Below are positions 1 to 35,674 of a stretch of 35,674 nucleotides of DNA, one piece after another. The stretch lies in the UHGV virus genome UHGV-0134856; one strand, written 5' to 3'. The stretch is from a virus. The notes under the pieces are model-generated. The model saw only the letters and a list, made by a program, of their open reading frames with translations. It did not search any database and had not been told where the DNA came from. Each line of letters opens with the position of its first letter. The first letter of the stretch is position 1. The translations under genes were made by a program, and so were the position numbers.

Positions 1-8
1 TTTTCCCA

Positions 9-63
9 TGGTAGCCGGAGTGGGACTTGAACCCACACAGCGCGAACGCCGAGGGATTTTAAA
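9..63 (-). other. 3' 55-nt fragment of tRNA-Leu(UAA) (anticodon loop to CCA); att core/identity segment, not an intact tRNA gene
   Basis: Reverse complement reads TTTAAAATCCCTCGGCGTTCGCGCTGTGTGGGTTCAAGTCCCACTCCGGCTACCA. It matches the 3' part of enterobacterial leuZ with compensatory T-stem changes. The sequence 5' of it (64-95) cannot form an acceptor or D arm. Confidence 0.8.
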
Positions 64-198
64 TTGGTTGTTAAAACAAATAAAATCAATGGCTTATGAT
101 TTTTTTCCGAACATACAGCAAAGCTCCAACAGTTTAAATACATACACTTACAAACTAGTTTCTATCAATCTTCGGAATGGTTATTGAATAAAAATGCG

Positions 199-438
199 CT
201 AATCCGTTGCCTTGTACCACGCCTGCCAGCGATAAATATTTGTCCTCAGTTCCCGCACGCATTCCATCGTCTGAGTATCTGCCTGCAGGTCTTCGTCACT
301 ATCCCGCCCCGCGTCACTTGCCTTGCACGGTGGGTTCATCAAATCCTGGGATATTGTTGGCCGCATCGATTGCTCGCTGCCGCAGCTGCACAGCGTGATC
401 GTCAAAATCGCACTTAATATGATTCGGGTCGTTAACAT
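199..438 (-). CDS. o-spanin (Rz1-like outer-membrane lipoprotein), starts inside the i-spanin gene and extends past its end (overlapped architecture)
   Basis: N-terminal signal MLTTRIILSAILTITLCSCGS with Cys (lipobox-like), proline and cysteine in the short mature part, +1 frame within and beyond the Rz-like gene. Confidence 0.45.
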   Translation of the reverse strand: MLTTRIILSAILTITLCSCGSEQSMRPTISQDLMNPPCKASDAGRDSDEDLQADTQTMECVRELRTNIYRWQAWYKATD

Positions 439-673
439 ATTTCACCACGTCTCGGTAAATGATCCGGTAAATCACTTTACCCTCTGCACTGGCCGCCGCC
501 GCTTTCTGCTCGCCGATGGCGACGGCTTTCTCAGCTTTCTTCTGCTTCGCTTTTGCCTGGCTGTTAACGTGCTCGCTGTGCGCATACCACCCTTTGAGGT
601 AACCTACATAAAAGGTACCGACAAAAAACGCCAGCAGAACGGCCAGCGCTAACAGCTTTGCTTTTATCGTCAC
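314..673 (-). CDS. i-spanin (Rz-like type II inner-membrane protein)
   Basis: N-terminal TM (KAKLLALAVLLAFFVGTFYVGYL) followed by charged coiled-coil. GTG start at 673 with GGGGGA SD, overlapping the endolysin stop (GTGA). The ORF track's longer start at 691 is an alternative. Confidence 0.6.
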   Translation of the reverse strand: MTIKAKLLALAVLLAFFVGTFYVGYLKGWYAHSEHVNSQAKAKQKKAEKAVAIGEQKAAAASAEGKVIYRIIYRDVVKYVNDPNHIKCDFDDHAVQLRQRAIDAANNIPGFDEPTVQGK

Positions 674-1206
674 TGGTCTATCCCCCAGCACGCTAACGCG
701 CTTTCCTGATCCCGGCGCTCAACCTGACCATAGCAGCCATTCTTCTGGCCTTTGGTCAGTCTACAGTCACGGCCACCGTCTTTAATCCACCAGCGGATAG
801 CTTCGCATGCCCCTTTCCGATCACCGGCATTGATGCGTTTATAGAACGTTGACGGGAAGCATTTGCCGGGTCCGATGTTGTACGGACAGAAGGATGCGAT
901 ACCGGCTTTCTGCGGTTCGGTCAGAGGAACTTTGATATTGCGGTTTACCCATGCCAGCGCTTTATCGCGCTCGATGGCGTTTACCTGATCGCATTTAGCC
1001 TGTGTAAGCTTCATGCCCTGCACCACCGGTCTGCCATCCACCATCGTGGCGCCACGGCAAATCGTCCAGATGCCGCCACCGTCTTTGTACGCGGTTAGGC
1101 TGTTTCCCTCTTTCTCATTCAGGAACTGGTCAAGAATGACAGATGCTGGCGCGCCAGCGAGCACCAGCCCCAGAACAGCAGCACTTAGTTTCGACCTGTT
1201 ATTCAT
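670..1206 (-). CDS. SAR endolysin, T4-lysozyme family (GH24) muramidase
   Basis: Catalytic E-x8-D-x5-T triad (NEKEGNSLTAYKDGGGIWTICRGAT), weakly hydrophobic Ala/Gly/Leu-rich N-terminal signal-anchor-release segment, position between holin and spanins. Confidence 0.9.
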   Translation of the reverse strand: MNNRSKLSAAVLGLVLAGAPASVILDQFLNEKEGNSLTAYKDGGGIWTICRGATMVDGRPVVQGMKLTQAKCDQVNAIERDKALAWVNRNIKVPLTEPQKAGIASFCPYNIGPGKCFPSTFYKRINAGDRKGACEAIRWWIKDGGRDCRLTKGQKNGCYGQVERRDQESALACWGIDQ

Positions 1207-1532
1207 GATTGGATCTCCGTCTCGGCCATAACGCGCTGTACCTTCGCGACGACTTCATCGGTCTGGTCGATACTGTGGGAATCTGAGCGGCTAAGATATT
1301 CGATAACCGCACGTGTACGCTGGCGGTCTAACGCCAGACGCTCCGCTGATGCGTGGCGATCGGCTTTAATCTTTGCCCTGCGGTCAAGCCAGCCAAGCAG
1401 GGAAAGAAGGAAGCCGAGAACGGCCAGGACAAGATAGGTAAGGTCTAACGTCGTAATTCCGAGATAAGCAGCAATCGTCGTGATACCGTTACCGAACCAT
1501 GACAACCAGTTATTTTGTGGATTCATCCTCAT
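1203..1532 (-). CDS. Holin (two TMDs) with dual-start motif
   Basis: 109 aa, two hydrophobic helices, charged C-terminus, N-terminal Met-Arg-Met dual start as in lambda S107/S105, directly upstream of the endolysin. Confidence 0.7.
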   Translation of the reverse strand: MRMNPQNNWLSWFGNGITTIAAYLGITTLDLTYLVLAVLGFLLSLLGWLDRRAKIKADRHASAERLALDRQRTRAVIEYLSRSDSHSIDQTDEVVAKVQRVMAETEIQS

Positions 1533-1586
1533 GCCTTACCCCCGCGGGGTCCACTTTTGATAGCGGTGAGGGTAAGACGCTCACCC

Positions 1587-1602
1587 GGTCGGAATCCCGA
1601 CT
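1587..1602 (-). promoter_or_regulatory. Late-unit hairpin motif copy a (GGTCGGAATCCCGACt), about 55 nt upstream of the holin start
   Basis: 16-bp inverted repeat, member of a 5-copy family. Confidence 0.5.
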
Positions 1603-1729
1603 ATATTGTGGAGGTCGATTCAGGCAACCACTGATGGTAAACTCTCTCCAATCCTTAAAAAACCTCGAAAGACCTGGGTTTATCGTGGCTGTTAAGAGGC
1701 GACGAACTGTTAATTAAATCGAAAAGGCA

Positions 1730-1915
1730 ATGTCTATGGTGGAATCAATTTCTAATAACTTTGTGAGATTTGCAGCCTTACTGAGCGCTATAGGATTAAT
1801 AAAAAGGCATAGTGAAGGCAATAGCGTAATGAATTTGATAGAGATTGTCATGATAGCTATGTGGCTGCAAATGGATTACGGAAAAATTTTATCTTTATTA
1901 AAAAAATCACATTGA
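1730..1915 (+). CDS. Small hypothetical protein (61 aa) immediately upstream of the acyltransferase; possible leader or membrane peptide of the moron
   Basis: AT-rich ORF ending 4 nt before the acyltransferase start; no recognisable domain. Confidence 0.3.
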   Translation: MSMVESISNNFVRFAALLSAIGLIKRHSEGNSVMNLIEIVMIAMWLQMDYGKILSLLKKSH

Positions 1916-1919
1916 AATC

Positions 1920-3053
1920 ATGGTTAATATGAAAACAGAAAAACTTAATGGAATTGAGGCGCTAAGGGGTATCGCTGCCTTGGTTGTTGCACTTGGTCAT
2001 AACCGGGGACTATTTGGACAGGTAGATCCTGGGTCCTTTATGGATAGAATCACGGCAAATGCTATATTTGGCGTTGAAGTTTTCTTCATAATTAGCGGTT
2101 TTATAATCTGCTATTCTACCAGAAACATAAAGGCGCCATCACTAAGAAATACATCCGCCTTTCTTATTAAAAGATTTTTCCGCATATACCCGGTATATTT
2201 TGTAATACTATCCATATACGTACTGCTTTTTTATAAGAATTTGTATACAGGAATCCATGCAGGTGGAGAACTGACTATACATAACATTATAAAGTCTATT
2301 TTCCTAATACCGCTGGATTGGAACTCATTACCACCTTACTATGGATGGGGAACTATAATCGTTTCGTGGTCACTTGGGTATGAGCTGTATTTTTATTTTG
2401 TATTTGCAATTTCCATGACAATAAGTATTAAATACAGGGCTATTATTTCATCATTAATATTGATAGCAGTCAGTATTTCTTTATCTTTGGCATTAAGCGA
2501 TAACATTATAATTGATGCGCAAAAATATTATTTCCAGGGAGGTTTTTTACTCTCTCATTTTGGATTTATAGGAAACCCAATTGTCTTTGATTTTATACTT
2601 GGAATGTTGATTTCACATATCACTCCTTATATTGACAGATTAAATATTAACAATGACATAGTTAACAGTTTCGCCATAGCATTCCTTGGCCTGTCATTCG
2701 TGTTTTGGTTGAATGGTATGTCAGAAGGTCATGGTATAACAAGATCTGCCTATATAGCATTCACTATAGTTATTTGCGTAATCACTCTTGAAAAGCACTC
2801 AATTATAAAATTCAGCAATGCCCTTACATCATTAGGCGCAATATCATACTCACTTTATTTGATACATGTGCCCGTAATAAAGTTTATAGAACTATATGGT
2901 CAACTTATTGGCTTAAACACTAATGTTAGATCGCTTGCACTGTATATATCGTCAATTACAATATCAATATGCCTTGCTTATATAATATATAACGCAATTG
3001 AAAAACCATTCATTAATACAGGCGCAAAACTAGCAAGGCGGATTTCTAAATAA
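1920..3053 (+). CDS. Acyltransferase family 3 integral membrane protein (O-antigen/LPS O-acetyltransferase type; lysogenic conversion moron)
   Basis: About 10 predicted TM helices, N-terminal EALRGIAALVVALGH motif typical of Acyl_transf_3, very AT-rich relative to flanking phage DNA, opposite strand to the late genes. Confidence 0.85.
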   Translation: MVNMKTEKLNGIEALRGIAALVVALGHNRGLFGQVDPGSFMDRITANAIFGVEVFFIISGFIICYSTRNIKAPSLRNTSAFLIKRFFRIYPVYFVILSIYVLLFYKNLYTGIHAGGELTIHNIIKSIFLIPLDWNSLPPYYGWGTIIVSWSLGYELYFYFVFAISMTISIKYRAIISSLILIAVSISLSLALSDNIIIDAQKYYFQGGFLLSHFGFIGNPIVFDFILGMLISHITPYIDRLNINNDIVNSFAIAFLGLSFVFWLNGMSEGHGITRSAYIAFTIVICVITLEKHSIIKFSNALTSLGAISYSLYLIHVPVIKFIELYGQLIGLNTNVRSLALYISSITISICLAYIIYNAIEKPFINTGAKLARRISK

Positions 3054-3058
3054 CGTAA

Positions 3059-3090
3059 GGGCGTCTCACGACGCCTTATTTTTATACGTT
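3059..3090. terminator. Bidirectional rho-independent terminator between the acyltransferase (+) and tailspike (-)
   Basis: AAGGGCGTC-tcac-GACGCCTT stem followed by ATTTTTAT on plus, with a U-rich tract also on the minus side. Confidence 0.7.
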
Positions 3091-5076
3091 TGTCCCGTCA
3101 GCCCTCTGCCAGTTACCAGATGTTGCATTCCAGTAGATTGGAAGCCCCAATGTTGTATCGAAATAGGTGAACCCCATTCCAACACCTGTCGGCCTTGATG
3201 AGGTGGATCCGCTATAAAATGTGTCTGGAACTCCACGGCAAGCTAACACTCTATTTTTTGAACCCGGGTTTGTATTAATGTATATCTTTGTTGTCTGATC
3301 GTCATCTAGCTGAATACCCATTAGCGTAATATCAGTACAGCTAGCTGCTGGATCAGTAAATCCAATAGGCTGTACGTAATAACCACCATATGAGTACGAT
3401 GTCCCCATGGCTCCTCCAGATACTGTGGATTGCTTGCTGTTGCTTAGTGACATTCCTCCGGTTTTATTCCCATTTAAAATGTTTCCTCCAAAGTTACATT
3501 GAAACAGATTTAGGGCCCTAAGACCAAATGCGCCGCAATACGTAATCACATTATCTGAGAAGGTTCCAGAAACGCTGTTAGTTATTAAAACTCCGTCTTT
3601 TCCAAGGTCTCTACCAGCAGAGATGAGATTTCCAGTTATAGTGAAATAAGCAAGTCTGTCAAGGTCTAATGCAGATCCACGAATTGCATCCATAACACAA
3701 TGATTAATATGTATAGGGAATCCGTATGTTTTATCGCCAGGCAGTAACCCTGGCGCTGTGTATCTCTGGCGAACAACAAATTCTCCGTTATAGAAAATGC
3801 TGTTTGAGAGAACTGCATCTGTCGTATCAATCAAATCAATTGGTGAATTAGAGGAAAAGCAGTTTAACCACCGAGGCATCTCGCTAAGGTGATTATATGT
3901 ATTCGTCGTAGCTGCTCCGTAGAATGGACTACCCCAACGCTGGCAGAATATATAATCAATATAATGGAAGTTATCCATTATTGTCCCGGTGTTGTAGAAG
4001 AAACAGCGTTCCCACAGTGCGTGTTTCAAATGCCGGAATAAAAACGCGCTCGTGAGGGAAACATCCGCAGCGAATGTAAGATTACGAAATACTCCTCCAC
4101 GAACCTGGTTAGCATCTTCTGGTCCAGTTCCGTTTGCTGTGAACATGACGAATGTTGCATCAGTACCTGGATATTTTAGTTCAGTGTTAAAACCTAGACC
4201 TTCAATATTCCAGTTTGGAGGTAAAACAACCTCTCGCGTCTTCATATAGTAAATACCGGAGCTTCTAAGTCTGACGTTAGGGGATTTTACAAACGCTTTT
4301 GTGAATGCAAGGCTATTATCTACATTCATGTCATTAACCTTGCCGCCAAAATCTTCCAGAAAAACGAAATCATCGAGCTTGTCCTGCACGGTTCTTGGCA
4401 CACTGCCATCCGCAGGATACTGATATCCAATCTGTGAAGATCCTGTAGGCTTCGCCAGCTCTATCATCACGTCAGAGGCAGACCCTGATTCTGGCAACAC
4501 CGGAATAGGGTCACCTGAATTATTAAATGCCAGCAGTTTATTGCGACGCAGATCCAGCGAAGGTACTAACCCAACGGATTCCTCTGGAACGCGCAGCACC
4601 CGGGATAAAGATATGCTTTCTAAATACTTTTTAGTCACTGCGTCCTGCGCATTTACCGGATCTGCCAGTTTCTCAATACGATAACCCTCTGCATCAAAGG
4701 GACCACCGAACAGCGGGCGGCGAAGTGCCAGACCGAGATGTATACCGTAACGCTGTATCGCCATCCAGAGGCGGTCAAAATCCTTATTAACCGTGTCGGC
4801 CAGGAGGTCGCCGTTATCCTGATAATCGGTCAGCCTGTACGTTGGCACTACCCTCTCCAGCATCACAACCGATCCGCTGGCTGGCGGGGTGATAAAAATC
4901 ACATCCCCGCCGCCGATATTCCCTACCCCGGACACCGTGTACCCGCTAGTAATAACGGTGCCGTTAATTGTGACCTGAATATCACCGGAGTTGATGACAT
5001 AGAACTCGAAGGGAAAAACGGTGGTCAGGCCGTTGGCGTTATAAATTATATATGGAGTCTGGTTCGGTACCGACAT
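3082..5076 (-). CDS. Tailspike / tail fiber: T7 gp17-like N-terminal tail-attachment domain plus right-handed beta-helix (pectate-lyase-like) polysaccharide depolymerase domain
   Basis: N-terminus (YIIYNANGLTTVFPFEFYVINSGDIQVTINGTVITSGYTV...DAEGYRIEKLADPVNAQDAVTKKYL) follows the T7 gp17 N-domain pattern. The rest is Gly/Asn/Ser-rich repetitive beta-helix-like sequence. It sits after terL as in SP6/K1-5-type genomes. Confidence 0.85.
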   Translation of the reverse strand: MSVPNQTPYIIYNANGLTTVFPFEFYVINSGDIQVTINGTVITSGYTVSGVGNIGGGDVIFITPPASGSVVMLERVVPTYRLTDYQDNGDLLADTVNKDFDRLWMAIQRYGIHLGLALRRPLFGGPFDAEGYRIEKLADPVNAQDAVTKKYLESISLSRVLRVPEESVGLVPSLDLRRNKLLAFNNSGDPIPVLPESGSASDVMIELAKPTGSSQIGYQYPADGSVPRTVQDKLDDFVFLEDFGGKVNDMNVDNSLAFTKAFVKSPNVRLRSSGIYYMKTREVVLPPNWNIEGLGFNTELKYPGTDATFVMFTANGTGPEDANQVRGGVFRNLTFAADVSLTSAFLFRHLKHALWERCFFYNTGTIMDNFHYIDYIFCQRWGSPFYGAATTNTYNHLSEMPRWLNCFSSNSPIDLIDTTDAVLSNSIFYNGEFVVRQRYTAPGLLPGDKTYGFPIHINHCVMDAIRGSALDLDRLAYFTITGNLISAGRDLGKDGVLITNSVSGTFSDNVITYCGAFGLRALNLFQCNFGGNILNGNKTGGMSLSNSKQSTVSGGAMGTSYSYGGYYVQPIGFTDPAASCTDITLMGIQLDDDQTTKIYINTNPGSKNRVLACRGVPDTFYSGSTSSRPTGVGMGFTYFDTTLGLPIYWNATSGNWQRADGTNV

Positions 5077-5096
5077 GATGCGAAACCTCTGGCAAG

Positions 5097-6707
5097 TTAG
5101 TAATCGACGTCGACCAGATGATCTCCGTCACTTAACTGCCAATCTTCGCGCGTATGTCCGGTCGGAATCCCGACCACTTTCCCGATGCGTACAGGGGTCT
5201 GACTTATTGCTCCCGCGCCAGAGTCTATAAAGTCGTCCGGCTGGTTGGTCAGCGCCGGGTTAAAGTCACGCATCTGGTCGTACACAGGGCCGTCGAGCAC
5301 GTCAGTATGCGCCCACAGGAACCGCGAGGACAGCGGCGCTTCAAACGCATCGAGGATGCGTTTCTGCTTGTTGGTGATACTGAACTCTTCCCGGACGCCG
5401 CAGCCCGTCCCCTTGAGCGCCTGACGCAGTAATTTACCCGCGAAGCTGCCCGGGCCGTTTACTTCGACACAAACCACTGGGATCTGATATTTGAGCACCA
5501 GCTCTTTGATCTGCGCTACCTGCCCGCCGGTGATTTTGTCGTTATCGTCAAACTCCGCCAGCTCGCCGGTGAGTTCCTGGCAGATATGCCAGTACAGATG
5601 CCCCCTGGCATCCGTCAGCATCAGAGAGAACGCCGAGGCGTCAGCCTTAACCTTGCCAGTGGCCACATCCCACCAGGCGACAGCACCAACTATTTGCACG
5701 TTGCCAAGCCAGAGCGAGGCCGTGCGGTTTGCATAGCGGATCTGAGGGTGAATGTTGTATTCCCGGATGCGGTCAGGGTCGAGGCGAACGTCTCCGACGG
5801 GTTTACTGTGCAGCTGATACTGGCTATCCCACTCGTTAATCGTGCGGGTTTCTTTACGGCGGTTCTCCATTTCTTCACGGGTGAACCGTTCAGGCCAGGC
5901 GCAGTCTGCATAAAAATCGATAACCGTGTCCGGTGCGTCCGCAAACTCAACGCCGGACACGGTCAGCTTATAATCCACGTTTTCGACCAACAGTCGCGCC
6001 GCCTTGTGGATGCCCGCAAAGACATATTCCGGACGGAAAGATAACTCGTAGCGCAGCTGCGTTGCGTCTTTTGCCTCGATGCGTTTTTCTTTATCAAACA
6101 GCCGGATGGTAAGACAGTCAGCGCCCATAGACTCTACCTCATCGTAAAGGCTGTCATGCGTGTGTGGCGTACCAATGTAGAGTTTGCGCCCGCCGGGGAT
6201 CAGGATGTGGGTTTGCTCACCCAGGCGATAGCGCAACTTTTCACGCGCTTCCGGCGTCTGGATATTGCGGGGTACTTCAACGTCATCGTTCTGGCATTCG
6301 TTGGCGCGCGCTGAGGTTACGTTAGACAGGATGCCTTTTGCGTACATGCTGCCGTTACGTAAATCCAGCGCACCATTAACCCACCATTGCTCAACGGTTC
6401 CCTGCCCGTCAGGAAGCATACCTTTGGTCAGCGGATGGTTACGCAGGACGTTCTGAGTGTCACGGCTGGTTTTATACGCGGTTCCGTCTGATTCAGACTG
6501 ATGCAGAATGCGGTACTGACGATCGCAGTAGTATCGCCAGGCATTATAGACCGCAAGGATCGTTGATTTACCGAAACCACGGAAACAGCGAAGCACCGCG
6601 AGGTTTCCGCGATGCTCCAGCCAGTGGCAGGCCTGATAGTGGCAGTCCGGAACGTCCCAGTTCATTCGCTCCGCCCACATTAAAAAGAAGGCGAGGAACG
6701 AAATCAT
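5097..6707 (-). CDS. Terminase large subunit (T7 gp19-like)
   Basis: Walker A FRGFGKST in the same context as T7 gp19 (FRGIGKS), nuclease-like C-terminal half, ATGA overlap with the upstream small subunit. Confidence 0.9.
   Translation of the reverse strand: MISFLAFFLMWAERMNWDVPDCHYQACHWLEHRGNLAVLRCFRGFGKSTILAVYNAWRYYCDRQYRILHQSESDGTAYKTSRDTQNVLRNHPLTKGMLPDGQGTVEQWWVNGALDLRNGSMYAKGILSNVTSARANECQNDDVEVPRNIQTPEAREKLRYRLGEQTHILIPGGRKLYIGTPHTHDSLYDEVESMGADCLTIRLFDKEKRIEAKDATQLRYELSFRPEYVFAGIHKAARLLVENVDYKLTVSGVEFADAPDTVIDFYADCAWPERFTREEMENRRKETRTINEWDSQYQLHSKPVGDVRLDPDRIREYNIHPQIRYANRTASLWLGNVQIVGAVAWWDVATGKVKADASAFSLMLTDARGHLYWHICQELTGELAEFDDNDKITGGQVAQIKELVLKYQIPVVCVEVNGPGSFAGKLLRQALKGTGCGVREEFSITNKQKRILDAFEAPLSSRFLWAHTDVLDGPVYDQMRDFNPALTNQPDDFIDSGAGAISQTPVRIGKVVGIPTGHTREDWQLSDGDHLVDVDY
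5160..5175 (-). promoter_or_regulatory. Late-unit hairpin motif copy d (perfect GGTCGGAATCCCGACC), inside the 3' end of terL and about 85 nt upstream of the tailspike start
   Basis: Perfect 16-mer; placement like the T7 phi17 promoter inside the end of the preceding gene. Confidence 0.5.
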
Positions 6708-7045
6708 TTTTTCCCTTTCTGCAGGCGCTCAATAATCGCGGCCGCCTCTCGCTCAGCTTTTGAAACCTGCTGGCCCAGCGCAAAGGCTTCATCATCCTGA
6801 CCAGGATTATCGGATGGCGTACCGCCGCGCGTTTGCATGCCAATCAGGGAGTGAACCTTAATCAGCAGCGTCAGCGATGCGGCTGCATTCTTCTTATCCC
6901 AGTAGCGATCACCGCGTTCATCCTTGGTCAGTTCGCTCGGTTTCTTCCCCGCCCCCGGCCAGTTTTCCGGATCGGCTTCTTCGAGCACCACGTCGGTGAG
7001 TTTATCACTCAGTGCGGTAAGGCGTGTTTTGTAATCCTGATGCAT
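6704..7045 (-). CDS. Putative terminase small subunit (gp18 analogue)
   Basis: 113-aa hydrophilic protein directly upstream of and overlapping terL. The start at 7045 is chosen because the longer frame would place the intergenic hairpin motif inside the ORF; RBS is poor. Confidence 0.5.
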   Translation of the reverse strand: MHQDYKTRLTALSDKLTDVVLEEADPENWPGAGKKPSELTKDERGDRYWDKKNAAASLTLLIKVHSLIGMQTRGGTPSDNPGQDDEAFALGQQVSKAEREAAAIIERLQKGKK

Positions 7046-7073
7046 AAAAAAGCCCCGTAGTGAATACAGGGCT
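7046..7073 (-). terminator. Weak intrinsic terminator-like hairpin plus U6 immediately before the terS start
   Basis: AGCCC-N11-GGGCT followed by TTTTTT on the minus strand. Confidence 0.3.
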
Positions 7074-7091
7074 ATGATGGAACAGTCCAGA

Positions 7092-7107
7092 GGTCGGAAT
7101 CCTGACC
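7092..7107 (-). promoter_or_regulatory. Late-unit hairpin motif copy b (GGTCGGAATCCtGACC), between the 963-aa internal virion gene and terS
   Basis: 15/16 match to the family consensus; the G-U wobble keeps the stem intact. Confidence 0.5.
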
Positions 7108-7109
7108 GA

Positions 7110-10001
7110 TTACCGCATGCCAGGGTCAACCTGATTTATCAGCGGCGCAATCCAGAAAAGATTGTTTCCCGGTAGCAGCGTACGCACGTTGTGCAGCACC
7201 CGGTCACCTGCATCACCATTGAGCACACCAGCGGTCACGTCGGTAATGGTATCGAGCAGGCCAAACGTCGGCCCCAGCGCAGAGCCGATAAAGCCACGGC
7301 TGGCATAACGTGACTGTGTGCCGGTACCGAGCAATGCGCCCAGCCCCACCATTCCGCCGGATGCCTTTTCCGCCATATTGTTATATTCCATCAGAGGGCC
7401 GAGAATACCGGAACGGTCGACACCTTCAATGACGAGTTTCTGAGGCGACCAGTCAACCTCTTTACCGTTTGCAGACTGTTTCAGCGCGTACGTCAGTGCG
7501 CCGAGGCCAATCTGGAAAGCGGTACCGTAATAAAACTGACCGGTTCCCTCCTGCAGGCCGCCCAGCGTTGCACGGTTGTAGGACGCAGTAGCGAACGATT
7601 TAAACTGGAAGATAGTTTTACCCAGCGGCGTGCTGGCCCACAGTGGTGTATCGCCGATCCCCGGTGTGATAACGGTATTGTTAACGTCTTTGAGCACCGC
7701 CGACTGGAAGACACCAGCCACATGCTGATCGTCCCATTTTTCAAAATTGCCGATATGCCAGCCATTGATTACCTCGCCGTGCTTTTCGAATTCGCTGCGG
7801 ATACGCGCGGCCATATTGTCGTTAATGCCGAGCTTGGCAAGGCGGCGGCCAGCGAACGTACCGGACAGAATTCCGTCAGAGGTGATCATGCCGTTTACCG
7901 ATTTGTTCATATCGTCGAAGTGGCCCATCAGCGTGAGCTTGCCGAACGCATCGGTGACGCGCTCCATGCCCGCTTCTACCGCCGTAGTGCGGGCGGAACT
8001 GTCTACCAGGTCGCCCATCGTACGCGCGCGGGTATGGAGGATGGTCTCCAGCCCGACGGCCATTTTTAACTGTTCGGCCCGGTTGGCCTTGAATGCCGGC
8101 GACCGAGTTATCAGCGCAGAGTAACCGCGCATGGTATTGCCAAACCCATTAACCATCACACCGCGGGCGAGATCAGGAATAGCGGAAACGGTCATACCGC
8201 CAAGCTTGGTGACAAAGTTAGCGCTGCGAAGGAACGCACCGGCGCGTACGAAAAATGATGATGGATCGTCCGGCATGCCGTAGGTACCCGCCAGGCGGTC
8301 GCGCAGCGCTGTGATGTCGCGAATATCGTTATCGCGGGCTTTCGCCAGCTTCGCCTGGTCTTTGGGGTTCTGGCGCATCAGCGCATCGTATTCATCCTGA
8401 ATATCCTTGAGCTGCTTTTCCAGCGATTTGTTACCGAATGCGCGCGTCAGCTCAACCTCTGCTGACGCCTCGCGGATATGACGCTGCAGTACATAATTGG
8501 CGTCGCTCTCCAGATAATCTTTCATCAGGCGATCGGGAACGCTGAGCGTACGCGACCGGGTGCTGCCTGCCGCTTTCACCATAAAGACGTTCGCAAAATC
8601 CTGCGGTATTTTTGCGCCGACAATTTTATTGATCGTGGCATCAGCCGTAATTTCAGCCTCTTCGCGGGACATGCTTTTCTCACCGCGAGACCACCAGTCG
8701 ACCAGCATGTCGCGGAATTTATCGCGCTCGTTAACGATCTTGCCGACTTTGTACACGCGCGGGAAATAACTCTCCTGACCGATGGCTTTCAGTTCCTCGT
8801 CAGGCGGCAACAGGCCAAGCTTTTGCTGCGCCACTTTCACCCGGTTAACCACGGTGCGCATTGCCTGTGCCGCTTCCTGCACCACCGGATTAGCATGCAC
8901 ATCGCCGCTGCGCATGGCGTTGCCAACTTCCTCACGGAACTGTGAAAAGCTCAGGTCACCGCCAGCCGCTTTGTACTGGCTGTAGGCCTGCTTGTTCGTC
9001 ACTACGACGGCAGCCTCTTCACGACGCCACCCGCGCACGCGGGTTTCTGCCGCGACGGGCGTCTCGATACCCCGGGCATTACCCTGCAGGGTGTAGTTAT
9101 TCTCCGCCAGCTCCAGCGCCGTACGGCGGGAGGTTTTCGACGGTGACTCCATAAGACGGGTAAACGGCGTCAGATAACTGCCCGCCTTACGTGCCAGTTT
9201 ACCGACCGGACCGCCAGCTGCCGGAGTGAGATCCTCGAGCGTTGCCTCACTGATTCTCGCCGCGCCGACGCTACCACCTTCGGGGAGCGATGCAGCAGCG
9301 GTGTCCGTCGCTGACGTGATACTCATATTATCGAGCGCATCAGCCACTTCGCGCGTGGCAGCAGTGCGAACAGAGGGTGACAGCGCTGCGCCGGCTGCAG
9401 CAAATACACCGCTCATCAACGCACCGGCTGCCACGTGGGAAGCACTTTCGCCCCATGTGCGGGTGATCTGCTGGTTATTCAGGACAACCTCGCTCGCTGC
9501 TGTTGCAGCTGCACCGATTGCAGCCTGCGACGCGATACGGGCAACCGCGCCGCCCTGCGCACCGGGGATAAACATGGAAGCTACGGTGACAGGGTCTACC
9601 ACTCCGGCTGCAATGCTGGCGAGGACACCTTCGCCGCCCGCCTCGGAAAGTACCCTGCGGTCCTCGTTTTCGCCGTCAATCTGTTGTTTCAGCCAGGCGG
9701 TCTCCTCCGGCGATCGGGAATCAGCAAACGCCGAGCCCCACTGTTCGTACCCGTGCAGCTCGGTTTTATCCGCATAAGGGTTATAACCCTCTACCGGCTC
9801 AAACTGTTTGGCCGGGCGGAACATTTCGCCAAGCAGGTTATTCTGACGAAATGCAGCGCCCCACACAGACGGCTCATCCTGCTGAGGTGCCGGGTTGGTA
9901 CCTTCAGGCAAAGGCACATCAAATCCGGTAGGTGCAGCCAGGACATTACCCGCCGGAGTGAATCCGTTATTCAGTTCTTCAGGGATGGCGTATACCGGCA
10001 T
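7110..10001 (-). CDS. Large internal virion / ejection protein (T7 gp15/gp16 analogue), 963 aa
   Basis: Ala/Gly-rich 963-aa protein in the position of the T7 core proteins, downstream of the SLT-containing protein. Confidence 0.65.
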   Translation of the reverse strand: MPVYAIPEELNNGFTPAGNVLAAPTGFDVPLPEGTNPAPQQDEPSVWGAAFRQNNLLGEMFRPAKQFEPVEGYNPYADKTELHGYEQWGSAFADSRSPEETAWLKQQIDGENEDRRVLSEAGGEGVLASIAAGVVDPVTVASMFIPGAQGGAVARIASQAAIGAAATAASEVVLNNQQITRTWGESASHVAAGALMSGVFAAAGAALSPSVRTAATREVADALDNMSITSATDTAAASLPEGGSVGAARISEATLEDLTPAAGGPVGKLARKAGSYLTPFTRLMESPSKTSRRTALELAENNYTLQGNARGIETPVAAETRVRGWRREEAAVVVTNKQAYSQYKAAGGDLSFSQFREEVGNAMRSGDVHANPVVQEAAQAMRTVVNRVKVAQQKLGLLPPDEELKAIGQESYFPRVYKVGKIVNERDKFRDMLVDWWSRGEKSMSREEAEITADATINKIVGAKIPQDFANVFMVKAAGSTRSRTLSVPDRLMKDYLESDANYVLQRHIREASAEVELTRAFGNKSLEKQLKDIQDEYDALMRQNPKDQAKLAKARDNDIRDITALRDRLAGTYGMPDDPSSFFVRAGAFLRSANFVTKLGGMTVSAIPDLARGVMVNGFGNTMRGYSALITRSPAFKANRAEQLKMAVGLETILHTRARTMGDLVDSSARTTAVEAGMERVTDAFGKLTLMGHFDDMNKSVNGMITSDGILSGTFAGRRLAKLGINDNMAARIRSEFEKHGEVINGWHIGNFEKWDDQHVAGVFQSAVLKDVNNTVITPGIGDTPLWASTPLGKTIFQFKSFATASYNRATLGGLQEGTGQFYYGTAFQIGLGALTYALKQSANGKEVDWSPQKLVIEGVDRSGILGPLMEYNNMAEKASGGMVGLGALLGTGTQSRYASRGFIGSALGPTFGLLDTITDVTAGVLNGDAGDRVLHNVRTLLPGNNLFWIAPLINQVDPGMR

Positions 10002-12709
10002 TATTCAGTGCTCCACGAAAAGTAATTTTTAACCCTGTCCATGCGCTCGTTATGCAGGCGCTTGTACTGCTCATCGAGCGCACGGTGTTTATCTTTGAAC
10101 CCACGAATATCCTGCCCGCGTTGCAGCTCATTGCGATTATGTTCTTCGCGCTCTTCCTGCATTTTTTTGTATGGCGCCCACTCTTCCAGTGACGGTTTCC
10201 AGCGCATCGGCCTGCCGTACGAATCGTAGAACGGTTGTACCGCCTCGATACCATCCTTATCTTTTGTTCGCACCATGATGGCGTAATCGCCGTTGCGGGC
10301 CGTCATAACATCAGGGGTAATTTCCAGATCACCGCCAATACGCGACTCCGGCGTTTTACTGGTGACAGGTGCCGCGTTACCGGAAGTGATCCCAAGCTGC
10401 GCTGGGCTGGTGGTGATCTCGCCCTTGCGCTCGCCGTACATCAGGTTTTCTTTTTCTTCTTTCCACTGTGCCGCTTGCCAGCCTGACGGACCGTAGTTAT
10501 AGAGTGCCTCCGGCGCGTATTTCATAAGTTTTGCGTCGCCGTTAACCTCGCTGATACTCCAGGTGCGGGCGATCTGCTGGTTGGTCATTTTTTTGGCCGC
10601 ATCCGCATTACCGCCGGTAGTGCGGTAATTGATGTCGTACAGCGACTGGTAATCGTTGCGGAAACGTGCGGCCTCCGGCGTCTGATCGTCGGCAGATGGA
10701 TTTCCCCAGCTAAAGAAGCCCGACATGCTGCTCACCGCAGAATCCATCGCTTTGCCGCGGTCTTTTTTGTACTCCTTGGTGCTCTGGGTTGATGCCAGTT
10801 GCGCTTTGAGTGCATCGGTCTGGTTGTATGTCAGATTCTGCGCCTGTTCGATAGCGGTTTCGGACGCCATGCCAGAATCGGTAAGCTGTTTAACGGTGAG
10901 ATAAAATCCCTGCATATCCTTTGGCATGTCGCCAACAGACGCGGGATCCGTGTCATAGAGGCGATTAAATAACTCTGCTCCCTGACGGACCGCCTCAGGA
11001 CTGCGCGCGCGGGATATCGCCGATAACTGGGTGGTTACCTGCGAAGGGATGATCCCGGTCTGGGCCACCTGCTGCACAACCCCGTCATGGGTGGTGGCGT
11101 CGTTAATCCGGAAGTTTTGCGCCGTTGGCGTGGCGTCGGCGGCTTTTTGCATGGATTTGTTGGTAGGGTCAAGTTTCTCACCCATAGACAGCGCTTCGTT
11201 AAAACGACGGGTATCACGCTGCGCCTGTATCGCTTCATTGCTTTTCTGCACCAGCGCGCCGAGCTTGCCATACGCATCGAGCTTGAGCGCATAATCAGGG
11301 TCATTTGCCTGAGGTTTTAGCTTTGCGATTTCTGCCTGCTGCTGTTCCGGGGACACGTACTGTATCGCCTGGAAGGTTTTGGCATTGTTGATCGCGATGT
11401 CGAGCTGCTTAACGGCTTTTGCCCCCTGCTCGCCGTACGCAAACATAATTGACGCTTTATCGGGCATCGCGTCAGGCACTTCCCCGTTGTACAGCTGCAC
11501 CATCGTATTGTTCAGAATCGGGTCAATTTGCTCGCGCAGCGCCGTACGCTGCTCGCGGATTTTTGACTCGGCAATGTTATCGATTTTGTTAACCGACACA
11601 GGATCGAGACCGGTTTTATTTTTACGGTACCGAGCCAGCCACCCGCGAGTTTCAGAGGGCAGCTTGCTGATAAACTTAGATTCAGAAATTTCGCCCTTGC
11701 GTGGGTCTCCGGTTTTCGCGATCAGCTTGTCAACGTTACCCATACCCCAGTTATAGGCAGCACCCGCCAGCATTTCAGAGCCATATTTACCGTACAGCTG
11801 ATTTGCGTAATCGCTCGCCAGCAGGGCATTTTGTTCTTCATCTGCCGGGTTATATTCAACTCCGCGCTTCGCCGCCAGCTCTTTACCCGTGTCCGGCATA
11901 AGCTGGTATTTACCCTGAGCACCGGCGGGCGAGGTAATCACGCTGCCGTCAGCGTTAAAATGCTTACCGCCGGACTCGACAATACCGATAGCGCGCATAT
12001 CAAGCGCGCCGGTATCTTTCATAGGAAAATCACCTGCGAGCCACCCCTGAGGGTTAGATACCGCATAATTCTGTGCACGCTGCTCCGTCGCGTTTAAATC
12101 CGCAGAAGTAATAGCCTGCGCAATCTGCTCTGATGACCATCCCTGTGCCTGACCGTAAAGCTCAATAGAATGTTTACGTGCTCCGCGCGCCAACGCTGCC
12201 GCCTGAGGGTCATCATATGCACTGGCTTCCTGCTGAACGGAGGATTTAACAGTTGTTTCAAACTGACTTTGCTGTGCGGCCGCTGTCTGTACGCGTTCAA
12301 AAGTATTATAGGTGCTGAGCCGTTGGACCTGACCCGCTTTCCACTGCGCGTCAAAATACTGCAGCTGGCTCTGCGGTACGCGTTTACGGGCCTCTTCATA
12401 GTCGGAAGAGTCCTGCTTATCCATGTCCAGACCAACGCCGGAAGACTTGAACCCCTGCCGGGTTACCAGCGCGCCGGTCTCCGGGTTTTCCCAGCGGTCA
12501 CTGGATTTCGCATCAAGATCGGTAAGGATAGCCTGGGTTGCCGCCACATCCGCTTTATCCTGCGTGCGCTGTACCTCATCAGCAGTCTGACCTAAAGCCG
12601 CCCCCAGACCTGCAACTGCGTTACCTATTTGCCCGACACTGCTGACACTGACGCGGGTAGGATTCGCCTGCGGCGTAACGTTACCAAAATTACCCGTTGG
12701 AATTCTCAC
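10001..12709 (-). CDS. Internal virion protein with soluble lytic transglycosylase (SLT) domain (T7 gp16-like function), 902 aa
   Basis: SLT signature GIVESGGKHF...GAQGKYQLMPDTGKE...AAYNWGMGNV at about residues 230-330. Confidence 0.8.
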   Translation of the reverse strand: MRIPTGNFGNVTPQANPTRVSVSSVGQIGNAVAGLGAALGQTADEVQRTQDKADVAATQAILTDLDAKSSDRWENPETGALVTRQGFKSSGVGLDMDKQDSSDYEEARKRVPQSQLQYFDAQWKAGQVQRLSTYNTFERVQTAAAQQSQFETTVKSSVQQEASAYDDPQAAALARGARKHSIELYGQAQGWSSEQIAQAITSADLNATEQRAQNYAVSNPQGWLAGDFPMKDTGALDMRAIGIVESGGKHFNADGSVITSPAGAQGKYQLMPDTGKELAAKRGVEYNPADEEQNALLASDYANQLYGKYGSEMLAGAAYNWGMGNVDKLIAKTGDPRKGEISESKFISKLPSETRGWLARYRKNKTGLDPVSVNKIDNIAESKIREQRTALREQIDPILNNTMVQLYNGEVPDAMPDKASIMFAYGEQGAKAVKQLDIAINNAKTFQAIQYVSPEQQQAEIAKLKPQANDPDYALKLDAYGKLGALVQKSNEAIQAQRDTRRFNEALSMGEKLDPTNKSMQKAADATPTAQNFRINDATTHDGVVQQVAQTGIIPSQVTTQLSAISRARSPEAVRQGAELFNRLYDTDPASVGDMPKDMQGFYLTVKQLTDSGMASETAIEQAQNLTYNQTDALKAQLASTQSTKEYKKDRGKAMDSAVSSMSGFFSWGNPSADDQTPEAARFRNDYQSLYDINYRTTGGNADAAKKMTNQQIARTWSISEVNGDAKLMKYAPEALYNYGPSGWQAAQWKEEKENLMYGERKGEITTSPAQLGITSGNAAPVTSKTPESRIGGDLEITPDVMTARNGDYAIMVRTKDKDGIEAVQPFYDSYGRPMRWKPSLEEWAPYKKMQEEREEHNRNELQRGQDIRGFKDKHRALDEQYKRLHNERMDRVKNYFSWSTE

Positions 12710-12711
12710 GG

Positions 12712-13179
12712 TTATTTACTCCCTGCTTTTTTCCAGCCGTTATATGCGGTACCGCCCGCGCTAAGCACAGAGCTACCCGCGCTGATGTAGCCAGATGTTG
12801 AAGCGTTACGGCCAGAGATACGGTCAGCGGACGCCTGCGCATTCAGTCTGGCGCTCTGGTTCGTACCGTTCAGAATGGTCTGGTAAGCATCCTGCTCAGC
12901 ATCGCCAACGATATCGGACTGAATACGCAGCGCTGTGCCTTCCCCCGTGTCCACACCAGACCCGGCAAGAGAAGCTCGCGCTGCAGCTGCCTGTGCCCGT
13001 CCGGCTTTACGGATGCGATCGGCTTCCACCCGTGCAGCTGCTTGTGCAGCCTCGGCATCAGCTTCCGCCTGTGCAGCCTGATAGTTGGACATTTTCTTTT
13101 GCTGCTGCCCGCTATAAACCGCGCCACCGGCGGCAAGCACGGATGCGCCAATAGCCGCAATTTCCACGCCAGTACACAT
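12712..13179 (-). CDS. Internal virion protein (gp14-like), 155 aa with hydrophobic N-terminus
   Basis: Position between the gp12-like and gp15/16-like genes, N-terminal hydrophobic segment, Ala/Gln-rich coiled region. Confidence 0.45.
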   Translation of the reverse strand: MCTGVEIAAIGASVLAAGGAVYSGQQQKKMSNYQAAQAEADAEAAQAAARVEADRIRKAGRAQAAAARASLAGSGVDTGEGTALRIQSDIVGDAEQDAYQTILNGTNQSARLNAQASADRISGRNASTSGYISAGSSVLSAGGTAYNGWKKAGSK

Positions 13180-13181
13180 TT

Positions 13182-13631
13182 TTAAACCTCCATTGAATAC
13201 AGCAGGCCGGAACGTTTCAGACCAAGACGGGAATACATTTCGCCGGTGCGTTCTTCATGTACGCCCGTGGTTATACCCATGTTTATGAGCGCGGCGCCGT
13301 GTTCTTTCGCCCAGGTGATAAAAGCTTTAGCGAGACGCGGGCCCGCAGTGCCGCCGCGATGCTCCGGAGCGACAAAGAGTCCATACTCAAAGGCCATCAG
13401 CTGGCGACTGAACCACTGCTCAGCAACGCCACCCGCCATCCAGCCGATGACTACCCCCTCTTTTTCGGCCACCAGCACACACCCTGCGGGCGACGCGATA
13501 ACGCTTCGGGCAAGCTCTGCACACTTTTCTTCATCGAATGGTGAGTTTTGCGAGTACCGGGATTCGATATACATCCGCGCGCCCAGCTCGATCAGCGCCG
13601 GGATATCCCCGGCTGTTGCGTTACGTACCAT
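13182..13631 (-). CDS. GNAT-family N-acetyltransferase embedded in the virion module
   Basis: Motif A HRGGTAGPRL (R-G-x-G-x-G/A), GNAT-like beta-strand pattern VLVAEKEGVVIGWMAGG. Start at Met 13631, 1 nt after the stop of the upstream gene. Confidence 0.75.
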   Translation of the reverse strand: MVRNATAGDIPALIELGARMYIESRYSQNSPFDEEKCAELARSVIASPAGCVLVAEKEGVVIGWMAGGVAEQWFSRQLMAFEYGLFVAPEHRGGTAGPRLAKAFITWAKEHGAALINMGITTGVHEERTGEMYSRLGLKRSGLLYSMEV

Positions 13632-13632
13632 G

Positions 13633-15624
13633 TCAGCCCCCGTTACTGGTGAATGTGAAAATAATTGCAAGAAGATGGAATGGCAGCGGCTGGCGCTGCT
13701 GGATAAGCAGAGTGTCTTCCCCGCGCTCCCAGCCGAGTTTTCCCCAGTAGTGATCGCCGGTGAATAATGGGGCTGGCTGGTTGAGGATTTTCGGCCCGAA
13801 CCGGCGGAACGGAATAACCTGGCCGTTGCATTCTGCACCTGTAGTATCGAGAAACCGCATCGTCACTTCGCTGGTGCGTTTTCTCGCGTTCTGGGTGGTA
13901 CCTTCGGTAGTGGAAACCTCCGGCGATAGCGTTTCGATCGTGCTTTCGAAGTGCAGGCCGATCTCAACGCTTTTAGCCTTACGTGACAGGGTGATTTGAC
14001 CAGAGGAAACGGTGTACTGCGGCATAACTGCACCATCGGCCACCACATCAACCGTCTGCCCCTCAAGATGCGAAAGCCCAGACCATGTCGTAGCACCATC
14101 GCCGCCGCTGGCCCCTGTAACGGCTGAATCCGTATAGAGTTTGCTGTCGAACACCTCGACATAACGTACGGTCTGGCCGTTTATCTCGCGACAGACGATC
14201 GCATAAACCACATCGTCAGCTTCCGATGGGATGGTCGCCAGCGACTCAAACGCGCCATCTGTTACCTGACGTGACCATGCAATTACATCCTGACCACGAT
14301 CAATAGCCATCGTGACCGCAGCGCCATCAGCCCGGACCATCCAGATAAACGCATCCGGCTGCTGCTGGTATGCCATATCCAGCACACCGCCAGCGGTGAT
14401 GTGCTCGGCCAGCACCGTCATATCGTTGGCGGAATAGGAAACAAAGCTGTCCGGGTCGTACGCTACCGCGTAGAGTTTCCGGCCAGCGCGCTGCACAAAC
14501 ATGATTTCGGTACCAACGCGCACCGGGCGGATCCCGTTGCAGCCGTACGGACTTGGATTTTTCACCGAAATATTGGTCGGTGTTATGGCCGCATCGTTGC
14601 CGGAGGTGATCGTAAACTCGCCGCCGTAGGTCAGCGCAATCAGGGTATTCATCTGCGCCAGATGCACAATTGGGTTCAGCTGGTCAGAAGACAGCGTGAA
14701 GCTGATAGCATCATCATCCTCGGTACCAATCTCAAAGGACAGATAAACGCCCGTTTCGCTCCACCAGATTGTTTGCGGATATTTTGGCGAACCCGCCAGG
14801 ACAAGGCGCTGCTGGTATAGCGTCACCGCGCCGGGGTACCCAAATTCATCGGTCCAGACTGTGTCCTCGCGCGTCCATGAACCCGGTGATGCCGCCTGCG
14901 TGGCGGTTAAGTCGCTGCGGATAGTACCAACGGCAACCTGCGGGCTGGTGATACTTTTAATCAGTACCAGACCGCCATTAAGGCGAACGTATGAGCCAAC
15001 GTCCTGAGCAACCCAGCCGCCCCCCGTAAATGGAGGTGTTGGGTTGGTGCCTGGATCAGCGTCGCTCAGCGTGAGCGTAATTTCAGAGCCCACGAATTCT
15101 TTTACGGACGGCTTACACCACTTCTGTGGTGTATCGCGCACCTCGTCGAATGGCTCAACGACAAATGGCGCTGGCTCAAGCACCCAGTCGGTTTGGCCGC
15201 GTCGCTGGAGACGATGCGGCTTAACAGACTGATGAACCAGAAACATGGTGTCAGCACCCTGCACATAATTTACGGCAGCCAACATATCGGCGGTGTATGG
15301 GCTGGCGATTTCATACGGCGTATTGTCGCCATTAACCAGCTGCTTACCGTTCTGATAAATGCGCATGTAGCCATCGCCGAATTCAAGCATGTAGGCCTGA
15401 GAACGGTTGAACACGTAGGGAATAAGGCGGGATTTTTTATTGCCGAATTTCGTGGCCGCCGCAAAGCGGGTACCAGGTCTGCGGACAACACCACCCTGCA
15501 CGACCACTACCGCGTTTTCGATAATCTTCGCGCCGTTGGCGTAGCGGGCAATATCAACGCGCCCCATCAAACGTGGGGAAACTTCGCCAGCTGTAAAATT
15601 GGTTTTTATAAGGTTCGCGCGCAT
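13633..15624 (-). CDS. Tail tubular protein B-like (gp12 analogue)
   Basis: 661-aa protein following the gp11-like gene. Start at 15624 (MRANLIKTNF) has a GAGG RBS and lies 1 nt after the upstream stop. Confidence 0.6.
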   Translation of the reverse strand: MRANLIKTNFTAGEVSPRLMGRVDIARYANGAKIIENAVVVVQGGVVRRPGTRFAAATKFGNKKSRLIPYVFNRSQAYMLEFGDGYMRIYQNGKQLVNGDNTPYEIASPYTADMLAAVNYVQGADTMFLVHQSVKPHRLQRRGQTDWVLEPAPFVVEPFDEVRDTPQKWCKPSVKEFVGSEITLTLSDADPGTNPTPPFTGGGWVAQDVGSYVRLNGGLVLIKSITSPQVAVGTIRSDLTATQAASPGSWTREDTVWTDEFGYPGAVTLYQQRLVLAGSPKYPQTIWWSETGVYLSFEIGTEDDDAISFTLSSDQLNPIVHLAQMNTLIALTYGGEFTITSGNDAAITPTNISVKNPSPYGCNGIRPVRVGTEIMFVQRAGRKLYAVAYDPDSFVSYSANDMTVLAEHITAGGVLDMAYQQQPDAFIWMVRADGAAVTMAIDRGQDVIAWSRQVTDGAFESLATIPSEADDVVYAIVCREINGQTVRYVEVFDSKLYTDSAVTGASGGDGATTWSGLSHLEGQTVDVVADGAVMPQYTVSSGQITLSRKAKSVEIGLHFESTIETLSPEVSTTEGTTQNARKRTSEVTMRFLDTTGAECNGQVIPFRRFGPKILNQPAPLFTGDHYWGKLGWERGEDTLLIQQRQPLPFHLLAIIFTFTSNGG

Positions 15625-15625
15625 G

Positions 15626-16189
15626 TCAGAACCTCGACTCATAAGTTGGATAACCGCCCAGCTCTTCCGGCGGTTCTTCCTGACCATCGACGGCTTTTGC
15701 CTGTTTCAGCAGGAATGAGGCCTCCTGCGCCAGGCTATCACGCAGGCTGGTGGACCCGGTCACTGCATACGCCAGCTTGGACTGCATCGTCATTTCAGCA
15801 ACATCCACCAGCGCGGCATCCCATGTGGACTCGTCCTCGTTACGGAAGATATAACGCAGGCGAATCACATCGACATTAGCCAGCAGCCGGCTCCCCTCAA
15901 TCCGGTAATCAATATCATCCCGCGGCTCTCCCACGGAAAGAACGCGAATCAGGTCGCCCGGAAGCGAAAACTGATAACCATACCCGAATTCAGGTGCAGC
16001 GCTGACAGGCGAGAGCACAACGCGTTTTATCGCGCAGTTCCACGGGTGAGCGCGGAGTAATTTATTGCGGACAGTAGGGTAAAGGTTGGCGCAAAGACGG
16101 GCATGATCCGTGTCTTCGTCGAAATCATTTATCGGGTGAGCACCCAGCGCAAGAAGTGCGTTTGAGCAGATCGATACACTCGAAGTCAT
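15626..16189 (-). CDS. Tail tubular protein A (T7 gp11-like)
   Basis: N-terminal pattern SNALLALGAHPI...ARLCANLYPTVRNKLLRAHPW parallels T7 gp11 (NDILASIGEPPV...ARRILNKINRQIQSRGW). Confidence 0.7.
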   Translation of the reverse strand: MTSSVSICSNALLALGAHPINDFDEDTDHARLCANLYPTVRNKLLRAHPWNCAIKRVVLSPVSAAPEFGYGYQFSLPGDLIRVLSVGEPRDDIDYRIEGSRLLANVDVIRLRYIFRNEDESTWDAALVDVAEMTMQSKLAYAVTGSTSLRDSLAQEASFLLKQAKAVDGQEEPPEELGGYPTYESRF

Positions 16190-16203
16190 GGCAGAACCTC
16201 AGA

Positions 16204-16232
16204 TGAAAAAAGGCCGGGGGGATACCCCGGCA
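16204..16232 (-). terminator. Rho-independent terminator immediately after the capsid gene (T-phi-like position)
   Basis: GCCGGGG-tatc-CCCCGGC stem followed by U6 on the minus strand. Confidence 0.8.
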
Positions 16233-16246
16233 AACACACCAGCGGC

Positions 16247-17158
16247 TTAAACAACAAAATCGATGGCGACGACTTTTTTCTCGTTGGCGCGGCCAGCACC
16301 ATAAGACGCATCAACAGAGATCTGAATGGTGTTGTTTTTATCGCGACGTGGTCCGATATCGACGTTGTACTCAGCGCCGGTACCGAAATGCACAGCAGAT
16401 TTACACCATGCGACGGCGGTTTTGGTGGTAACGGCCGGATCGCCTGCGGTCGCAGAATCCAGTTTTTCGTATGCCAGCCACTTAAAGCCGAGCCAGTTCC
16501 CAGACACTGCGCCTTCCTGCAGCATTTTCACCGCCATGAAGTCGGCAGAAGTCAGCGTGGTATCGCTGAGGATCTGCGTCAGCATGTCGGCGTTGTAGGT
16601 GATATACAGCTCTTCACCGTTCTGTTCGTCGCACTCGTTGCGGCGGAACATCGCTTTCGCGGCGATCAGCTTGGCTTTGGTCATGCCCGTGCCACCAGCA
16701 ACGATTTTTTGCGACGCAGGCAGCGCCACCGGTGCATACGCACCGCCGCTGGACGTTTTACGCATCACAGGGTCGAGCAGACCACGATAAACAACATCGT
16801 CTTTTTTGCGGTTGGAGGCCGCCAGGGTGAGCTGCAGATATGGACCCTGCGGGTCGGCCAGCAGTTTACGCAGGTCACGTTTTTCAACTGGTACGAATAC
16901 ACCGTAGTCCGCCATCAACGCGTTACGGGTGCCCGCTTCTGGCAGGTCCCATACAGTGTCACCGAAACGCGTGGTGATCTGCGTCATTTCGATGGTGCCC
17001 ATATCGTTGATGGTGAACGCCTCGCCGGTGATCATCCCACGGTCATTTACCGCAGCCTGCAGGCGGGAATCCTTCTGCTGCGCGGCGATTTCGAAAGAAT
17101 CATGAAACTGCGTGATAAACGCAGCGGTGATCATGTTCTTATTGGCATCAAATGGCAT
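16247..17158 (-). CDS. Major capsid protein
   Basis: 304-aa protein after scaffold; GGAG RBS 10 nt upstream of Met 17158; flanked by terminators as expected for a highly expressed coat gene. Confidence 0.75.
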   Translation of the reverse strand: MPFDANKNMITAAFITQFHDSFEIAAQQKDSRLQAAVNDRGMITGEAFTINDMGTIEMTQITTRFGDTVWDLPEAGTRNALMADYGVFVPVEKRDLRKLLADPQGPYLQLTLAASNRKKDDVVYRGLLDPVMRKTSSGGAYAPVALPASQKIVAGGTGMTKAKLIAAKAMFRRNECDEQNGEELYITYNADMLTQILSDTTLTSADFMAVKMLQEGAVSGNWLGFKWLAYEKLDSATAGDPAVTTKTAVAWCKSAVHFGTGAEYNVDIGPRRDKNNTIQISVDASYGAGRANEKKVVAIDFVV

Positions 17159-17307
17159 AACAATCACTCCAGAAAATATCGCCTGCTGGGGTATCGGTTT
17201 CCCGGCCCAAATCTGCACAATGCGGGTGGCGCTTACGCACTGCGGGAAAATCAGGTATCCGGCGTCCCCGCCGGGCTGGTTGTGGGTAGATTGTTAGCGA
17301 GGTTGGC

Positions 17308-17323
17308 GGTCGGAATCCCGACC
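17308..17323 (-). promoter_or_regulatory. Late-unit hairpin motif copy c (perfect GGTCGGAATCCCGACC), immediately after an intrinsic terminator and about 150 nt upstream of the capsid start
   Basis: Perfect 16-mer; placement analogous to T7 phi10. Confidence 0.5.
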
Positions 17324-17326
17324 AAA

Positions 17327-17357
17327 TGAAAAAGCCAGCCTGACCCGCTGGCTTTTG
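17327..17357 (-). terminator. Rho-independent terminator upstream of the capsid unit
   Basis: AGCCAGC-gggtcag-GCTGGCT followed by TTTTTCATTT on the minus strand. Confidence 0.7.
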
Positions 17358-17373
17358 GTAACAGGAAGGGTGA

Positions 17374-17544
17374 TTAGGCGGTTAGCTTGTCGAATGCTGC
17401 ATTGACTGTTTCTGCCAGCGCTTCCGCCTCTTGCTTCGTTGGCTGTTGCTGTAAAATCAGCCCAGCCAGTAAATTGGCTTTGGCCTCGAACAAATAACCT
17501 TGCTGGTCCTGCGTTAATGCTTGTGCGGTTTGTTTATTACTCAT
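17374..17544 (-). CDS. Small hypothetical protein (57 aa), between scaffold and capsid
   Basis: Below the ORF-track size cut-off; GAGG RBS 8 nt upstream of the ATG; Gln/Ala-rich helical sequence; stop followed directly by a terminator. Confidence 0.4.
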   Translation of the reverse strand: MSNKQTAQALTQDQQGYLFEAKANLLAGLILQQQPTKQEAEALAETVNAAFDKLTA

Positions 17545-17577
17545 CGGTATTGCCTCGCTTTAAATTGTCGTGACATG

Positions 17578-18414
17578 TCACGCTACGGTTTGATCGCCGT
17601 AACGCTTCTGGTAGTACGCTTTGACTCGCGCAGATACGCGTTCGTGGTCAGCGTGTTTCGGATCCATGTACGCCGGGGACTTCATCAGGTCGCGAATGGT
17701 CTGCTGCTCCTCGATATTGACATCGCCGCCCGCTGGCGCATCTTCCTGCATTTCAGCGCCTACTTTAGCCAGCATGCGAATAACCATCGGGTTATTGCCG
17801 ATCTCGTCAATGCGGCCCTTGTCGGCGTCGTCAGCCAGGGAGTTGAAAGCGCGGAAAGCCAGGCCGATGTTTTTGTTAAATTCCGCGTCGGTTTTCCATA
17901 CCTCGCGCAGCTGCGTGCTGGCCGCTTCAGAATCCAGCGCAGCTGCACCGCCCACCAGCTCAGGAGCACGCTGTGCGTATTCACCCAGGATGAAACTCAT
18001 CTGGTCATTGGTAATGCCTTTGGCGTGCGCAGATTTCATAAAGCTCTGCATGCGCGGATCGGCTTTGAATTCTTCCCAGTTGAAACCCTCGACCTCTACC
18101 TTAGGCTCATACTCATCTGCAGTTTTCGGCGGCGTGCCGACGCTGCCAAGACGTTTCTCAAGCGAAGTGTGAGCATCCGCCAGTTTGCGGGCAGAGCCCT
18201 CAATATTGAGTTTTCCGTCCTCGCCCATAACGCGATATTTTTCCGGTAGCCAGTCAGACGCGCCCGGTTCGCCCGCGCCGGCGCTGAGCAGAGAATTACC
18301 AGAAGGTTCGCCAGTACCCGGATTATTGCTGCCATCTTCACCACCTCCGTTACCGCCGCCTGGCTGTTCTGCGCCCTGCTCAGCGTTCATGAATAAGTGT
18401 TTAATCTTCCACAT
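17578..18414 (-). CDS. Scaffolding / capsid assembly protein (gp9-like)
   Basis: Acidic, Gly/Glu-rich 278-aa protein between portal and capsid; GGAG RBS. Confidence 0.7.
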   Translation of the reverse strand: MWKIKHLFMNAEQGAEQPGGGNGGGEDGSNNPGTGEPSGNSLLSAGAGEPGASDWLPEKYRVMGEDGKLNIEGSARKLADAHTSLEKRLGSVGTPPKTADEYEPKVEVEGFNWEEFKADPRMQSFMKSAHAKGITNDQMSFILGEYAQRAPELVGGAAALDSEAASTQLREVWKTDAEFNKNIGLAFRAFNSLADDADKGRIDEIGNNPMVIRMLAKVGAEMQEDAPAGGDVNIEEQQTIRDLMKSPAYMDPKHADHERVSARVKAYYQKRYGDQTVA

Positions 18415-18634
18415 AATCTTCTACTCCATCGGCTCTGTTGATCTGACTAAGAATGAAATCGAGTACGGAACGCTGTCCGGCCCGGTAACAGGTTTCACGG
18501 TCACCCTCGGTACCGCCTTTCACGTACGCTTCGCGACCGAAGCGCTGGGTTAGTTCTTCCAGCACAGGCGCACCGCCTGGCATTTCTTCAAAAATCCGCT
18601 TGTAATCAGCGGGTGTGGCCTCTTTGGTTCTCAT
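18401..18634 (-). CDS. Hypothetical small protein (77 aa), translationally coupled to portal (ATGA overlap)
   Basis: Start overlaps the portal stop; no recognisable domain. Confidence 0.45.
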   Translation of the reverse strand: MRTKEATPADYKRIFEEMPGGAPVLEELTQRFGREAYVKGGTEGDRETCYRAGQRSVLDFILSQINRADGVEDYVED

Positions 18635-20256
18635 TGGTTACCTGCCAGTCGTTGCCCGATTGCCGCGCCAGCGGTCTGCCCTGCGGCTCCAGCCGCCTCG
18701 GTGCCAGCCTGCATCATGAGCTGCTGCTGAGCGGCCTGCTGCTGTGCTTTCTGGCGCTGGTCTCGGAGGTCCGCCACAGCATCGGAAGAGCGAATTACTT
18801 TTGCCGGAACCCCCAGCGCATCGGCCACAACGCGCGTGGCTTCGTCGGTATCGATGAGGTCAACAACGTCCTGGCTGATACCAGCAAGGTTTGCCACGTT
18901 CGCGCCGAGGCGTTCGATTGCCGTCACGTCTTCCAGTTTCTGGGCGCGTGCCAGAGGTGAGATGTAACGCACGTTGAAATTGGCGTTCTGGAGGCTCTCC
19001 GGCGGCGGGGAGAAGATGCCAGCGCGGAAAGCAATACCGAAGCAGCGCACCACCAGCAACTGGAGATATTCAGCCTGGAACCGGCCATAAACCGGGCCTA
19101 GCAGCTGACGAATCAGCGCGACGCGCACATGCACTTCGGTGGCGGTCATCGCTGGGCCGTCCTGCGGCTGCAGCTGGTCGGCCATCATGATTTTGCGGAT
19201 TGATGCCTGCAAACGCTCTTCTGCGGTGAATGCCACGCTGAAATCGGAGCCGGTCAGCAACGGTTTCATGCTGTCGACGCTGTTCGCCACGATGATGCGA
19301 CGCGGGCCGACTTTGACCGTACGCGGGTTGAGTACGCCGTCGTCTTCGGCAATCCACATGCCGGAGATAGCCAGATCCTGCGCGGCTTTCTCCATGCGCT
19401 TGGTTTCGTTCAGCTCTTTGCAGTCCGGCAGCGCGTCGTACACCGGGCCGATGCCATAGGAGCCGCCGGGGATTTTCATCCAGCGCGGCACGCAGCACGG
19501 GAATTCGTGATAGCCGGATTCACGTACCACCTGCTTGTTGCTCACGTCGACGTTGAACGACGCAAAGCGCATGTTTTTCGCCAGGCGGGCATCGACCATG
19601 TAAGTTTCGCGCGGGAAAATGCAGTGCAGGAAATCGAATTTATCGTCGGGCTTTTTCTTCGCCGCGTCGCGGATCTTCTCGCTGACCTTGTCCGCGCCGA
19701 ATTCTTTGATGGCCTGCTCTGCGGTCAGCTGGTAGCGGCGGTAGATCGTGTCCACGATGCCATCCTTGCGGGTGGACGTGACATAGCACTGCGCCAGCGG
19801 CCACTGCTGGAAGGTGTAGCCGCCCTCTTCCCGGTTCTCGTCGATGTACAGAACGAACCAGCCCGCGCACACCACGTCGAGATTCGCCTCGTAGCCCTCA
19901 GCGTCGAAGTTTGCCGCATGGATATTTTCCCAGATCAGCGTTGCGCACTCAGACAGCCAGGCTTTGGCATCGTCCGGCAGAGATTCGCTGTCGAGGTTCA
20001 GCCATTGCGCGTTCGCCGGGGTCATGCCGGACATGAGCGCAGAGGCCAGCATGCGGGCGCTATCGGTGGCGGTGCCGTCCAGTAGCTTCGCCACCTTGTG
20101 TTTTGCGCTCTGAGCATCGAGCACTTCGTCAGAGAATCCCGCGCCGCGCAGCGGATAGGTGTATTCATAGCACTCGCGCCAGACGCTTTCATGCTGCTGG
20201 CGGTTGGCTTTCAGCGTGTCGGAACGCTTAATCAGCTTAACGGCGAGTTCATCCAT
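18631..20256 (-). CDS. Portal / head-to-tail connector protein (T7 gp8 family)
   Basis: 541 aa (T7 gp8 is 536 aa). N-terminal NRQQHESVWRECYEYTYPLR vs T7 DRAPYETRAQNCAQYTIPSL, ARMLASALMSGMTP vs ARGLNNLASKLMLALFP, Gln/Ala-rich C-terminus as in T7 gp8. Confidence 0.9.
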   Translation of the reverse strand: MDELAVKLIKRSDTLKANRQQHESVWRECYEYTYPLRGAGFSDEVLDAQSAKHKVAKLLDGTATDSARMLASALMSGMTPANAQWLNLDSESLPDDAKAWLSECATLIWENIHAANFDAEGYEANLDVVCAGWFVLYIDENREEGGYTFQQWPLAQCYVTSTRKDGIVDTIYRRYQLTAEQAIKEFGADKVSEKIRDAAKKKPDDKFDFLHCIFPRETYMVDARLAKNMRFASFNVDVSNKQVVRESGYHEFPCCVPRWMKIPGGSYGIGPVYDALPDCKELNETKRMEKAAQDLAISGMWIAEDDGVLNPRTVKVGPRRIIVANSVDSMKPLLTGSDFSVAFTAEERLQASIRKIMMADQLQPQDGPAMTATEVHVRVALIRQLLGPVYGRFQAEYLQLLVVRCFGIAFRAGIFSPPPESLQNANFNVRYISPLARAQKLEDVTAIERLGANVANLAGISQDVVDLIDTDEATRVVADALGVPAKVIRSSDAVADLRDQRQKAQQQAAQQQLMMQAGTEAAGAAGQTAGAAIGQRLAGNQ

Positions 20257-20259
20257 CAG

Positions 20260-20487
20260 TTACGCCCCCAGAGTGTTTTTCTGCTGCGCTGCCTGCGCGC
20301 CAGAGGACAGCAGAGAGCTGCCAGAATCAGCCGCACCCTCTGCACCACTGGCGAGGAGGGAGGAGCCTTTCTTGCGCTTCTTGCGCGATGCTGCGTCTGC
20401 GTTCGCCGCTTTTGCCGCTGCGTCTGCAGCTGCATCCGCTTCGGCCTGCGGGTCGGTCTGAACGACCTTTGGTGCACTTCCACACAT
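20260..20487 (-). CDS. Small low-complexity virion protein (T7 gp6.7-like)
   Basis: Starts MCGSAPK (T7 gp6.7 starts MCFSPK), Lys/Ala/Ser/Gly-rich 75 aa, strong GAGGGGG RBS, directly upstream of portal. Confidence 0.45.
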   Translation of the reverse strand: MCGSAPKVVQTDPQAEADAAADAAAKAANADAASRKKRKKGSSLLASGAEGAADSGSSLLSSGAQAAQQKNTLGA

Positions 20488-20500
20488 GGCGATCCCCCTC

Positions 20501-20986
20501 TTAGCCCGGAACGTGCCAGCCATGCTCAGTCAGAACGGGCTTACCCGTTACAGGCTGAGGCTTGCCCTCGTCGTTCGTCACGTAGCCGAGCGGTGCGGCA
20601 GGTGCCGCCGTGGTGGCTTTTTTGACGAGCTGGAGGAATTCGAGATTGTCGGTTAACTGCTGGTCAGCAAGGTCGGTGTAACCCAGTGTTTCAAAGTGGG
20701 CGATGATGGCCGCGCCCTGCTCGTTGATGGTACCCAGCAGAGTGTTGCGCTCTGCGAGTGCGGCATCGTCCAGCAGGCTGGCAACGCGCTGCTGGATGAC
20801 TTCCTGCTCTGCGCGCTGATTGTCTGCGTTAAGCGTCTGGATCTCAGTCGCTGTAATTGGGGCATCAGCAACGGTCTGGTTAACAGGGGCAGAATTAAGC
20901 AATTGCCCTTCCGCCACGATATTGGTTGTATCGGTACCAGCAGTTTCCTGCCCCGGTACCTCAACGTTTTTTCTTGGTCGACCCAT
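20501..20986 (-). CDS. Hypothetical late protein (161 aa), first gene after the late-unit hairpin copy e
   Basis: N-terminal MGRPRKN basic motif, Gln/Thr-rich body; GGAG RBS. Confidence 0.5.
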   Translation of the reverse strand: MGRPRKNVEVPGQETAGTDTTNIVAEGQLLNSAPVNQTVADAPITATEIQTLNADNQRAEQEVIQQRVASLLDDAALAERNTLLGTINEQGAAIIAHFETLGYTDLADQQLTDNLEFLQLVKKATTAAPAAPLGYVTNDEGKPQPVTGKPVLTEHGWHVPG

Positions 20987-21022
20987 TTTGGATATCTCCG
21001 GATGAATGGTGAGCGGTCATTG

Positions 21023-21313
21023 TTATTTGCATGCCTGGTCAGTTTCCCGACCAAAACGCGATTTACGGAAGGTGAACCACTGGCGATGCAAAACCGTGGG
21101 TAATTTTTTTCTGTCAGAGTTGGTTGCCATGCACCACAACGCAATAAGCGCCTCACCATGGCCGTGGCGAGGTTCAGATCCTGACTTCCAGCCCAGAACG
21201 GCAGATTTCGAAACGCCCAGTTCGTTGGCAATTTCCTGTGTCGTGAGGTTTTTTCTGGTCAGGTCGGTAATGACCCGGAACCAGTCGGTTTTGAAGGTGG
21301 CGACCAGTGGCAT
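21023..21313 (-). CDS. Winged-HTH DNA-binding protein (MerR/AlpA/Nu1-N-terminal-like); candidate late regulator
   Basis: LTTQEIANELGVSKSAVLGWKSGSEP helix-turn-helix pattern. Start at Met 21313 has a GGGGAG RBS; the ORF-track N-terminal extension has none. Confidence 0.6.
   Translation of the reverse strand: MPLVATFKTDWFRVITDLTRKNLTTQEIANELGVSKSAVLGWKSGSEPRHGHGEALIALWCMATNSDRKKLPTVLHRQWFTFRKSRFGRETDQACK
21037..21052 (-). promoter_or_regulatory. Late-unit hairpin motif copy e (diverged: GGTCAGTTTCCCGACC) at the start of the virion gene block
   Basis: Same stem halves GGTC.G / CCGACC with a different loop; between the HTH gene and the first late gene. Confidence 0.35.
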
Positions 21314-21470
21314 TTTGATCACTCCCCAAAACGCGCGCGCGCGCGAGCATAGAGAAGGGAAAAATCGCCCGCCGCTGTGGTGAGAAAAGAAGGGAAACAG
21401 AATATTGTTCTTTCCGGACGCTGGGCGCCATGACACTTTTTGGTTTTTCCTGCTACCTCTAAGAGTGGAA

Positions 21471-21773
21471 TTAAATTCTGCATAATCGTAATTCCCTCAC
21501 CTCAATGGTCACCTGATCCAGTAATTCGGTTTCGGTACCGTAGTTTTTTTCCCATGTTTTCTGGCCCGCGTGGATAGCAACGCCGTGCCCGCCGGTTCTG
21601 TGGTGTGGGGCGCAGAGAGGTAAGGTTTTTTTATGTTCTGCACGCTGGGCTATTCCCTGCCCTGTGCGTATGTGATGGATTTCTGCGGGTGATGCGCCGT
21701 AGCCAAGATTTCGGCATACAACGCAACCCAGAGAGGCAACATCGGCCAGCCAGCGTTTATCGTCGTTAGTCAT
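21471..21773 (-). CDS. Ref-family (P1 recombination enhancement function-like) HNH/zinc-finger nuclease
   Basis: LGCVVC...EIHHIRTGQGIAQRAEHKKTLPLCAPHHRTGGHGVAIH motif typical of Ref/HNH proteins. Confidence 0.65.
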   Translation of the reverse strand: MTNDDKRWLADVASLGCVVCRNLGYGASPAEIHHIRTGQGIAQRAEHKKTLPLCAPHHRTGGHGVAIHAGQKTWEKNYGTETELLDQVTIEVRELRLCRI

Positions 21774-21784
21774 GGCGATATTTC

Positions 21785-22381
21785 TTACGCGGCGTAGCTG
21801 AATAATTGCGAGGCTGCATTTTCTGCTGCCTGCTGTGTCGGGAATGTGCGGTACAGGATGTAATTCCAGAGCACATCGAGAACGGATTTGTAGAGCTGGG
21901 AAAATTCTATATCGTCCATCTTTGCGAACGATATCGATTTTGGTTCTTTGCGGGTGGTGCCGTCAGGCATTTCGTATTCGGTGTAAAAACCTGCCTGAAT
22001 AGTTACCCAGGCACGGAACGCCTCAAACGATTTTACTGCGCTGATATTTCCGGCGCGTTTTTCCGCTTCATCGCGGAGATACTGATCGGCAAGTTCCTGG
22101 AGTGTTTCTTCATGCCCGGCATAATGGGCCACCAGCTGCACATAACCACGAACCAGTTTTTTATCGGCCGGGGAAATGGTACCGCCTGTCGGGTGCCAGT
22201 AATCAAACCCCAGATTAAGCAACGCAAAAAACTTGCGGTGAAATGCAGGGTTGCGGGCCTGTTTAAAATCGGCGTAGAGCACAGCGCCCATGCGACATTT
22301 TTTTTCGATAAAGTCGCGCGCTTCCGGCGTTGCCGGGATTAATACTCCACCAGCTGATTTTACAAAAGAATACTGCGCCAT
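21785..22381 (-). CDS. DUF1367-like nin-region protein (198 aa)
   Basis: Starts MAQYSFVKSAGGVLIPATPEARDF; resembles a conserved lambdoid nin-region family; function unknown. Confidence 0.55.
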   Translation of the reverse strand: MAQYSFVKSAGGVLIPATPEARDFIEKKCRMGAVLYADFKQARNPAFHRKFFALLNLGFDYWHPTGGTISPADKKLVRGYVQLVAHYAGHEETLQELADQYLRDEAEKRAGNISAVKSFEAFRAWVTIQAGFYTEYEMPDGTTRKEPKSISFAKMDDIEFSQLYKSVLDVLWNYILYRTFPTQQAAENAASQLFSYAA

Positions 22382-22448
22382 TGGTTTCCCCTTTAGCGCA
22401 GCAATTGCTCAGAAATACAGGTATCGGGTGTTCAGTCCGATAACCTGA

Positions 22449-22706
22449 TTATACCTTAGTTTTGTCCTTTTCAACAATGCTAAAACCGGACAATTCAGCC
22501 AATTCAAACAATGACTTAAGAGTGGCAAGGTGCTCATCATCATGAGCTAATCTGATGGCAGATACTTTGCCATTCCTGAGGGTAACGAGTACGCGTCCGT
22601 TATCGGGTAGATGACCCCCAACCTCCGTTTTTTCAATCACGCCTCCCCCTCTCAAACAACTGTATAAATTTACAGTATATATACTCCCAAGTGGCAGGAA
22701 GTGCAA
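22449..22706 (-). CDS. Hypothetical protein (85 aa, TTG start in ORF track; true start uncertain)
   Basis: ORF downstream of a minus-strand terminator; no convincing RBS. Confidence 0.25.
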   Translation of the reverse strand: MHFLPLGSIYTVNLYSCLRGGGVIEKTEVGGHLPDNGRVLVTLRNGKVSAIRLAHDDEHLATLKSLFELAELSGFSIVEKDKTKV

Positions 22707-22761
22707 ATCTTTAAGAGCACAAAACGTTAAGCGCGGTAAAAATAAAATTATGTATGACCAT

Positions 22762-22793
22762 GTTTTTAAACAATAAACCGCCGTTCCCGGCGG
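22762..22793 (-). terminator. Rho-independent terminator after the 112-aa gene
   Basis: CCGCCG-ttcc-CGGCGG stem followed by TTTATTGTTT on the minus strand. Confidence 0.6.
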
Positions 22794-22815
22794 TATTGTA
22801 CTTTGCTTTGCTGAC

Positions 22816-23154
22816 TTATATTGTCAGTATTAATTTTTTCCATCCGGCTGTTGCCCAGCACTGTGAATCACCTGACAGGATGCAGTTTTTCACCGGAATT
22901 TGCTCACCACACTTAATGCATCTGCTTGCGCTGATACTCTTAATCCGGCCACGCACCCTGGCATCATCCTGGCGGATAAGCAACGCGATGTACTCGCTCA
23001 GTTCGTATGGCTCACGACCCGGCCGGCGCTCTGCGCAGTTCCGCGCCAGCATTTCCATTTCCTGCTCGTCGAGCAACAGCTCAAGTTTGCGCTCACCGGC
23101 TTCAGCCTGGCGGGCGCGCTGCGCTGCTTTGCGTTCTGCTGCGGTCTTAGCCAT
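22816..23154 (-). CDS. Hypothetical protein with charged helical N-terminus and C-terminal Cys4 zinc-ribbon-like motif
   Basis: GGAGAG RBS; CIKCGEQ...NCILSGDSQC cysteine pattern; the overlapping plus-strand ORFs look like frame shadows. Confidence 0.5.
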   Translation of the reverse strand: MAKTAAERKAAQRARQAEAGERKLELLLDEQEMEMLARNCAERRPGREPYELSEYIALLIRQDDARVRGRIKSISASRCIKCGEQIPVKNCILSGDSQCWATAGWKKLILTI

Positions 23155-23374
23155 GGAATTTTCTCTCCCCGCATTTCAGGCAGATTGTTGATTGACCTTC
23201 TCCGCCTGGCTCTATCCACCAGTCATGGATGCATGCTGACTTTTTCTCCCGCTCTGCCACATGCGGCAGCAGCATCCTGTACGCCTCGAGAGCAAAATCC
23301 TCTTTCAGCGATCGCGGCCCCGACTCCAGTTCCTCAATGCGGGCGATCAGTGATTCCTGAGTTACGTTAACCAT
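23147..23374 (-). CDS. Hypothetical protein (75 aa) with CxxC motif
   Basis: GGGGG RBS before Met 23374; contains CLKCGERK. Confidence 0.45.
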   Translation of the reverse strand: MVNVTQESLIARIEELESGPRSLKEDFALEAYRMLLPHVAEREKKSACIHDWWIEPGGEGQSTICLKCGERKFHG

Positions 23375-23396
23375 CCCTACCCCCAAACAACGATTA

Positions 23397-23852
23397 TCAC
23401 GACGGCGAAAGCCACTGCTCGAATGGCAACTTGTAAGCCGTCGTTACAGGTTCGGCCCCCTGAAGCATGGCGGCGCGGCAGGAGTTCCATACTTTCATAG
23501 CGACGGTCGGAATACCGTTGTCCAAAACACCTAACGTCAACACCAAATTAGCGGCTTGCAGCACGTTTATCTCATCAGGTACAAACGGAGCTGGCGGGGC
23601 GAAACTCAGCAGCACATAACCCGGCATCCACTGACCCAGCTCGGCGACGTGCGTAACAGTGACGCTGATGAAATCACCCGTAAAGGCTTCTTCATTCGGA
23701 TCCCACTCACAAAGGTCGAGAATATCGCCGGCCTGATACTCACGGTCATTCCAACGCAGTTCTGCGCGCTTAAGTCCGTCGCGGACCGCTGCAAAGTATT
23801 CAGGCCAAATTTTCAGATTGTGCGTCACGTGTTCTCTGGTAATAGTGCTCAT
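23397..23852 (-). CDS. ASCH / DUF3850-domain (PUA-like) protein
   Basis: HNLKIWPEYFAAVRDGLKRAELRWNDREYQAGDIL matches the DUF3850 signature (H.LK.WPEYF.AV..G.K..E.R.NDR.F..GD.L). Confidence 0.7.
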   Translation of the reverse strand: MSTITREHVTHNLKIWPEYFAAVRDGLKRAELRWNDREYQAGDILDLCEWDPNEEAFTGDFISVTVTHVAELGQWMPGYVLLSFAPPAPFVPDEINVLQAANLVLTLGVLDNGIPTVAMKVWNSCRAAMLQGAEPVTTAYKLPFEQWLSPS

Positions 23853-24073
23853 GGCTTCACCTCGATATCAATTTTTAACTCACACGGAACGGTAACGCTG
23901 ATGATGTCGTTTTTGTTGAAGTATGAGAGAGGTTCACCCTCTTCCTGTAAGAATATTGTCGTTCTGTCACCATGGTAGTTAAGCTTCCTTACCCGGTAAT
24001 AAACTCCGAATATTTCCATTACTGCGTTTGGTCCGATTTCATCTGCACGTACCGATTTCAATAGTCTGACCAT
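23849..24073 (-). CDS. Hypothetical protein (74 aa)
   Basis: GGAGAG RBS 5 nt before ATG 24073; the GTG at 24079 is the ORF-track start. Confidence 0.45.
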   Translation of the reverse strand: MVRLLKSVRADEIGPNAVMEIFGVYYRVRKLNYHGDRTTIFLQEEGEPLSYFNKNDIISVTVPCELKIDIEVKP

Positions 24074-24075
24074 GC

Positions 24076-24471
24076 TCACTCTCCTTTACCGGCTGAAGCA
24101 GCCGACTCTTCGTAGGCGCGTTTGGAAGAATTTAGAATTGCCGCCATCGGCGTGTAAGCACCTCCGGCCGTGATTGTGTTGTGAATGCCAGCCATTGCCT
24201 CGCGAAGATTGCCATGGCTGGCTGACAGCTCAGCAATCCGCTTCTCTGCGGCTTCCAGCGCCTTTACCAGCTCATCAACGGTTCCAGCTGCTTGGCGCGC
24301 GTAATCGGTAATTGCCAGTTCGCATTCAATTTCAGTGCCGTTTTCGTTGGTGTGGCAAATAACAAAGTAGTCGGAGTCGATTTCGTTATCAGCCAAATGC
24401 CTCAGCGTGTCGGCAACAAGTACGCCGTTTTCAATCAGCAGCTCTGTCGCATGTTTGTCGATGTCGCTCAT
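24076..24471 (-). CDS. Hypothetical protein (130 aa)
   Basis: AAGGAG RBS before Met 24471 (MSDIDKH); 4-nt overlap with the Lar gene. Confidence 0.5.
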   Translation of the reverse strand: MSDIDKHATELLIENGVLVADTLRHLADNEIDSDYFVICHTNENGTEIECELAITDYARQAAGTVDELVKALEAAEKRIAELSASHGNLREAMAGIHNTITAGGAYTPMAAILNSSKRAYEESAASAGKGE

Positions 24472-24692
24472 TGGGCGGCTCCTTCTGCTCGTTGATTCCA
24501 CTCTGCTCTAACCTCTGAATAAAAAATCGGGCAGTCATTGCCTGGCCCGGCATATTTGCTACCGGATTGAGCGCGGCACGAGCCGCAGCGAACGAAATAG
24601 AATCGACCGCCAGAGCCATATTCTGGATGGTCTGCTTCACTTGCGACATGCGCTACGCCACCACAAAATGGGCATGGGAGTAGATTGCTCAT
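24468..24692 (-). CDS. Lar-family restriction alleviation protein (zinc ribbon)
   Basis: MSNLLPCPFCGG...RCGSCRAQSG: CPFCGG plus a second CxxC, the Lar-family hallmark; AAGGAG RBS. Confidence 0.65.
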   Translation of the reverse strand: MSNLLPCPFCGGVAHVASEADHPEYGSGGRFYFVRCGSCRAQSGSKYAGPGNDCPIFYSEVRAEWNQRAEGAAQ

Positions 24693-25102
24693 GACTGCAC
24701 TCCTTTGCGAAGCTGGGCGGCGAACTCATCACATACGTGAGTTAAAGAGCAAAGTTTTATCGCCGGATGTTCGCGCAACATCTCCACACCCTGCGCCCGC
24801 ACTTCAGCAAGGAAAGCGTCTGTGGCTGGGGTTTCCATAGAACGATAAAGCGCAACGATATCGTCAGTTTCGCTCGGCTCTTCATGAGAGCAATTCGGGC
24901 ACACAGCAACACTATTAGCGTGCTGCTCTATTAGTTCCTTCAACCCCGCATTCTCCGCAGCCAGCGTATTGCCGCGAGCCAGTTGCACATCCAGCTGTGT
25001 GGCGAGGTTGGAAACCATCTTCGCTATCTCGAGTAGCGGCGTGTCATTGCCGATGGCTTTAGCCAGTGCGTGCCCGGCGTTGATTAATTCTTTGTTATTC
25101 AT
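24689..25102 (-). CDS. Hypothetical protein (137 aa), coiled-coil N-terminus and Cys-containing C-terminus (Ea22-like flavour)
   Basis: Good RBS; CPNCSHEEP motif. Confidence 0.5.
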   Translation of the reverse strand: MNNKELINAGHALAKAIGNDTPLLEIAKMVSNLATQLDVQLARGNTLAAENAGLKELIEQHANSVAVCPNCSHEEPSETDDIVALYRSMETPATDAFLAEVRAQGVEMLREHPAIKLCSLTHVCDEFAAQLRKGVQS

Positions 25103-25343
25103 CGTTTGAACCTTCTTTCTGCGCGCGCCAGTAATTTAAGCGCTCTCTAAAAAACTCGCGTTGACTCTCCGGCGTTGCCTCAATCTGCTGAATTACCGCG
25201 TGACGCGTGACTTTCTTGTCGTAGAGCTGGCGAACGAGCGCTGCTGCGCGCATGTCGTAATGCTCTTTGAGCTGAAATTCCTGCGGCCATTTGGCGCGAT
25301 TGAGTGGTAAGCCGGGCGGGAGATAATCCGATTGCCCGGCCAT
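25095..25343 (-). CDS. Hypothetical protein (82 aa)
   Basis: GAGGG RBS; charged helical. Confidence 0.5.
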   Translation of the reverse strand: MAGQSDYLPPGLPLNRAKWPQEFQLKEHYDMRAAALVRQLYDKKVTRHAVIQQIEATPESQREFFRERLNYWRAQKEGSNDE

Positions 25344-25346
25344 GCC

Positions 25347-26024
25347 TTAAGCCCTCACGTTTTTCTCGGAATGAGCGTAAAAACGGGGATCGACACTTTT
25401 CAGTGTGAAGTGAGTTACGGGCATATCATCGTGGCGTTCTATGCCGACGTATTTTGACTGAACCATGCCCCAGATACGCTTATGCAACTGGTCAATAGTA
25501 ATATTGATGTCCGGGTGATATTTTTTTATCGCAGTGAGAATGCCCTGATATGACAGGGTTTTGCCCTTCATCAGCGCCACCAGCTTTTGTGCTGATAGTT
25601 CTCCGGCGTCTTTTTCAGGTGCAGATTTTGCTTTGCGTGCAATCGGAGTTATCGAATCCAACAGGAGGCGGCAACGGCCCGGAGCGCCGACGCGCTGCCC
25701 TGTAAGCTTGTCGAAATTCTCTTTGCTGCCGGCACTCCAGACGGTGGCGGTTTCGCGGATTCTTACCGTTTTTTCGCCTTTGGCAGTAATCATCGTTGCG
25801 GTGTGGGTCTTGAGCCAGCGGCCTGAAGTGTTAACGGCTTGCACTGGTGCTTTTTTGGGTTTCGCTACGCGATAAACAGGGTTTACCTGGATCGGGCGTG
25901 GTGCGGGAACGTAGCAGGCACGGTTTCGGGCGCGCGCACCAGCATTCATACGCCAGATAATCACAGGGCTCCAGTCACAACCATCGTCTGCGCCGGTGGT
26001 TTTTGCATACAGTAAATCGGTCAT
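25347..26024 (-). CDS. Hypothetical protein (225 aa) downstream of the helicase
   Basis: Strong GAGGAAAGACCA-ATG RBS; basic; no domain recognised by eye. Confidence 0.55.
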   Translation of the reverse strand: MTDLLYAKTTGADDGCDWSPVIIWRMNAGARARNRACYVPAPRPIQVNPVYRVAKPKKAPVQAVNTSGRWLKTHTATMITAKGEKTVRIRETATVWSAGSKENFDKLTGQRVGAPGRCRLLLDSITPIARKAKSAPEKDAGELSAQKLVALMKGKTLSYQGILTAIKKYHPDINITIDQLHKRIWGMVQSKYVGIERHDDMPVTHFTLKSVDPRFYAHSEKNVRA

Positions 26025-26065
26025 TGGTCTTTCCTCGTTGGTTAATTAGCGCTGGTCAGGCGCGG

Positions 26066-27454
26066 TTAAAACGCTTCGGTGTTGTATTTGTCGGAATACC
26101 GACGCTGTTGTTTTTTCGGTTTAGCTGCCTCCAGTTGGATCCGGGTTTTCTCTTTCCCGACGTGTTGATCAATTGGCAAGAAATGGCCGTTCTTGAATTC
26201 CTGGTAAATCACGGTGCCTGCTGCGGCGAAGCGGCACTTGCCGAGAATAACCTCAGCCACACCAGCTGCCGGGCTTTCCGGGTTATAAACTTCGTCGCGG
26301 TACAGAAACAGGATGCTGTCGGCGTCCTGCTCAATAGAACCCGAATCACGCAGGTCTGACATAACCGGGCGGCGTTGTGCGGCCGGACGCGAATCAACAG
26401 CGCGGGATAGCTGGCTCAGGGCGAACGTTGGTGTATGCAGGCGCATAGCCATCGTTTTGAGATTTCGCGAAATATGCGCGACGGCGAGATCGTTACGCTC
26501 TGCCTTTGGTTTTTTTATCAGGCCGAGGTAATCGACCATAATCATCGCTAAATGCGGGTGGCGGCGTTTGTGCGTTTCAGCAATCGCGCGGATTTGCTCT
26601 ACTGTCAAATCGGTAGCGTCAACAATCCAGATATCACGATCATTGAGTGTGGCCATCGCAGATGTCAGGCGCGCCCAGTCCTCGTCATACATGTCCTGAG
26701 GGTTACGCAGCCGTGATACAGAAAGGTTTCCGGCACCAGCCAGTGAGCGTTCAACAATCTGCGTAGCCGCCATTTCCATGCTAAAAATCAGCGCGCCGCC
26801 GCCTTTGGCCGTTACCCCTTCTACCACGGTGAGCGCGAACTCTGTTTTACCCATGCCCGGGCGGCCAGCAACGACGATAAGATCCTGTGGGTTAATTCCT
26901 CCAGTGGCGCTATCGAGATCCGAAATACCCGTCAACAAATTGCGGGTCGATTCATCACCATCCATGCGTTTTTGCACGGTATCCATGTAAACAGGCAAAA
27001 GCTCGTTGATATGTACCGGCTGAATGTCGCCAGTGTCAGCAGTCATATCCAGCAGCTGCGCGACGGCGTTCTCGACCACCTGATCGCGTTGCTCCTGGTT
27101 TGCTGCCTGCCGGATGCCGTCGGCCCCCTCCTGCAGCAGTTTCGCCAGCGCCCGGCTGCGCCAAGCTTTGACCATCTTCCCTGCATACCCTTTCAGGTTT
27201 GGTACCGTGGCGGGAATGCGGGAAATATCTGACAAATCGGCCAAGCTTGAGCCACCCAGAGCCTCGCTGATGAAAAGCATATCGATCATGCCGTTCGCCA
27301 GGGCTTGTTTTTTTATTTCGCTGAAAGCCCGGCGATGGAATCCGATGCTGAATGATTCCTCCGGCGTGCTGGCGATCACATCGAACGCATCCGGAGTGGC
27401 ACCGCCATTCAGCAGGCCAGCCAGCACACAGGCTTCGAGATCCTGAGGGCTCAC
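26066..27454 (-). CDS. Replicative DNA helicase, DnaB family (P22 gp12-like)
   Basis: Walker A GRPGMGKTEFAL, RecA-like C-terminal domain and DnaB N-terminal domain. Confidence 0.9.
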   Translation of the reverse strand: MSPQDLEACVLAGLLNGGATPDAFDVIASTPEESFSIGFHRRAFSEIKKQALANGMIDMLFISEALGGSSLADLSDISRIPATVPNLKGYAGKMVKAWRSRALAKLLQEGADGIRQAANQEQRDQVVENAVAQLLDMTADTGDIQPVHINELLPVYMDTVQKRMDGDESTRNLLTGISDLDSATGGINPQDLIVVAGRPGMGKTEFALTVVEGVTAKGGGALIFSMEMAATQIVERSLAGAGNLSVSRLRNPQDMYDEDWARLTSAMATLNDRDIWIVDATDLTVEQIRAIAETHKRRHPHLAMIMVDYLGLIKKPKAERNDLAVAHISRNLKTMAMRLHTPTFALSQLSRAVDSRPAAQRRPVMSDLRDSGSIEQDADSILFLYRDEVYNPESPAAGVAEVILGKCRFAAAGTVIYQEFKNGHFLPIDQHVGKEKTRIQLEAAKPKKQQRRYSDKYNTEAF

Positions 27455-28446
27455 AGTGCACCTTCCCTTGTCTTACGCAGTGTTTCCGGTTTCATCAGGT
27501 AATCAAAATTGGCGCGCCAGCCGTCGCGGTGTTCGCCGCCAAAGTAAAAATCTGGCGCGGTATTGCGGAATTTTTCCAGGTAACCCAGAAATGCACCTGT
27601 GGTTTTATTCATCATGTGAGCCGCAAGGCGCGTAATTTTCTGGCGACGATCAGCGTCAAGTGTCGCGGCAGGAAGTACGTCAGCGAAAATCTCGTTGTAG
27701 GCATCAACAACCGCTACCGGATCAATACTCGCCTCTGTGGTGGCCCAAGCCTCAGCGTCAGCGAGATAACCGTCGAACCGGTTCACCCGGCAGATATTTG
27801 CTGGCTTAGGTGCGCCAGAGCCACGGCGATGCCATGTAGCCAGAACCCAGCGGATAACCAACTGCAGTTCGGCCAGGGTGTACCCCTCACGCGTCAGGGT
27901 CGGCGTCAGCATGAGCACGAACGGTTTAACGTCACGGCAACGGGTACCGGTGCAGTCGTTATAAAACTCGAGCGCTTTTTTCGCGTCAGCGAGAATAATT
28001 TCCTCGCCCTCCCCCATTTGGGGGTTAGGGGGATCTTTAGGTTCATTGACTGGTTCAAAAGAGTGACTGGTTCTGGTGCCGCCACACGGCATAGGGGGTG
28101 TGCTTTCTGGCGGCACACCTGTGCTTTTTGACGGCATAGGGGCTATGCTTTTTGGCGGCATAGGGTTATCGAGTTTCATGTAATACAGATTCGACGCATT
28201 ACCCTTACCATTTTTGACTCCAGGGCGGTTTTCTTTCACCAGCAGACCCATAGAAATCAGCGCATCAATGTGATCACGTACAGCGCTCTTGCTGCACTCG
28301 CAGTGATCGGCAATGTGTTTGTACGACGGCCAGCATTCACCGCTGTCATTGGCATTATCAGCCAGCTTGATCAGCACCAGTTTGCGGATTGGGTTTCCGG
28401 TTTTAATTGCCATAGCACGGGCCATCAGGGTCATACTCATAATCAT
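27451..28446 (-). CDS. Replication initiator (lambda O-like: N-terminal winged-helix, Pro-rich linker, conserved phage C-terminal domain)
   Basis: N-terminal HTH (KHIADHCECSKSAVRDHIDALISMGLL), repetitive PMPPKSIAPMPSKSTGVPPESTPPMP linker encoded by iterons, 4-nt overlap with the downstream helicase. Confidence 0.8.
   Translation of the reverse strand: MIMSMTLMARAMAIKTGNPIRKLVLIKLADNANDSGECWPSYKHIADHCECSKSAVRDHIDALISMGLLVKENRPGVKNGKGNASNLYYMKLDNPMPPKSIAPMPSKSTGVPPESTPPMPCGGTRTSHSFEPVNEPKDPPNPQMGEGEEIILADAKKALEFYNDCTGTRCRDVKPFVLMLTPTLTREGYTLAELQLVIRWVLATWHRRGSGAPKPANICRVNRFDGYLADAEAWATTEASIDPVAVVDAYNEIFADVLPAATLDADRRQKITRLAAHMMNKTTGAFLGYLEKFRNTAPDFYFGGEHRDGWRANFDYLMKPETLRKTREGAL
28089..28170. 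repeat. Origin-type iterons (3-4 copies of about TGCTTTTTGGCGGCATAGGGG, period 21-25 bp) inside the initiator gene
   Basis: Direct repeats TGCTTTCTGGCGGCA / TGCTTTTTGACGGCATAGGGG / CTTTTTGGCGGCATAGGG plus a partial CGGCATAGGGGG. Confidence 0.65.
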
Positions 28447-28667
28447 ATCCCCAATGTTTCAGCAATTTGACGGCATGCCGCCTGATATTCCTCAGGTGAC
28501 AAATTCATTTCGCGGAGTTCTTCTTTCAGTTTTTCATACTGCGCCCAGATAGATAACGCAGCTGCGCGGCGACCTTCGAAAATATCTTCGATGTCTTCCA
28601 TGACGGCCGGCGCGCCATTCAAACGGAAGCCGTTCCGCCAGGTAATGCGGTCAATTGAATTCAGCAT
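28443..28667 (-). CDS. Hypothetical protein (74 aa)
   Basis: Between the CII-analogue and initiator genes; overlaps the initiator start by 4 nt. Confidence 0.45.
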   Translation of the reverse strand: MLNSIDRITWRNGFRLNGAPAVMEDIEDIFEGRRAAALSIWAQYEKLKEELREMNLSPEEYQAACRQIAETLGI

Positions 28668-28688
28668 GTTGGTCTTTCCTCGGTACAG

Positions 28689-29135
28689 TTAAACGCTGGT
28701 CAGGCGCTGTGTTTCCTGGATGGCTTGCAATGCCTGGGCTATCCTCTGCGGTCTATCCCTAGCATCCATCAGTAGCGCGATGATCGCCGCGGCAAACTCG
28801 CGTATCGCTACGCATATCAAATGCTGAGTAGTCATTCCCAGCTGCGCGTATCGTTCTGCGGGCAGCGCCGCTTCCATCGCCTTAGCCAGCGCTCTTGTTT
28901 TGGCTCTTGCCGCTTTAGTGTCGCCACGTAACCAGCGAAAAATTTGCTGGCGATTGTTGTTTATGGCCCGCCAGTCGGCGTTACCCATTGGGTCTTCCAT
29001 CTGGTGAAGCTTTACCGTGCTGGTGTTACCACCCATTCGGAACCACATGCGTGTGATTTCGATGGCAACATGTTCCTGCCCGCGCTCTACGGCCCAGTTG
29101 AAGATCTCCCGTTTCAGTTCATCGAGGTTTTCCAC
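28689..29135 (-). CDS. YdaT-family protein (functional CII analogue of Rac-like immunity regions)
   Basis: AVERGQEHVAIEIT...GG... and NNNRQQIFRWLRGDTKAARAKTRALAKAMEAALPAE parallel Rac YdaT (AAEKGQAWVANAIT...NNQQNIYHRWLKGETK..REKIQKLIPAILAILPRE). Confidence 0.6.
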   Translation of the reverse strand: MENLDELKREIFNWAVERGQEHVAIEITRMWFRMGGNTSTVKLHQMEDPMGNADWRAINNNRQQIFRWLRGDTKAARAKTRALAKAMEAALPAERYAQLGMTTQHLICVAIREFAAAIIALLMDARDRPQRIAQALQAIQETQRLTSV

Positions 29136-29200
29136 TTCCTTCGCGTCTCCTGTCGCTGCAAACCTGATTAGGCTTAATCAGATTTTTTGGTTGCTGGTTG

Positions 29201-29434
29201 TTAAGCTGCTGCCCTGTCTGGGATCCCGTCTTTCGGGTTTGGATATAAATCAGGACGCAGATCATGTGGTGTTACTTGGAATTCTGTTGCAGCAGCCCAT
29301 TTAAGTGCCGTGGCAGCCCCAAGTAGACACTCTCCGGAAGCAACACGGCTGACATACCCCTGGGTCCGCCCCACGAGTACGGCGAAAGCCTGTTGCCTTA
29401 CACCGGATGTCTTTAAGTAAGTTTTCAGCTTCAT
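29201..29434 (-). CDS. Cro-like HTH regulator (YdaS family)
   Basis: 77-aa HTH (QQAFAVLVGRTQGYVSRVASGE), C-terminal HDLRPDL as in YdaS, divergent from the repressor gene; GAGG RBS. Confidence 0.75.
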   Translation of the reverse strand: MKLKTYLKTSGVRQQAFAVLVGRTQGYVSRVASGECLLGAATALKWAAATEFQVTPHDLRPDLYPNPKDGIPDRAAA

Positions 29435-29464
29435 ACGTACATCCTCAGTTGTTGATTAAACTGA

Positions 29465-29493
29465 ATATTAATAACGTTAATATTTTTAGTCAA
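29465..29493 (-). promoter_or_regulatory. PR-like promoter with operator: -35 TTGACT (29493-29488), 17-bp spacer, -10 TAATAT (29470-29465); operator 19-mer ATATTAATAACGTTAATAT at 29465-29483
   Basis: Near-consensus sigma70 hexamers on the minus strand reading toward cro; the 19-mer recurs inverted at 30112-30130. Confidence 0.65.
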
Positions 29494-29540
29494 TATCACT
29501 GACCTTAGAACTTGATTAATTTTGCGAATAATATGCGCTC

Positions 29541-29996
29541 ATGAGAAAGAAAACCCTTGATGCAGTTGAAACTGACGCAGCTAAACGTCTCCGTGAGATA
29601 TGGAATGCAAAAAAAGTTACTTTGCGCCTTACTCAGGAAAAGGCGGCGGAGGCCCTTGGTTTCAGCACGCAGGCTTCGGTAAGCCATTACCTTAACGGTA
29701 CGACTCCTTTAAACACGGACGCCACCCTCAAATTTGCGTCTCTGTTAGGGGTTAAGCCTGAAGCTATTCGACCAGATCTGGCCGAAATGATGAACTATGT
29801 GCGTAAGTCAGGGGATTACGTCGAGGACAGGACTGGGCCAGGCTGGAAGCTTCTCAGCCCAGAGCATGTGGAACTAATAACACTGTATGACAGACTTCCG
29901 CAAAGCGAAAAAGAAAGGCATTTGTCTGATTTAAAAGAAAAAATACAAGATTTTGATAAGCTTTTCGAAGAGCTTTTAGCCGCCAGAAAACAATAA
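29541..29996 (+). CDS. CI-like repressor (HTH XRE family, no peptidase S24 domain; RacR-like size)
   Basis: HTH LTQEKAAEALGFSTQASVSHYLNG, 151 aa, divergent from cro; candidate PRM (-35 TTAGAA, -10 TAATAT) would give a leaderless mRNA. Confidence 0.8.
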   Translation: MRKKTLDAVETDAAKRLREIWNAKKVTLRLTQEKAAEALGFSTQASVSHYLNGTTPLNTDATLKFASLLGVKPEAIRPDLAEMMNYVRKSGDYVEDRTGPGWKLLSPEHVELITLYDRLPQSEKERHLSDLKEKIQDFDKLFEELLAARKQ

Positions 29997-30016
29997 CCCC
30001 TCCAGTAATCTGCACC

Positions 30017-30049
30017 AAAACCCGGCCACCGCGCCGGGATTTTTTTTAT
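30017..30049 (+). terminator. Rho-independent terminator after cI
   Basis: CCCGGC-caccgc-GCCGGG followed by ATTTTTTTTAT. Confidence 0.8.
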
Positions 30050-30085
30050 CCATGTTTATCAATGCCATACAAAAAATATTGCCAA

Positions 30086-30130
30086 AATTAATATATTAAT
30101 ATTGACCATTTATATTAACGTTATTAATAT
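30086..30130 (+). promoter_or_regulatory. PL-like promoter with operators: -35 TTGACC (30102-30107), 17-bp spacer, -10 TAATAT (30125-30130); operator 19-mer at 30112-30130 plus palindrome AATTAATATATTAATATT at 30086-30103
   Basis: The module TTGAC(C/T)-N17-TAATAT with embedded 19-mer is an inverted copy of the PR module. Confidence 0.65.
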
Positions 30131-30145
30131 CCAGAACATCAACGA

Positions 30146-30184
30146 CGCACTAACCACGCGGCAGTTGTTCAGAAAACGTTCTGA
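30146..30184 (+). promoter_or_regulatory. nut-like element in the PL leader: boxA-like GCACTAACCA, then boxB-like hairpin TCAGAA-AACG-TTCTGA (30169-30184)
   Basis: Position +10 to +47 relative to the predicted PL start; boxA resembles CGCTCTTAA-type; 6-bp stem with tetraloop. Confidence 0.35.
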
Positions 30185-30385
30185 CAGTCTGGAAAGACAG
30201 GCACCAAATTCGCGGGTCGCCGCCAGTACGATGACATGCGGGAAAGACCGCAACGAATCCAAAATTGCTGTGTGTAGTCTTTGCCTCGTCTCCATGAGGG
30301 GCACTTTTTTTCACGGCAATGAATACGAGGAAAGACCAACGGGCATGACCAGCCCTGACAGCCCGGAAAGACGGGCACCAGACGT

Positions 30386-30414
30386 AAAAAAACCCACCGA
30401 GGTGGGCTTCTTTA
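30386..30414 (+). terminator. Intrinsic terminator/attenuator-like hairpin in the PL leader
   Basis: A7 then CCCAC-CGAG-GTGGG then CTTCTTT. Confidence 0.4.
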
Positions 30415-30530
30415 CCCGGGACAGTGACCAAACCGCCCGGAGGTGGTACAGGGGACCAACCCTGTACCGAGGAAAGACCAACGACATGAGCCGCTGATCG
30501 GCTCGAATTATACATCAGTAAGGAGCCGCT

Positions 30531-30854
30531 ATGGAAGCGCTACCCCTGCAGGTAACACTGTACATCCACGTATCTACTAACCCCCACGTCCCTGCACTTT
30601 ACCTGGTTCATACCTGTGACATGTCACAGAACTATCCAGATCTTTACGTACTGCTGGAAACGCGCACTGTTTGCCTTGAGATAAACCAGCCGGAACCGAT
30701 CGACATTATTGGTAAACAGGTTGAACGCCTCCAGAAAGAAAAGGCGTCGATTGTCGATCAGGCTCACCAGCGTGTCGCTTTCATTGAAGACAAGATCCAA
30801 CAGCTGCTGTGCATTGACCATTCCACAATCCAGGAAAGTGATATTCCGTTCTGA
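30531..30854 (+). CDS. Hypothetical early protein (107 aa), coiled-coil C-terminus
   Basis: Excellent RBS TAAGGAG 7 nt upstream; first clear gene of the PL operon. Confidence 0.6.
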   Translation: MEALPLQVTLYIHVSTNPHVPALYLVHTCDMSQNYPDLYVLLETRTVCLEINQPEPIDIIGKQVERLQKEKASIVDQAHQRVAFIEDKIQQLLCIDHSTIQESDIPF

Positions 30855-30861
30855 GGTGTCC

Positions 30862-31107
30862 ATGCAAACTGAAAGGTTCATTGAGAAAGTGATGAGCGCT
30901 GGGTTATCAGTGCTTGAGCATGAAAATAATGGTGATTTCGGAAGTGGCGTTATGCATTTAACCATTGTCGGCGGGGTGAGACGCGTTGAGTTCTACCCTA
31001 CCACCGGCACTGTCTACGCCAATGCAGTTAAAGGGAAATACCCCGTTTTTAAGCAGAAAAAAGCCGGGATCAAAGTAGCTATCCGACTTGCAAAATCAGG
31101 CGCCTGA
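30862..31107 (+). CDS. Hypothetical early protein (81 aa)
   Basis: GAGGTG RBS before Met 30862; the ORF-track N-terminal extension overlaps the previous gene and is rejected. Confidence 0.5.
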   Translation: MQTERFIEKVMSAGLSVLEHENNGDFGSGVMHLTIVGGVRRVEFYPTTGTVYANAVKGKYPVFKQKKAGIKVAIRLAKSGA

Positions 31108-31138
31108 CCTGCGCCAGTAACCGAAGAGGAAAGACCAA

Positions 31139-33352
31139 GTGACAATCTCAATTTACAACTGCCTGTTTAAGCCGAAAAAATCGGCCATCAAAGATGGTGC
31201 CGTTGCGCTGGCGATCAGCGTGGAAGCACCAAACAAAAAAATCGCAGAAAGCATCGTGACGGGTAAGCTCTGGGAGCACTATCCGGCGAACGGCGATAAC
31301 TTCTTTAAACCTGAAATATGGGAAAACACAGCTGATCAGCCTCACCCGGAGATCGGCAAGTTTGACGAGCACTTTGCTAAATCCCACACGTTCGATGGCG
31401 AAAAGTGGTTGGTAAATGCCGCCGAAACAGATGCCAGCGCGAATCCTCTACCTGGCAGTAATGAAAAATTAGACTTTATGTCTATTTCACCGCGCGAACG
31501 CTTCGCAACAGTAGTGCTGTTTGGCCTCGCGCAGCTGGATGGTGAGCTTTATTCTCAGGTTTGTGATTATCTTGATAACCTCGAAAACACCAGCCAGTAC
31601 GATGAAGAGGAAGACGATCGTTTAAATCGTTACATCATTAATGCGATGGAAGCGCACCCACCTGTTCACCACATGCACCAGGAGGGGTTGAATAATCTCC
31701 TGCAGGCAATTTATGTGAAGTTTGAAAACCAGTTACCCGGCGGTGCCGCGCTTTACTCTTTTATTAAAAAATGGACAGACTATCCGGGAAAACGTGAAGA
31801 ATTGCTGCTTCAGAACAGCACCAGCACCAGCACCAGCACCAGCAAACAAGATAGCCCCACGGGCCAGATTGCACCACAGCGCGGTTATAAACACACCTAT
31901 GCCACGTTGGATCAGGAGATCGCTCTGGCGCTGCTGCCAATAGAACCGGCGACCACTGTATCTGTCAGCGCTTTGCGCCAGGCGGAGAGCCTCATTGAAG
32001 AAGGCCGGGAAGACTTTAAACGCTGGTCTATGGCGCTTCGCACTACTGAGCAGATCCTCAAATATTCCCGCAACACTATTTTTGGCGTGATTCAGAATGT
32101 GCCGGCGAAAGATACCCATCACTTCCCTGACTCATCGCGCCGTTACATCGACAGCTGGCTTGCCGAAAATGGTGTGCTTGAACAGGATCCCAATGATACG
32201 GAGGCAACCAGCAAATCACTGGCAGCCGGGCGTGGTGAATATGTCGAAGGTATAAGCGACCCCACCGATCCAAAGTGGGTAAAAACAGAGAATCAGACCA
32301 CACAGCCGATCGCCTCAAATGAGGTGGAAGAAACGGAAGTGGTTACTGATTCACAGGCTGAGGCCGCACGTGAAACGCTTAATAAAATGGGCTACAGCGT
32401 TTACGCCAGTGAATCAGGGCAGGAGCAAGACAGCAGCGATCAAGATAATGGCGCGAAGCAGCCAGAAGCCCAACAGGTGCAAGATGAGCCCCGCCCTAAC
32501 GTTAATGACGTTGAAAAGAGCCTCTCCGAACGCACCGGCACAGAACTGGAGAACCTTGATCTCTGGAAGCGCGTTTTCAAAACCGATGAGCGTTTTACCA
32601 AGCAGTTTAGTGTTAACGGTGGCGGCACGTCGATCAACGGCACATACATGACAATGCTGGCCACCCGTGAATTCGGCCCGAAAGGTATTGGCTGGGGCGT
32701 TGATATCCTTGAAGAGCGTTTTGATGATGGCGCACCAATAACCCGCACGGTAAAAGGCCCGGACGGGAATAATACATGGGAGCTTATCCCAAACGGTTAC
32801 GGCGGCTATCTCACAGAAAAACACCACGTCATTAAGATTCGCCTCTGGTATGTGCGTAACGGTGAACGTGGAGAGGAGATCTCTTTCGGCTGTACGCAAT
32901 ATATCTACGGGAGTAAACACGGCCCGATTTGCGATGGCGAAGCGACTAAAAAATCACTTACCGATGCGACCAAAAAGGCGCTCTCCTCCCTCGGTTTCAG
33001 CGCCGATATCTTTATGGGTCTCTACGATAACCCTGAGTATCGGCAGAAAAACAAAGAAGAATTTGCCCTTAAAAATGCCAGCGATAATGCAGAAGATGCT
33101 GCGCGTCTGCGTCAGGAGCTGGACGACAAACTTACGCGGGTGGCAAACACACTGGCAACCGGTGTTTCTGCCAATGAAGTTACGAAAGTATTCGCATCTA
33201 TCGCCCGTGAAGTGGAGGTGCACCGTAAAGATGCTGAGGCTAAAGGCGACAGCCAGCATGCTAATTACCTTAGTAAACGTCTGCGTCGCCTGACCACCAT
33301 CAAAGACGAACGTCTGAAAGAACTGAACAAGACCCAGGAGAAAACAGCATGA
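31139..33352 (+). CDS. ERF-family single-strand annealing protein with long N-terminal extension (737 aa; Erf-like core at about residues 480-640)
   Basis: C-terminal part parallels P22 Erf (FGPKGIGWGVDILEE vs FGKYKYRSCEDILEG; GEATKKSLTDATKKALSSLGFSADIF vs MDAAQVTGATSSYARKYCLNGLFGIDD). GTG start with GAGGAAAGACC RBS; acidic N-terminal 450 aa of unknown function. Confidence 0.65.
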   Translation: MTISIYNCLFKPKKSAIKDGAVALAISVEAPNKKIAESIVTGKLWEHYPANGDNFFKPEIWENTADQPHPEIGKFDEHFAKSHTFDGEKWLVNAAETDASANPLPGSNEKLDFMSISPRERFATVVLFGLAQLDGELYSQVCDYLDNLENTSQYDEEEDDRLNRYIINAMEAHPPVHHMHQEGLNNLLQAIYVKFENQLPGGAALYSFIKKWTDYPGKREELLLQNSTSTSTSTSKQDSPTGQIAPQRGYKHTYATLDQEIALALLPIEPATTVSVSALRQAESLIEEGREDFKRWSMALRTTEQILKYSRNTIFGVIQNVPAKDTHHFPDSSRRYIDSWLAENGVLEQDPNDTEATSKSLAAGRGEYVEGISDPTDPKWVKTENQTTQPIASNEVEETEVVTDSQAEAARETLNKMGYSVYASESGQEQDSSDQDNGAKQPEAQQVQDEPRPNVNDVEKSLSERTGTELENLDLWKRVFKTDERFTKQFSVNGGGTSINGTYMTMLATREFGPKGIGWGVDILEERFDDGAPITRTVKGPDGNNTWELIPNGYGGYLTEKHHVIKIRLWYVRNGERGEEISFGCTQYIYGSKHGPICDGEATKKSLTDATKKALSSLGFSADIFMGLYDNPEYRQKNKEEFALKNASDNAEDAARLRQELDDKLTRVANTLATGVSANEVTKVFASIAREVEVHRKDAEAKGDSQHANYLSKRLRRLTTIKDERLKELNKTQEKTA
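31817..31843 (+). repeat. Hexanucleotide microsatellite (AGCACC)x4.5 encoding STSTSTSTS within the ERF-fusion gene
   Basis: Perfect tandem repeat read directly. Confidence 0.9.
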
Positions 33353-33909
33353 GCAAGGTAACCGCAATCGCATTAGCAAATGATTACTCCAGCCTGTTAA
33401 ATCTGCTGGAAACCTCTGACGAGTTAACGCCAGAAATGATCGCCGACACCCTGGAAGGGATTGAAGGTGAGCTGGCCGATCGCCTGGATGCAGTTATGGT
33501 GGTGGCGCGTAACAACCTGGGCAACGCGAAAACCTGTGAAGAAGAGATGAAGCGTCTGGCTGAGCGCAAAAAATCTTTCGAAAATAAAGACAAGCACCTC
33601 CGCAAGTATATTCTGTCATGCCTGTTAGGCGCTGGACTGGATAAGCTGAAAACCCCCAGAAACACCTTTACTGCTCGTCAGGGTACTGTAAGCGTGGTGG
33701 TCGACAATGTTGATGCGTTACCTGACGAAGTGGTCACAGTTCAGACAGTAATCGCCCCTGACAAGAAGGCCATCAAAGAAAGGATAGAGGCAGCCGAAGC
33801 TGCAGCGGAACAAATCAGAGCCGATGGTGGCGAGGTACCGGAAGAGTTGCTTAATCCGGTACCGGGTGCGCATCTTGAAGTCGGCGAACGTTCATTACAG
33901 GTGCGCTAA
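33349..33909 (+). CDS. Siphovirus Gp157-family protein (commonly paired with Erf/Sak recombinases)
   Basis: IADTLEGIEGELADRLDAV...EEEMKRLAERKKSFENKDKHLRKYI fits the Gp157 family pattern; 4-nt overlap with the upstream erf-like gene. Confidence 0.6.
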   Translation: MSKVTAIALANDYSSLLNLLETSDELTPEMIADTLEGIEGELADRLDAVMVVARNNLGNAKTCEEEMKRLAERKKSFENKDKHLRKYILSCLLGAGLDKLKTPRNTFTARQGTVSVVVDNVDALPDEVVTVQTVIAPDKKAIKERIEAAEAAAEQIRADGGEVPEELLNPVPGAHLEVGERSLQVR

Positions 33910-33911
33910 TC

Positions 33912-34094
33912 ATGCTGAAACTAACTCTCAAAAGAGGTGATGCGGTACACGTGGTGTTTCCGGATGGAACAAACGGGATCATCGAAGCGCGTAGCCGCAG
34001 CGAACTGGGGTTACATCTTCCGGATAACGTCAAGGTTACACGAGAGAAAGGCGCGTTTCTGAAAGATAACCTGATTAAGCGTAATCAGAATTAA
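33912..34094 (+). CDS. CsrA/RsmA-like small protein (60 aa)
   Basis: MLKLTLKRGD vs CsrA MLILTRRVGE; GLHLPDNVKVTREK vs GVNAPKEVSVHREE (the Gly, Pro, V-x-V and R-E positions line up with the CsrA RNA-binding segment); same length as CsrA (61 aa). Confidence 0.45.
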   Translation: MLKLTLKRGDAVHVVFPDGTNGIIEARSRSELGLHLPDNVKVTREKGAFLKDNLIKRNQN

Positions 34095-34144
34095 TCCCTC
34101 TCAGCCGATAGCATTGTGGCCTCAAACACCTAATGGAGGCCGCA

Positions 34145-34369
34145 ATGCTGCACTGGCAACCCGGAGCAATTCTGCTCTCAGACTTTGATACCAAGATCGG
34201 AAAATTATCAGCGAGCGTACGAAAGAAGACCCTGACCAGGTCGGATATAGAGCGCGCCTGTAGAGACGCTGACGATGCGATATACCGCATGTTGAGGAAA
34301 GACCATGAGACACGATCACGACATTATCACCCGAGAAGAGATGATAGAACTGACGGGGACTCCGCTTAA
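34145..34369 (+). CDS. Hypothetical protein (75 aa); C-terminus overlaps the xis-like gene
   Basis: Strong GGAGG RBS before Met 34145; low-complexity C-terminal tail overlaps the next gene by 65 nt in another frame, so doubtful. Confidence 0.3.
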   Translation: MLHWQPGAILLSDFDTKIGKLSASVRKKTLTRSDIERACRDADDAIYRMLRKDHETRSRHYHPRRDDRTDGDSA

Positions 34370-34553
34370 ATCAAAACAGTGCGACGCTCTGCGTCGAGCC
34401 GGGATATTCTTTATGGAAAGAGCGGACGGCCACCCTAAAACAACATGGGGGCATTTCATGAACCCCATTAAATACCGCAACCAGGAAATCACTCCGGTGC
34501 GCGAGGATGAAGAACCAGACTTCGGAGCCGTATTTGATGGCCGGAAAGCGTAA
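34305..34553 (+). CDS. Excisionase-like small DNA-binding protein (82 aa)
   Basis: Immediately upstream of and overlapping int; GAGGAAAGACC-ATG RBS; basic; size and position typical of Xis. Confidence 0.5.
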   Translation: MRHDHDIITREEMIELTGTPLKSKQCDALRRAGIFFMERADGHPKTTWGHFMNPIKYRNQEITPVREDEEPDFGAVFDGRKA

Positions 34554-35553
34554 AAACCCCGCTGACAGCTGGATGCCACCGCGTGTATATCGCGGCAAAG
34601 CTGCTTATGAATTTCGGACTAAAGATAACAAAGCCGTTCGCCTGTGCGCTCTTAACGAAACGCAAGCATCGGTATGGCTGGCGTATGAAAAAGCCGTTGG
34701 CGAAGAAGTCAGGAAAAATACATTCCAAACCCTCGCAGATATGTTTATGGCCTCCCCCGACTTTATGGATTTATCACCGGAAACCAGAAAGGATTACACG
34801 AAATATTCGGGTAAGGTATTACCCGTTTTTGGCAAAACAGACCCCAATAAAATAAAGCCCGAGCACATTCGGCGTTATATGGATCAGCGTGGTATTTCCA
34901 GCCGAACGCAGGCAAACAGGGAAAAGAGTTTCCTTTCACGGGTATTTCGTTGGGGCTACGAACGCGGATATGTAGAAAGAAACCCATGTCAGGGGGTTAA
35001 GCAATTCAAGGAAGTATCACGCGAGCGCTATGTGACAGATGAAGAATACAAAGCGGTATATGAGGTTGGGGCTGATGTGGTCAGAGCTGCAATGGAAATC
35101 GCTTATTTATGCGTTGCCAGGCAAAGCGATGTCCTGTCTTTAAGTGAAGAGCAGATTAGCGATATGGGGATATTTATCCGCCAGGGTAAAACTGGCGTGA
35201 AGCAGATCAAAGCATGGACACCCCGTTTACGCGCAGCGGTTTCGCTGGCGCGCGCACTGCCTCTAAAGCCAGGCATAAGGAGTCTGTTTCTTATCCATCA
35301 GCCCAGTGGAAGCAAATACACCCGTGATGGTTTTAACTCGCGCTGGCGTGAGGCAAAGCTGGCAGCCCAGGCTAAATACCCTCACCTGTCGATTGATTTC
35401 ACTTTCCACGATCTTAAAGCAAAAGGCATCTCTGATCTCGAGGGTAGCCTCGAAGAGAAACAGGCAATCTCCGGCCATAAAAACTCGAGACAAACAGCAA
35501 TTTATGACAGGAAGGTAAAAGTGGTGCCGGTAGTTGGAGGGCAAAAAAACTGA
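34507..35553 (+). CDS. int: Tyrosine site-specific integrase (lambda Int family)
   Basis: N-terminal arm-binding-like MPPRVYRGKAAYEF, core-binding and catalytic domains with R...HxxR...Y arrangement; alternative start at Met 34537. Confidence 0.9.
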   Translation: MKNQTSEPYLMAGKRKNPADSWMPPRVYRGKAAYEFRTKDNKAVRLCALNETQASVWLAYEKAVGEEVRKNTFQTLADMFMASPDFMDLSPETRKDYTKYSGKVLPVFGKTDPNKIKPEHIRRYMDQRGISSRTQANREKSFLSRVFRWGYERGYVERNPCQGVKQFKEVSRERYVTDEEYKAVYEVGADVVRAAMEIAYLCVARQSDVLSLSEEQISDMGIFIRQGKTGVKQIKAWTPRLRAAVSLARALPLKPGIRSLFLIHQPSGSKYTRDGFNSRWREAKLAAQAKYPHLSIDFTFHDLKAKGISDLEGSLEEKQAISGHKNSRQTAIYDRKVKVVPVVGGQKN

Positions 35554-35616
35554 TTGGATATGCGTTCGACGTAAATTCATCTTCGGACGCATCTTCGGAA
35601 AAACAATTTTCTGGCA

Positions 35617-35640
35617 TAAAAAAACCACCTTTCGGTGGTT
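35617..35640 (-). terminator. Leftward intrinsic terminator at the prophage right end (blocks read-in from the flanking host side)
   Basis: AACCACC-tttc-GGTGGTT stem followed by T6 on the minus strand. Confidence 0.6.
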
Positions 35641-35674
35641 TACACGACACTGCTTATCATTGATTTTATTCTAG

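Follow-up and report, generated by a model that had tools for sequence, protein, structure and literature searches.

The best explanation of the window (the whole stretch of 35,674 nucleotides analyzed here), which we consider quite likely as a whole, is a single complete temperate podophage unit residing in the leuZ tRNA-Leu(UAA) gene of an enterobacterium. The prophage is complete and probably active, and its virion is short-tailed, of the T7/epsilon15 type. It is no rare, isolated mosaic but a member of a lineage, devoid of RNA polymerase, that is widespread and little studied. To the description of this lineage, the present work adds a LexA box in front of a 63-aa gene and a lineage-wide pair, at the head of the late module, of a (CG)7 palindrome and a gene for a small helix-turn-helix (HTH) protein, HTH96.

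Boundaries of the prophage and attachment site

The prophage unit extends from a 64-bp att core to just before the intact leuZ gene. The copy of the core distal to int (1..64, minus strand) consists of 8 nt plus 56 nt of tRNA-Leu(UAA), namely its 3' portion between the CCA end (position 9) and the anticodon loop. The same 64 nt are found directly past the window end in the source contig, this right-end copy forming the 3' portion of an intact tRNA-Leu; within the window, no complete tRNA was detected by ARAGORN. The duplication of the core, together with the leuZ context, bears out the integration at tRNA-Leu that was proposed in the sequence-only reading. All prophage genes are intact; exact copies of the portal occur on 19 contigs and of the integrase in 129 indexed blocks of the collection, and in four contigs the exact integrase protein adjoins tRNA-Leu/Cys/Gly and pgsA-uvrC-uvrY. 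The 338-aa tyrosine integrase (34537..35553, plus strand; Phage_integrase 3.9e-8, Phage_int_M) is accompanied by a Xis-like DUF4224 protein (34305..34553, plus; PF13986 3.5e-14). Near the opposite end of the prophage, a membrane acyltransferase (1920..3053, plus; Pfam Acyl_transf_3 2.6e-28) is encoded on the strand opposite to its neighbors in a segment of low GC content (33%; dip to 0.334) and is likely to be a lysogenic-conversion moron.

The late operon and the absence of an RNA polymerase

The late genes form a minus-strand operon that runs from the portal to the terminase, tailspike and lysis genes, so that the gene order of the T7/SP6 scheme is upheld. Ahead of the portal gene, two small late-module genes of unknown function, called in identical contigs, encode proteins of 161 aa (20501-20986), which is common to PolA-type relatives, and 75 aa (20260-20487); phrog_9015 and phrog_17476 were matched here. 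These genes are followed by the portal (18631..20256; Pfam Head-tail_con 9e-120), for which the match to the portal of the epsilon15-like type in PDB (8ck0, 1.5e-51) is far stronger than that to the T7 portal (6r21, 1.4e-8), a Bbp19-like small protein (18401..18634; Pfam Phage_Bbp19 9.3e-12), a scaffold or assembly protein (17578..18414; phrog_3742 2.6e-82) and the major capsid protein of the Phage_capsid_2 type (16247..17158; PF19821 2.4e-67, phrog_3437 7.6e-122). The relatives of the capsid protein include those of YeP4-6 and Piluca as well as the Pelagibacter HTVC010P-type, Liberibacter SC1-type and Vibrio VP2-type phages; no match to the T7 or epsilon15 capsids or to PDB sequences was detectable. 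Just past the capsid gene, at the place of Tphi in T7, lies a terminator (16213..16231, minus; 7 G-C pairs then TTTTTT).

The operon continues with a tubular tail protein A or adaptor-like protein (15626..16189; phrog_394 4.9e-61, phrog_9239 'tail tubular protein' 5.3e-14) and the nozzle, or tubular tail protein B (13633..15624; Phage_nozzle 1.6e-8, PDB 8ck1 'Tail Nozzle' 1.9e-104). The position of internal virion protein (IVP) A (gp13) is occupied by a GNAT acetyltransferase (13182..13631; Acetyltransf_1 4.6e-11) that is kept in 59 relatives; acetyltransferases are matched by the IVP-A proteins of T7 and epsilon15 (PMC4819975). Then come an IVP-B-like protein (12712..13179; phrog_418 internal virion protein 4.3e-41), with a sub-threshold match to T7_gp14 (6e-4), an IVP-C-like protein with a lytic transglycosylase domain (10001..12709; Pfam SLT 2e-10) and a 963-aa IVP-D-like protein (7110..10001; phrog_342 'internal virion protein with endolysin domain' 1.3e-203). 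A terminator-like hairpin (7051..7073, minus; 9-bp stem then TTTTT) separates the latter from the terminase genes. The 113-aa protein encoded there (6704..7045; phrog_9277, function unknown) is the candidate small terminase, judging by its position and by a Piluca homologue annotated as such, and its gene overlaps, stop on start, that of the large terminase, TerL (5097..6707; Terminase-T7_RNaseH-like, phrog_38 7.9e-85), which is of the T7 type and matches the PDB entries for T7 gp19, 4bij and 8dgc (1e-17). The tailspike (3082..5076; phrog_7173 tail spike 1.1e-65) combines a T7 gp17 / epsilon15 gp20-type N-terminal adaptor (Phage_T7_tail 4.4e-13) with a beta-helix (Beta_helix 1.6e-5). The lysis genes encode a candidate holin with two hydrophobic segments (1203..1532), the syntenic counterpart of which in E. 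coli relatives bears a class II holin annotation, a lysozyme (670..1206; Pfam Phage_lysozyme 2.8e-25) and a probable Rz-like spanin (314..691). At the DNA level, the lysozyme gene is 83-87% identical to those of N15 and Eeyore. The spanin has no Pfam match; it is suggested by where its gene lies, after that of the lysozyme, and by a hydrophobic anchor at the N-terminus.

The lack of a phage RNA polymerase is confirmed. Over all six frames of the window, the T7, SP6 and phiKMV polymerases, used together as a profile and singly as tblastn queries, yielded nothing better than E = 0.37, and every ORF of at least 300 aa on the coding strands could be assigned a non-RNAP function. The enzyme is missing also from all 79 related loci (up to 10 kb on either side of the portal) and from 80 IMG/VR contigs. 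All prophage transcription must be carried out by the host RNA polymerase.

The early region and SOS induction

The lambdoid character of the early region was recovered in nearly all its parts: a CI-like repressor, Cro, YdaT, an O-like initiator with iterons, DnaB, a nin-like cluster, xis and int. The repressor (29541..29996, plus), an XRE-type HTH protein that matches only HTH_3 and HTH_31, has a DicA-like C-terminus (residues 105-151 match the DicA model, 1.5e-14) and no S24 peptidase domain. Its gene is flanked by two mirror-image operator-promoters that form a 36-nt inverted repeat (86% complementary), namely a rightward promoter, TTGACT-17-TAATAT (29461..29496, minus), with the palindromic operator TATTAATAACGTTAATA, and a leftward promoter, TTGACC-17-TAATAT (30099..30134, plus), with the same palindrome. 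As indicated by this arrangement, one promoter drives cro-ydaT-O-dnaB-nin and the other one drives the recombination genes, xis and int.

The switch had been described as Rac/lambdoid-type, and the Rac component holds for YdaT and the layout only. The YdaT-like regulator in the CII position (28689..29135, minus; YdaT_toxin 7.7e-21, PDB 8bt1 2e-5) shows 34% identity to Rac YdaT (E = 5.6e-12), whereas the Cro-like HTH protein (29201..29434, minus; HTH_31 7e-4 and YdaS_toxin 0.0018, both sub-threshold) is marginally similar to Rac YdaS (E = 0.015), and the comparisons of the CI-like repressor with RacR and of the O-like initiator with YdaU gave no significant match. The O-like initiator (27451..28446, minus; HTH_36 9.1e-13, phrog_428 and phrog_8540 'replication initiation O-like') contains within its gene three to four iterons of ~23 nt with 21-24 nt spacing (28076-28165) and is followed by the DnaB-type replicative helicase (26066..27454, minus; DnaB_C 1.1e-71) and the nin-like cluster (23147..26024, minus), which encodes DUF3850/ASCH, Lar and pol III theta-like proteins, small unknowns and a 225-aa protein with a weak BPP1_LPA match. 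Closer to the late module are the genes for a DUF1367/NinB-like protein (21785-22381, minus; DUF1367 7.3e-86, phrog_319 NinB/Orf 1.1e-71) and a Ref-like HNH nuclease (21471-21773, minus; RecA_dep_nuc 2.6e-14). The recombination genes (31145..33909, plus; phrog_2489 'exonuclease') encode a Sipho_Gp157 protein (1.8e-33) and a protein of ~735-737 aa. The assignment of an Erf recombinase could not be sustained: the large protein contains a RecE N-terminal-like stretch (NF007259, partial match, 4.2e-23) and a weakly Rad52-like C-terminus (Rad52_Rad22, E = 0.042, sub-threshold).

Because the repressor lacks self-cleavage, we propose that SOS induction would proceed via a LexA-controlled promoter. 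A LexA box, TACTGTAAATTTATACAGTT (22658..22677, minus), with two mismatches to the 20-nt consensus (0.01 expected), overlaps the -10 element of a TTTGCA-18-TATATA promoter, downstream of which lies the 63-aa gene (22449..22640, minus; phrog_340), called in identical contigs. The box and the gene occur together in six lambdoid-type relatives; the pair was seen in such relatives only and is absent from those with a LexA-like repressor. Position and conservation suggest that the 63-aa protein is a candidate, and likely, SOS-controlled antirepressor for the non-cleavable repressor.

A candidate gate for the late genes

Rightward transcription would proceed on the same strand toward the late module, at the head of which lies the gene for HTH96, a 96-aa XRE-type HTH protein (21023..21313, minus). 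Its start codon is preceded at 18 nt by a single-copy TATGCT-(CG)7-TTTT element (21328..21351, minus; 0 expected by chance). HTH96 homologues were found in 62 of the 79 loci, always upstream of the portal and on the same strand, whichever early module is present. The protein falls into no Pfam family, and 1,121 cluster representatives match it at E <= 1e-3. The AF2 model (pLDDT 75.5) has a Cro/CI or controller-protein-like fold, and the best Foldseek matches are controller proteins and phage repressors, at the level of XRE domains in general (E = 0.02-0.2). Of 59 loci, 40 have a (CG)7 match of at least 12/14 ahead of the HTH gene (0.007 expected per window). The element occurs from Enterobacterales to Acinetobacter, as well as in YeP4 and Piluca. 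Conversely, when IMG/VR contigs were chosen by the (CG)7 motif alone, the HTH gene was found just downstream in 68 of 80.

On the strength of position, conservation and fold, the (CG)7 palindrome and HTH96 are candidates for a late-gene gate, modeled on the controller protein of restriction-modification systems: the 14-bp palindrome would serve as the binding site of the small, dimeric XRE-type protein whose gene lies directly downstream, and this lineage-specific cassette would control entry to the ~21-kb late operon that it heads. The internal terminators, one past the capsid gene and one ahead of the terminase genes, would then determine how strongly the genes beyond them are expressed. The sign of this control could be the opposite of activation, with HTH96 repressing at (CG)7: the element is so close to the start codon that there is no room for a promoter between them. 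Two other proteins are candidates for the late regulator. The 112-aa regulator-like protein (22816-23154, minus; phrog_536 transcriptional regulator), encoded before a strong bidirectional terminator (22777-22794), shows 68% identity to epsilon15 gp49; in that phage, too, the gene immediately precedes a terminator and the late genes. For the 225-aa protein of the nin-like cluster, such a role is suggested by its sub-threshold match to a late promoter activator family. Of the late controls of lambda, no N- or Q-family protein was found.

Spread of the lineage

The mosaic had been considered rare; the lineage is instead common, with 72 related loci found by the portal alone among species-representative genomes of Gamma- and Betaproteobacteria, and with isolated phages that share the virion module, namely YeP4-6 (Yersinia), Piluca (Alcaligenes) and vB_EcoM_APEC. 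Mitomycin C induced YeP4-6, which form turbid plaques and were shown by TEM to be podoviruses (PMC6548840), showing that functional virions exist in the lineage. Piluca combines the virion module with CI, Cro, Bet, Exo, RusA and int (PMC9022569), and vB_EcoM_APEC combines it with O plus DnaB; the early genes of both are lambdoid-type. A fully syntenic prophage, likewise at leuZ, is present in E. coli 23GD11002. In E. coli B379 and YeP4, the same virion module is found with a dusA integrase, PolA, VapE and a LexA-like repressor. The virion module pairs with either lambdoid or PolA/primase early modules, the former being the case here.

Comparison with T7, epsilon15 and BPP-1

The assignment to the T7 supergroup stands in part. 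Profile searches placed the portal in Head-tail_con, the tubular protein B in Phage_nozzle and the terminase in the T7-type family. The link to T7 is confined to the portal, TerL, the fibre N-terminus and the gene order. For the portal and for the tail and internal virion proteins, by far the closer homologues are those of epsilon15/BPP-1. In family profiles, epsilon15 by far outscores T7 for the portal, both tubular proteins, IVP-B, the SLT protein, the scaffold and the spike N-terminus. The hhalign values are 100% to epsilon15 versus 96.9% to T7 for the portal, and 100% to gp12 of epsilon15 versus 35.8% to that of T7 for the nozzle; the supposed sequence parallel to T7 gp11 was not confirmed, with 0.5% to T7 versus 98.9% to epsilon15 gp11. 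The scaffold (94.2% to gp6), the IVP-B-like protein (95.3% to gp14), the SLT protein (94.6% to gp15) and the tailspike N-terminus (99.7% to that of gp20) match epsilon15 as well; for gp11, gp13-16 and the capsid, hhalign gave no direct T7 match. Only TerL matches T7 and not epsilon15 (98.9% to T7 gp19 versus 0.3% to epsilon15 TerL). At the DNA level, window positions 8445-11374 show 72% identity to the epsilon15-like phage TL-2011b. Given that the family profiles favor epsilon15, the nearest characterised relatives are the epsilon15/BPP-1 group. Epsilon15 and BPP-1 are long-known, classic temperate podophages without an RNA polymerase, and in the sister prophages the virion module described here is joined to a BPP-1-like PolA/primase module.

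Boundaries and genomic context of the prophage

ARAGORN predicted no tRNA within the window and Rfam, searched at the gathering threshold, had no match anywhere in it; positions 9-64, at the same time, correspond in reverse complement to the last 56 nt at the 3' end of a tRNA-Leu(UAA). The integration at tRNA-Leu that had been proposed from the sequence was settled from the flanks of the source contig (GCA_050880905.1). There, the 64 nt directly after the last base of the window are identical to window positions 1-64, so that the window spans precisely one prophage unit and includes a single copy of the 64-bp att core, and the integration site is leuZ, the gene for tRNA-Leu(UAA). In contigs that encode the exact same integrase protein (gene start at 34537), int is followed by the genes for tRNA-Leu, tRNA-Cys and tRNA-Gly, with pgsA, uvrC, uvrY and an sdiA-like gene beyond them. 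Near the att core there is also a 13-nt inverted repeat (AATAAAATCAATG at 79-91 and CATTGATTTTATT at 35658-35670), whose copies are, in the circular form, 14 nt from one side of the core and 4 nt from the other; they may be integrase or IHF sites, or may match by chance.

A syntenic prophage with ~78% identity occupies the same tRNA in E. coli 23GD11002. In this prophage sequence (L003), an IS110-family insertion and a DUF2971 gene (36012-37208) replace the nin genes and a 112-aa candidate regulator, and the LexA box described below is absent, so this copy may be decaying.

Virion module

The ORF listing and translation, together with Pfam, PHROG and NCBIfam scans of the window, showed a phage genome without gaps. 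Its late operon is on the minus strand and is read from high to low coordinates in the T7/SP6 order, a claim of the sequence-only reading that the ORF order and the Pfam and PHROG assignments bear out. The portal (18631-20256 (-); Head-tail_con, 9e-120) is followed, always on the minus strand, by a Bbp19-like protein and the scaffold, the capsid (16247-17158; Phage_capsid_2, 2.4e-67), a tubular A-like protein (15626-16189), the nozzle, or tubular B (13633-15624), a GNAT in the slot of internal virion protein (IVP) A (13182-13631), an IVP-B-like protein (12712-13179), a 902-aa protein with a lytic transglycosylase (SLT) domain, a 963-aa IVP-D-like protein (phrog_342, 1.3e-203), a 113-aa small-terminase candidate, the large terminase TerL (5097-6707; T7 RNaseH-like domain; phrog_38, 7.9e-85), a tailspike with an N-terminal Phage_T7_tail domain (4.4e-13) and a beta-helix (3082-5076), and finally a holin candidate, a lysozyme and a probable spanin. 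The tailspike and the lysis genes are separated by an Acyl_transf_3 membrane acyltransferase gene on the plus strand (1920-3053 (+)) with a GC content of 33%; an acyltransferase fills this slot in the E. coli B379 relative too. The gene is probably a moron that modifies O-antigen or capsule (lysogenic conversion), and its position on the opposite strand beside a beta-helix tailspike suggests serotype conversion by the lysogen.

When the 15 late proteins were compared with T7 by tblastn, the only match was TerL (33% identity over 195 aa, in the N-terminal ATPase). In the same search against epsilon15, the portal, scaffold, tubular A and B, SLT protein and spike N-terminus were matched, and all of these except the scaffold matched BPP-1. 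Profiles built from the related loci were aligned by hhalign to single T7 and epsilon15 proteins, and the use of single sequences limits the sensitivity of the resulting probabilities, which are 96.9% (T7) and 100% (epsilon15) for the portal, 0.5% (T7 gp11) and 98.9% (epsilon15 gp11) for tubular A, a borderline 35.8% (T7 gp12) and 100% (epsilon15 gp12) for the nozzle, 0.1% (T7 gp14) and 95.3% (epsilon15 gp14) for IVP-B, 2.5% (T7 gp15) and 94.6% (epsilon15 gp15) for the SLT protein, 2% and 94.2% for the scaffold, and 6.5% and 99.7% for the spike N-terminus. TerL shows the reverse (98.9% with T7 gp19 and 0.3% with the epsilon15 TerL), and the capsid matches neither (1.4% with T7 gp10 and 0.1% with epsilon15 gp7). 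The probabilities for T7 gp13 and gp16 are 0.2% and 4.7%, and in these profile-to-sequence alignments there is no direct match to T7 gp10, gp11 or gp13-16.

PDB sequence searches agree on the terminase, for which T7 gp19 is the only match (1e-17), and on the portal and nozzle, for which 8ck0 and 8ck1 are the best matches, with T7 portals next at 1e-8 (1.4e-8); a search with epsilon15 gp4 identified 8ck0 as a close relative of that protein and not epsilon15 itself. The capsid had no PDB sequence match. Among the T7 parallels seen from the sequence alone, those with gp8, gp17-N and gp19 hold, with the portal assigned to Head-tail_con and TerL to the T7 type, whereas the parallel with gp11 does not. 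Judged by these protein comparisons, the virion module is a member of the 'epsilon15' tail-structure group (Hardies et al. 2016, PMC4819975), which includes BPP-1, VP5 and Liberibacter SC1; its terminase, however, is of the T7 type and in the T7 position.

Of the traits of Autographiviridae, the terminase and portal types and the gp8-to-gp19 order are present, the RNA polymerase and the one-strand, lytic organization are absent, and no direct homology to gp10, gp11 and gp13-16 was detected. The features of Uetakevirus, the epsilon15-like genus, are not found either: there, the terminase is of the Sf6/P22 type and precedes the portal, and the capsid is gp7 with the gp10 staple. For the YeP4/Piluca-like lineage, we set the criteria here rather than taking them from published taxonomy; the window has all three of its features, a Phage_capsid_2 capsid, a T7-type TerL after the IVPs, and a (CG)7 element with an HTH gene upstream of the portal.

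The early region and the lysogeny switch

The early region had been described as entirely lambdoid, and for most of its parts this is correct: divergent CI and Cro genes with operators shared by two promoters, an O-like initiator with iterons, DnaB, a nin-like set, xis and int are all present. The CI-like repressor (151 aa; 29541-29996 (+)) has an XRE-type HTH and a C-terminus that matches the DicA model; Pfam detects no Peptidase_S24 domain in it, so it is not of the LexA-like self-cleaving type. Its gene is followed by a terminator (30021-30038) and flanked by two mirror-image 36-nt promoter-operator units (29461-29496 and 30099-30134) that are 86% mutually complementary. The former unit has a sigma-70-type promoter, TTGACT-17-TAATAT, directed leftward in coordinates, the latter has TTGACC-17-TAATAT directed rightward, and both carry the palindrome TATTAA(T)AACGTTA(T)TAATA. 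Such paired units around cI match the OR/OL logic of lambda.

Downstream of the Cro-like gene, there is a YdaT homologue (Pfam, 7.7e-21; PDB 8bt1), followed by the other components of the early module: an O-like initiator (phrog 'replication initiation O-like') with three to four iterons inside its gene (28076-28165), a DnaB helicase (DnaB_C, 1.1e-71) and a nin-like set that consists of a pol III theta-like (HolE-like) gene (25095-25343 (-)), a Lar restriction-alleviation gene (24468-24692 (-)), DUF3850/ASCH, NinB/DUF1367 and a Ref-like HNH protein. The opposite arm encodes a 735-737-aa recombination protein, Sipho_Gp157, a DUF4224 Xis-like protein and the integrase. Erf, which had been listed for the early region, was not recovered: no protein in the window matches the family, and the sole signal is Rad52_Rad22 (E 0.042) in the C-terminal 268 aa of the 735-737-aa protein, which matches phrog_2489 ('exonuclease') and combines a RecE N-terminal-like stretch with a weakly Rad52-like C-terminus. 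Parts of this early module are common to siphoviruses, e.g., Stenotrophomonas phage BUCT708, as expected for lambdoid mosaics.

The attribution of the switch to the Rac type stands in part. The YdaT homologue is 34% identical to Rac YdaT (E 5.6e-12), the Cro-like protein is marginal with respect to YdaS (E 0.015; 18.5 bits with the Pfam model YdaS_toxin, against a cut-off of 30), and in the direct comparison with Rac neither the CI-like protein with RacR (E 0.43) nor the O-like protein with YdaU gives a significant match.

Because the CI-like repressor has no cleavage domain, SOS control was looked for. A 63-aa gene (22449-22640 (-); phrog_340) starts with GTG behind a strong Shine-Dalgarno sequence, and just upstream is a TTTGCA-18-TATATA promoter, the -10 of which is overlapped by a near-consensus LexA box, TACTGTAAATTTATACAGTT (22658-22677 (-); 2 mismatches; 0.01 expected by chance). 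Box and gene occur together only in lambdoid-type relatives, i.e., relatives that combine this virion module with an early module of the DnaB/O/YdaT kind, in Enterobacter, Raoultella, Serratia and Symbiopectobacterium, and both are missing where the repressor is LexA-like. In coliphage 186 (Tum) and the Gifsy phages, LexA-controlled antirepressors act where the repressor is non-cleavable. By analogy, the 63-aa protein is a candidate SOS inducer, or antirepressor, of the peptidase-less, DicA-like repressor: under SOS conditions, the LexA-box promoter would drive its expression and so allow induction despite the non-cleavable repressor. An SOS-controlled antirepressor of this kind is a testable lead.

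Candidate regulators of the late operon

The phage RNA polymerase, said from the sequence to be missing, is indeed absent. A profile of the T7, SP6 and phiKMV polymerases was searched against all six-frame ORFs of at least 40 aa and each polymerase was used as a tblastn query, with best E values of 0.37-0.43 across the window; the RNA_pol Pfam domain matched none of its large ORFs, and all coding-strand ORFs of at least 300 aa were assigned other functions, including the 735-737-aa recombination protein, which might otherwise have been a candidate.

Three terminator-like hairpins are located on the late strand. The strongest in the window (22777-22794 (-)) follows a 112-aa gene (22816-23154 (-)), the second (16213-16231 (-)) comes directly after the capsid gene, the position of Tphi in T7, and the third (7051-7073 (-)) separates the IVP-D and terminase genes. 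The latter two are inside the late operon and imply attenuation or some antitermination. Among the ORFs from cro to the portal, Pfam and PHROGs identified no N- or Q-family antiterminator, although divergent analogues could be present. The 112-aa protein is 68% identical to epsilon15 gp49 over its C-terminal 76 aa; homologues of gp49 are found in the epsilon15-like phages Tyrion, SPC32H and phiV10 in a comparable position, with the gene likewise at the record end, and also in ZF40 and phiKO2. A literature search for the function of gp49 found nothing useful. Another protein, of 225 aa (phrog_4183; 25347-26024 (-)), has a sub-threshold match (19.4 bits, cut-off 35) to the Pfam model BPP1_LPA ('late promoter-activating protein'), a name that we presume refers to Lpa of phage P1 rather than to Bordetella phage BPP-1. 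It occurs only with lambdoid-type early modules and, in addition, in the Stenotrophomonas siphophage BUCT708 and in ZF40. As a putative late promoter activator it is a weak lead because tblastn against phages returned hypothetical proteins only and no P1 match.

A third candidate is HTH96, a 96-aa XRE-type HTH protein (21023-21313 (-)), together with the (CG)7 element upstream of its gene (21328-21351 (-)). Homologues of HTH96 were found in 62 of 79 related loci, in all cases on the late strand and 0.5-4 kb upstream of the portal, whatever the early module. When the upstream DNA was aligned, the conservation between lambdoid-type and PolA-type relatives (the latter with a BPP-1-like PolA/VapE early module) started sharply at TATGCT-CGCGCGCGCGCGCG-TTTTG. 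The element is single-copy in the window, 18 nt upstream of the HTH96 start codon. Of 59 non-identical loci, 40 have a match of at least 12/14 to (CG)7 in the 160 nt ahead of the HTH gene, against an expectation of 0.007 per scanned interval elsewhere in the same loci, and the element with its flanks (yCT...TTT) was collected in 47 sequences (46 loci and the window). These include AT-rich Acinetobacter, whose HTH gene has diverged beyond the reach of tblastn. YeP4 and Piluca also have the element; epsilon15, BPP-1, T7 and vB_EcoM_APEC lack both element and HTH gene. A scan of IMG/VR with the 19-nt motif alone matched at least 120 contigs, and 68 of the 80 contigs fetched encode an HTH homologue at most 520 nt downstream of the motif. 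The pair is kept at the head of the late module from Enterobacterales to Acinetobacter and Comamonas. The HTH96 family comprises 1,121 cluster representatives at E <= 1e-3 and has no Pfam model. The AlphaFold model of HTH96 (pLDDT 75.5) has a Cro/CI-type helical domain between two strands, and the structures closest to it, though at E values of only 0.02-0.2, are CapH, restriction-modification controller proteins, P22 c2 and SinR. The literature search returned no published (CG)n phage element.

An intrinsic terminator was considered as the main reading of the (CG)7 element and rejected, with only 3-4 T after the stem and no call by the terminator scan. The RNA fold is no better than that of shuffled sequences (z = -1.65), and the strict CG alternation, kept from Enterobacter to AT-rich Acinetobacter, counts against a plain terminator. 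Deviations from (CG)7 show no strand bias of the RNA-wobble kind: in the 5' half, C>T changes are about as common as G>A changes in the 3' half, which lends no support to an RNA-only constraint.

We favour the reading in which the (CG)7 palindrome is the operator of HTH96, whose binding there would gate or autoregulate entry into the late operon; the short distance of only 18 nt to the start codon and the two other candidate late regulators, the 112-aa and 225-aa proteins, are grounds for doubt. A broader proposal is tentative and on balance doubtful: that the element and the downstream XRE-type gene form a previously undescribed late-gene switch that defines the lineage. If true, the cassette would let the host RNA polymerase express a T7-ordered virion operon, would be the functional counterpart, in podophages that lack an RNA polymerase, of the T7 polymerase and its promoters, and would allow the virion module to move between early modules of unrelated kinds (lambdoid or PolA/primase). 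That the conserved cassette may time the late genes is the second testable lead.

Late control in the style of lambda Q, with the 112-aa gp49-like protein making the host polymerase terminator-resistant, so that it passes all three terminators, and (CG)7 serving as a pac site or weak attenuator hairpin, would account for the three hairpins that break the late strand and for the location of epsilon15 gp49 as the last gene ahead of the terminator and the packaging and late genes; the element is single-copy, as expected of a pac site, HTH96 weakly matches terminase small-subunit and sigma region 4 HTH models, and Piluca packages by a headful mechanism (PMC9022569). We consider this scheme unlikely: the 112-aa protein is missing in the PolA-type relatives and in the E. 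coli 23GD11002 prophage, where the late module is the same, and (CG)7 travels with HTH96 and not with the terminase, given that vB_EcoM_APEC has a related TerL (42% identity) but neither the motif nor the HTH gene. The short T tract, the poor fold and the retained CG alternation also speak against the attenuator part. Far less probable still is that (CG)7 is a hairpin promoter for an unrecognised phage RNA polymerase, such as an N4-like domain inside a large IVP. The early promoters of N4 are DNA hairpins, and the 963-aa IVP-D-like protein contains no Pfam domain. The N4 virion RNA polymerase does lie within an IVP-D homologue (PMC4819975). However, neither the three-polymerase single-subunit profile nor Pfam gives any polymerase signal, and the 963-aa protein matches phrog_342, a T7 gp16-type internal virion protein, over residues 25-962, leaving no room for a polymerase domain of ~1,100 aa; moreover, (CG)7 is single-copy and precedes late genes and not early ones.

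Spread and origin of the lineage

The portal retrieved 72 loci from one-genome-per-species collections, in two proteobacterial classes and in genera that include Enterobacter, Raoultella, Serratia, Pectobacterium, Pantoea, Pseudomonas, Stenotrophomonas, Acinetobacter, Burkholderia and Comamonas, among others. No RNA polymerase was found in these related loci within up to 10 kb on each side of the portal. About half of the Enterobacterales loci have the lambdoid DnaB/O/YdaT set and half have PolA/VapE; the lambdoid set is found repeatedly, in Enterobacter, Raoultella, Serratia, Symbiopectobacterium, E. coli and Alcaligenes (Piluca). The capsid type is common to YeP4-6, Piluca, and the Pelagibacter HTVC010P-type, Liberibacter and Vibrio VP2-type phages. 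The early module of vB_EcoM_APEC has O plus DnaB. This phage (MT664721) was published as a myovirus and its genome encodes a podovirus-type portal, tubular A and B and a T7-type TerL; its paper describes myo- and siphovirus particles in the induced lysate, and the sequenced genome and the imaged particle may be different phages.

From these data, the element is a temperate podophage without an RNA polymerase that belongs to a widespread epsilon15/BPP-1-related group, with a terminase of the T7 type and the T7 gene order, and not a rare chimera of T7 and lambda. The observation made from the sequence is thereby confirmed and its interpretation is right in outline, but the rarity that it ascribed to such mosaics is contradicted by the 72 loci in species-representative genomes and by the isolates YeP4-6, Piluca and vB_EcoM_APEC. 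Its description of them as poorly characterised is fair, since nothing has been published on their transcription. A rare, recent recombinant of a T7-type lytic virion module with a lambdoid prophage would explain why the T7-type TerL, Head-tail_con portal, T7 fibre N-terminal domain and T7/SP6 order stand beside lambdoid genes, and only 3 of 5,426 complete E. coli genomes contain at least 50% of the late region. Yet the virion module was found in temperate contexts only, in none of the 72 loci with an RNA polymerase, its lambdoid pairing appears repeatedly, and most of its proteins are closer to temperate epsilon15 and BPP-1 than to T7, all of which makes a recent recombination event highly improbable. 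Only slightly better is the case for a cryptic, defective Rac-like remnant that makes no particles and is kept for its cargo (acyltransferase and immunity). With YdaT and a DicA-like repressor, the switch does resemble those of the cryptic prophages Rac, Qin and CP-933P, and N and Q homologues were not found. Against decay, all genes of the 35.6-kb genome are intact and tightly packed from att to att, several assemblies and metagenomes contain identical or near-identical copies, phages with a closely related virion module (conserved virion proteins 65-85% identical in aa) can be induced and form plaques, and the IS-bearing copy in E. coli 23GD11002 illustrates what decay looks like here, in contrast to the window. 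A remnant thus appears improbable.

As a temperate podophage of the epsilon15/BPP-1-related group, the prophage is an ordinary member of a common, under-described lineage, so the general picture of phage mosaicism is unchanged. It is a clean and complete example of a T7-ordered virion operon with a T7-type terminase that is stably maintained with no phage RNA polymerase and is exchanged between early modules of two kinds, which bears on how Autographiviridae may have arisen from temperate ancestors.

Comparison with known systems

With T7 and SP6, the prophage shares the portal family, the gp17 N-terminal domain, the terminator after the capsid gene and the placement of the terminase genes after the internal virion proteins; in SP6, as here, the spike follows the terminase. 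It differs from these Autographiviridae in the lack of an RNA polymerase, a phage DNA polymerase and a primase-helicase, in having genes on both strands (CI, recombination, xis, int and acyltransferase genes on the strand opposite to the late operon), and in its temperate lifestyle, with an integrase and att in leuZ. The Salmonella phage epsilon15 (Uetakevirus) and the Bordetella phage BPP-1 (Rauchvirus) are likewise temperate podophages without an RNA polymerase, and epsilon15 also has a GNAT in the IVP-A slot, conversion genes after the tail spike and gp49, the homologue of which in the window has the same gene-then-terminator layout. In both phages, however, the terminase genes are upstream of the portal and not after the internal virion proteins, the terminase of epsilon15 is of the P22/Sf6 type, and the capsid belongs to another sequence family, without a tblastn match in BPP-1. 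No homologue of the auxiliary capsid protein (epsilon15 gp10, BPP-1 Bbp16) is annotated at the corresponding position of the window.

The immunity regions of Rac, Qin and CP-933P (RacR/DicA-YdaS-YdaT) have the same arrangement of a divergent repressor and Cro-like pair, YdaT and then replication genes, and their repressors also have no peptidase domain. The repressor in the window is not detectably related to RacR and is DicA-like in the C-terminus only, its O-like and DnaB genes are unrelated to YdaU and YdaV of Rac, and the element is intact whereas those three are cryptic. For the putative late switch, the closest analogy is that of the restriction-modification C proteins and their C-boxes, where a small XRE-fold protein is similarly combined with a palindrome directly upstream and timed genes downstream, and C.BclI, C.Kpn2I, C.EcoT38IS, C.AhdI and C.Esp1396I are among the best fold matches of HTH96. 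This fold match is generic (E = 0.02-0.2), the binding of (CG)7 by HTH96 is putative, and a double C-box upstream of the promoter contrasts with a single 14-bp (CG)7 located 18 nt from the start codon.

The nearest known relatives, the Yersinia phages YeP4, YeP5 and YeP6 (MK733262-4) and the dusA-integrated prophage of E. coli B379, have the same virion module in the same order, an HTH96 homologue, a (CG)7-like element and no RNA polymerase; the B379 prophage is 88% identical in DNA over window positions 206-20818. The amino acid identity to YeP4 is 80% for the portal, 85% for the capsid, 76% for the nozzle and 78% for TerL, and YeP4-6 are temperate phages that were induced by mitomycin, form turbid plaques and are podoviral by TEM. 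YeP4 and B379 differ from the window in a BPP-1-type early module (PolA, DUF2800/DUF2815, VapE primase and SNF2 helicase), the plan of which is that of the BPP-1 early region, in an S24 (LexA-like) repressor and a dusA-specific integrase, and in the absence of the LexA box and the 63-aa gene. Piluca (MZ326864), described as a temperate podophage whose tail proteins resemble those of T7 and epsilon15 (PMC9022569), is only 30-47% identical at the amino acid level and has Bet/Exo and RusA instead of the 735-737-aa protein with Gp157, as well as a DnaA-like initiator. It is nevertheless alike throughout in its plan, from the CI/Cro switch, recombination genes, integrase and lambdoid replication and nin-type genes, through (CG)7 and the HTH homologue, to the portal, capsid, tail, GNAT, IVPs, small terminase, T7-type TerL, fibre and lysis genes.

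Follow-up and report, generated by a model that had tools for sequence, protein, structure and literature searches.

A 16-bp palindrome as the probable activator-binding half of five late promoters in a phage with T7-type virion genes

Five copies of a 16-bp quasi-palindrome in the viral genome UHGV-0134856 (35,674 nt; the whole stretch of DNA analysed, hereafter the window) probably form the activator-binding half of five late promoters for the host sigma70 RNA polymerase, activated by a 96-aa helix-turn-helix (HTH) protein (21023-21313). A dimer of this protein would bind the palindrome, which would stand where a -35 hexamer would be, and recruit or stabilise RNA polymerase, switching on five units: the first late genes with the portal gene, the capsid gene, terS-terL, the tailspike gene and the lysis genes. 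We infer the start sites, the binding as a dimer, activation as opposed to repression, and the late timing from sequence features. The timing of late genes is essentially unstudied in temperate podophages that carry T7-type virion modules and no phage RNA polymerase, a group that includes BPP-1/BcepC6B/YeP4-like phages; these are often found as prophages of 35 kb in Citrobacter, Klebsiella, Enterobacter, Serratia, Yersinia and E. coli.

An earlier note on this DNA had described five same-orientation copies of the motif, and this was borne out, with only 0.34 matches at up to three mismatches expected by chance (sd 0.68; maximum 3 in 100 shuffles). The exact 16-mer occurs at 5160-5175 and 17308-17323, one-mismatch copies occur at 1587-1602 (GGTCGGAATCCCGACT) and 7092-7107 (GGTCGGAATCCTGACC), and a three-mismatch copy occurs at 21037-21052 (GGTCAGTTTCCCGACC). 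Read on the minus strand, which also carries the late genes, all five are GGTCGGGATT/GAAA...CCGACC; every copy has the orientation of a downstream gene and, with the predicted start site allowed for, lies 25-65 nt 5' of a start codon. Two copies sit within coding sequence, where keeping them carries a synonymous and even a non-synonymous cost. The claim that the motif is found nowhere else is true at up to two mismatches and fails at three, where a sixth match appears at 26089-26104 (minus strand, CGTCGGTATTCCGACA), within the 3' end of a DnaB-like gene; it is probably fortuitous, since the site has no counterpart in L122, an 81%-identical prophage of E. coli.

The same note had seen no shared -10 or -35 hexamers behind the motif, which is correct for the -35 and incorrect for the -10. 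Exactly 12 bp past each of the five copies is a -10-like hexamer of the form nAnnnT (TACCCT, GAAGAT, CATCAT, AACAAT and AACAAT, in order of coordinate), and the A at hexamer position 2 (-11) and the T at position 6 (-7) are present in 5/5 window copies. The bare 16-mer, used to retrieve viral contigs from IMG/VR, gave 163 non-identical instances in 30 flank classes, and 70% of these combine an A at +29 with a T at +33; any other offset reaches at most 14% (raw counts in the retrieved instances: A 151/164, T 149/164). This A/T signature at a fixed downstream offset points to a sigma70-type promoter without a -35, in which the palindrome covers roughly -40 to -25; palindrome and hexamer are 23 bp apart from centre to centre, which puts the palindrome centre at about -32.5 if the hexamer occupies -12 to -7. 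A TTGACA-like -35 hexamer 16-18 bp before the -10 is absent, the slot at -35 to -30 being filled by GGATTC of the motif (0/6 matches). A consensus promoter scan likewise returned no -35/-10 pair employing any of the five hexamers, and its only match near a motif (1627-1600, TTGCCT-16-TATAGT) lies upstream of the copy at 1587-1602 and uses a different -10.

The resulting layout is a short A/T patch, the quasi-palindrome GGTCGG-GATT-CCGACC, exactly 12 bp and a weak nAnnnT, which can be written as the consensus A-W-T-T GGTCGGGATTCCGACC N12 nAnnnT. The motif had been described as not simply a sigma70 promoter; the -10 kept at a fixed distance argues instead for five sigma70-type promoters from which the -35 alone is missing, with sigma70 use and the start sites being predictions from sequence. 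Against this reading, hexamers such as TACCCT and GAAGAT are weak and none has the TG of an extended -10. Simple class II activators, moreover, are not usually centred at -32.5, a position that would overlap the place of sigma region 4.

All five promoters are on the minus strand. Late promoter 1 (21019-21056) comprises TTTT, GGTCGGGAAACTGACC (21052-21037), 12 bp and AACAAT (21024-21019), with a predicted start at ~21012, and its targets would be a 161-aa gene (20501-20986), a small ORF (20260-20523) and the portal gene. Its motif encodes FGRETD at the C-terminus of the HTH protein, and its hexamer overlaps the HTH stop codon; its PWM score is 28.3, with a maximum of 10.0 in 20 shuffles. Late promoter 2 (17290-17327; ATTT, GGTCGGGATTCCGACC at 17323-17308, 12 bp and AACAAT at 17295-17290; PWM score 44.0) would drive the major head gene (16247-17218) from a start at ~17283, giving a leader of ~65 nt that bears a conserved hairpin. 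Late promoter 3 (7074-7111) combines AATC, GGTCAGGATTCCGACC (7107-7092), 12 bp and CATCAT (7079-7074), scores 32.5 and precedes the presumed terS (6704-7045) and terL, and its predicted start (~7067) lies in the 5' arm of the terminator hairpin described below. Late promoter 4 (5142-5179; AAGT, GGTCGGGATTCCGACC at 5175-5160, 12 bp and GAAGAT at 5147-5142; PWM score 37.2; predicted start ~5135) lies in the 3' end of terL, where the motif encodes VGIPT, and would serve the tailspike gene (3082-5076). Late promoter 5 (1569-1606; ATAT, AGTCGGGATTCCGACC at 1602-1587, 12 bp and TACCCT at 1574-1569; PWM score 40.9; predicted start ~1562) stands before the holin (1203-1532), endolysin and Rz genes.

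Several minus-strand hairpins would partition this region, one before promoter 2, one over the start of promoter 3 and one after the capsid gene. An intrinsic-terminator-like hairpin with a T run at 17330-17356, a few bases 5' of late promoter 2, would shield the capsid unit from upstream transcription, and the T-run/ATTT junction before this promoter is kept in relatives. A terminator hairpin, AGCCCTGTA-TTCAC-TACGGGGCT followed by T6 (7051-7073), separates the hexamer of late promoter 3 from the terS ATG, an arrangement conserved in L122, YeP4 and IMG/VR relatives; it would block read-through out of the internal-virion-protein genes, and we infer that it could not form in transcripts begun at promoter 3 itself. 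A strong terminator-like hairpin (7 G-C pairs and T6, 16213-16231) is found just 3' of the major head gene, and the motif scan of the window placed no motif promoter behind it; the earlier note's assignment of the motif to every late transcription unit may therefore go too far.

PHROGs assignments agree with the gene contexts given earlier for the capsid (major head protein, 16247-17218), terL (5097-6707), the tailspike (3082-5076), the holin (1203-1532) and the portal (18631-20256), whereas terS (6704-7045) and the 'first virion gene' (20501-20986) match PHROGs of unknown function and are guesses from position only. The remark that T7-type virion genes occur here without an RNA polymerase gene also stands. 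The large ORFs encode an exonuclease, internal virion proteins, a tail protein, the portal, TerL and the tailspike; the only large ORF that had lacked an assignment (31139-33352, 737 aa) is a RecE-like exonuclease, and the large virion proteins (902 and 963 aa) do not match a polymerase but instead T7 gp15/gp16-type internal proteins and a transglycosylase. No member of the RNA polymerase, sigma, Q, Mor/C or Ogr families was found among the ORFs scanned.

The syntenic search of related prophages that had been proposed supports the placement of the motif at the heads of five late transcription units. The element is present at the same five positions in L122 and at the same five syntenic positions in Yersinia phage YeP4, whose early region is unrelated. 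Four of the five YeP4 sites share one private variant, RGTCRGGAAACCGAAY, and the TerL residues VGIPT have become VGKPN there, carrying YeP4's own version of the motif. In a high-GC clade the half-sites are GGCGG...CCGCC and position 7 of the recognition helix is Arg, in place of a hydrophobic residue in others, a co-variation seen in few, related lineages. Scattered, non-syntenic copies in both orientations and without the hexamer were not seen among the relatives examined. Counting against the proposed system, phages with the remotest homologues are without the promoter set: BcepC6B, with an HTH protein 36% identical, has one related palindrome that no -10 follows, and Acinetobacter phage TPWB-05 has a different repeated motif.

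The HTH gene (21023-21313, minus strand) closes the rightward early operon and immediately precedes late promoter 1, and this linkage recurs widely. In loci selected by the protein, a motif copy is next to the HTH stop codon in 73/80; in loci selected by the motif, a copy is found -45 to +220 bp from the stop codon in 31/34 HTH homologues (30-99% identical, GC 0.50-0.66). The generalised promoter is nearby for 44 of 54 distinct HTH proteins, with 46 matches in 47.5 kb near HTH genes; the 208 kb upstream and the 413 kb of the other strand contain 4 matches each. The adjacency of HTH gene and site may simply mirror conserved gene order. Co-occurrence, together with its being the only regulatory protein common to the window phage and YeP4, makes the 96-aa protein the best candidate, as had been suggested earlier.

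The protein had been called a winged HTH; it models instead as a five-helix, lambda-repressor-like protein of XRE/Cro-C1-type fold with a central HTH (AF2, pLDDT 74, which is moderate). The closest folds among the matches listed are restriction-modification controller C proteins, and C.Kpn2I, C.AhdI and P22 c2, all small dimeric proteins that bind palindromes at promoters, are also among them, with sequence identity to C proteins of only 10-19%. Lambda CII is among its weak sequence hits (E 0.5-0.8, not significant). The Mor family is absent from the Pfam matches listed for 22 HTH family members (E ≤0.1), from the window ORFs scanned with Pfam, from PDB sequence hits (E ≤10) and from the listed fold matches. 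A profile search gathered 1,344 clusters at 50% identity with E ≤1e-3, 302 of them at E ≤1e-10. The 96-aa protein could be the founding member of a large and so far unrecognised family of small, BcepC6B gp01-like, XRE-fold late activators that would take over -35 recognition by binding a 16-bp palindrome at about -32.5, with half-site variants (GTCGG, GGCGG, CCGAAC) that would co-vary with the recognition helix, a proposal that we regard as evenly poised.

The promoters might be real and yet be read by something other than this activator, such as another phage product (for example the 161-aa protein) or a host protein, with the HTH protein unrelated or a repressor; we consider this unlikely, though with an appreciable chance. 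The promoter evidence is independent of the HTH protein, the BcepC6B homologue gp01 is annotated 'transcriptional repressor' in RefSeq and phrog_16553 likewise, and the 161-aa protein of the first late unit also occurs in YeP4 (31% identity). A conserved host factor could in addition explain why phages of Enterobacterales share the very same 16-mer with those of Burkholderiales-like high-GC hosts. However, the concerted change of four of the five YeP4 sites and the change of both half-sites in the high-GC clade suggest that a phage-encoded specificity factor, not a conserved host one, reads the palindrome. The 161-aa protein could not start the cascade because it would be expressed from the first motif promoter only, promoters without a -35 need activation and not repression alone, and the HTH-motif linkage in protein-selected loci also speaks for the HTH protein as the reader.

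The earlier note had offered three options, and of these a dimeric activator-binding palindrome fits best. Its RNA alternative, a stem-loop in long late transcripts acting as a processing site, a stabiliser or a boxB-like antitermination signal, with the hexamer incidental, is in our view improbable. T7 has RNase III hairpins between its genes, the motif can form a 6-bp stem with a 4-nt loop (the RNA folds, and the DNA folds at -5.9 kcal/mol), one copy has a GAAA loop, and a few relatives have arm changes that keep the pairing (GGCGG/CCGCC, GGGCAG/CTGCCC and GGTCAG/CTGACC). Yet such symmetric changes are equally expected for a dimeric protein, and the commonest variants are A.C mismatches in the sense RNA (43 flank-unique instances vs 12 G.U). 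Two of the five copies in the window are less stable, at -2.2 and -2.9 kcal/mol, the promoter-proximal arm is far more conserved than the distal one, the 'loop' is conserved as GA-W-H, and there is no Rfam match; moreover, the motif is upstream of the predicted start site, and the conserved A/T pair at a fixed 12 bp has no role in a hairpin. Extrusion of the palindrome as a DNA hairpin or cruciform, making a structured promoter like the early promoters that the virion RNA polymerase of phage N4 uses, is very improbable. The stem and loop are near in size to those of the N4 promoter hairpins (stem of 5-7 bp, loop of 3 nt), and this phage has large internal virion proteins, but these, as described above, do not match a polymerase; the sigma70-type A-11/T-7 signature is conserved, several copies are imperfect palindromes of very low hairpin stability, and the promoters are late, not immediate-early. 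We give least credence of all to the idea that the copies do nothing in transcription and are a neutral or selfish repeat, such as a REP-like palindrome or a signal for homing or packaging. Many short palindromes between genes are repeat elements, and the HTH protein faintly resembles, below threshold, the HTH of small terminase subunits; against this, two copies persist within coding sequence despite the cost noted above, the copies are syntenic across phages with HTH proteins only 48% identical, and both orientation and -10 spacing are fixed.

If the five elements are promoters activated by the HTH protein, the late region would be transcribed on a T7-like plan with no RNA polymerase of the phage's own. 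Its layout resembles that of T7 class III promoters and T-phi, with promoters before the head, capsid, tail-fibre/spike (inside the end of the preceding gene), packaging and lysis genes, and T-phi after T7 gene 10 is the counterpart of the hairpin at 16213-16231 right after the capsid gene. T7, however, employs a single-subunit polymerase and 23-bp promoters, in place of the sigma70-type -10 and palindrome described here. In T4, an asymmetric MotA box near -30 replaces the -35 and is read by a monomer with the sigma-remodelling AsiA; a sigma70 -10 with a phage-factor box near -30 is common to both systems, but the box here is a palindrome and no MotA or AsiA homologues were found. The lambda CII site, TTGC-N6-TTGC, spans about -38 to -25. 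This is almost the span seen here, and in both cases a small HTH activator would straddle the -35 position, although CII binds direct repeats as a tetramer at lysogeny promoters, as opposed to an inverted repeat at late lytic promoters. At PRE, PI and PaQ, where the -35 is poor, the CII site straddles it, and CII binds the face of the DNA that lies opposite sigma domain 4 (PMC7419079). Lambdoid phages have a single late operon under the Q protein, where this phage has an XRE-fold HTH protein in the Q position and five dispersed promoters, and C proteins (C.EcoT38IS, C.AhdI, C.Kpn2I, C.BclI) autoregulate one restriction-modification operon through paired C-boxes (GACT...AGTC), in contrast to five dispersed single sites that differ from the C-box in sequence.

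The view that a control element of this kind had not been described needs correcting, as the design is that of the late promoters of phages Mu (PMC2582627) and P1/P2 (PMC3152322). The Mu late promoters (Plys, PI, PP, Pmom) have a -10 without a typical -35 and a 16-bp imperfect dyad bound by a small phage HTH dimer, and use the host polymerase (PMC2582627). Mu C/Mor thus shares the logic and even the element length, but the Mu element is centred at -43.5 (here about -32.5), the site sequences are unrelated, and the Mor/C family, of which C and Mor are members, dimerises through an N-terminal four-helix bundle and carries its HTH at the C-terminus, where the protein here has an XRE-type model and a central HTH. 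P1 and P2 late promoters share a -10 plus upstream dyad and a small phage activator (PMC3152322), and in P1 eleven dispersed late promoters carry a -10 and a conserved inverted repeat bound by Lpa (PMC10695390, PMC3152322). The P1 system, in which Lpa works with host SspA, is alike in its dispersed promoters with a phage-activator repeat and differs in having a 9-bp repeat at -22; the comparisons made here, which addressed Lpa indirectly, gave no similarity to it. The P2 Ogr/Delta repeat lies at about -55 and is bound by a zinc-finger activator, whereas the site here abuts the -10 region and the scanned ORFs gave no Ogr/Delta match. Only this particular site and the protein family seem new to the literature, and we found no paper describing late control by this HTH/16-mer pair.

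No principle is overturned, late promoters activated by a small DNA-binding protein being the rule in phages. What the analysis provides is a promoter consensus, five mapped units, a named candidate activator and natural specificity variants, which make late control directly testable; the consensus also improves the annotation of an HTH family now labelled 'hypothetical' or 'repressor'. If true, temperate podophages would run a T7-like multi-promoter late programme on the host polymerase, and the HTH variants would amount to a set of orthogonal activator/promoter pairs. The supply of the candidate activator may itself be regulated: a minus-strand GC palindrome with a T run, CTCGCGC(NN)GCGCGCGTTTT (21328-21347), lies just 5' of the ribosome-binding site of the HTH gene, is conserved as far as YeP4 with a varying central dinucleotide, and is possibly a control point for expression of the activator.

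The five copies of the 16-bp quasi-palindrome reported in the earlier note were all recovered at their positions by a mismatch-tolerant search of the window: two perfect 16-mers (5160-5175 and 17308-17323), two copies with one mismatch (1587-1602 and 7092-7107) and one with three (21037-21052), where dinucleotide-preserving shuffles give a mean of 0.34 matches by chance. All five have the sequence GGTCGG-GATT(or GAAA)-CCGACC when read on the minus strand, which codes for the late genes. Two of them lie within coding sequence: the copy at 21037-21052 encodes FGRETD, the C-terminus of the upstream HTH protein, and the copy in terL encodes VGIPT, near the TerL C-terminus. The claim that the motif occurs nowhere else needs qualifying, as a sixth match with three mismatches falls within the 3' end of the DnaB-like gene (26089-26104), where a degenerate palindrome (CGTCGGTATTCCGACA) that keeps the GTCGG/CCGAC cores is followed by 12 nt and AAGCGT. 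This palindrome was found in one near-identical locus and is absent from L122, an E. coli prophage 81% identical to the window phage; because L122 does not conserve it, it is probably fortuitous, and its candidacy as a middle or autoregulatory promoter was dropped.

The earlier note saw no shared -10 hexamers and hence something other than a simple sigma70 promoter. When the five copies are aligned, however, every one proves to have, exactly 12 nt further on, a hexamer whose second base is A and whose sixth is T (TACCCT, GAAGAT, CATCAT, AACAAT and AACAAT); these two positions matter most in a sigma70 -10 element. As an unbiased test of the hexamer, IMG/VR was scanned with the bare 16-mer, which returned at least 120 stretches. 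Among the matches listed, and counting from the first motif base, A was present at +29 in 151 of 164 non-identical instances and T at +33 in 149 of 164. Both bases stood at that offset in 70% of 30 downstream-flank classes (<60% identity) among these listed matches, against 14% or less at every other offset from -36 to +69, with the adjacent +28 accounting for a further 13%. A scan of genome contigs (596 Gb, 31 matches) was kept out of these statistics because the A and T of the hexamer had been pre-selected; about half of its matches are probably chance singletons, since by our own rough estimate some 17 would be expected in 596 Gb.

Placing the hexamer at -12 to -7 puts the palindrome at -40 to -25, with its centre at -32.5, and a short A/T patch (A-W-T-T) lies immediately 5' of it. 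Neither a TTGACA-like sequence nor a conserved TG extension is apparent in the aligned instances or in a position-weight matrix of the whole element, which scores the window copies at 28-44 bits compared with a best of 10 in 20 shuffled windows. Given the fixed-offset hexamer, the placement of the palindrome and the matrix scores, the element reads as a promoter without a -35, and from its sequence we consider it very probable that all five elements are promoters. The promoter-proximal half-site is by far the better conserved of the two and the centre is asymmetric (GA-W-H), which would fit an oriented complex with RNA polymerase.

The predicted start sites (~21012, ~17283, ~7067, ~5135 and ~1562) lie 25-65 nt 5' of the start codons of, respectively, a 161-aa ORF, the capsid gene, the presumed terS, the tailspike gene and the holin gene. 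PHROG searches confirmed the surrounding virion and lysis genes (portal, major head, tail-tube, internal virion, terL, tailspike, holin and endolysin), while 'terS' and 'first virion gene' are labels guessed from position only; nothing in Pfam, NCBIfam or the PDB matches the 161-aa product of the first late gene. The absence of an RNA polymerase gene was likewise borne out, and the 737-aa ORF, considered for that role, was ruled out as a RecE-like exonuclease.

The element keeps its place in relatives, with L122 and the Yersinia phage YeP4 each carrying it at the same five positions. The L122 hexamers are CACAAT, AACAAT, CATCAT, GAACAT and TACCCT, and the annotation of a 'Bbp19 family protein' in this prophage ties the virion module to BPP-1-like podophages. 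What YeP4, an inducible podovirus (PMC6548840), has in common with the window phage is limited to the late module, endolysin and small HTH protein, and its replication and immunity genes differ. Four of its five sites carry a private variant (AGTCGGGAAACCGAAC, GGTCGGGAAACCGAAC, AGTCAGGAAACCGAAC and AGTCGGGAAACCGAAT), followed after 12 nt by CACACT, TAGCCT, GACCAT and GACCAT, respectively, and in TerL the sequence VGIPT of the window phage has become VGKPN, accommodating the YeP4 variant. That dispersed sites of a single genome have changed in concert argues for a reader encoded by the phage rather than a conserved host protein.

The candidate for this reader is the 96-aa HTH protein (21023-21313, minus strand), whose gene closes the rightward early operon (cro, YdaT/CII-like, O, DnaB, a nin-like region, NinB/Ref, then HTH) and ends inside promoter 1. 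The earlier label of a winged helix does not hold, because the AlphaFold model (pLDDT 74) has an XRE/Cro-C1-type fold, with the P22 c2 repressor domain, CapH and several restriction-modification controller C proteins as its best Foldseek matches. Pfam and NCBIfam searches gave generic HTH matches below threshold, no curated family at its cut-off and no match to the Mor/C, Ogr, Q or sigma families; against PDB sequences the profile gave non-significant HTH matches, the best E value (0.025) belonging to an unrelated acetyltransferase stretch. Homologues are 'hypothetical proteins' in Citrobacter, Klebsiella, Raoultella, Serratia and Pectobacterium, and a profile search of 1.84 billion cluster representatives returned 1,344 clusters at E <=1e-3 and 302 at E <=1e-10.

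Protein and site are closely linked. In loci selected by the motif, a copy in the same orientation lies at -45 to +220 bp of the stop codon of 31 of 34 HTH homologues, including proteins of only 30-54% identity and contigs of 62-66% GC; conversely, when loci were fetched by the HTH protein alone, a copy with three mismatches or fewer adjoins the stop codon in 73 of 80. A generalised palindrome-plus-hexamer lies within -80 to +800 for 44 of 54 distinct HTH proteins (46 matches in 47.5 kb; upstream DNA of the same strand gave 4 in 208 kb, and the other strand 4 in 413 kb), and recognisable variants just beyond the thresholds used are present in most of the ten remaining cases. The two also appear to vary together. 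A high-GC clade has GGCGG...CCGCC half-sites (e.g. AGGCGGGATTCCGCCC and TGGCGGGATTCCGCCG) and recognition helices of the form ...TLRGWK or ...TVRGWK, or with Arg at helix position 4, a protein related to this clade uses GGGCAG...CTGCCC, and in the GTCGG group position 7 is hydrophobic and position 3 is Lys/Arg. This is the signature expected of a protein-site pair, which we take as suggestive only, because few, related lineages carry it.

The promoter set is absent from the named phages with the remotest HTH homologues, Burkholderia phage BcepC6B and Acinetobacter phage TPWB-05, so that the HTH family extends beyond the motif. BcepC6B (L311), where the HTH homologue is gp01 (36% identical; annotated 'transcriptional repressor'), has a single related perfect palindrome, GGCCGGGATTCCGGCC, at 5751-5766 within gp07, about 385 nt 5' of the major head gene and with no -10-like hexamer. 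TPWB-05 (L312, PQ374146) has the same late gene order and no 16-mers; in at least five late intergenic regions (~3401-3560, 8390-8451, 11887-11964, 20800-20883 and 25689-25756) it carries CACCCAACAAACC, then a hairpin and T run right before the ATG, which looks like a different late-unit signal in a related virion module.

Taken together, we lean towards the 96-aa HTH protein as the activator of the five promoters. A dimer bound to the palindrome would enable sigma70 holoenzyme to work at weak -10 elements, and the late genes would come on only after expression of the last early gene, that of the HTH protein itself. The site might instead be read by some host factor or a different phage protein, or the HTH protein might act as a repressor; the last would agree with the 'repressor' label on BcepC6B gp01 and phrog_16553, which may however be mere annotation.

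The motif could instead work as an RNA hairpin, and the symmetric changes in its arms might seem to favour this, but they would be expected equally of a site for a dimeric protein. We disfavour the RNA reading, as it leaves no role for the fixed-distance A/T pair, the commonest natural variants give A.C mismatches on the sense strand (43 vs 12 G.U), two window copies have predicted stabilities of only -2.2 and -2.9 kcal/mol, down from -5.9, and Rfam at gathering thresholds gave no match anywhere in the window. A tRNA scan of the window was also negative. The same low stability makes an extruded DNA hairpin of the N4 kind unlikely, and the phage has no polymerase-like virion protein.

The closest analogue of an activator-dependent set of this kind is phage Mu: its activator C, a small HTH protein, binds an imperfect dyad of 16 bp at its four late promoters, which possess -10 hexamers but lack a typical -35 (PMC2582627). 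The logic is the same in P1, where Lpa acts at a 9-bp inverted repeat at -22 in 11 late promoters, and in P2, where Ogr acts at an inverted repeat at -55 (PMC3152322; PMC10695390). The window element nevertheless differs from all three in the position of its centre (-32.5, versus -43.5 in Mu, -22 in P1 and -55 in P2), in its sequence and in its protein, an XRE fold nearest to controller C proteins rather than Mor/C, Lpa or Ogr; it would therefore work like these systems while being a member of none. In its span of -40 to -25 the site resembles that of lambda CII and also the T4 MotA box, at -30. The CII protein sits across the -35 region, with sigma domain 4 on the other face of the DNA (PMC7419079). 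Accordingly, the view that a control element of this kind is undescribed stands for the motif, the promoter set and the protein function, none of which we found in the searchable literature, and not for the logic, shared with Mu, P1 and P2. Full-text searches with the motif in either orientation and its 12-14-mers gave unrelated primer matches only, and searches of the literature on BPP-1-like phages, YeP4, BcepC6B and RNAP-less T7-like temperate phages turned up no account of the element; the words 'promoter' and 'transcription' are absent from the YeP4 paper (PMC6548840), and the APSE paper lacks 'promoter' and 'palindrom' and mentions transcription only in passing. The concept is not surprising; the late-control module is useful, well defined and directly testable, and comes from a widespread prophage group.

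The promoters and terminators of the window are laid out as in the T7 class III map, with host polymerase and a proposed activator in place of the phage polymerase, and their arrangements recur in relatives. A terminator-like hairpin at 17330-17356 ends a few bases before promoter 2, and a strong one (16213-16231) directly follows the capsid gene. At promoter 3 a terminator hairpin (7051-7073, minus strand), then T6 and the ATG, starts right after the -10, and the predicted start falls within its 5' arm. Transcripts from promoter 3 would lack that arm, and read-through transcripts would face the full terminator; 7051-7079 would then be a compact 'terminate read-through, then restart' junction, and its -10/hairpin arrangement is kept in L122, YeP4 and the IMG/VR relatives.

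Several further elements lie along these units. Just 5' of the HTH ribosome-binding site, a GC palindrome with a T run, CTCGCGC(NN)GCGCGCGTTT(T/A) (21328-21347, minus strand), is conserved in all relatives examined, YeP4 included, with only its central dinucleotide varying; candidate roles are a weak terminator, an attenuator, or an operator that sets activator expression and thereby when the late genes switch on. Inside the early rightward operon, a bidirectional terminator-like hairpin (ACCGCCGGGAACGGCGGT, 22777-22794) separates the phrog_536 'transcriptional regulator' gene (22816-23154) from the NinB/Ref/HTH genes, which suggests that HTH expression depends on read-through or on a promoter of its own. 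The capsid mRNA leader contains a conserved hairpin 3' of the promoter, CCCGGCGGGGACGCCGG(ATACC) (~17255-17275, minus strand), that recurs with altered stem bases in enterobacterial and high-GC relatives and may stabilise the mRNA or serve in its processing or translation. In the holin leader a conserved hairpin (CCCCGCGGGGG, ~1538-1548, minus strand), with variants in many relatives, abuts the holin Shine-Dalgarno (GGGGGTAAGG) and may exert translational control of lysis timing. Finally, an O-antigen acetyltransferase moron (phrog_3333; 1920-3053, plus strand; 33% GC) sits on the opposite strand between the tailspike gene and the lysis cassette, flanked by a bidirectional terminator at 3054-3077.

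What the first reader, a model, noticed from the sequence alone, without database searches (positions are those of the whole stretch)
30131..30530. 400-bp repeat-rich, apparently non-coding PL leader: nut-like boxA/boxB, attenuator hairpin, and five GGAAAGAC(C) motifs
No convincing gene lies between the predicted PL start (about 30137) and the first well-supported gene (30531). The interval holds a boxA-like GCACTAACCA followed after 12 nt by a 6-bp/tetraloop hairpin (30169-30184), and an intrinsic terminator-like hairpin with a U-rich tail (30386-30414). The motif GGAAAGAC occurs at 30191, 30241, 30329, 30365 and 30471, in two subtypes (GGAAAGAC-GGCACCA x2; CGAGGAAAGACCAACG x2). The same GAGGAAAGACC string is the Shine-Dalgarno context of the erf-fusion (31128), the xis-like gene (34296) and the 225-aa gene (26027-26040, minus strand). 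Here two copies are followed at an over-long distance by ATGs opening only a 50-aa Arg-rich ORF (30345-30497) and a 3-codon mini-ORF (30486-30497). This looks like an antitermination or attenuation leader, possibly N-independent (put-like) or using a tiny Arg-rich N analogue. The GGA-rich repeats could also be targets of the CsrA-like protein encoded downstream.
Basis: partly seen in the sequence, partly recalled or inferred. Interest (0 to 1): 0.6.

Follow-up and report, generated by a model that had tools for sequence, protein, structure and literature searches.

The report
Phage early leader with RprA-like sRNA
The 400 bases after this prophage's early-left promoter are a conserved, folded, non-coding RNA leader containing a near-exact copy of the active 3' half of the host stress-regulating small RNA RprA, so the phage probably makes a mimic of a host regulator when it is induced.

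Summary
The interval is real, non-coding and far from random, but its main feature was missed. Window 30263-30311 aligns end to end with the last 47 nt of E. coli RprA, the RNase E-processed, functional form "RprAproc". 23 of 23 seed bases are identical, followed by a GC hairpin and U7. This, not 30386-30414, is the leader's true intrinsic terminator.

The leader belongs to a family of about 100 distinct prophage leaders (350-1330 nt) in Enterobacteriaceae. None has an annotated gene, and 89 of 98 carry the RprA-like module.

GGAAAGAC splits into two classes:
- Three hairpins G[GAAAGA]C with covarying stems.
- Two stemless ribosome-binding-site cassettes, GAGGAAAGACCAA.

Two further hairpins have GACCAA loops. 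An anti-SD segment can pair with either the first gene's Shine-Dalgarno or an upstream copy of it.

- The boxA-like match is at chance level.
- The "boxB" loop varies among relatives.
- A covariance model of HK022/HK639 put finds nothing.
- The 50-aa ORF is not conserved.
- The 60-aa protein is not demonstrably CsrA.

The same module sits downstream of cI-type repressors in other leader families, including cultured phage LLS, and in virulent Erwinia phages.

Best reading: a leader-derived, Hfq-type RprA mimic, plus still unexplained conserved RNA elements.

The parts
29541..29996 (+). CI-type HTH repressor gene (151 aa), same strand as the leader. Context only.
   Evidence: Pfam HTH_31/HTH_3 and PHROG transcriptional repressor families. 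Followed by a terminator at 30021-30038 plus T8.
30102..30130 (+). Predicted early-left promoter (TTGACC, 17-nt spacer, TAATAT) within AT-rich operator-like repeats.
   Evidence: Promoter scan. Sequences upstream of 30137 differ between relatives while sequences downstream are invariant.
30137..30185 (+). Invariant 5' element of the leader. Stem-loop I is 30140-30167 (CAAC..CGC / GCG..GUUG, loop ACUAACCAC). Stem-loop II is 30169-30184 (UCAGAA/UUCUGA, variable loop).
   Evidence: Fold. Identical or nearly identical in about 120 loci with different immunity regions. Loop II varies (AACG, AAACG, ACAG, AG...) while its stem is fixed. No match to the put model.
30187..30202 (+). Hairpin H1: GUCUG[GAAAGA]CAGGC, preceded by UGACA.
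   Evidence: Fold -6.8 kcal/mol, z = -3.0. Stems covary across the family (GUCUG/CAGGC, GCCCG/CGGGC, GUCCG/CGGGC, AUUCG/CGAAU).
30237..30252 (+). Hairpin H2: UGCGG[GAAAGA]CCGCA, preceded by UGACA. Aligned by Rfam to the RprA seed hairpin.
   Evidence: Fold -8.6 kcal/mol, z = -4.1. Covariation. Rfam alignment.
30253..30262 (+). AACGAAUCCA linker. AACGAAU matches RprA nt 53-59 and is complementary to the rpoS leader.
   Evidence: Duplex of 30240-30275 with rpoS -135..-89: -22.9 kcal/mol against -12.3 +/- 3.0 for shuffles (2 of 300 as good). RprA gives -28.8 and DsrA -26.4, in the same register.
30263..30285 (+). RprAproc-like seed AAUUGCUGUGUGUAGUCUUUGCC, 23 of 23 identical to E. coli RprA nt 59-81.
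   Evidence: Local alignment. RprA sequence verified 100% in 5422 E. coli genomes. Rfam RF00034 scores 42.3 bits, E = 0.001. Unique in the window.
30282..30311 (+). Intrinsic terminator of the RprA-like module: stem 30282-30303, U7 30305-30311.
   Evidence: Terminator scan and fold. 89 of 89 family members with the core have a T5+ run within 40 nt. 103 of 105 distinct modules have hairpin plus T5+, with 49 different hairpin sequences.
30327..30339 (+). RBS-type cassette 1, GAGGAAAGACCAA (no stem), followed by the non-conserved ORF 30345-30497.
30361..30376 (+). Hairpin H3: GCCCG[GAAAGA]CGGGC, preceded by CUGACA.
   Evidence: Fold -11.0 kcal/mol, z = -3.9. Covariation GCCCG/CGGGC versus GCCGG/CCGGC.
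30384..30415 (.). Conserved stable hairpin (core CCCAC-CGAG-GUGGG, 30393-30406).
   Evidence: The stem covaries but the U tail is not conserved. The minus strand has T7 and only weak isrB/RNAI-like Rfam hits, below threshold.
30416..30440 (+). Hairpin with GACCAA loop (30426-30431).
   Evidence: Fold. Outer stems covary: CCGGG/CCCGG, CCAGCGGA/UCCGCCAGG, CCGAACGG/CCAUUCGG.
30446..30467 (+). 8-bp hairpin GUACAGGG[GACCAA]CCCUGUAC.
   Evidence: Fold -14.4 kcal/mol, z = -3.7. Five covarying stem versions: ACAGGG, ACAAGC, GUAGGG, ACAAGU, GCAGGG.
30469..30497 (+). RBS-type cassette 2 (30469-30481) plus 3-codon mini-ORF AUG AGC CGC UGA (30486-30497). Overlaps segment 1 (GAGCCG, 30488-30493).
   Evidence: In relatives the mini-ORF is absent, 3 codons, 10 codons or longer.
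30499..30528 (+). Anti-SD segment 2 (CGGCUC, 30499-30504), which can pair either with segment 1 or with the Shine-Dalgarno region of the 107-aa gene (GGAGCCG, 30522-30528).
   Evidence: Alternative folds. 34 of 39 distinct tails keep 6 of 6 pairs between segments 2 and 3, and 27 of 36 have a helix of at least 7 bp between segments 1 and 2. L098-type tails have compensating GGAGCUG/CAGCUC.
30531..30854 (+). First gene of the operon (107 aa, PHROG 2479, unknown function). Context only.
   Evidence: Present in 66 of 66 family loci.

Best explanation
Window 30137-30530 is the untranslated leader of the repressor-controlled early-left operon of a temperate enterobacterial phage. It is a modular, structured RNA.

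Its best-defined module is 30240-30311, and above all 30263-30311. This is a phage copy of the host small RNA RprA without RprA's 5' stem-loop and without its own promoter.

Proposed mechanism:
1. When the repressor is lost, transcription from the promoter at 30102-30130 starts near 30137.
2. A share of transcripts ends at the intrinsic terminator 30282-30311. This gives a leader RNA of about 175 nt with a hairpin plus U7 3' end of the kind Hfq binds.
3. As with RprA, RNase E cutting at the conserved A/AUU boundary (about 30262/30263) would release an RNA of about 50 nt with the same seed as RprAproc.
4. This RNA acts in trans on the host RprA/RprAproc regulon. The uncut form may also pair with the rpoS leader.
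5. Transcripts that read through carry the downstream leader. There an anti-SD segment, an SD-like decoy and a short upstream ORF set translation of the first gene.

What is shown: sequence homology, conservation, hairpin covariation, the terminator, and the absence of a conserved ORF.

What is inferred: termination efficiency, RNase E processing, Hfq binding, trans-activity, and the roles of the invariant 5' element and of the GAAAGA and GACCAA hexaloop hairpins. The most plausible roles for those elements are helping RNA polymerase pass the terminator, or binding a phage or host protein.
For: - Rfam RprA is the top hit in the region: 42.3 bits, E = 0.001. Relatives score 46.8 and 50.2 bits.
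- The local alignment runs from RprA nt 59 to nt 105, which is exactly the 47-nt RprAproc, and begins with 23 identical bases. RprAproc is reported as a functional in vivo species (PMC9262595). The RNase E cleavage that releases a short form is reported in PMC6202311.
- 89 of 98 unique leaders, found through an unrelated 5' pattern, carry the core with at most 3 substitutions, and all 89 have a T5+ run.
- Information content falls from about 2 bits to about 0 within 3 nt upstream of the RprAproc 5' end. The terminator exists in 49 different covarying versions. An invariant seed with a free-varying terminator is the usual signature of a trans-acting sRNA.
- The same module lies a median of 612 nt downstream of CI-type repressors in 62 of 66 loci with unrelated leaders. 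It is also in cultured phage LLS between the repressor and the first early-left gene, and directly after thymidylate synthase in virulent Erwinia phages.
- No promoter-like site lies between 30131 and 30312.
- Predicted rpoS-leader pairing is -22.9 kcal/mol, with 2 of 300 shuffles as good.
- Non-coding status.
- Hairpin covariation.
- SD switch.
Against: - The Rfam score is below the curated threshold of 70 bits. RprA's 5' stem-loop, proposed in PMC6202311 as a recognition element for RNase E, is absent.
- No expression data exist, so the module could serve only as a terminator.
- 9 of 98 leaders lack the core. Some have a diverged, terminator-less version (L025, L065, L069). Others have a different seed (L111). 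So the RprA seed is not indispensable to the leader.
- rpoS pairing is not predicted for the long-insert relatives.
- The commonest family variant has GUCUUGGCC rather than GUCUUUGCC.
- The second viral scan required an exact core, so invariance within that set is partly due to how the loci were found.
- Nothing computed here explains the 5' element or the hexaloop hairpins.
Confidence: 0.55

Rival explanations
1. RNA-mediated processive antitermination, put-like in function. The invariant 5' element (30137-30185, perhaps with H1) folds on the nascent transcript, binds RNA polymerase and lets it read through the terminator at 30282-30311 and later ones. This can coexist with the sRNA reading.
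For: - The element starts at the transcript's 5' end, as putL does (PMC9378689).
- It is the most invariant part of about 120 leaders whose operators differ.
- It forms two adjacent stem-loops.
- A strong terminator lies between the promoter and every gene of the operon.
- No N-like gene is present.
- The authors of phage LLS, which also carries the RprA-like terminator in its leader, note that it has no N homolog and guess at a put-like mechanism (PMC12315714).
Against: - The covariance model of the three known put RNAs gives -1.3 bits at 30138-30185 and no hit in relatives.
- The U28 equivalent of put's NANNAT is C here.
- There is no counterpart in the rightward operon.
- Other leader families with the same terminator module lack this 5' element.
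- Some family members have no terminator in the leader.
- The stems are invariant, so covariation cannot support them.
Confidence: 0.25
2. Protein-binding array. The UGACA + G[GAAAGA]C hairpins, the GACCAA-loop hairpins and the GAGGAAAGACCAA start-site cassettes are binding sites for one RNA-binding protein. This could be the phage's 60-aa CsrA-like protein, host CsrA, or an arginine-rich N-like factor. That protein would control translation or termination of early genes.
For: - The motif is strongly over-represented and strand-specific.
- Loops are invariant while stems covary. That pattern is typical of protein-recognised hairpins.
- GAAAGA and GACCAA resemble lambda (GAAGA, GAAAA) and P22 (GACAA) boxB loops with one extra base (own knowledge).
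- The same string forms the ribosome-binding site of at least four early genes.
- The 60-aa protein has a five-strand plus short helix pattern and an in-register xxGxxxPxxVxVxRE match to CsrA. It is present in 66 of 66 family loci.
Against: - The CsrA assignment is not significant: 12.7 bits against a cut-off of 27, hhalign probability 2%, and no CsrA in the Foldseek PDB search.
- The co-occurrence is uninformative because the whole operon co-occurs.
- There are no hairpin-type copies in the rightward operon.
- No conserved arginine-rich ORF exists.
Confidence: 0.15
3. Lambda-type nut site with attenuation at 30386-30414.
For: Position after the promoter. A hairpin 12 nt after a boxA-like string. 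A stable hairpin at 30393-30406.
Against: - The boxA match is at chance level.
- The hairpin loop is variable.
- There is no N-like gene and no nutR equivalent.
- The U tail of 30386-30414 is not conserved, and the fold is not better than shuffles, z = -0.85.
Confidence: 0.05
4. Decayed gene starts. The leader is a hot spot for gene insertion and loss. The cassettes and hairpins are relics of lost genes, and the RprA-like piece is merely a borrowed terminator.
For: - Relatives carry real genes inserted after the 5' element or after H1, each with the same GAGGAAAGACCAA start cassette (L088, L012, L015, L033, L102).
- Leader length varies from 350 to 1330 nt.
Against: - Relics would not keep invariant loops with covarying stems.
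- They would not keep a 23-nt seed identical to RprA across unrelated leader families and in virulent phages.
- A borrowed terminator needs only the hairpin and U run, yet those parts vary while the seed does not.
Confidence: 0.08
5. A small protein is encoded: the 50-aa ORF 30345-30497, or the minus-strand ORFs.
For: An ATG follows an RBS-type cassette. The ORF is kept in the window's closest relatives.
Against: - Across the family the ORF is 2-69 aa, in two frames, and has no ATG in 15 of 62 cases.
- Single-base indels occur throughout.
- No family hits.
- PGAP annotates nothing.
Confidence: 0.03

Closest known systems
RprA (Rfam RF00034), especially its RNase E-processed 47-nt form RprAproc
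   Same: - The seed AAUUGCUGUGUGUAGUCUUUGCC is identical.
- It has a GC hairpin plus U7 terminator.
- The conserved block starts at the RprAproc 5' end.
- In the window, the upstream AACGAAU and a GGAAA-containing hairpin sit in the same order as in RprA.
- It is predicted to pair with the same stretch of the rpoS leader.
   Different: - It has no promoter of its own and no RprA 5' stem-loop.
- It is embedded in a phage operon leader under repressor control.
- It scores 42 bits against the curated 70.
- It is carried by phages rather than sitting at the chromosomal ydiK-ydiL locus.
DicF of the Qin prophage dicBF operon
   Same: An Hfq-type sRNA embedded in a repressor-controlled prophage early operon and released from a longer transcript (PMC10448788, PMC5069750).
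   Different: - DicF lies between genes and has a seed of its own (targets include ftsZ).
- The module here lies in the 5' leader and copies the seed of a core host sRNA.
IsrK of Salmonella Gifsy-1
   Same: A promoter-proximal terminator yields a short sRNA, while read-through yields the mRNA (PMC4825925).
   Different: IsrK acts on its own read-through transcript. Here complementarity between the seed and the leader's own translation start region is not above shuffles (2 of 32 combinations).
HK022/HK639 put RNAs
   Same: A structured RNA directly after the early-left promoter, in a phage without an N gene, followed by terminators.
   Different: No sequence or structure match to the put model. 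About 50 nt rather than 70. No rightward copy.
Prophage anti-sRNAs AgvB/AsxR and StxS of EHEC phages
   Same: Phage-borne Hfq-binding RNAs that interfere with core sRNA networks. StxS activates rpoS (PMC4104026; StxS from own knowledge).
   Different: Those mimic mRNA targets or have unrelated sequences, and lie in the late region. This one mimics the sRNA itself and lies in the early-left leader.

Membership tests
RprA (RF00034) | Covariance-model score at or above the curated gathering score (70 bits) | tested here: not met
   42.3 bits, E = 0.001 at 30199-30312. Relatives score 46.8 and 50.2 bits.
RprA (RF00034) | Conserved 3' part (RprAproc: seed, terminator hairpin, U tract) | tested here: met
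   RprA nt 59-105 aligns to 30263-30311, with 23 of 23 seed bases identical, then a hairpin and U7.
RprA (RF00034) | 5' stem-loop (nt 1-30) | tested here: not met
   Absent in the window; the Rfam alignment skips it. A weak equivalent exists in L001-type relatives.
RprA (RF00034) | Own (RcsB-dependent) promoter | tested here: not met
   No sigma-70-like site between 30131 and 30312. An RcsB box was not searched for.
RprA (RF00034) | Pairing with the rpoS leader | tested here: inconclusive
   Predicted -22.9 kcal/mol against -12.3 +/- 3.0 for shuffles, in the same register as RprA and DsrA. Not predicted for long-insert relatives. Prediction only.
RprA (RF00034) | Hfq binding and RNase E processing | not testable with these tools
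   Needs co-immunoprecipitation and Northern blots in wild-type versus temperature-sensitive RNase E (rne-ts) strains.
put antiterminator RNA (HK022, HK639) | Match to the put sequence/structure profile | tested here: not met
   Model R1 recovers the three put RNAs at 66-98 bits. It gives -1.3 bits at 30138-30185 and nothing in relatives. The model rests on only three sequences.
put antiterminator RNA (HK022, HK639) | Position just downstream of the early-left promoter | tested here: met
   The element starts at the predicted transcript start, 30137.
put antiterminator RNA (HK022, HK639) | Terminator read-through that depends on the RNA polymerase beta' zinc-binding domain | not testable with these tools
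   Needs in vitro transcription or rpoC mutants.
lambda-type nut site / N antitermination | boxA consensus CGCUCUU(U)A | tested here: not met
   Best match is 6 of 8. Such matches number 266 in the window against 306 expected.
lambda-type nut site / N antitermination | boxB hairpin with a conserved loop | tested here: not met
   The loop of 30169-30184 varies in sequence and length. The G[GAAAGA]C hairpins do have invariant loops, but they are multi-copy and lack a boxA.
lambda-type nut site / N antitermination | Arginine-rich N gene after nutL, and a nutR copy after cro | tested here: not met
   No conserved ORF. No copy of the 5' element or of hairpin-type motifs in the rightward operon.
CsrA protein / CsrB-type target RNA | The protein belongs to the CsrA family | tested here: inconclusive
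   Pfam CsrA 12.7 bits (cut-off 27), E = 0.13. hhalign probability 2%. AF2 model pLDDT 88.5, five strands plus a short helix. No CsrA in the Foldseek PDB search. A monomer model of a domain-swapped dimer may hide a match.
CsrA protein / CsrB-type target RNA | Many GGA motifs presented in hairpin loops | tested here: inconclusive
   Three hairpins carry GGA across the stem-loop junction. The conserved unit (GGAAAGAC) is longer than GGA.
Intrinsic terminator / attenuator at 30386-30414 | GC-rich hairpin directly followed by a conserved U tract | tested here: not met
   The hairpin is conserved. The tail is CTTCTTTACC here and CAGTTACCCC in relatives.

The most novel reading that the evidence does not exclude
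Phages of enterobacteria have repeatedly captured the processed, active half of the host sRNA RprA. This includes temperate phages with at least four unrelated early-left leader types, and virulent N4-like Erwinia phages. They place it where it is made at the very start of infection or induction, so that a host envelope-stress/RpoS regulator is counterfeited on demand. In this family the mimic is embedded in a new kind of leader. Its invariant 5' element and GANNRA-type hexaloop hairpins would form a previously undescribed RNA system for passing the mimic's own terminator.
Probability: 0.3. Interest if true: 0.85.

Novelty: new variant of a known kind. Interest (0 to 1): 0.68.

Why it matters
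Phage-encoded small RNAs are known, but a phage copy of the seed and terminator of a core, well-studied host sRNA has not turned up in the literature I could search.

If it is active, phages would switch on part of the RprA programme independently of the host's Rcs signal. That programme covers RpoS, biofilm, nitrate-response and conjugation control.

It would also give a natural experiment on what the poorly understood RprAproc form does. The phage copies keep exactly that part and nothing else.

The module is present in hundreds of E. coli genomes and is never annotated.

It is directly testable. Phage LLS grows on E. coli K-12 and carries the module in the same position.

The remaining leader elements are a well-supported but unexplained RNA family. 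They are relevant to how N-less lambdoid phages express their early-left genes.

Tried and rejected
1. put homology. A covariance model from HK022 putL, HK022 putR and HK639 putL finds nothing.
2. boxA. The match is at chance level.
3. The 50-aa ORF and other leader ORFs. No family hits and not conserved.
4. CsrA identity of the 60-aa protein. Pfam, PDB sequence search, hhalign, an AF2 model and Foldseek are all non-significant.
5. Co-occurrence of that protein with the leader. 66 of 66, but uninformative because the whole operon is syntenic.
6. IsrK-like action of the seed on the leader's own translation start. The window gives -13.4 against -10.6 +/- 2.4 kcal/mol, and only 2 of 32 family combinations beat 95% of shuffles.
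7. Complementarity of the seed's GUCUUU to the AAAGAC of the repeated motif. It is only 6 nt and is weakened in the commonest variant (GUCUUG), so I kept it as a lead only.
8. Whole-leader duplex prediction against a long rpoS leader. It is meaningless because of long interior loops. I redid it on the short target region.
9. RNAalifold on a MAFFT alignment that included long-insert leaders. The alignment was too gappy. I replaced it with loop-anchored stem counts and a length-restricted alignment.
10. A tRNA in the long inserts. ARAGORN finds none.
11. The RprA core as a phage attachment site. It lies next to the repressor gene, not the integrase, in 62 of 66 other loci.
12. A second copy of the 5' element at 22398-22415. 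It has 3 mismatches, is on the wrong strand and has no flanking similarity.
Full report
**Setting**

The window is a temperate enterobacterial phage or prophage.
- A CI-type HTH repressor gene (29541-29996, +) ends in a strong terminator (30021-30038 plus T8).
- An AT-rich region follows, with a sigma-70-like promoter: TTGACC 30102-30107, 17-nt spacer, TAATAT 30125-30130.
- The operon to the right encodes a 107-aa protein, an 81-aa protein, a 737-aa exonuclease-family protein, a Gp157/Gam-like protein, a 60-aa protein, an excisionase and an integrase.

**Check of the observation**

- GGAAAGAC occurs at the five stated positions. The window holds 9 copies against 0.8 expected, with none of 100 shuffles reaching 9. 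All copies are on the transcribed strand.
- GAGGAAAGACCAA precedes four gene starts.
- The hairpin 30169-30184 and the hairpin at 30393-30406 fold as described.
- The 'boxA-like' string matches CGCTCTTA at only 6 of 8 positions. Matches of that quality are no more frequent than chance: 266 against 306 expected.

**Relatives**

The leader has relatives in 445 of 5426 complete E. coli genomes and in two phage records labelled Stenotrophomonas. In six E. coli relatives, PGAP annotates no gene in the corresponding 0.5-1.0 kb.

Scanning IMG/VR for 18 invariant bases of the 5' end gave 113 loci. These yield 98 distinct complete leaders of 350-1330 nt. Among species-representative genomes, the loci whose flanking sequence I confirmed as family members are from Citrobacter and Raoultella. 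The other plausible matches, judged by record title only, are from Escherichia, Enterobacter and Pseudescherichia. The remaining matches to the 18-mer are from unrelated phyla at about the number expected by chance.

Alignments show that similarity begins exactly at 30137, although the operator regions differ. The leader is built from constant modules separated by variable inserts.

**Not coding**

- No leader ORF hits Pfam or PHROGs.
- Single-base indels are frequent.
- The ORF that follows the first cassette is 2-69 aa long, lies in two different frames, and has no ATG in 15 of 62 distinct leaders.

**The main feature: an RprA-like module**

An Rfam scan of the region puts RprA first, at 42.3 bits and E = 0.001 for 30199-30312. 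This is below the curated 70 bits. Relatives score 46.8 and 50.2 bits.

I confirmed the E. coli RprA sequence as 100% identical in 5422 genomes. A local alignment then matches RprA nt 59-105 to 30263-30311. It consists of 23 consecutive identities (AATTGCTGTGTGTAGTCTTTGCC), a similar GC hairpin, and U7.

Nt 59-105 is precisely the 47-nt processed form RprAproc. That form coexists with full-length RprA in vivo and regulates narP on its own (PMC9262595). It arises by RNase E cleavage (PMC6202311).

The hairpin plus U7 (30282-30311) is the only strong plus-strand terminator in the leader.

Family-wide evidence:
- Of 98 unique leaders found through the unrelated 5' pattern, 89 carry the core with at most 3 substitutions. 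All 89 have a T5+ run within 40 nt.
- Over 105 distinct modules, information content drops from about 2 bits to about 0 within three bases upstream of the RprAproc 5' end.
- The terminator occurs in 49 different hairpin versions.
- The combination of invariant seed, sharp 5' boundary and free-varying terminator is what one expects of a trans-acting sRNA, not of a mere terminator.

In the window and other short-form leaders, the sequence just upstream (hairpin H2 plus AACGAAU) continues the resemblance to RprA. It is predicted to pair with the rpoS leader segment used by RprA and DsrA: -22.9 kcal/mol against -12.3 +/- 3.0 for shuffles, with 2 of 300 shuffles as good. RprA gives -28.8 and DsrA -26.4. 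Long-insert relatives lack this pairing.

No promoter-like site lies inside the leader. The module would therefore be made only when the early-left promoter fires.

**The module is not confined to this leader family**

A second IMG/VR scan with the core found 78 further loci without the 5' element or any GGAAAGAC. Their upstream sequences fall into several unrelated types.

In 62 of the 66 loci with enough flank, a CI-type repressor lies upstream on the same strand, a median of 612 nt away. Nuclease or recombination genes lie downstream.

Named phages also carry it:
- The cultured E. coli K-12 lambdoid phage LLS, between its repressor and first early-left gene.
- Phages Eeyore and Flotzy, and the vB_EcoM-606R2 group.
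- Virulent N4-like Erwinia phages, where it directly follows thymidylate synthase.

In every record whose annotation I inspected, none names it as an RNA. Caveat: this second set was selected by an exact core match, so its invariance is partly by construction.

**The other modules**

Anchoring on the loops shows two motif classes.

*GAAAGA loops.* 49 of 130 distinct GAAAGA instances have at least 4 consecutive pairs flanking the loop, against about 7 expected when flanks are re-paired.
- At least ten stem versions occur.
- The closing pair is always G-C.
- UGACA usually lies upstream.
- In the window these hairpins are H1, H2 and H3.

The remaining instances are AG-GAAAGA-CCA(A/T/C)G with no stem. 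These are the ribosome-binding-site cassettes.

*GACCAA loops.* These form hairpins with up to 8 covarying pairs. The window has two, at 30416-30440 and 30446-30467.

On a length-restricted alignment of 52 distinct 3' halves:
- 97.5% of cells in the predicted pairs are paired, against 26-51% when partners are slid.
- 8 pairs change on both sides.

*The switch at the 3' end.* Segment 2 (CGGCUC, 30499-30504) can pair with the Shine-Dalgarno region (GGAGCCG, 30522-28) or with an upstream copy of it (GAGCCG, 30488-93). That upstream copy overlaps the 3-codon mini-ORF.
- 34 of 39 distinct tails keep all six pairs between segments 2 and 3.
- 27 of 36 have a helix of at least 7 bp between segments 1 and 2.
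- A divergent tail type has compensating GGAGCUG/CAGCUC.

I read this as a translational switch for the first gene, driven by the short upstream ORF. This is inference.

*The 5' element.* It forms two stem-loops. The loop of the second varies while its stem does not. Because the stems never vary, covariation says nothing about them.

- *nut/N:* rejected. The boxA match is at chance, the loop is variable, there is no N-like ORF, and there is no rightward copy.
- *put family:* a model from the three available put RNAs recovers them at 66-98 bits but gives -1.3 bits here. A put-like function remains possible and is my second hypothesis. It would explain why the most invariant element sits at the transcript start, ahead of a strong terminator, in a phage without N.
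- *Attenuator at 30386-30414:* the hairpin is conserved but its U tail is not.
- *CsrA:* not established. Its perfect co-occurrence is uninformative.

**Comparison with known systems**

The module works like, and is partly homologous to, RprA. It fails the curated threshold and lacks the 5' stem-loop and promoter, so I do not file it as an rprA gene. I call it a phage-borne RprAproc mimic.

In its mode of production it resembles DicF (an sRNA inside a repressor-controlled prophage operon) and IsrK (a terminated leader sRNA plus a read-through mRNA). An IsrK-like action on its own mRNA is not supported.

Literature searches found no description of RprA-like RNAs in phages, nor of the leader's signature sequences. 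That search covers open-access papers only.

**Verdict**

The finding is real and more interesting than described. It is a conserved, unannotated, structured leader family whose centrepiece is a phage copy of the active half of a host sRNA.

| Aspect | Status |
|---|---|
| Homology, conservation and structure | Shown |
| sRNA biogenesis and trans-activity | Inferred |
| Roles of the 5' element and hexaloop hairpins | Unexplained |

Noticed in passing
L163-L240 (IMG/VR); L241 2499-2548 (phage LLS, PQ299149); L242 1500-1546 (Erwinia phage Ea9-2): The RprAproc-like seed plus terminator occurs in at least four other, unrelated leader types downstream of CI-type repressors. It also occurs in cultured lambdoid phage LLS and, right after thymidylate synthase, in virulent N4-like Erwinia phages. 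In every record whose annotation I inspected it is never labelled as an RNA (no feature, or only a hypothetical protein, lies under the match).
   Followed up: partly
L003 2600-3050; L001 4100-4300; L007 2470-2770 (long-form leaders): Inserts of about 340 nt of two unrelated types sit between hairpin H2 and the RprA-like core. They have no Rfam hit at E <= 0.1 and no annotated gene. The L007-type insert ends in a tRNA-like T-arm and acceptor (GGTTCGATTCCGGGCGCC), but ARAGORN finds no tRNA.
   Followed up: partly
L088, L012, L015, L033, L044, L082, L102, L010, L050, L145 (leaders of relatives): Extra genes are inserted directly after the 5' element or after H1. Several use the same GAGGAAAGACCAA(T)ATG start cassette. 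The leader is a hot spot for gene insertion.
   Followed up: no
L111 leader, about 410-465: The sRNA-like module is present with a different seed (CCATTGCATTGTTCTATTTGCC plus hairpin plus T6). L025, L065, L069 and L098 have a diverged, terminator-less version (TTTTGCTGTTGCGATAGCGTTCCC). The seed position seems to evolve.
   Followed up: no
window 33912-34094 (+): A 60-aa protein (PHROG 2482, unknown function) gives a confident AF2 model of five strands and a short helix. It has an in-register but non-significant resemblance to CsrA. It occurs only in Enterobacteriaceae prophages and always with this operon.
   Followed up: yes
window 28669-28681 (-): A fourth perfect GAGGAAAGACCAA cassette lies in front of the 74-aa gene starting at 28667.
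   Followed up: yes
window 30385-30475 (-): On the minus strand the hairpin 30393-30406 is followed by T7. The region gives weak, sub-threshold Rfam hits (isrB 26.3 bits, RNAI 22.2 bits). No minus-strand promoter was predicted, and the T run is not conserved in relatives.
   Followed up: partly
L001 (OM816835.1) and OM816834.1: Two phages deposited as Stenotrophomonas maltophilia phages (BUCT708, BUCT709) carry this leader at 79-88% identity, together with the whole operon. Every other family member whose host could be assigned is from Enterobacteriaceae, so the host label looks doubtful.
   Followed up: no
E. coli genomes, e.g. NZ_JBRBPZ010000006.1 31070-31123: About 94 extra copies of the RprA 3' half occur beyond the chromosomal rprA gene in complete E. 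coli genomes. Three are on plasmids. The one extra copy shown in the output (NZ_JBRBPZ010000006.1) has no annotated feature under it.
   Followed up: no
window 30147-30162 with 30526-30541: The minimum-free-energy fold of the whole leader pairs the 5' element (CCACGCGG, GC.C) with the start region of the 107-aa gene (CCGCUAUGG, GCGC), closing the leader into a ring. The whole-leader fold has z = -5.3. Both sides are nearly invariant, so this cannot be tested by covariation.
   Followed up: no
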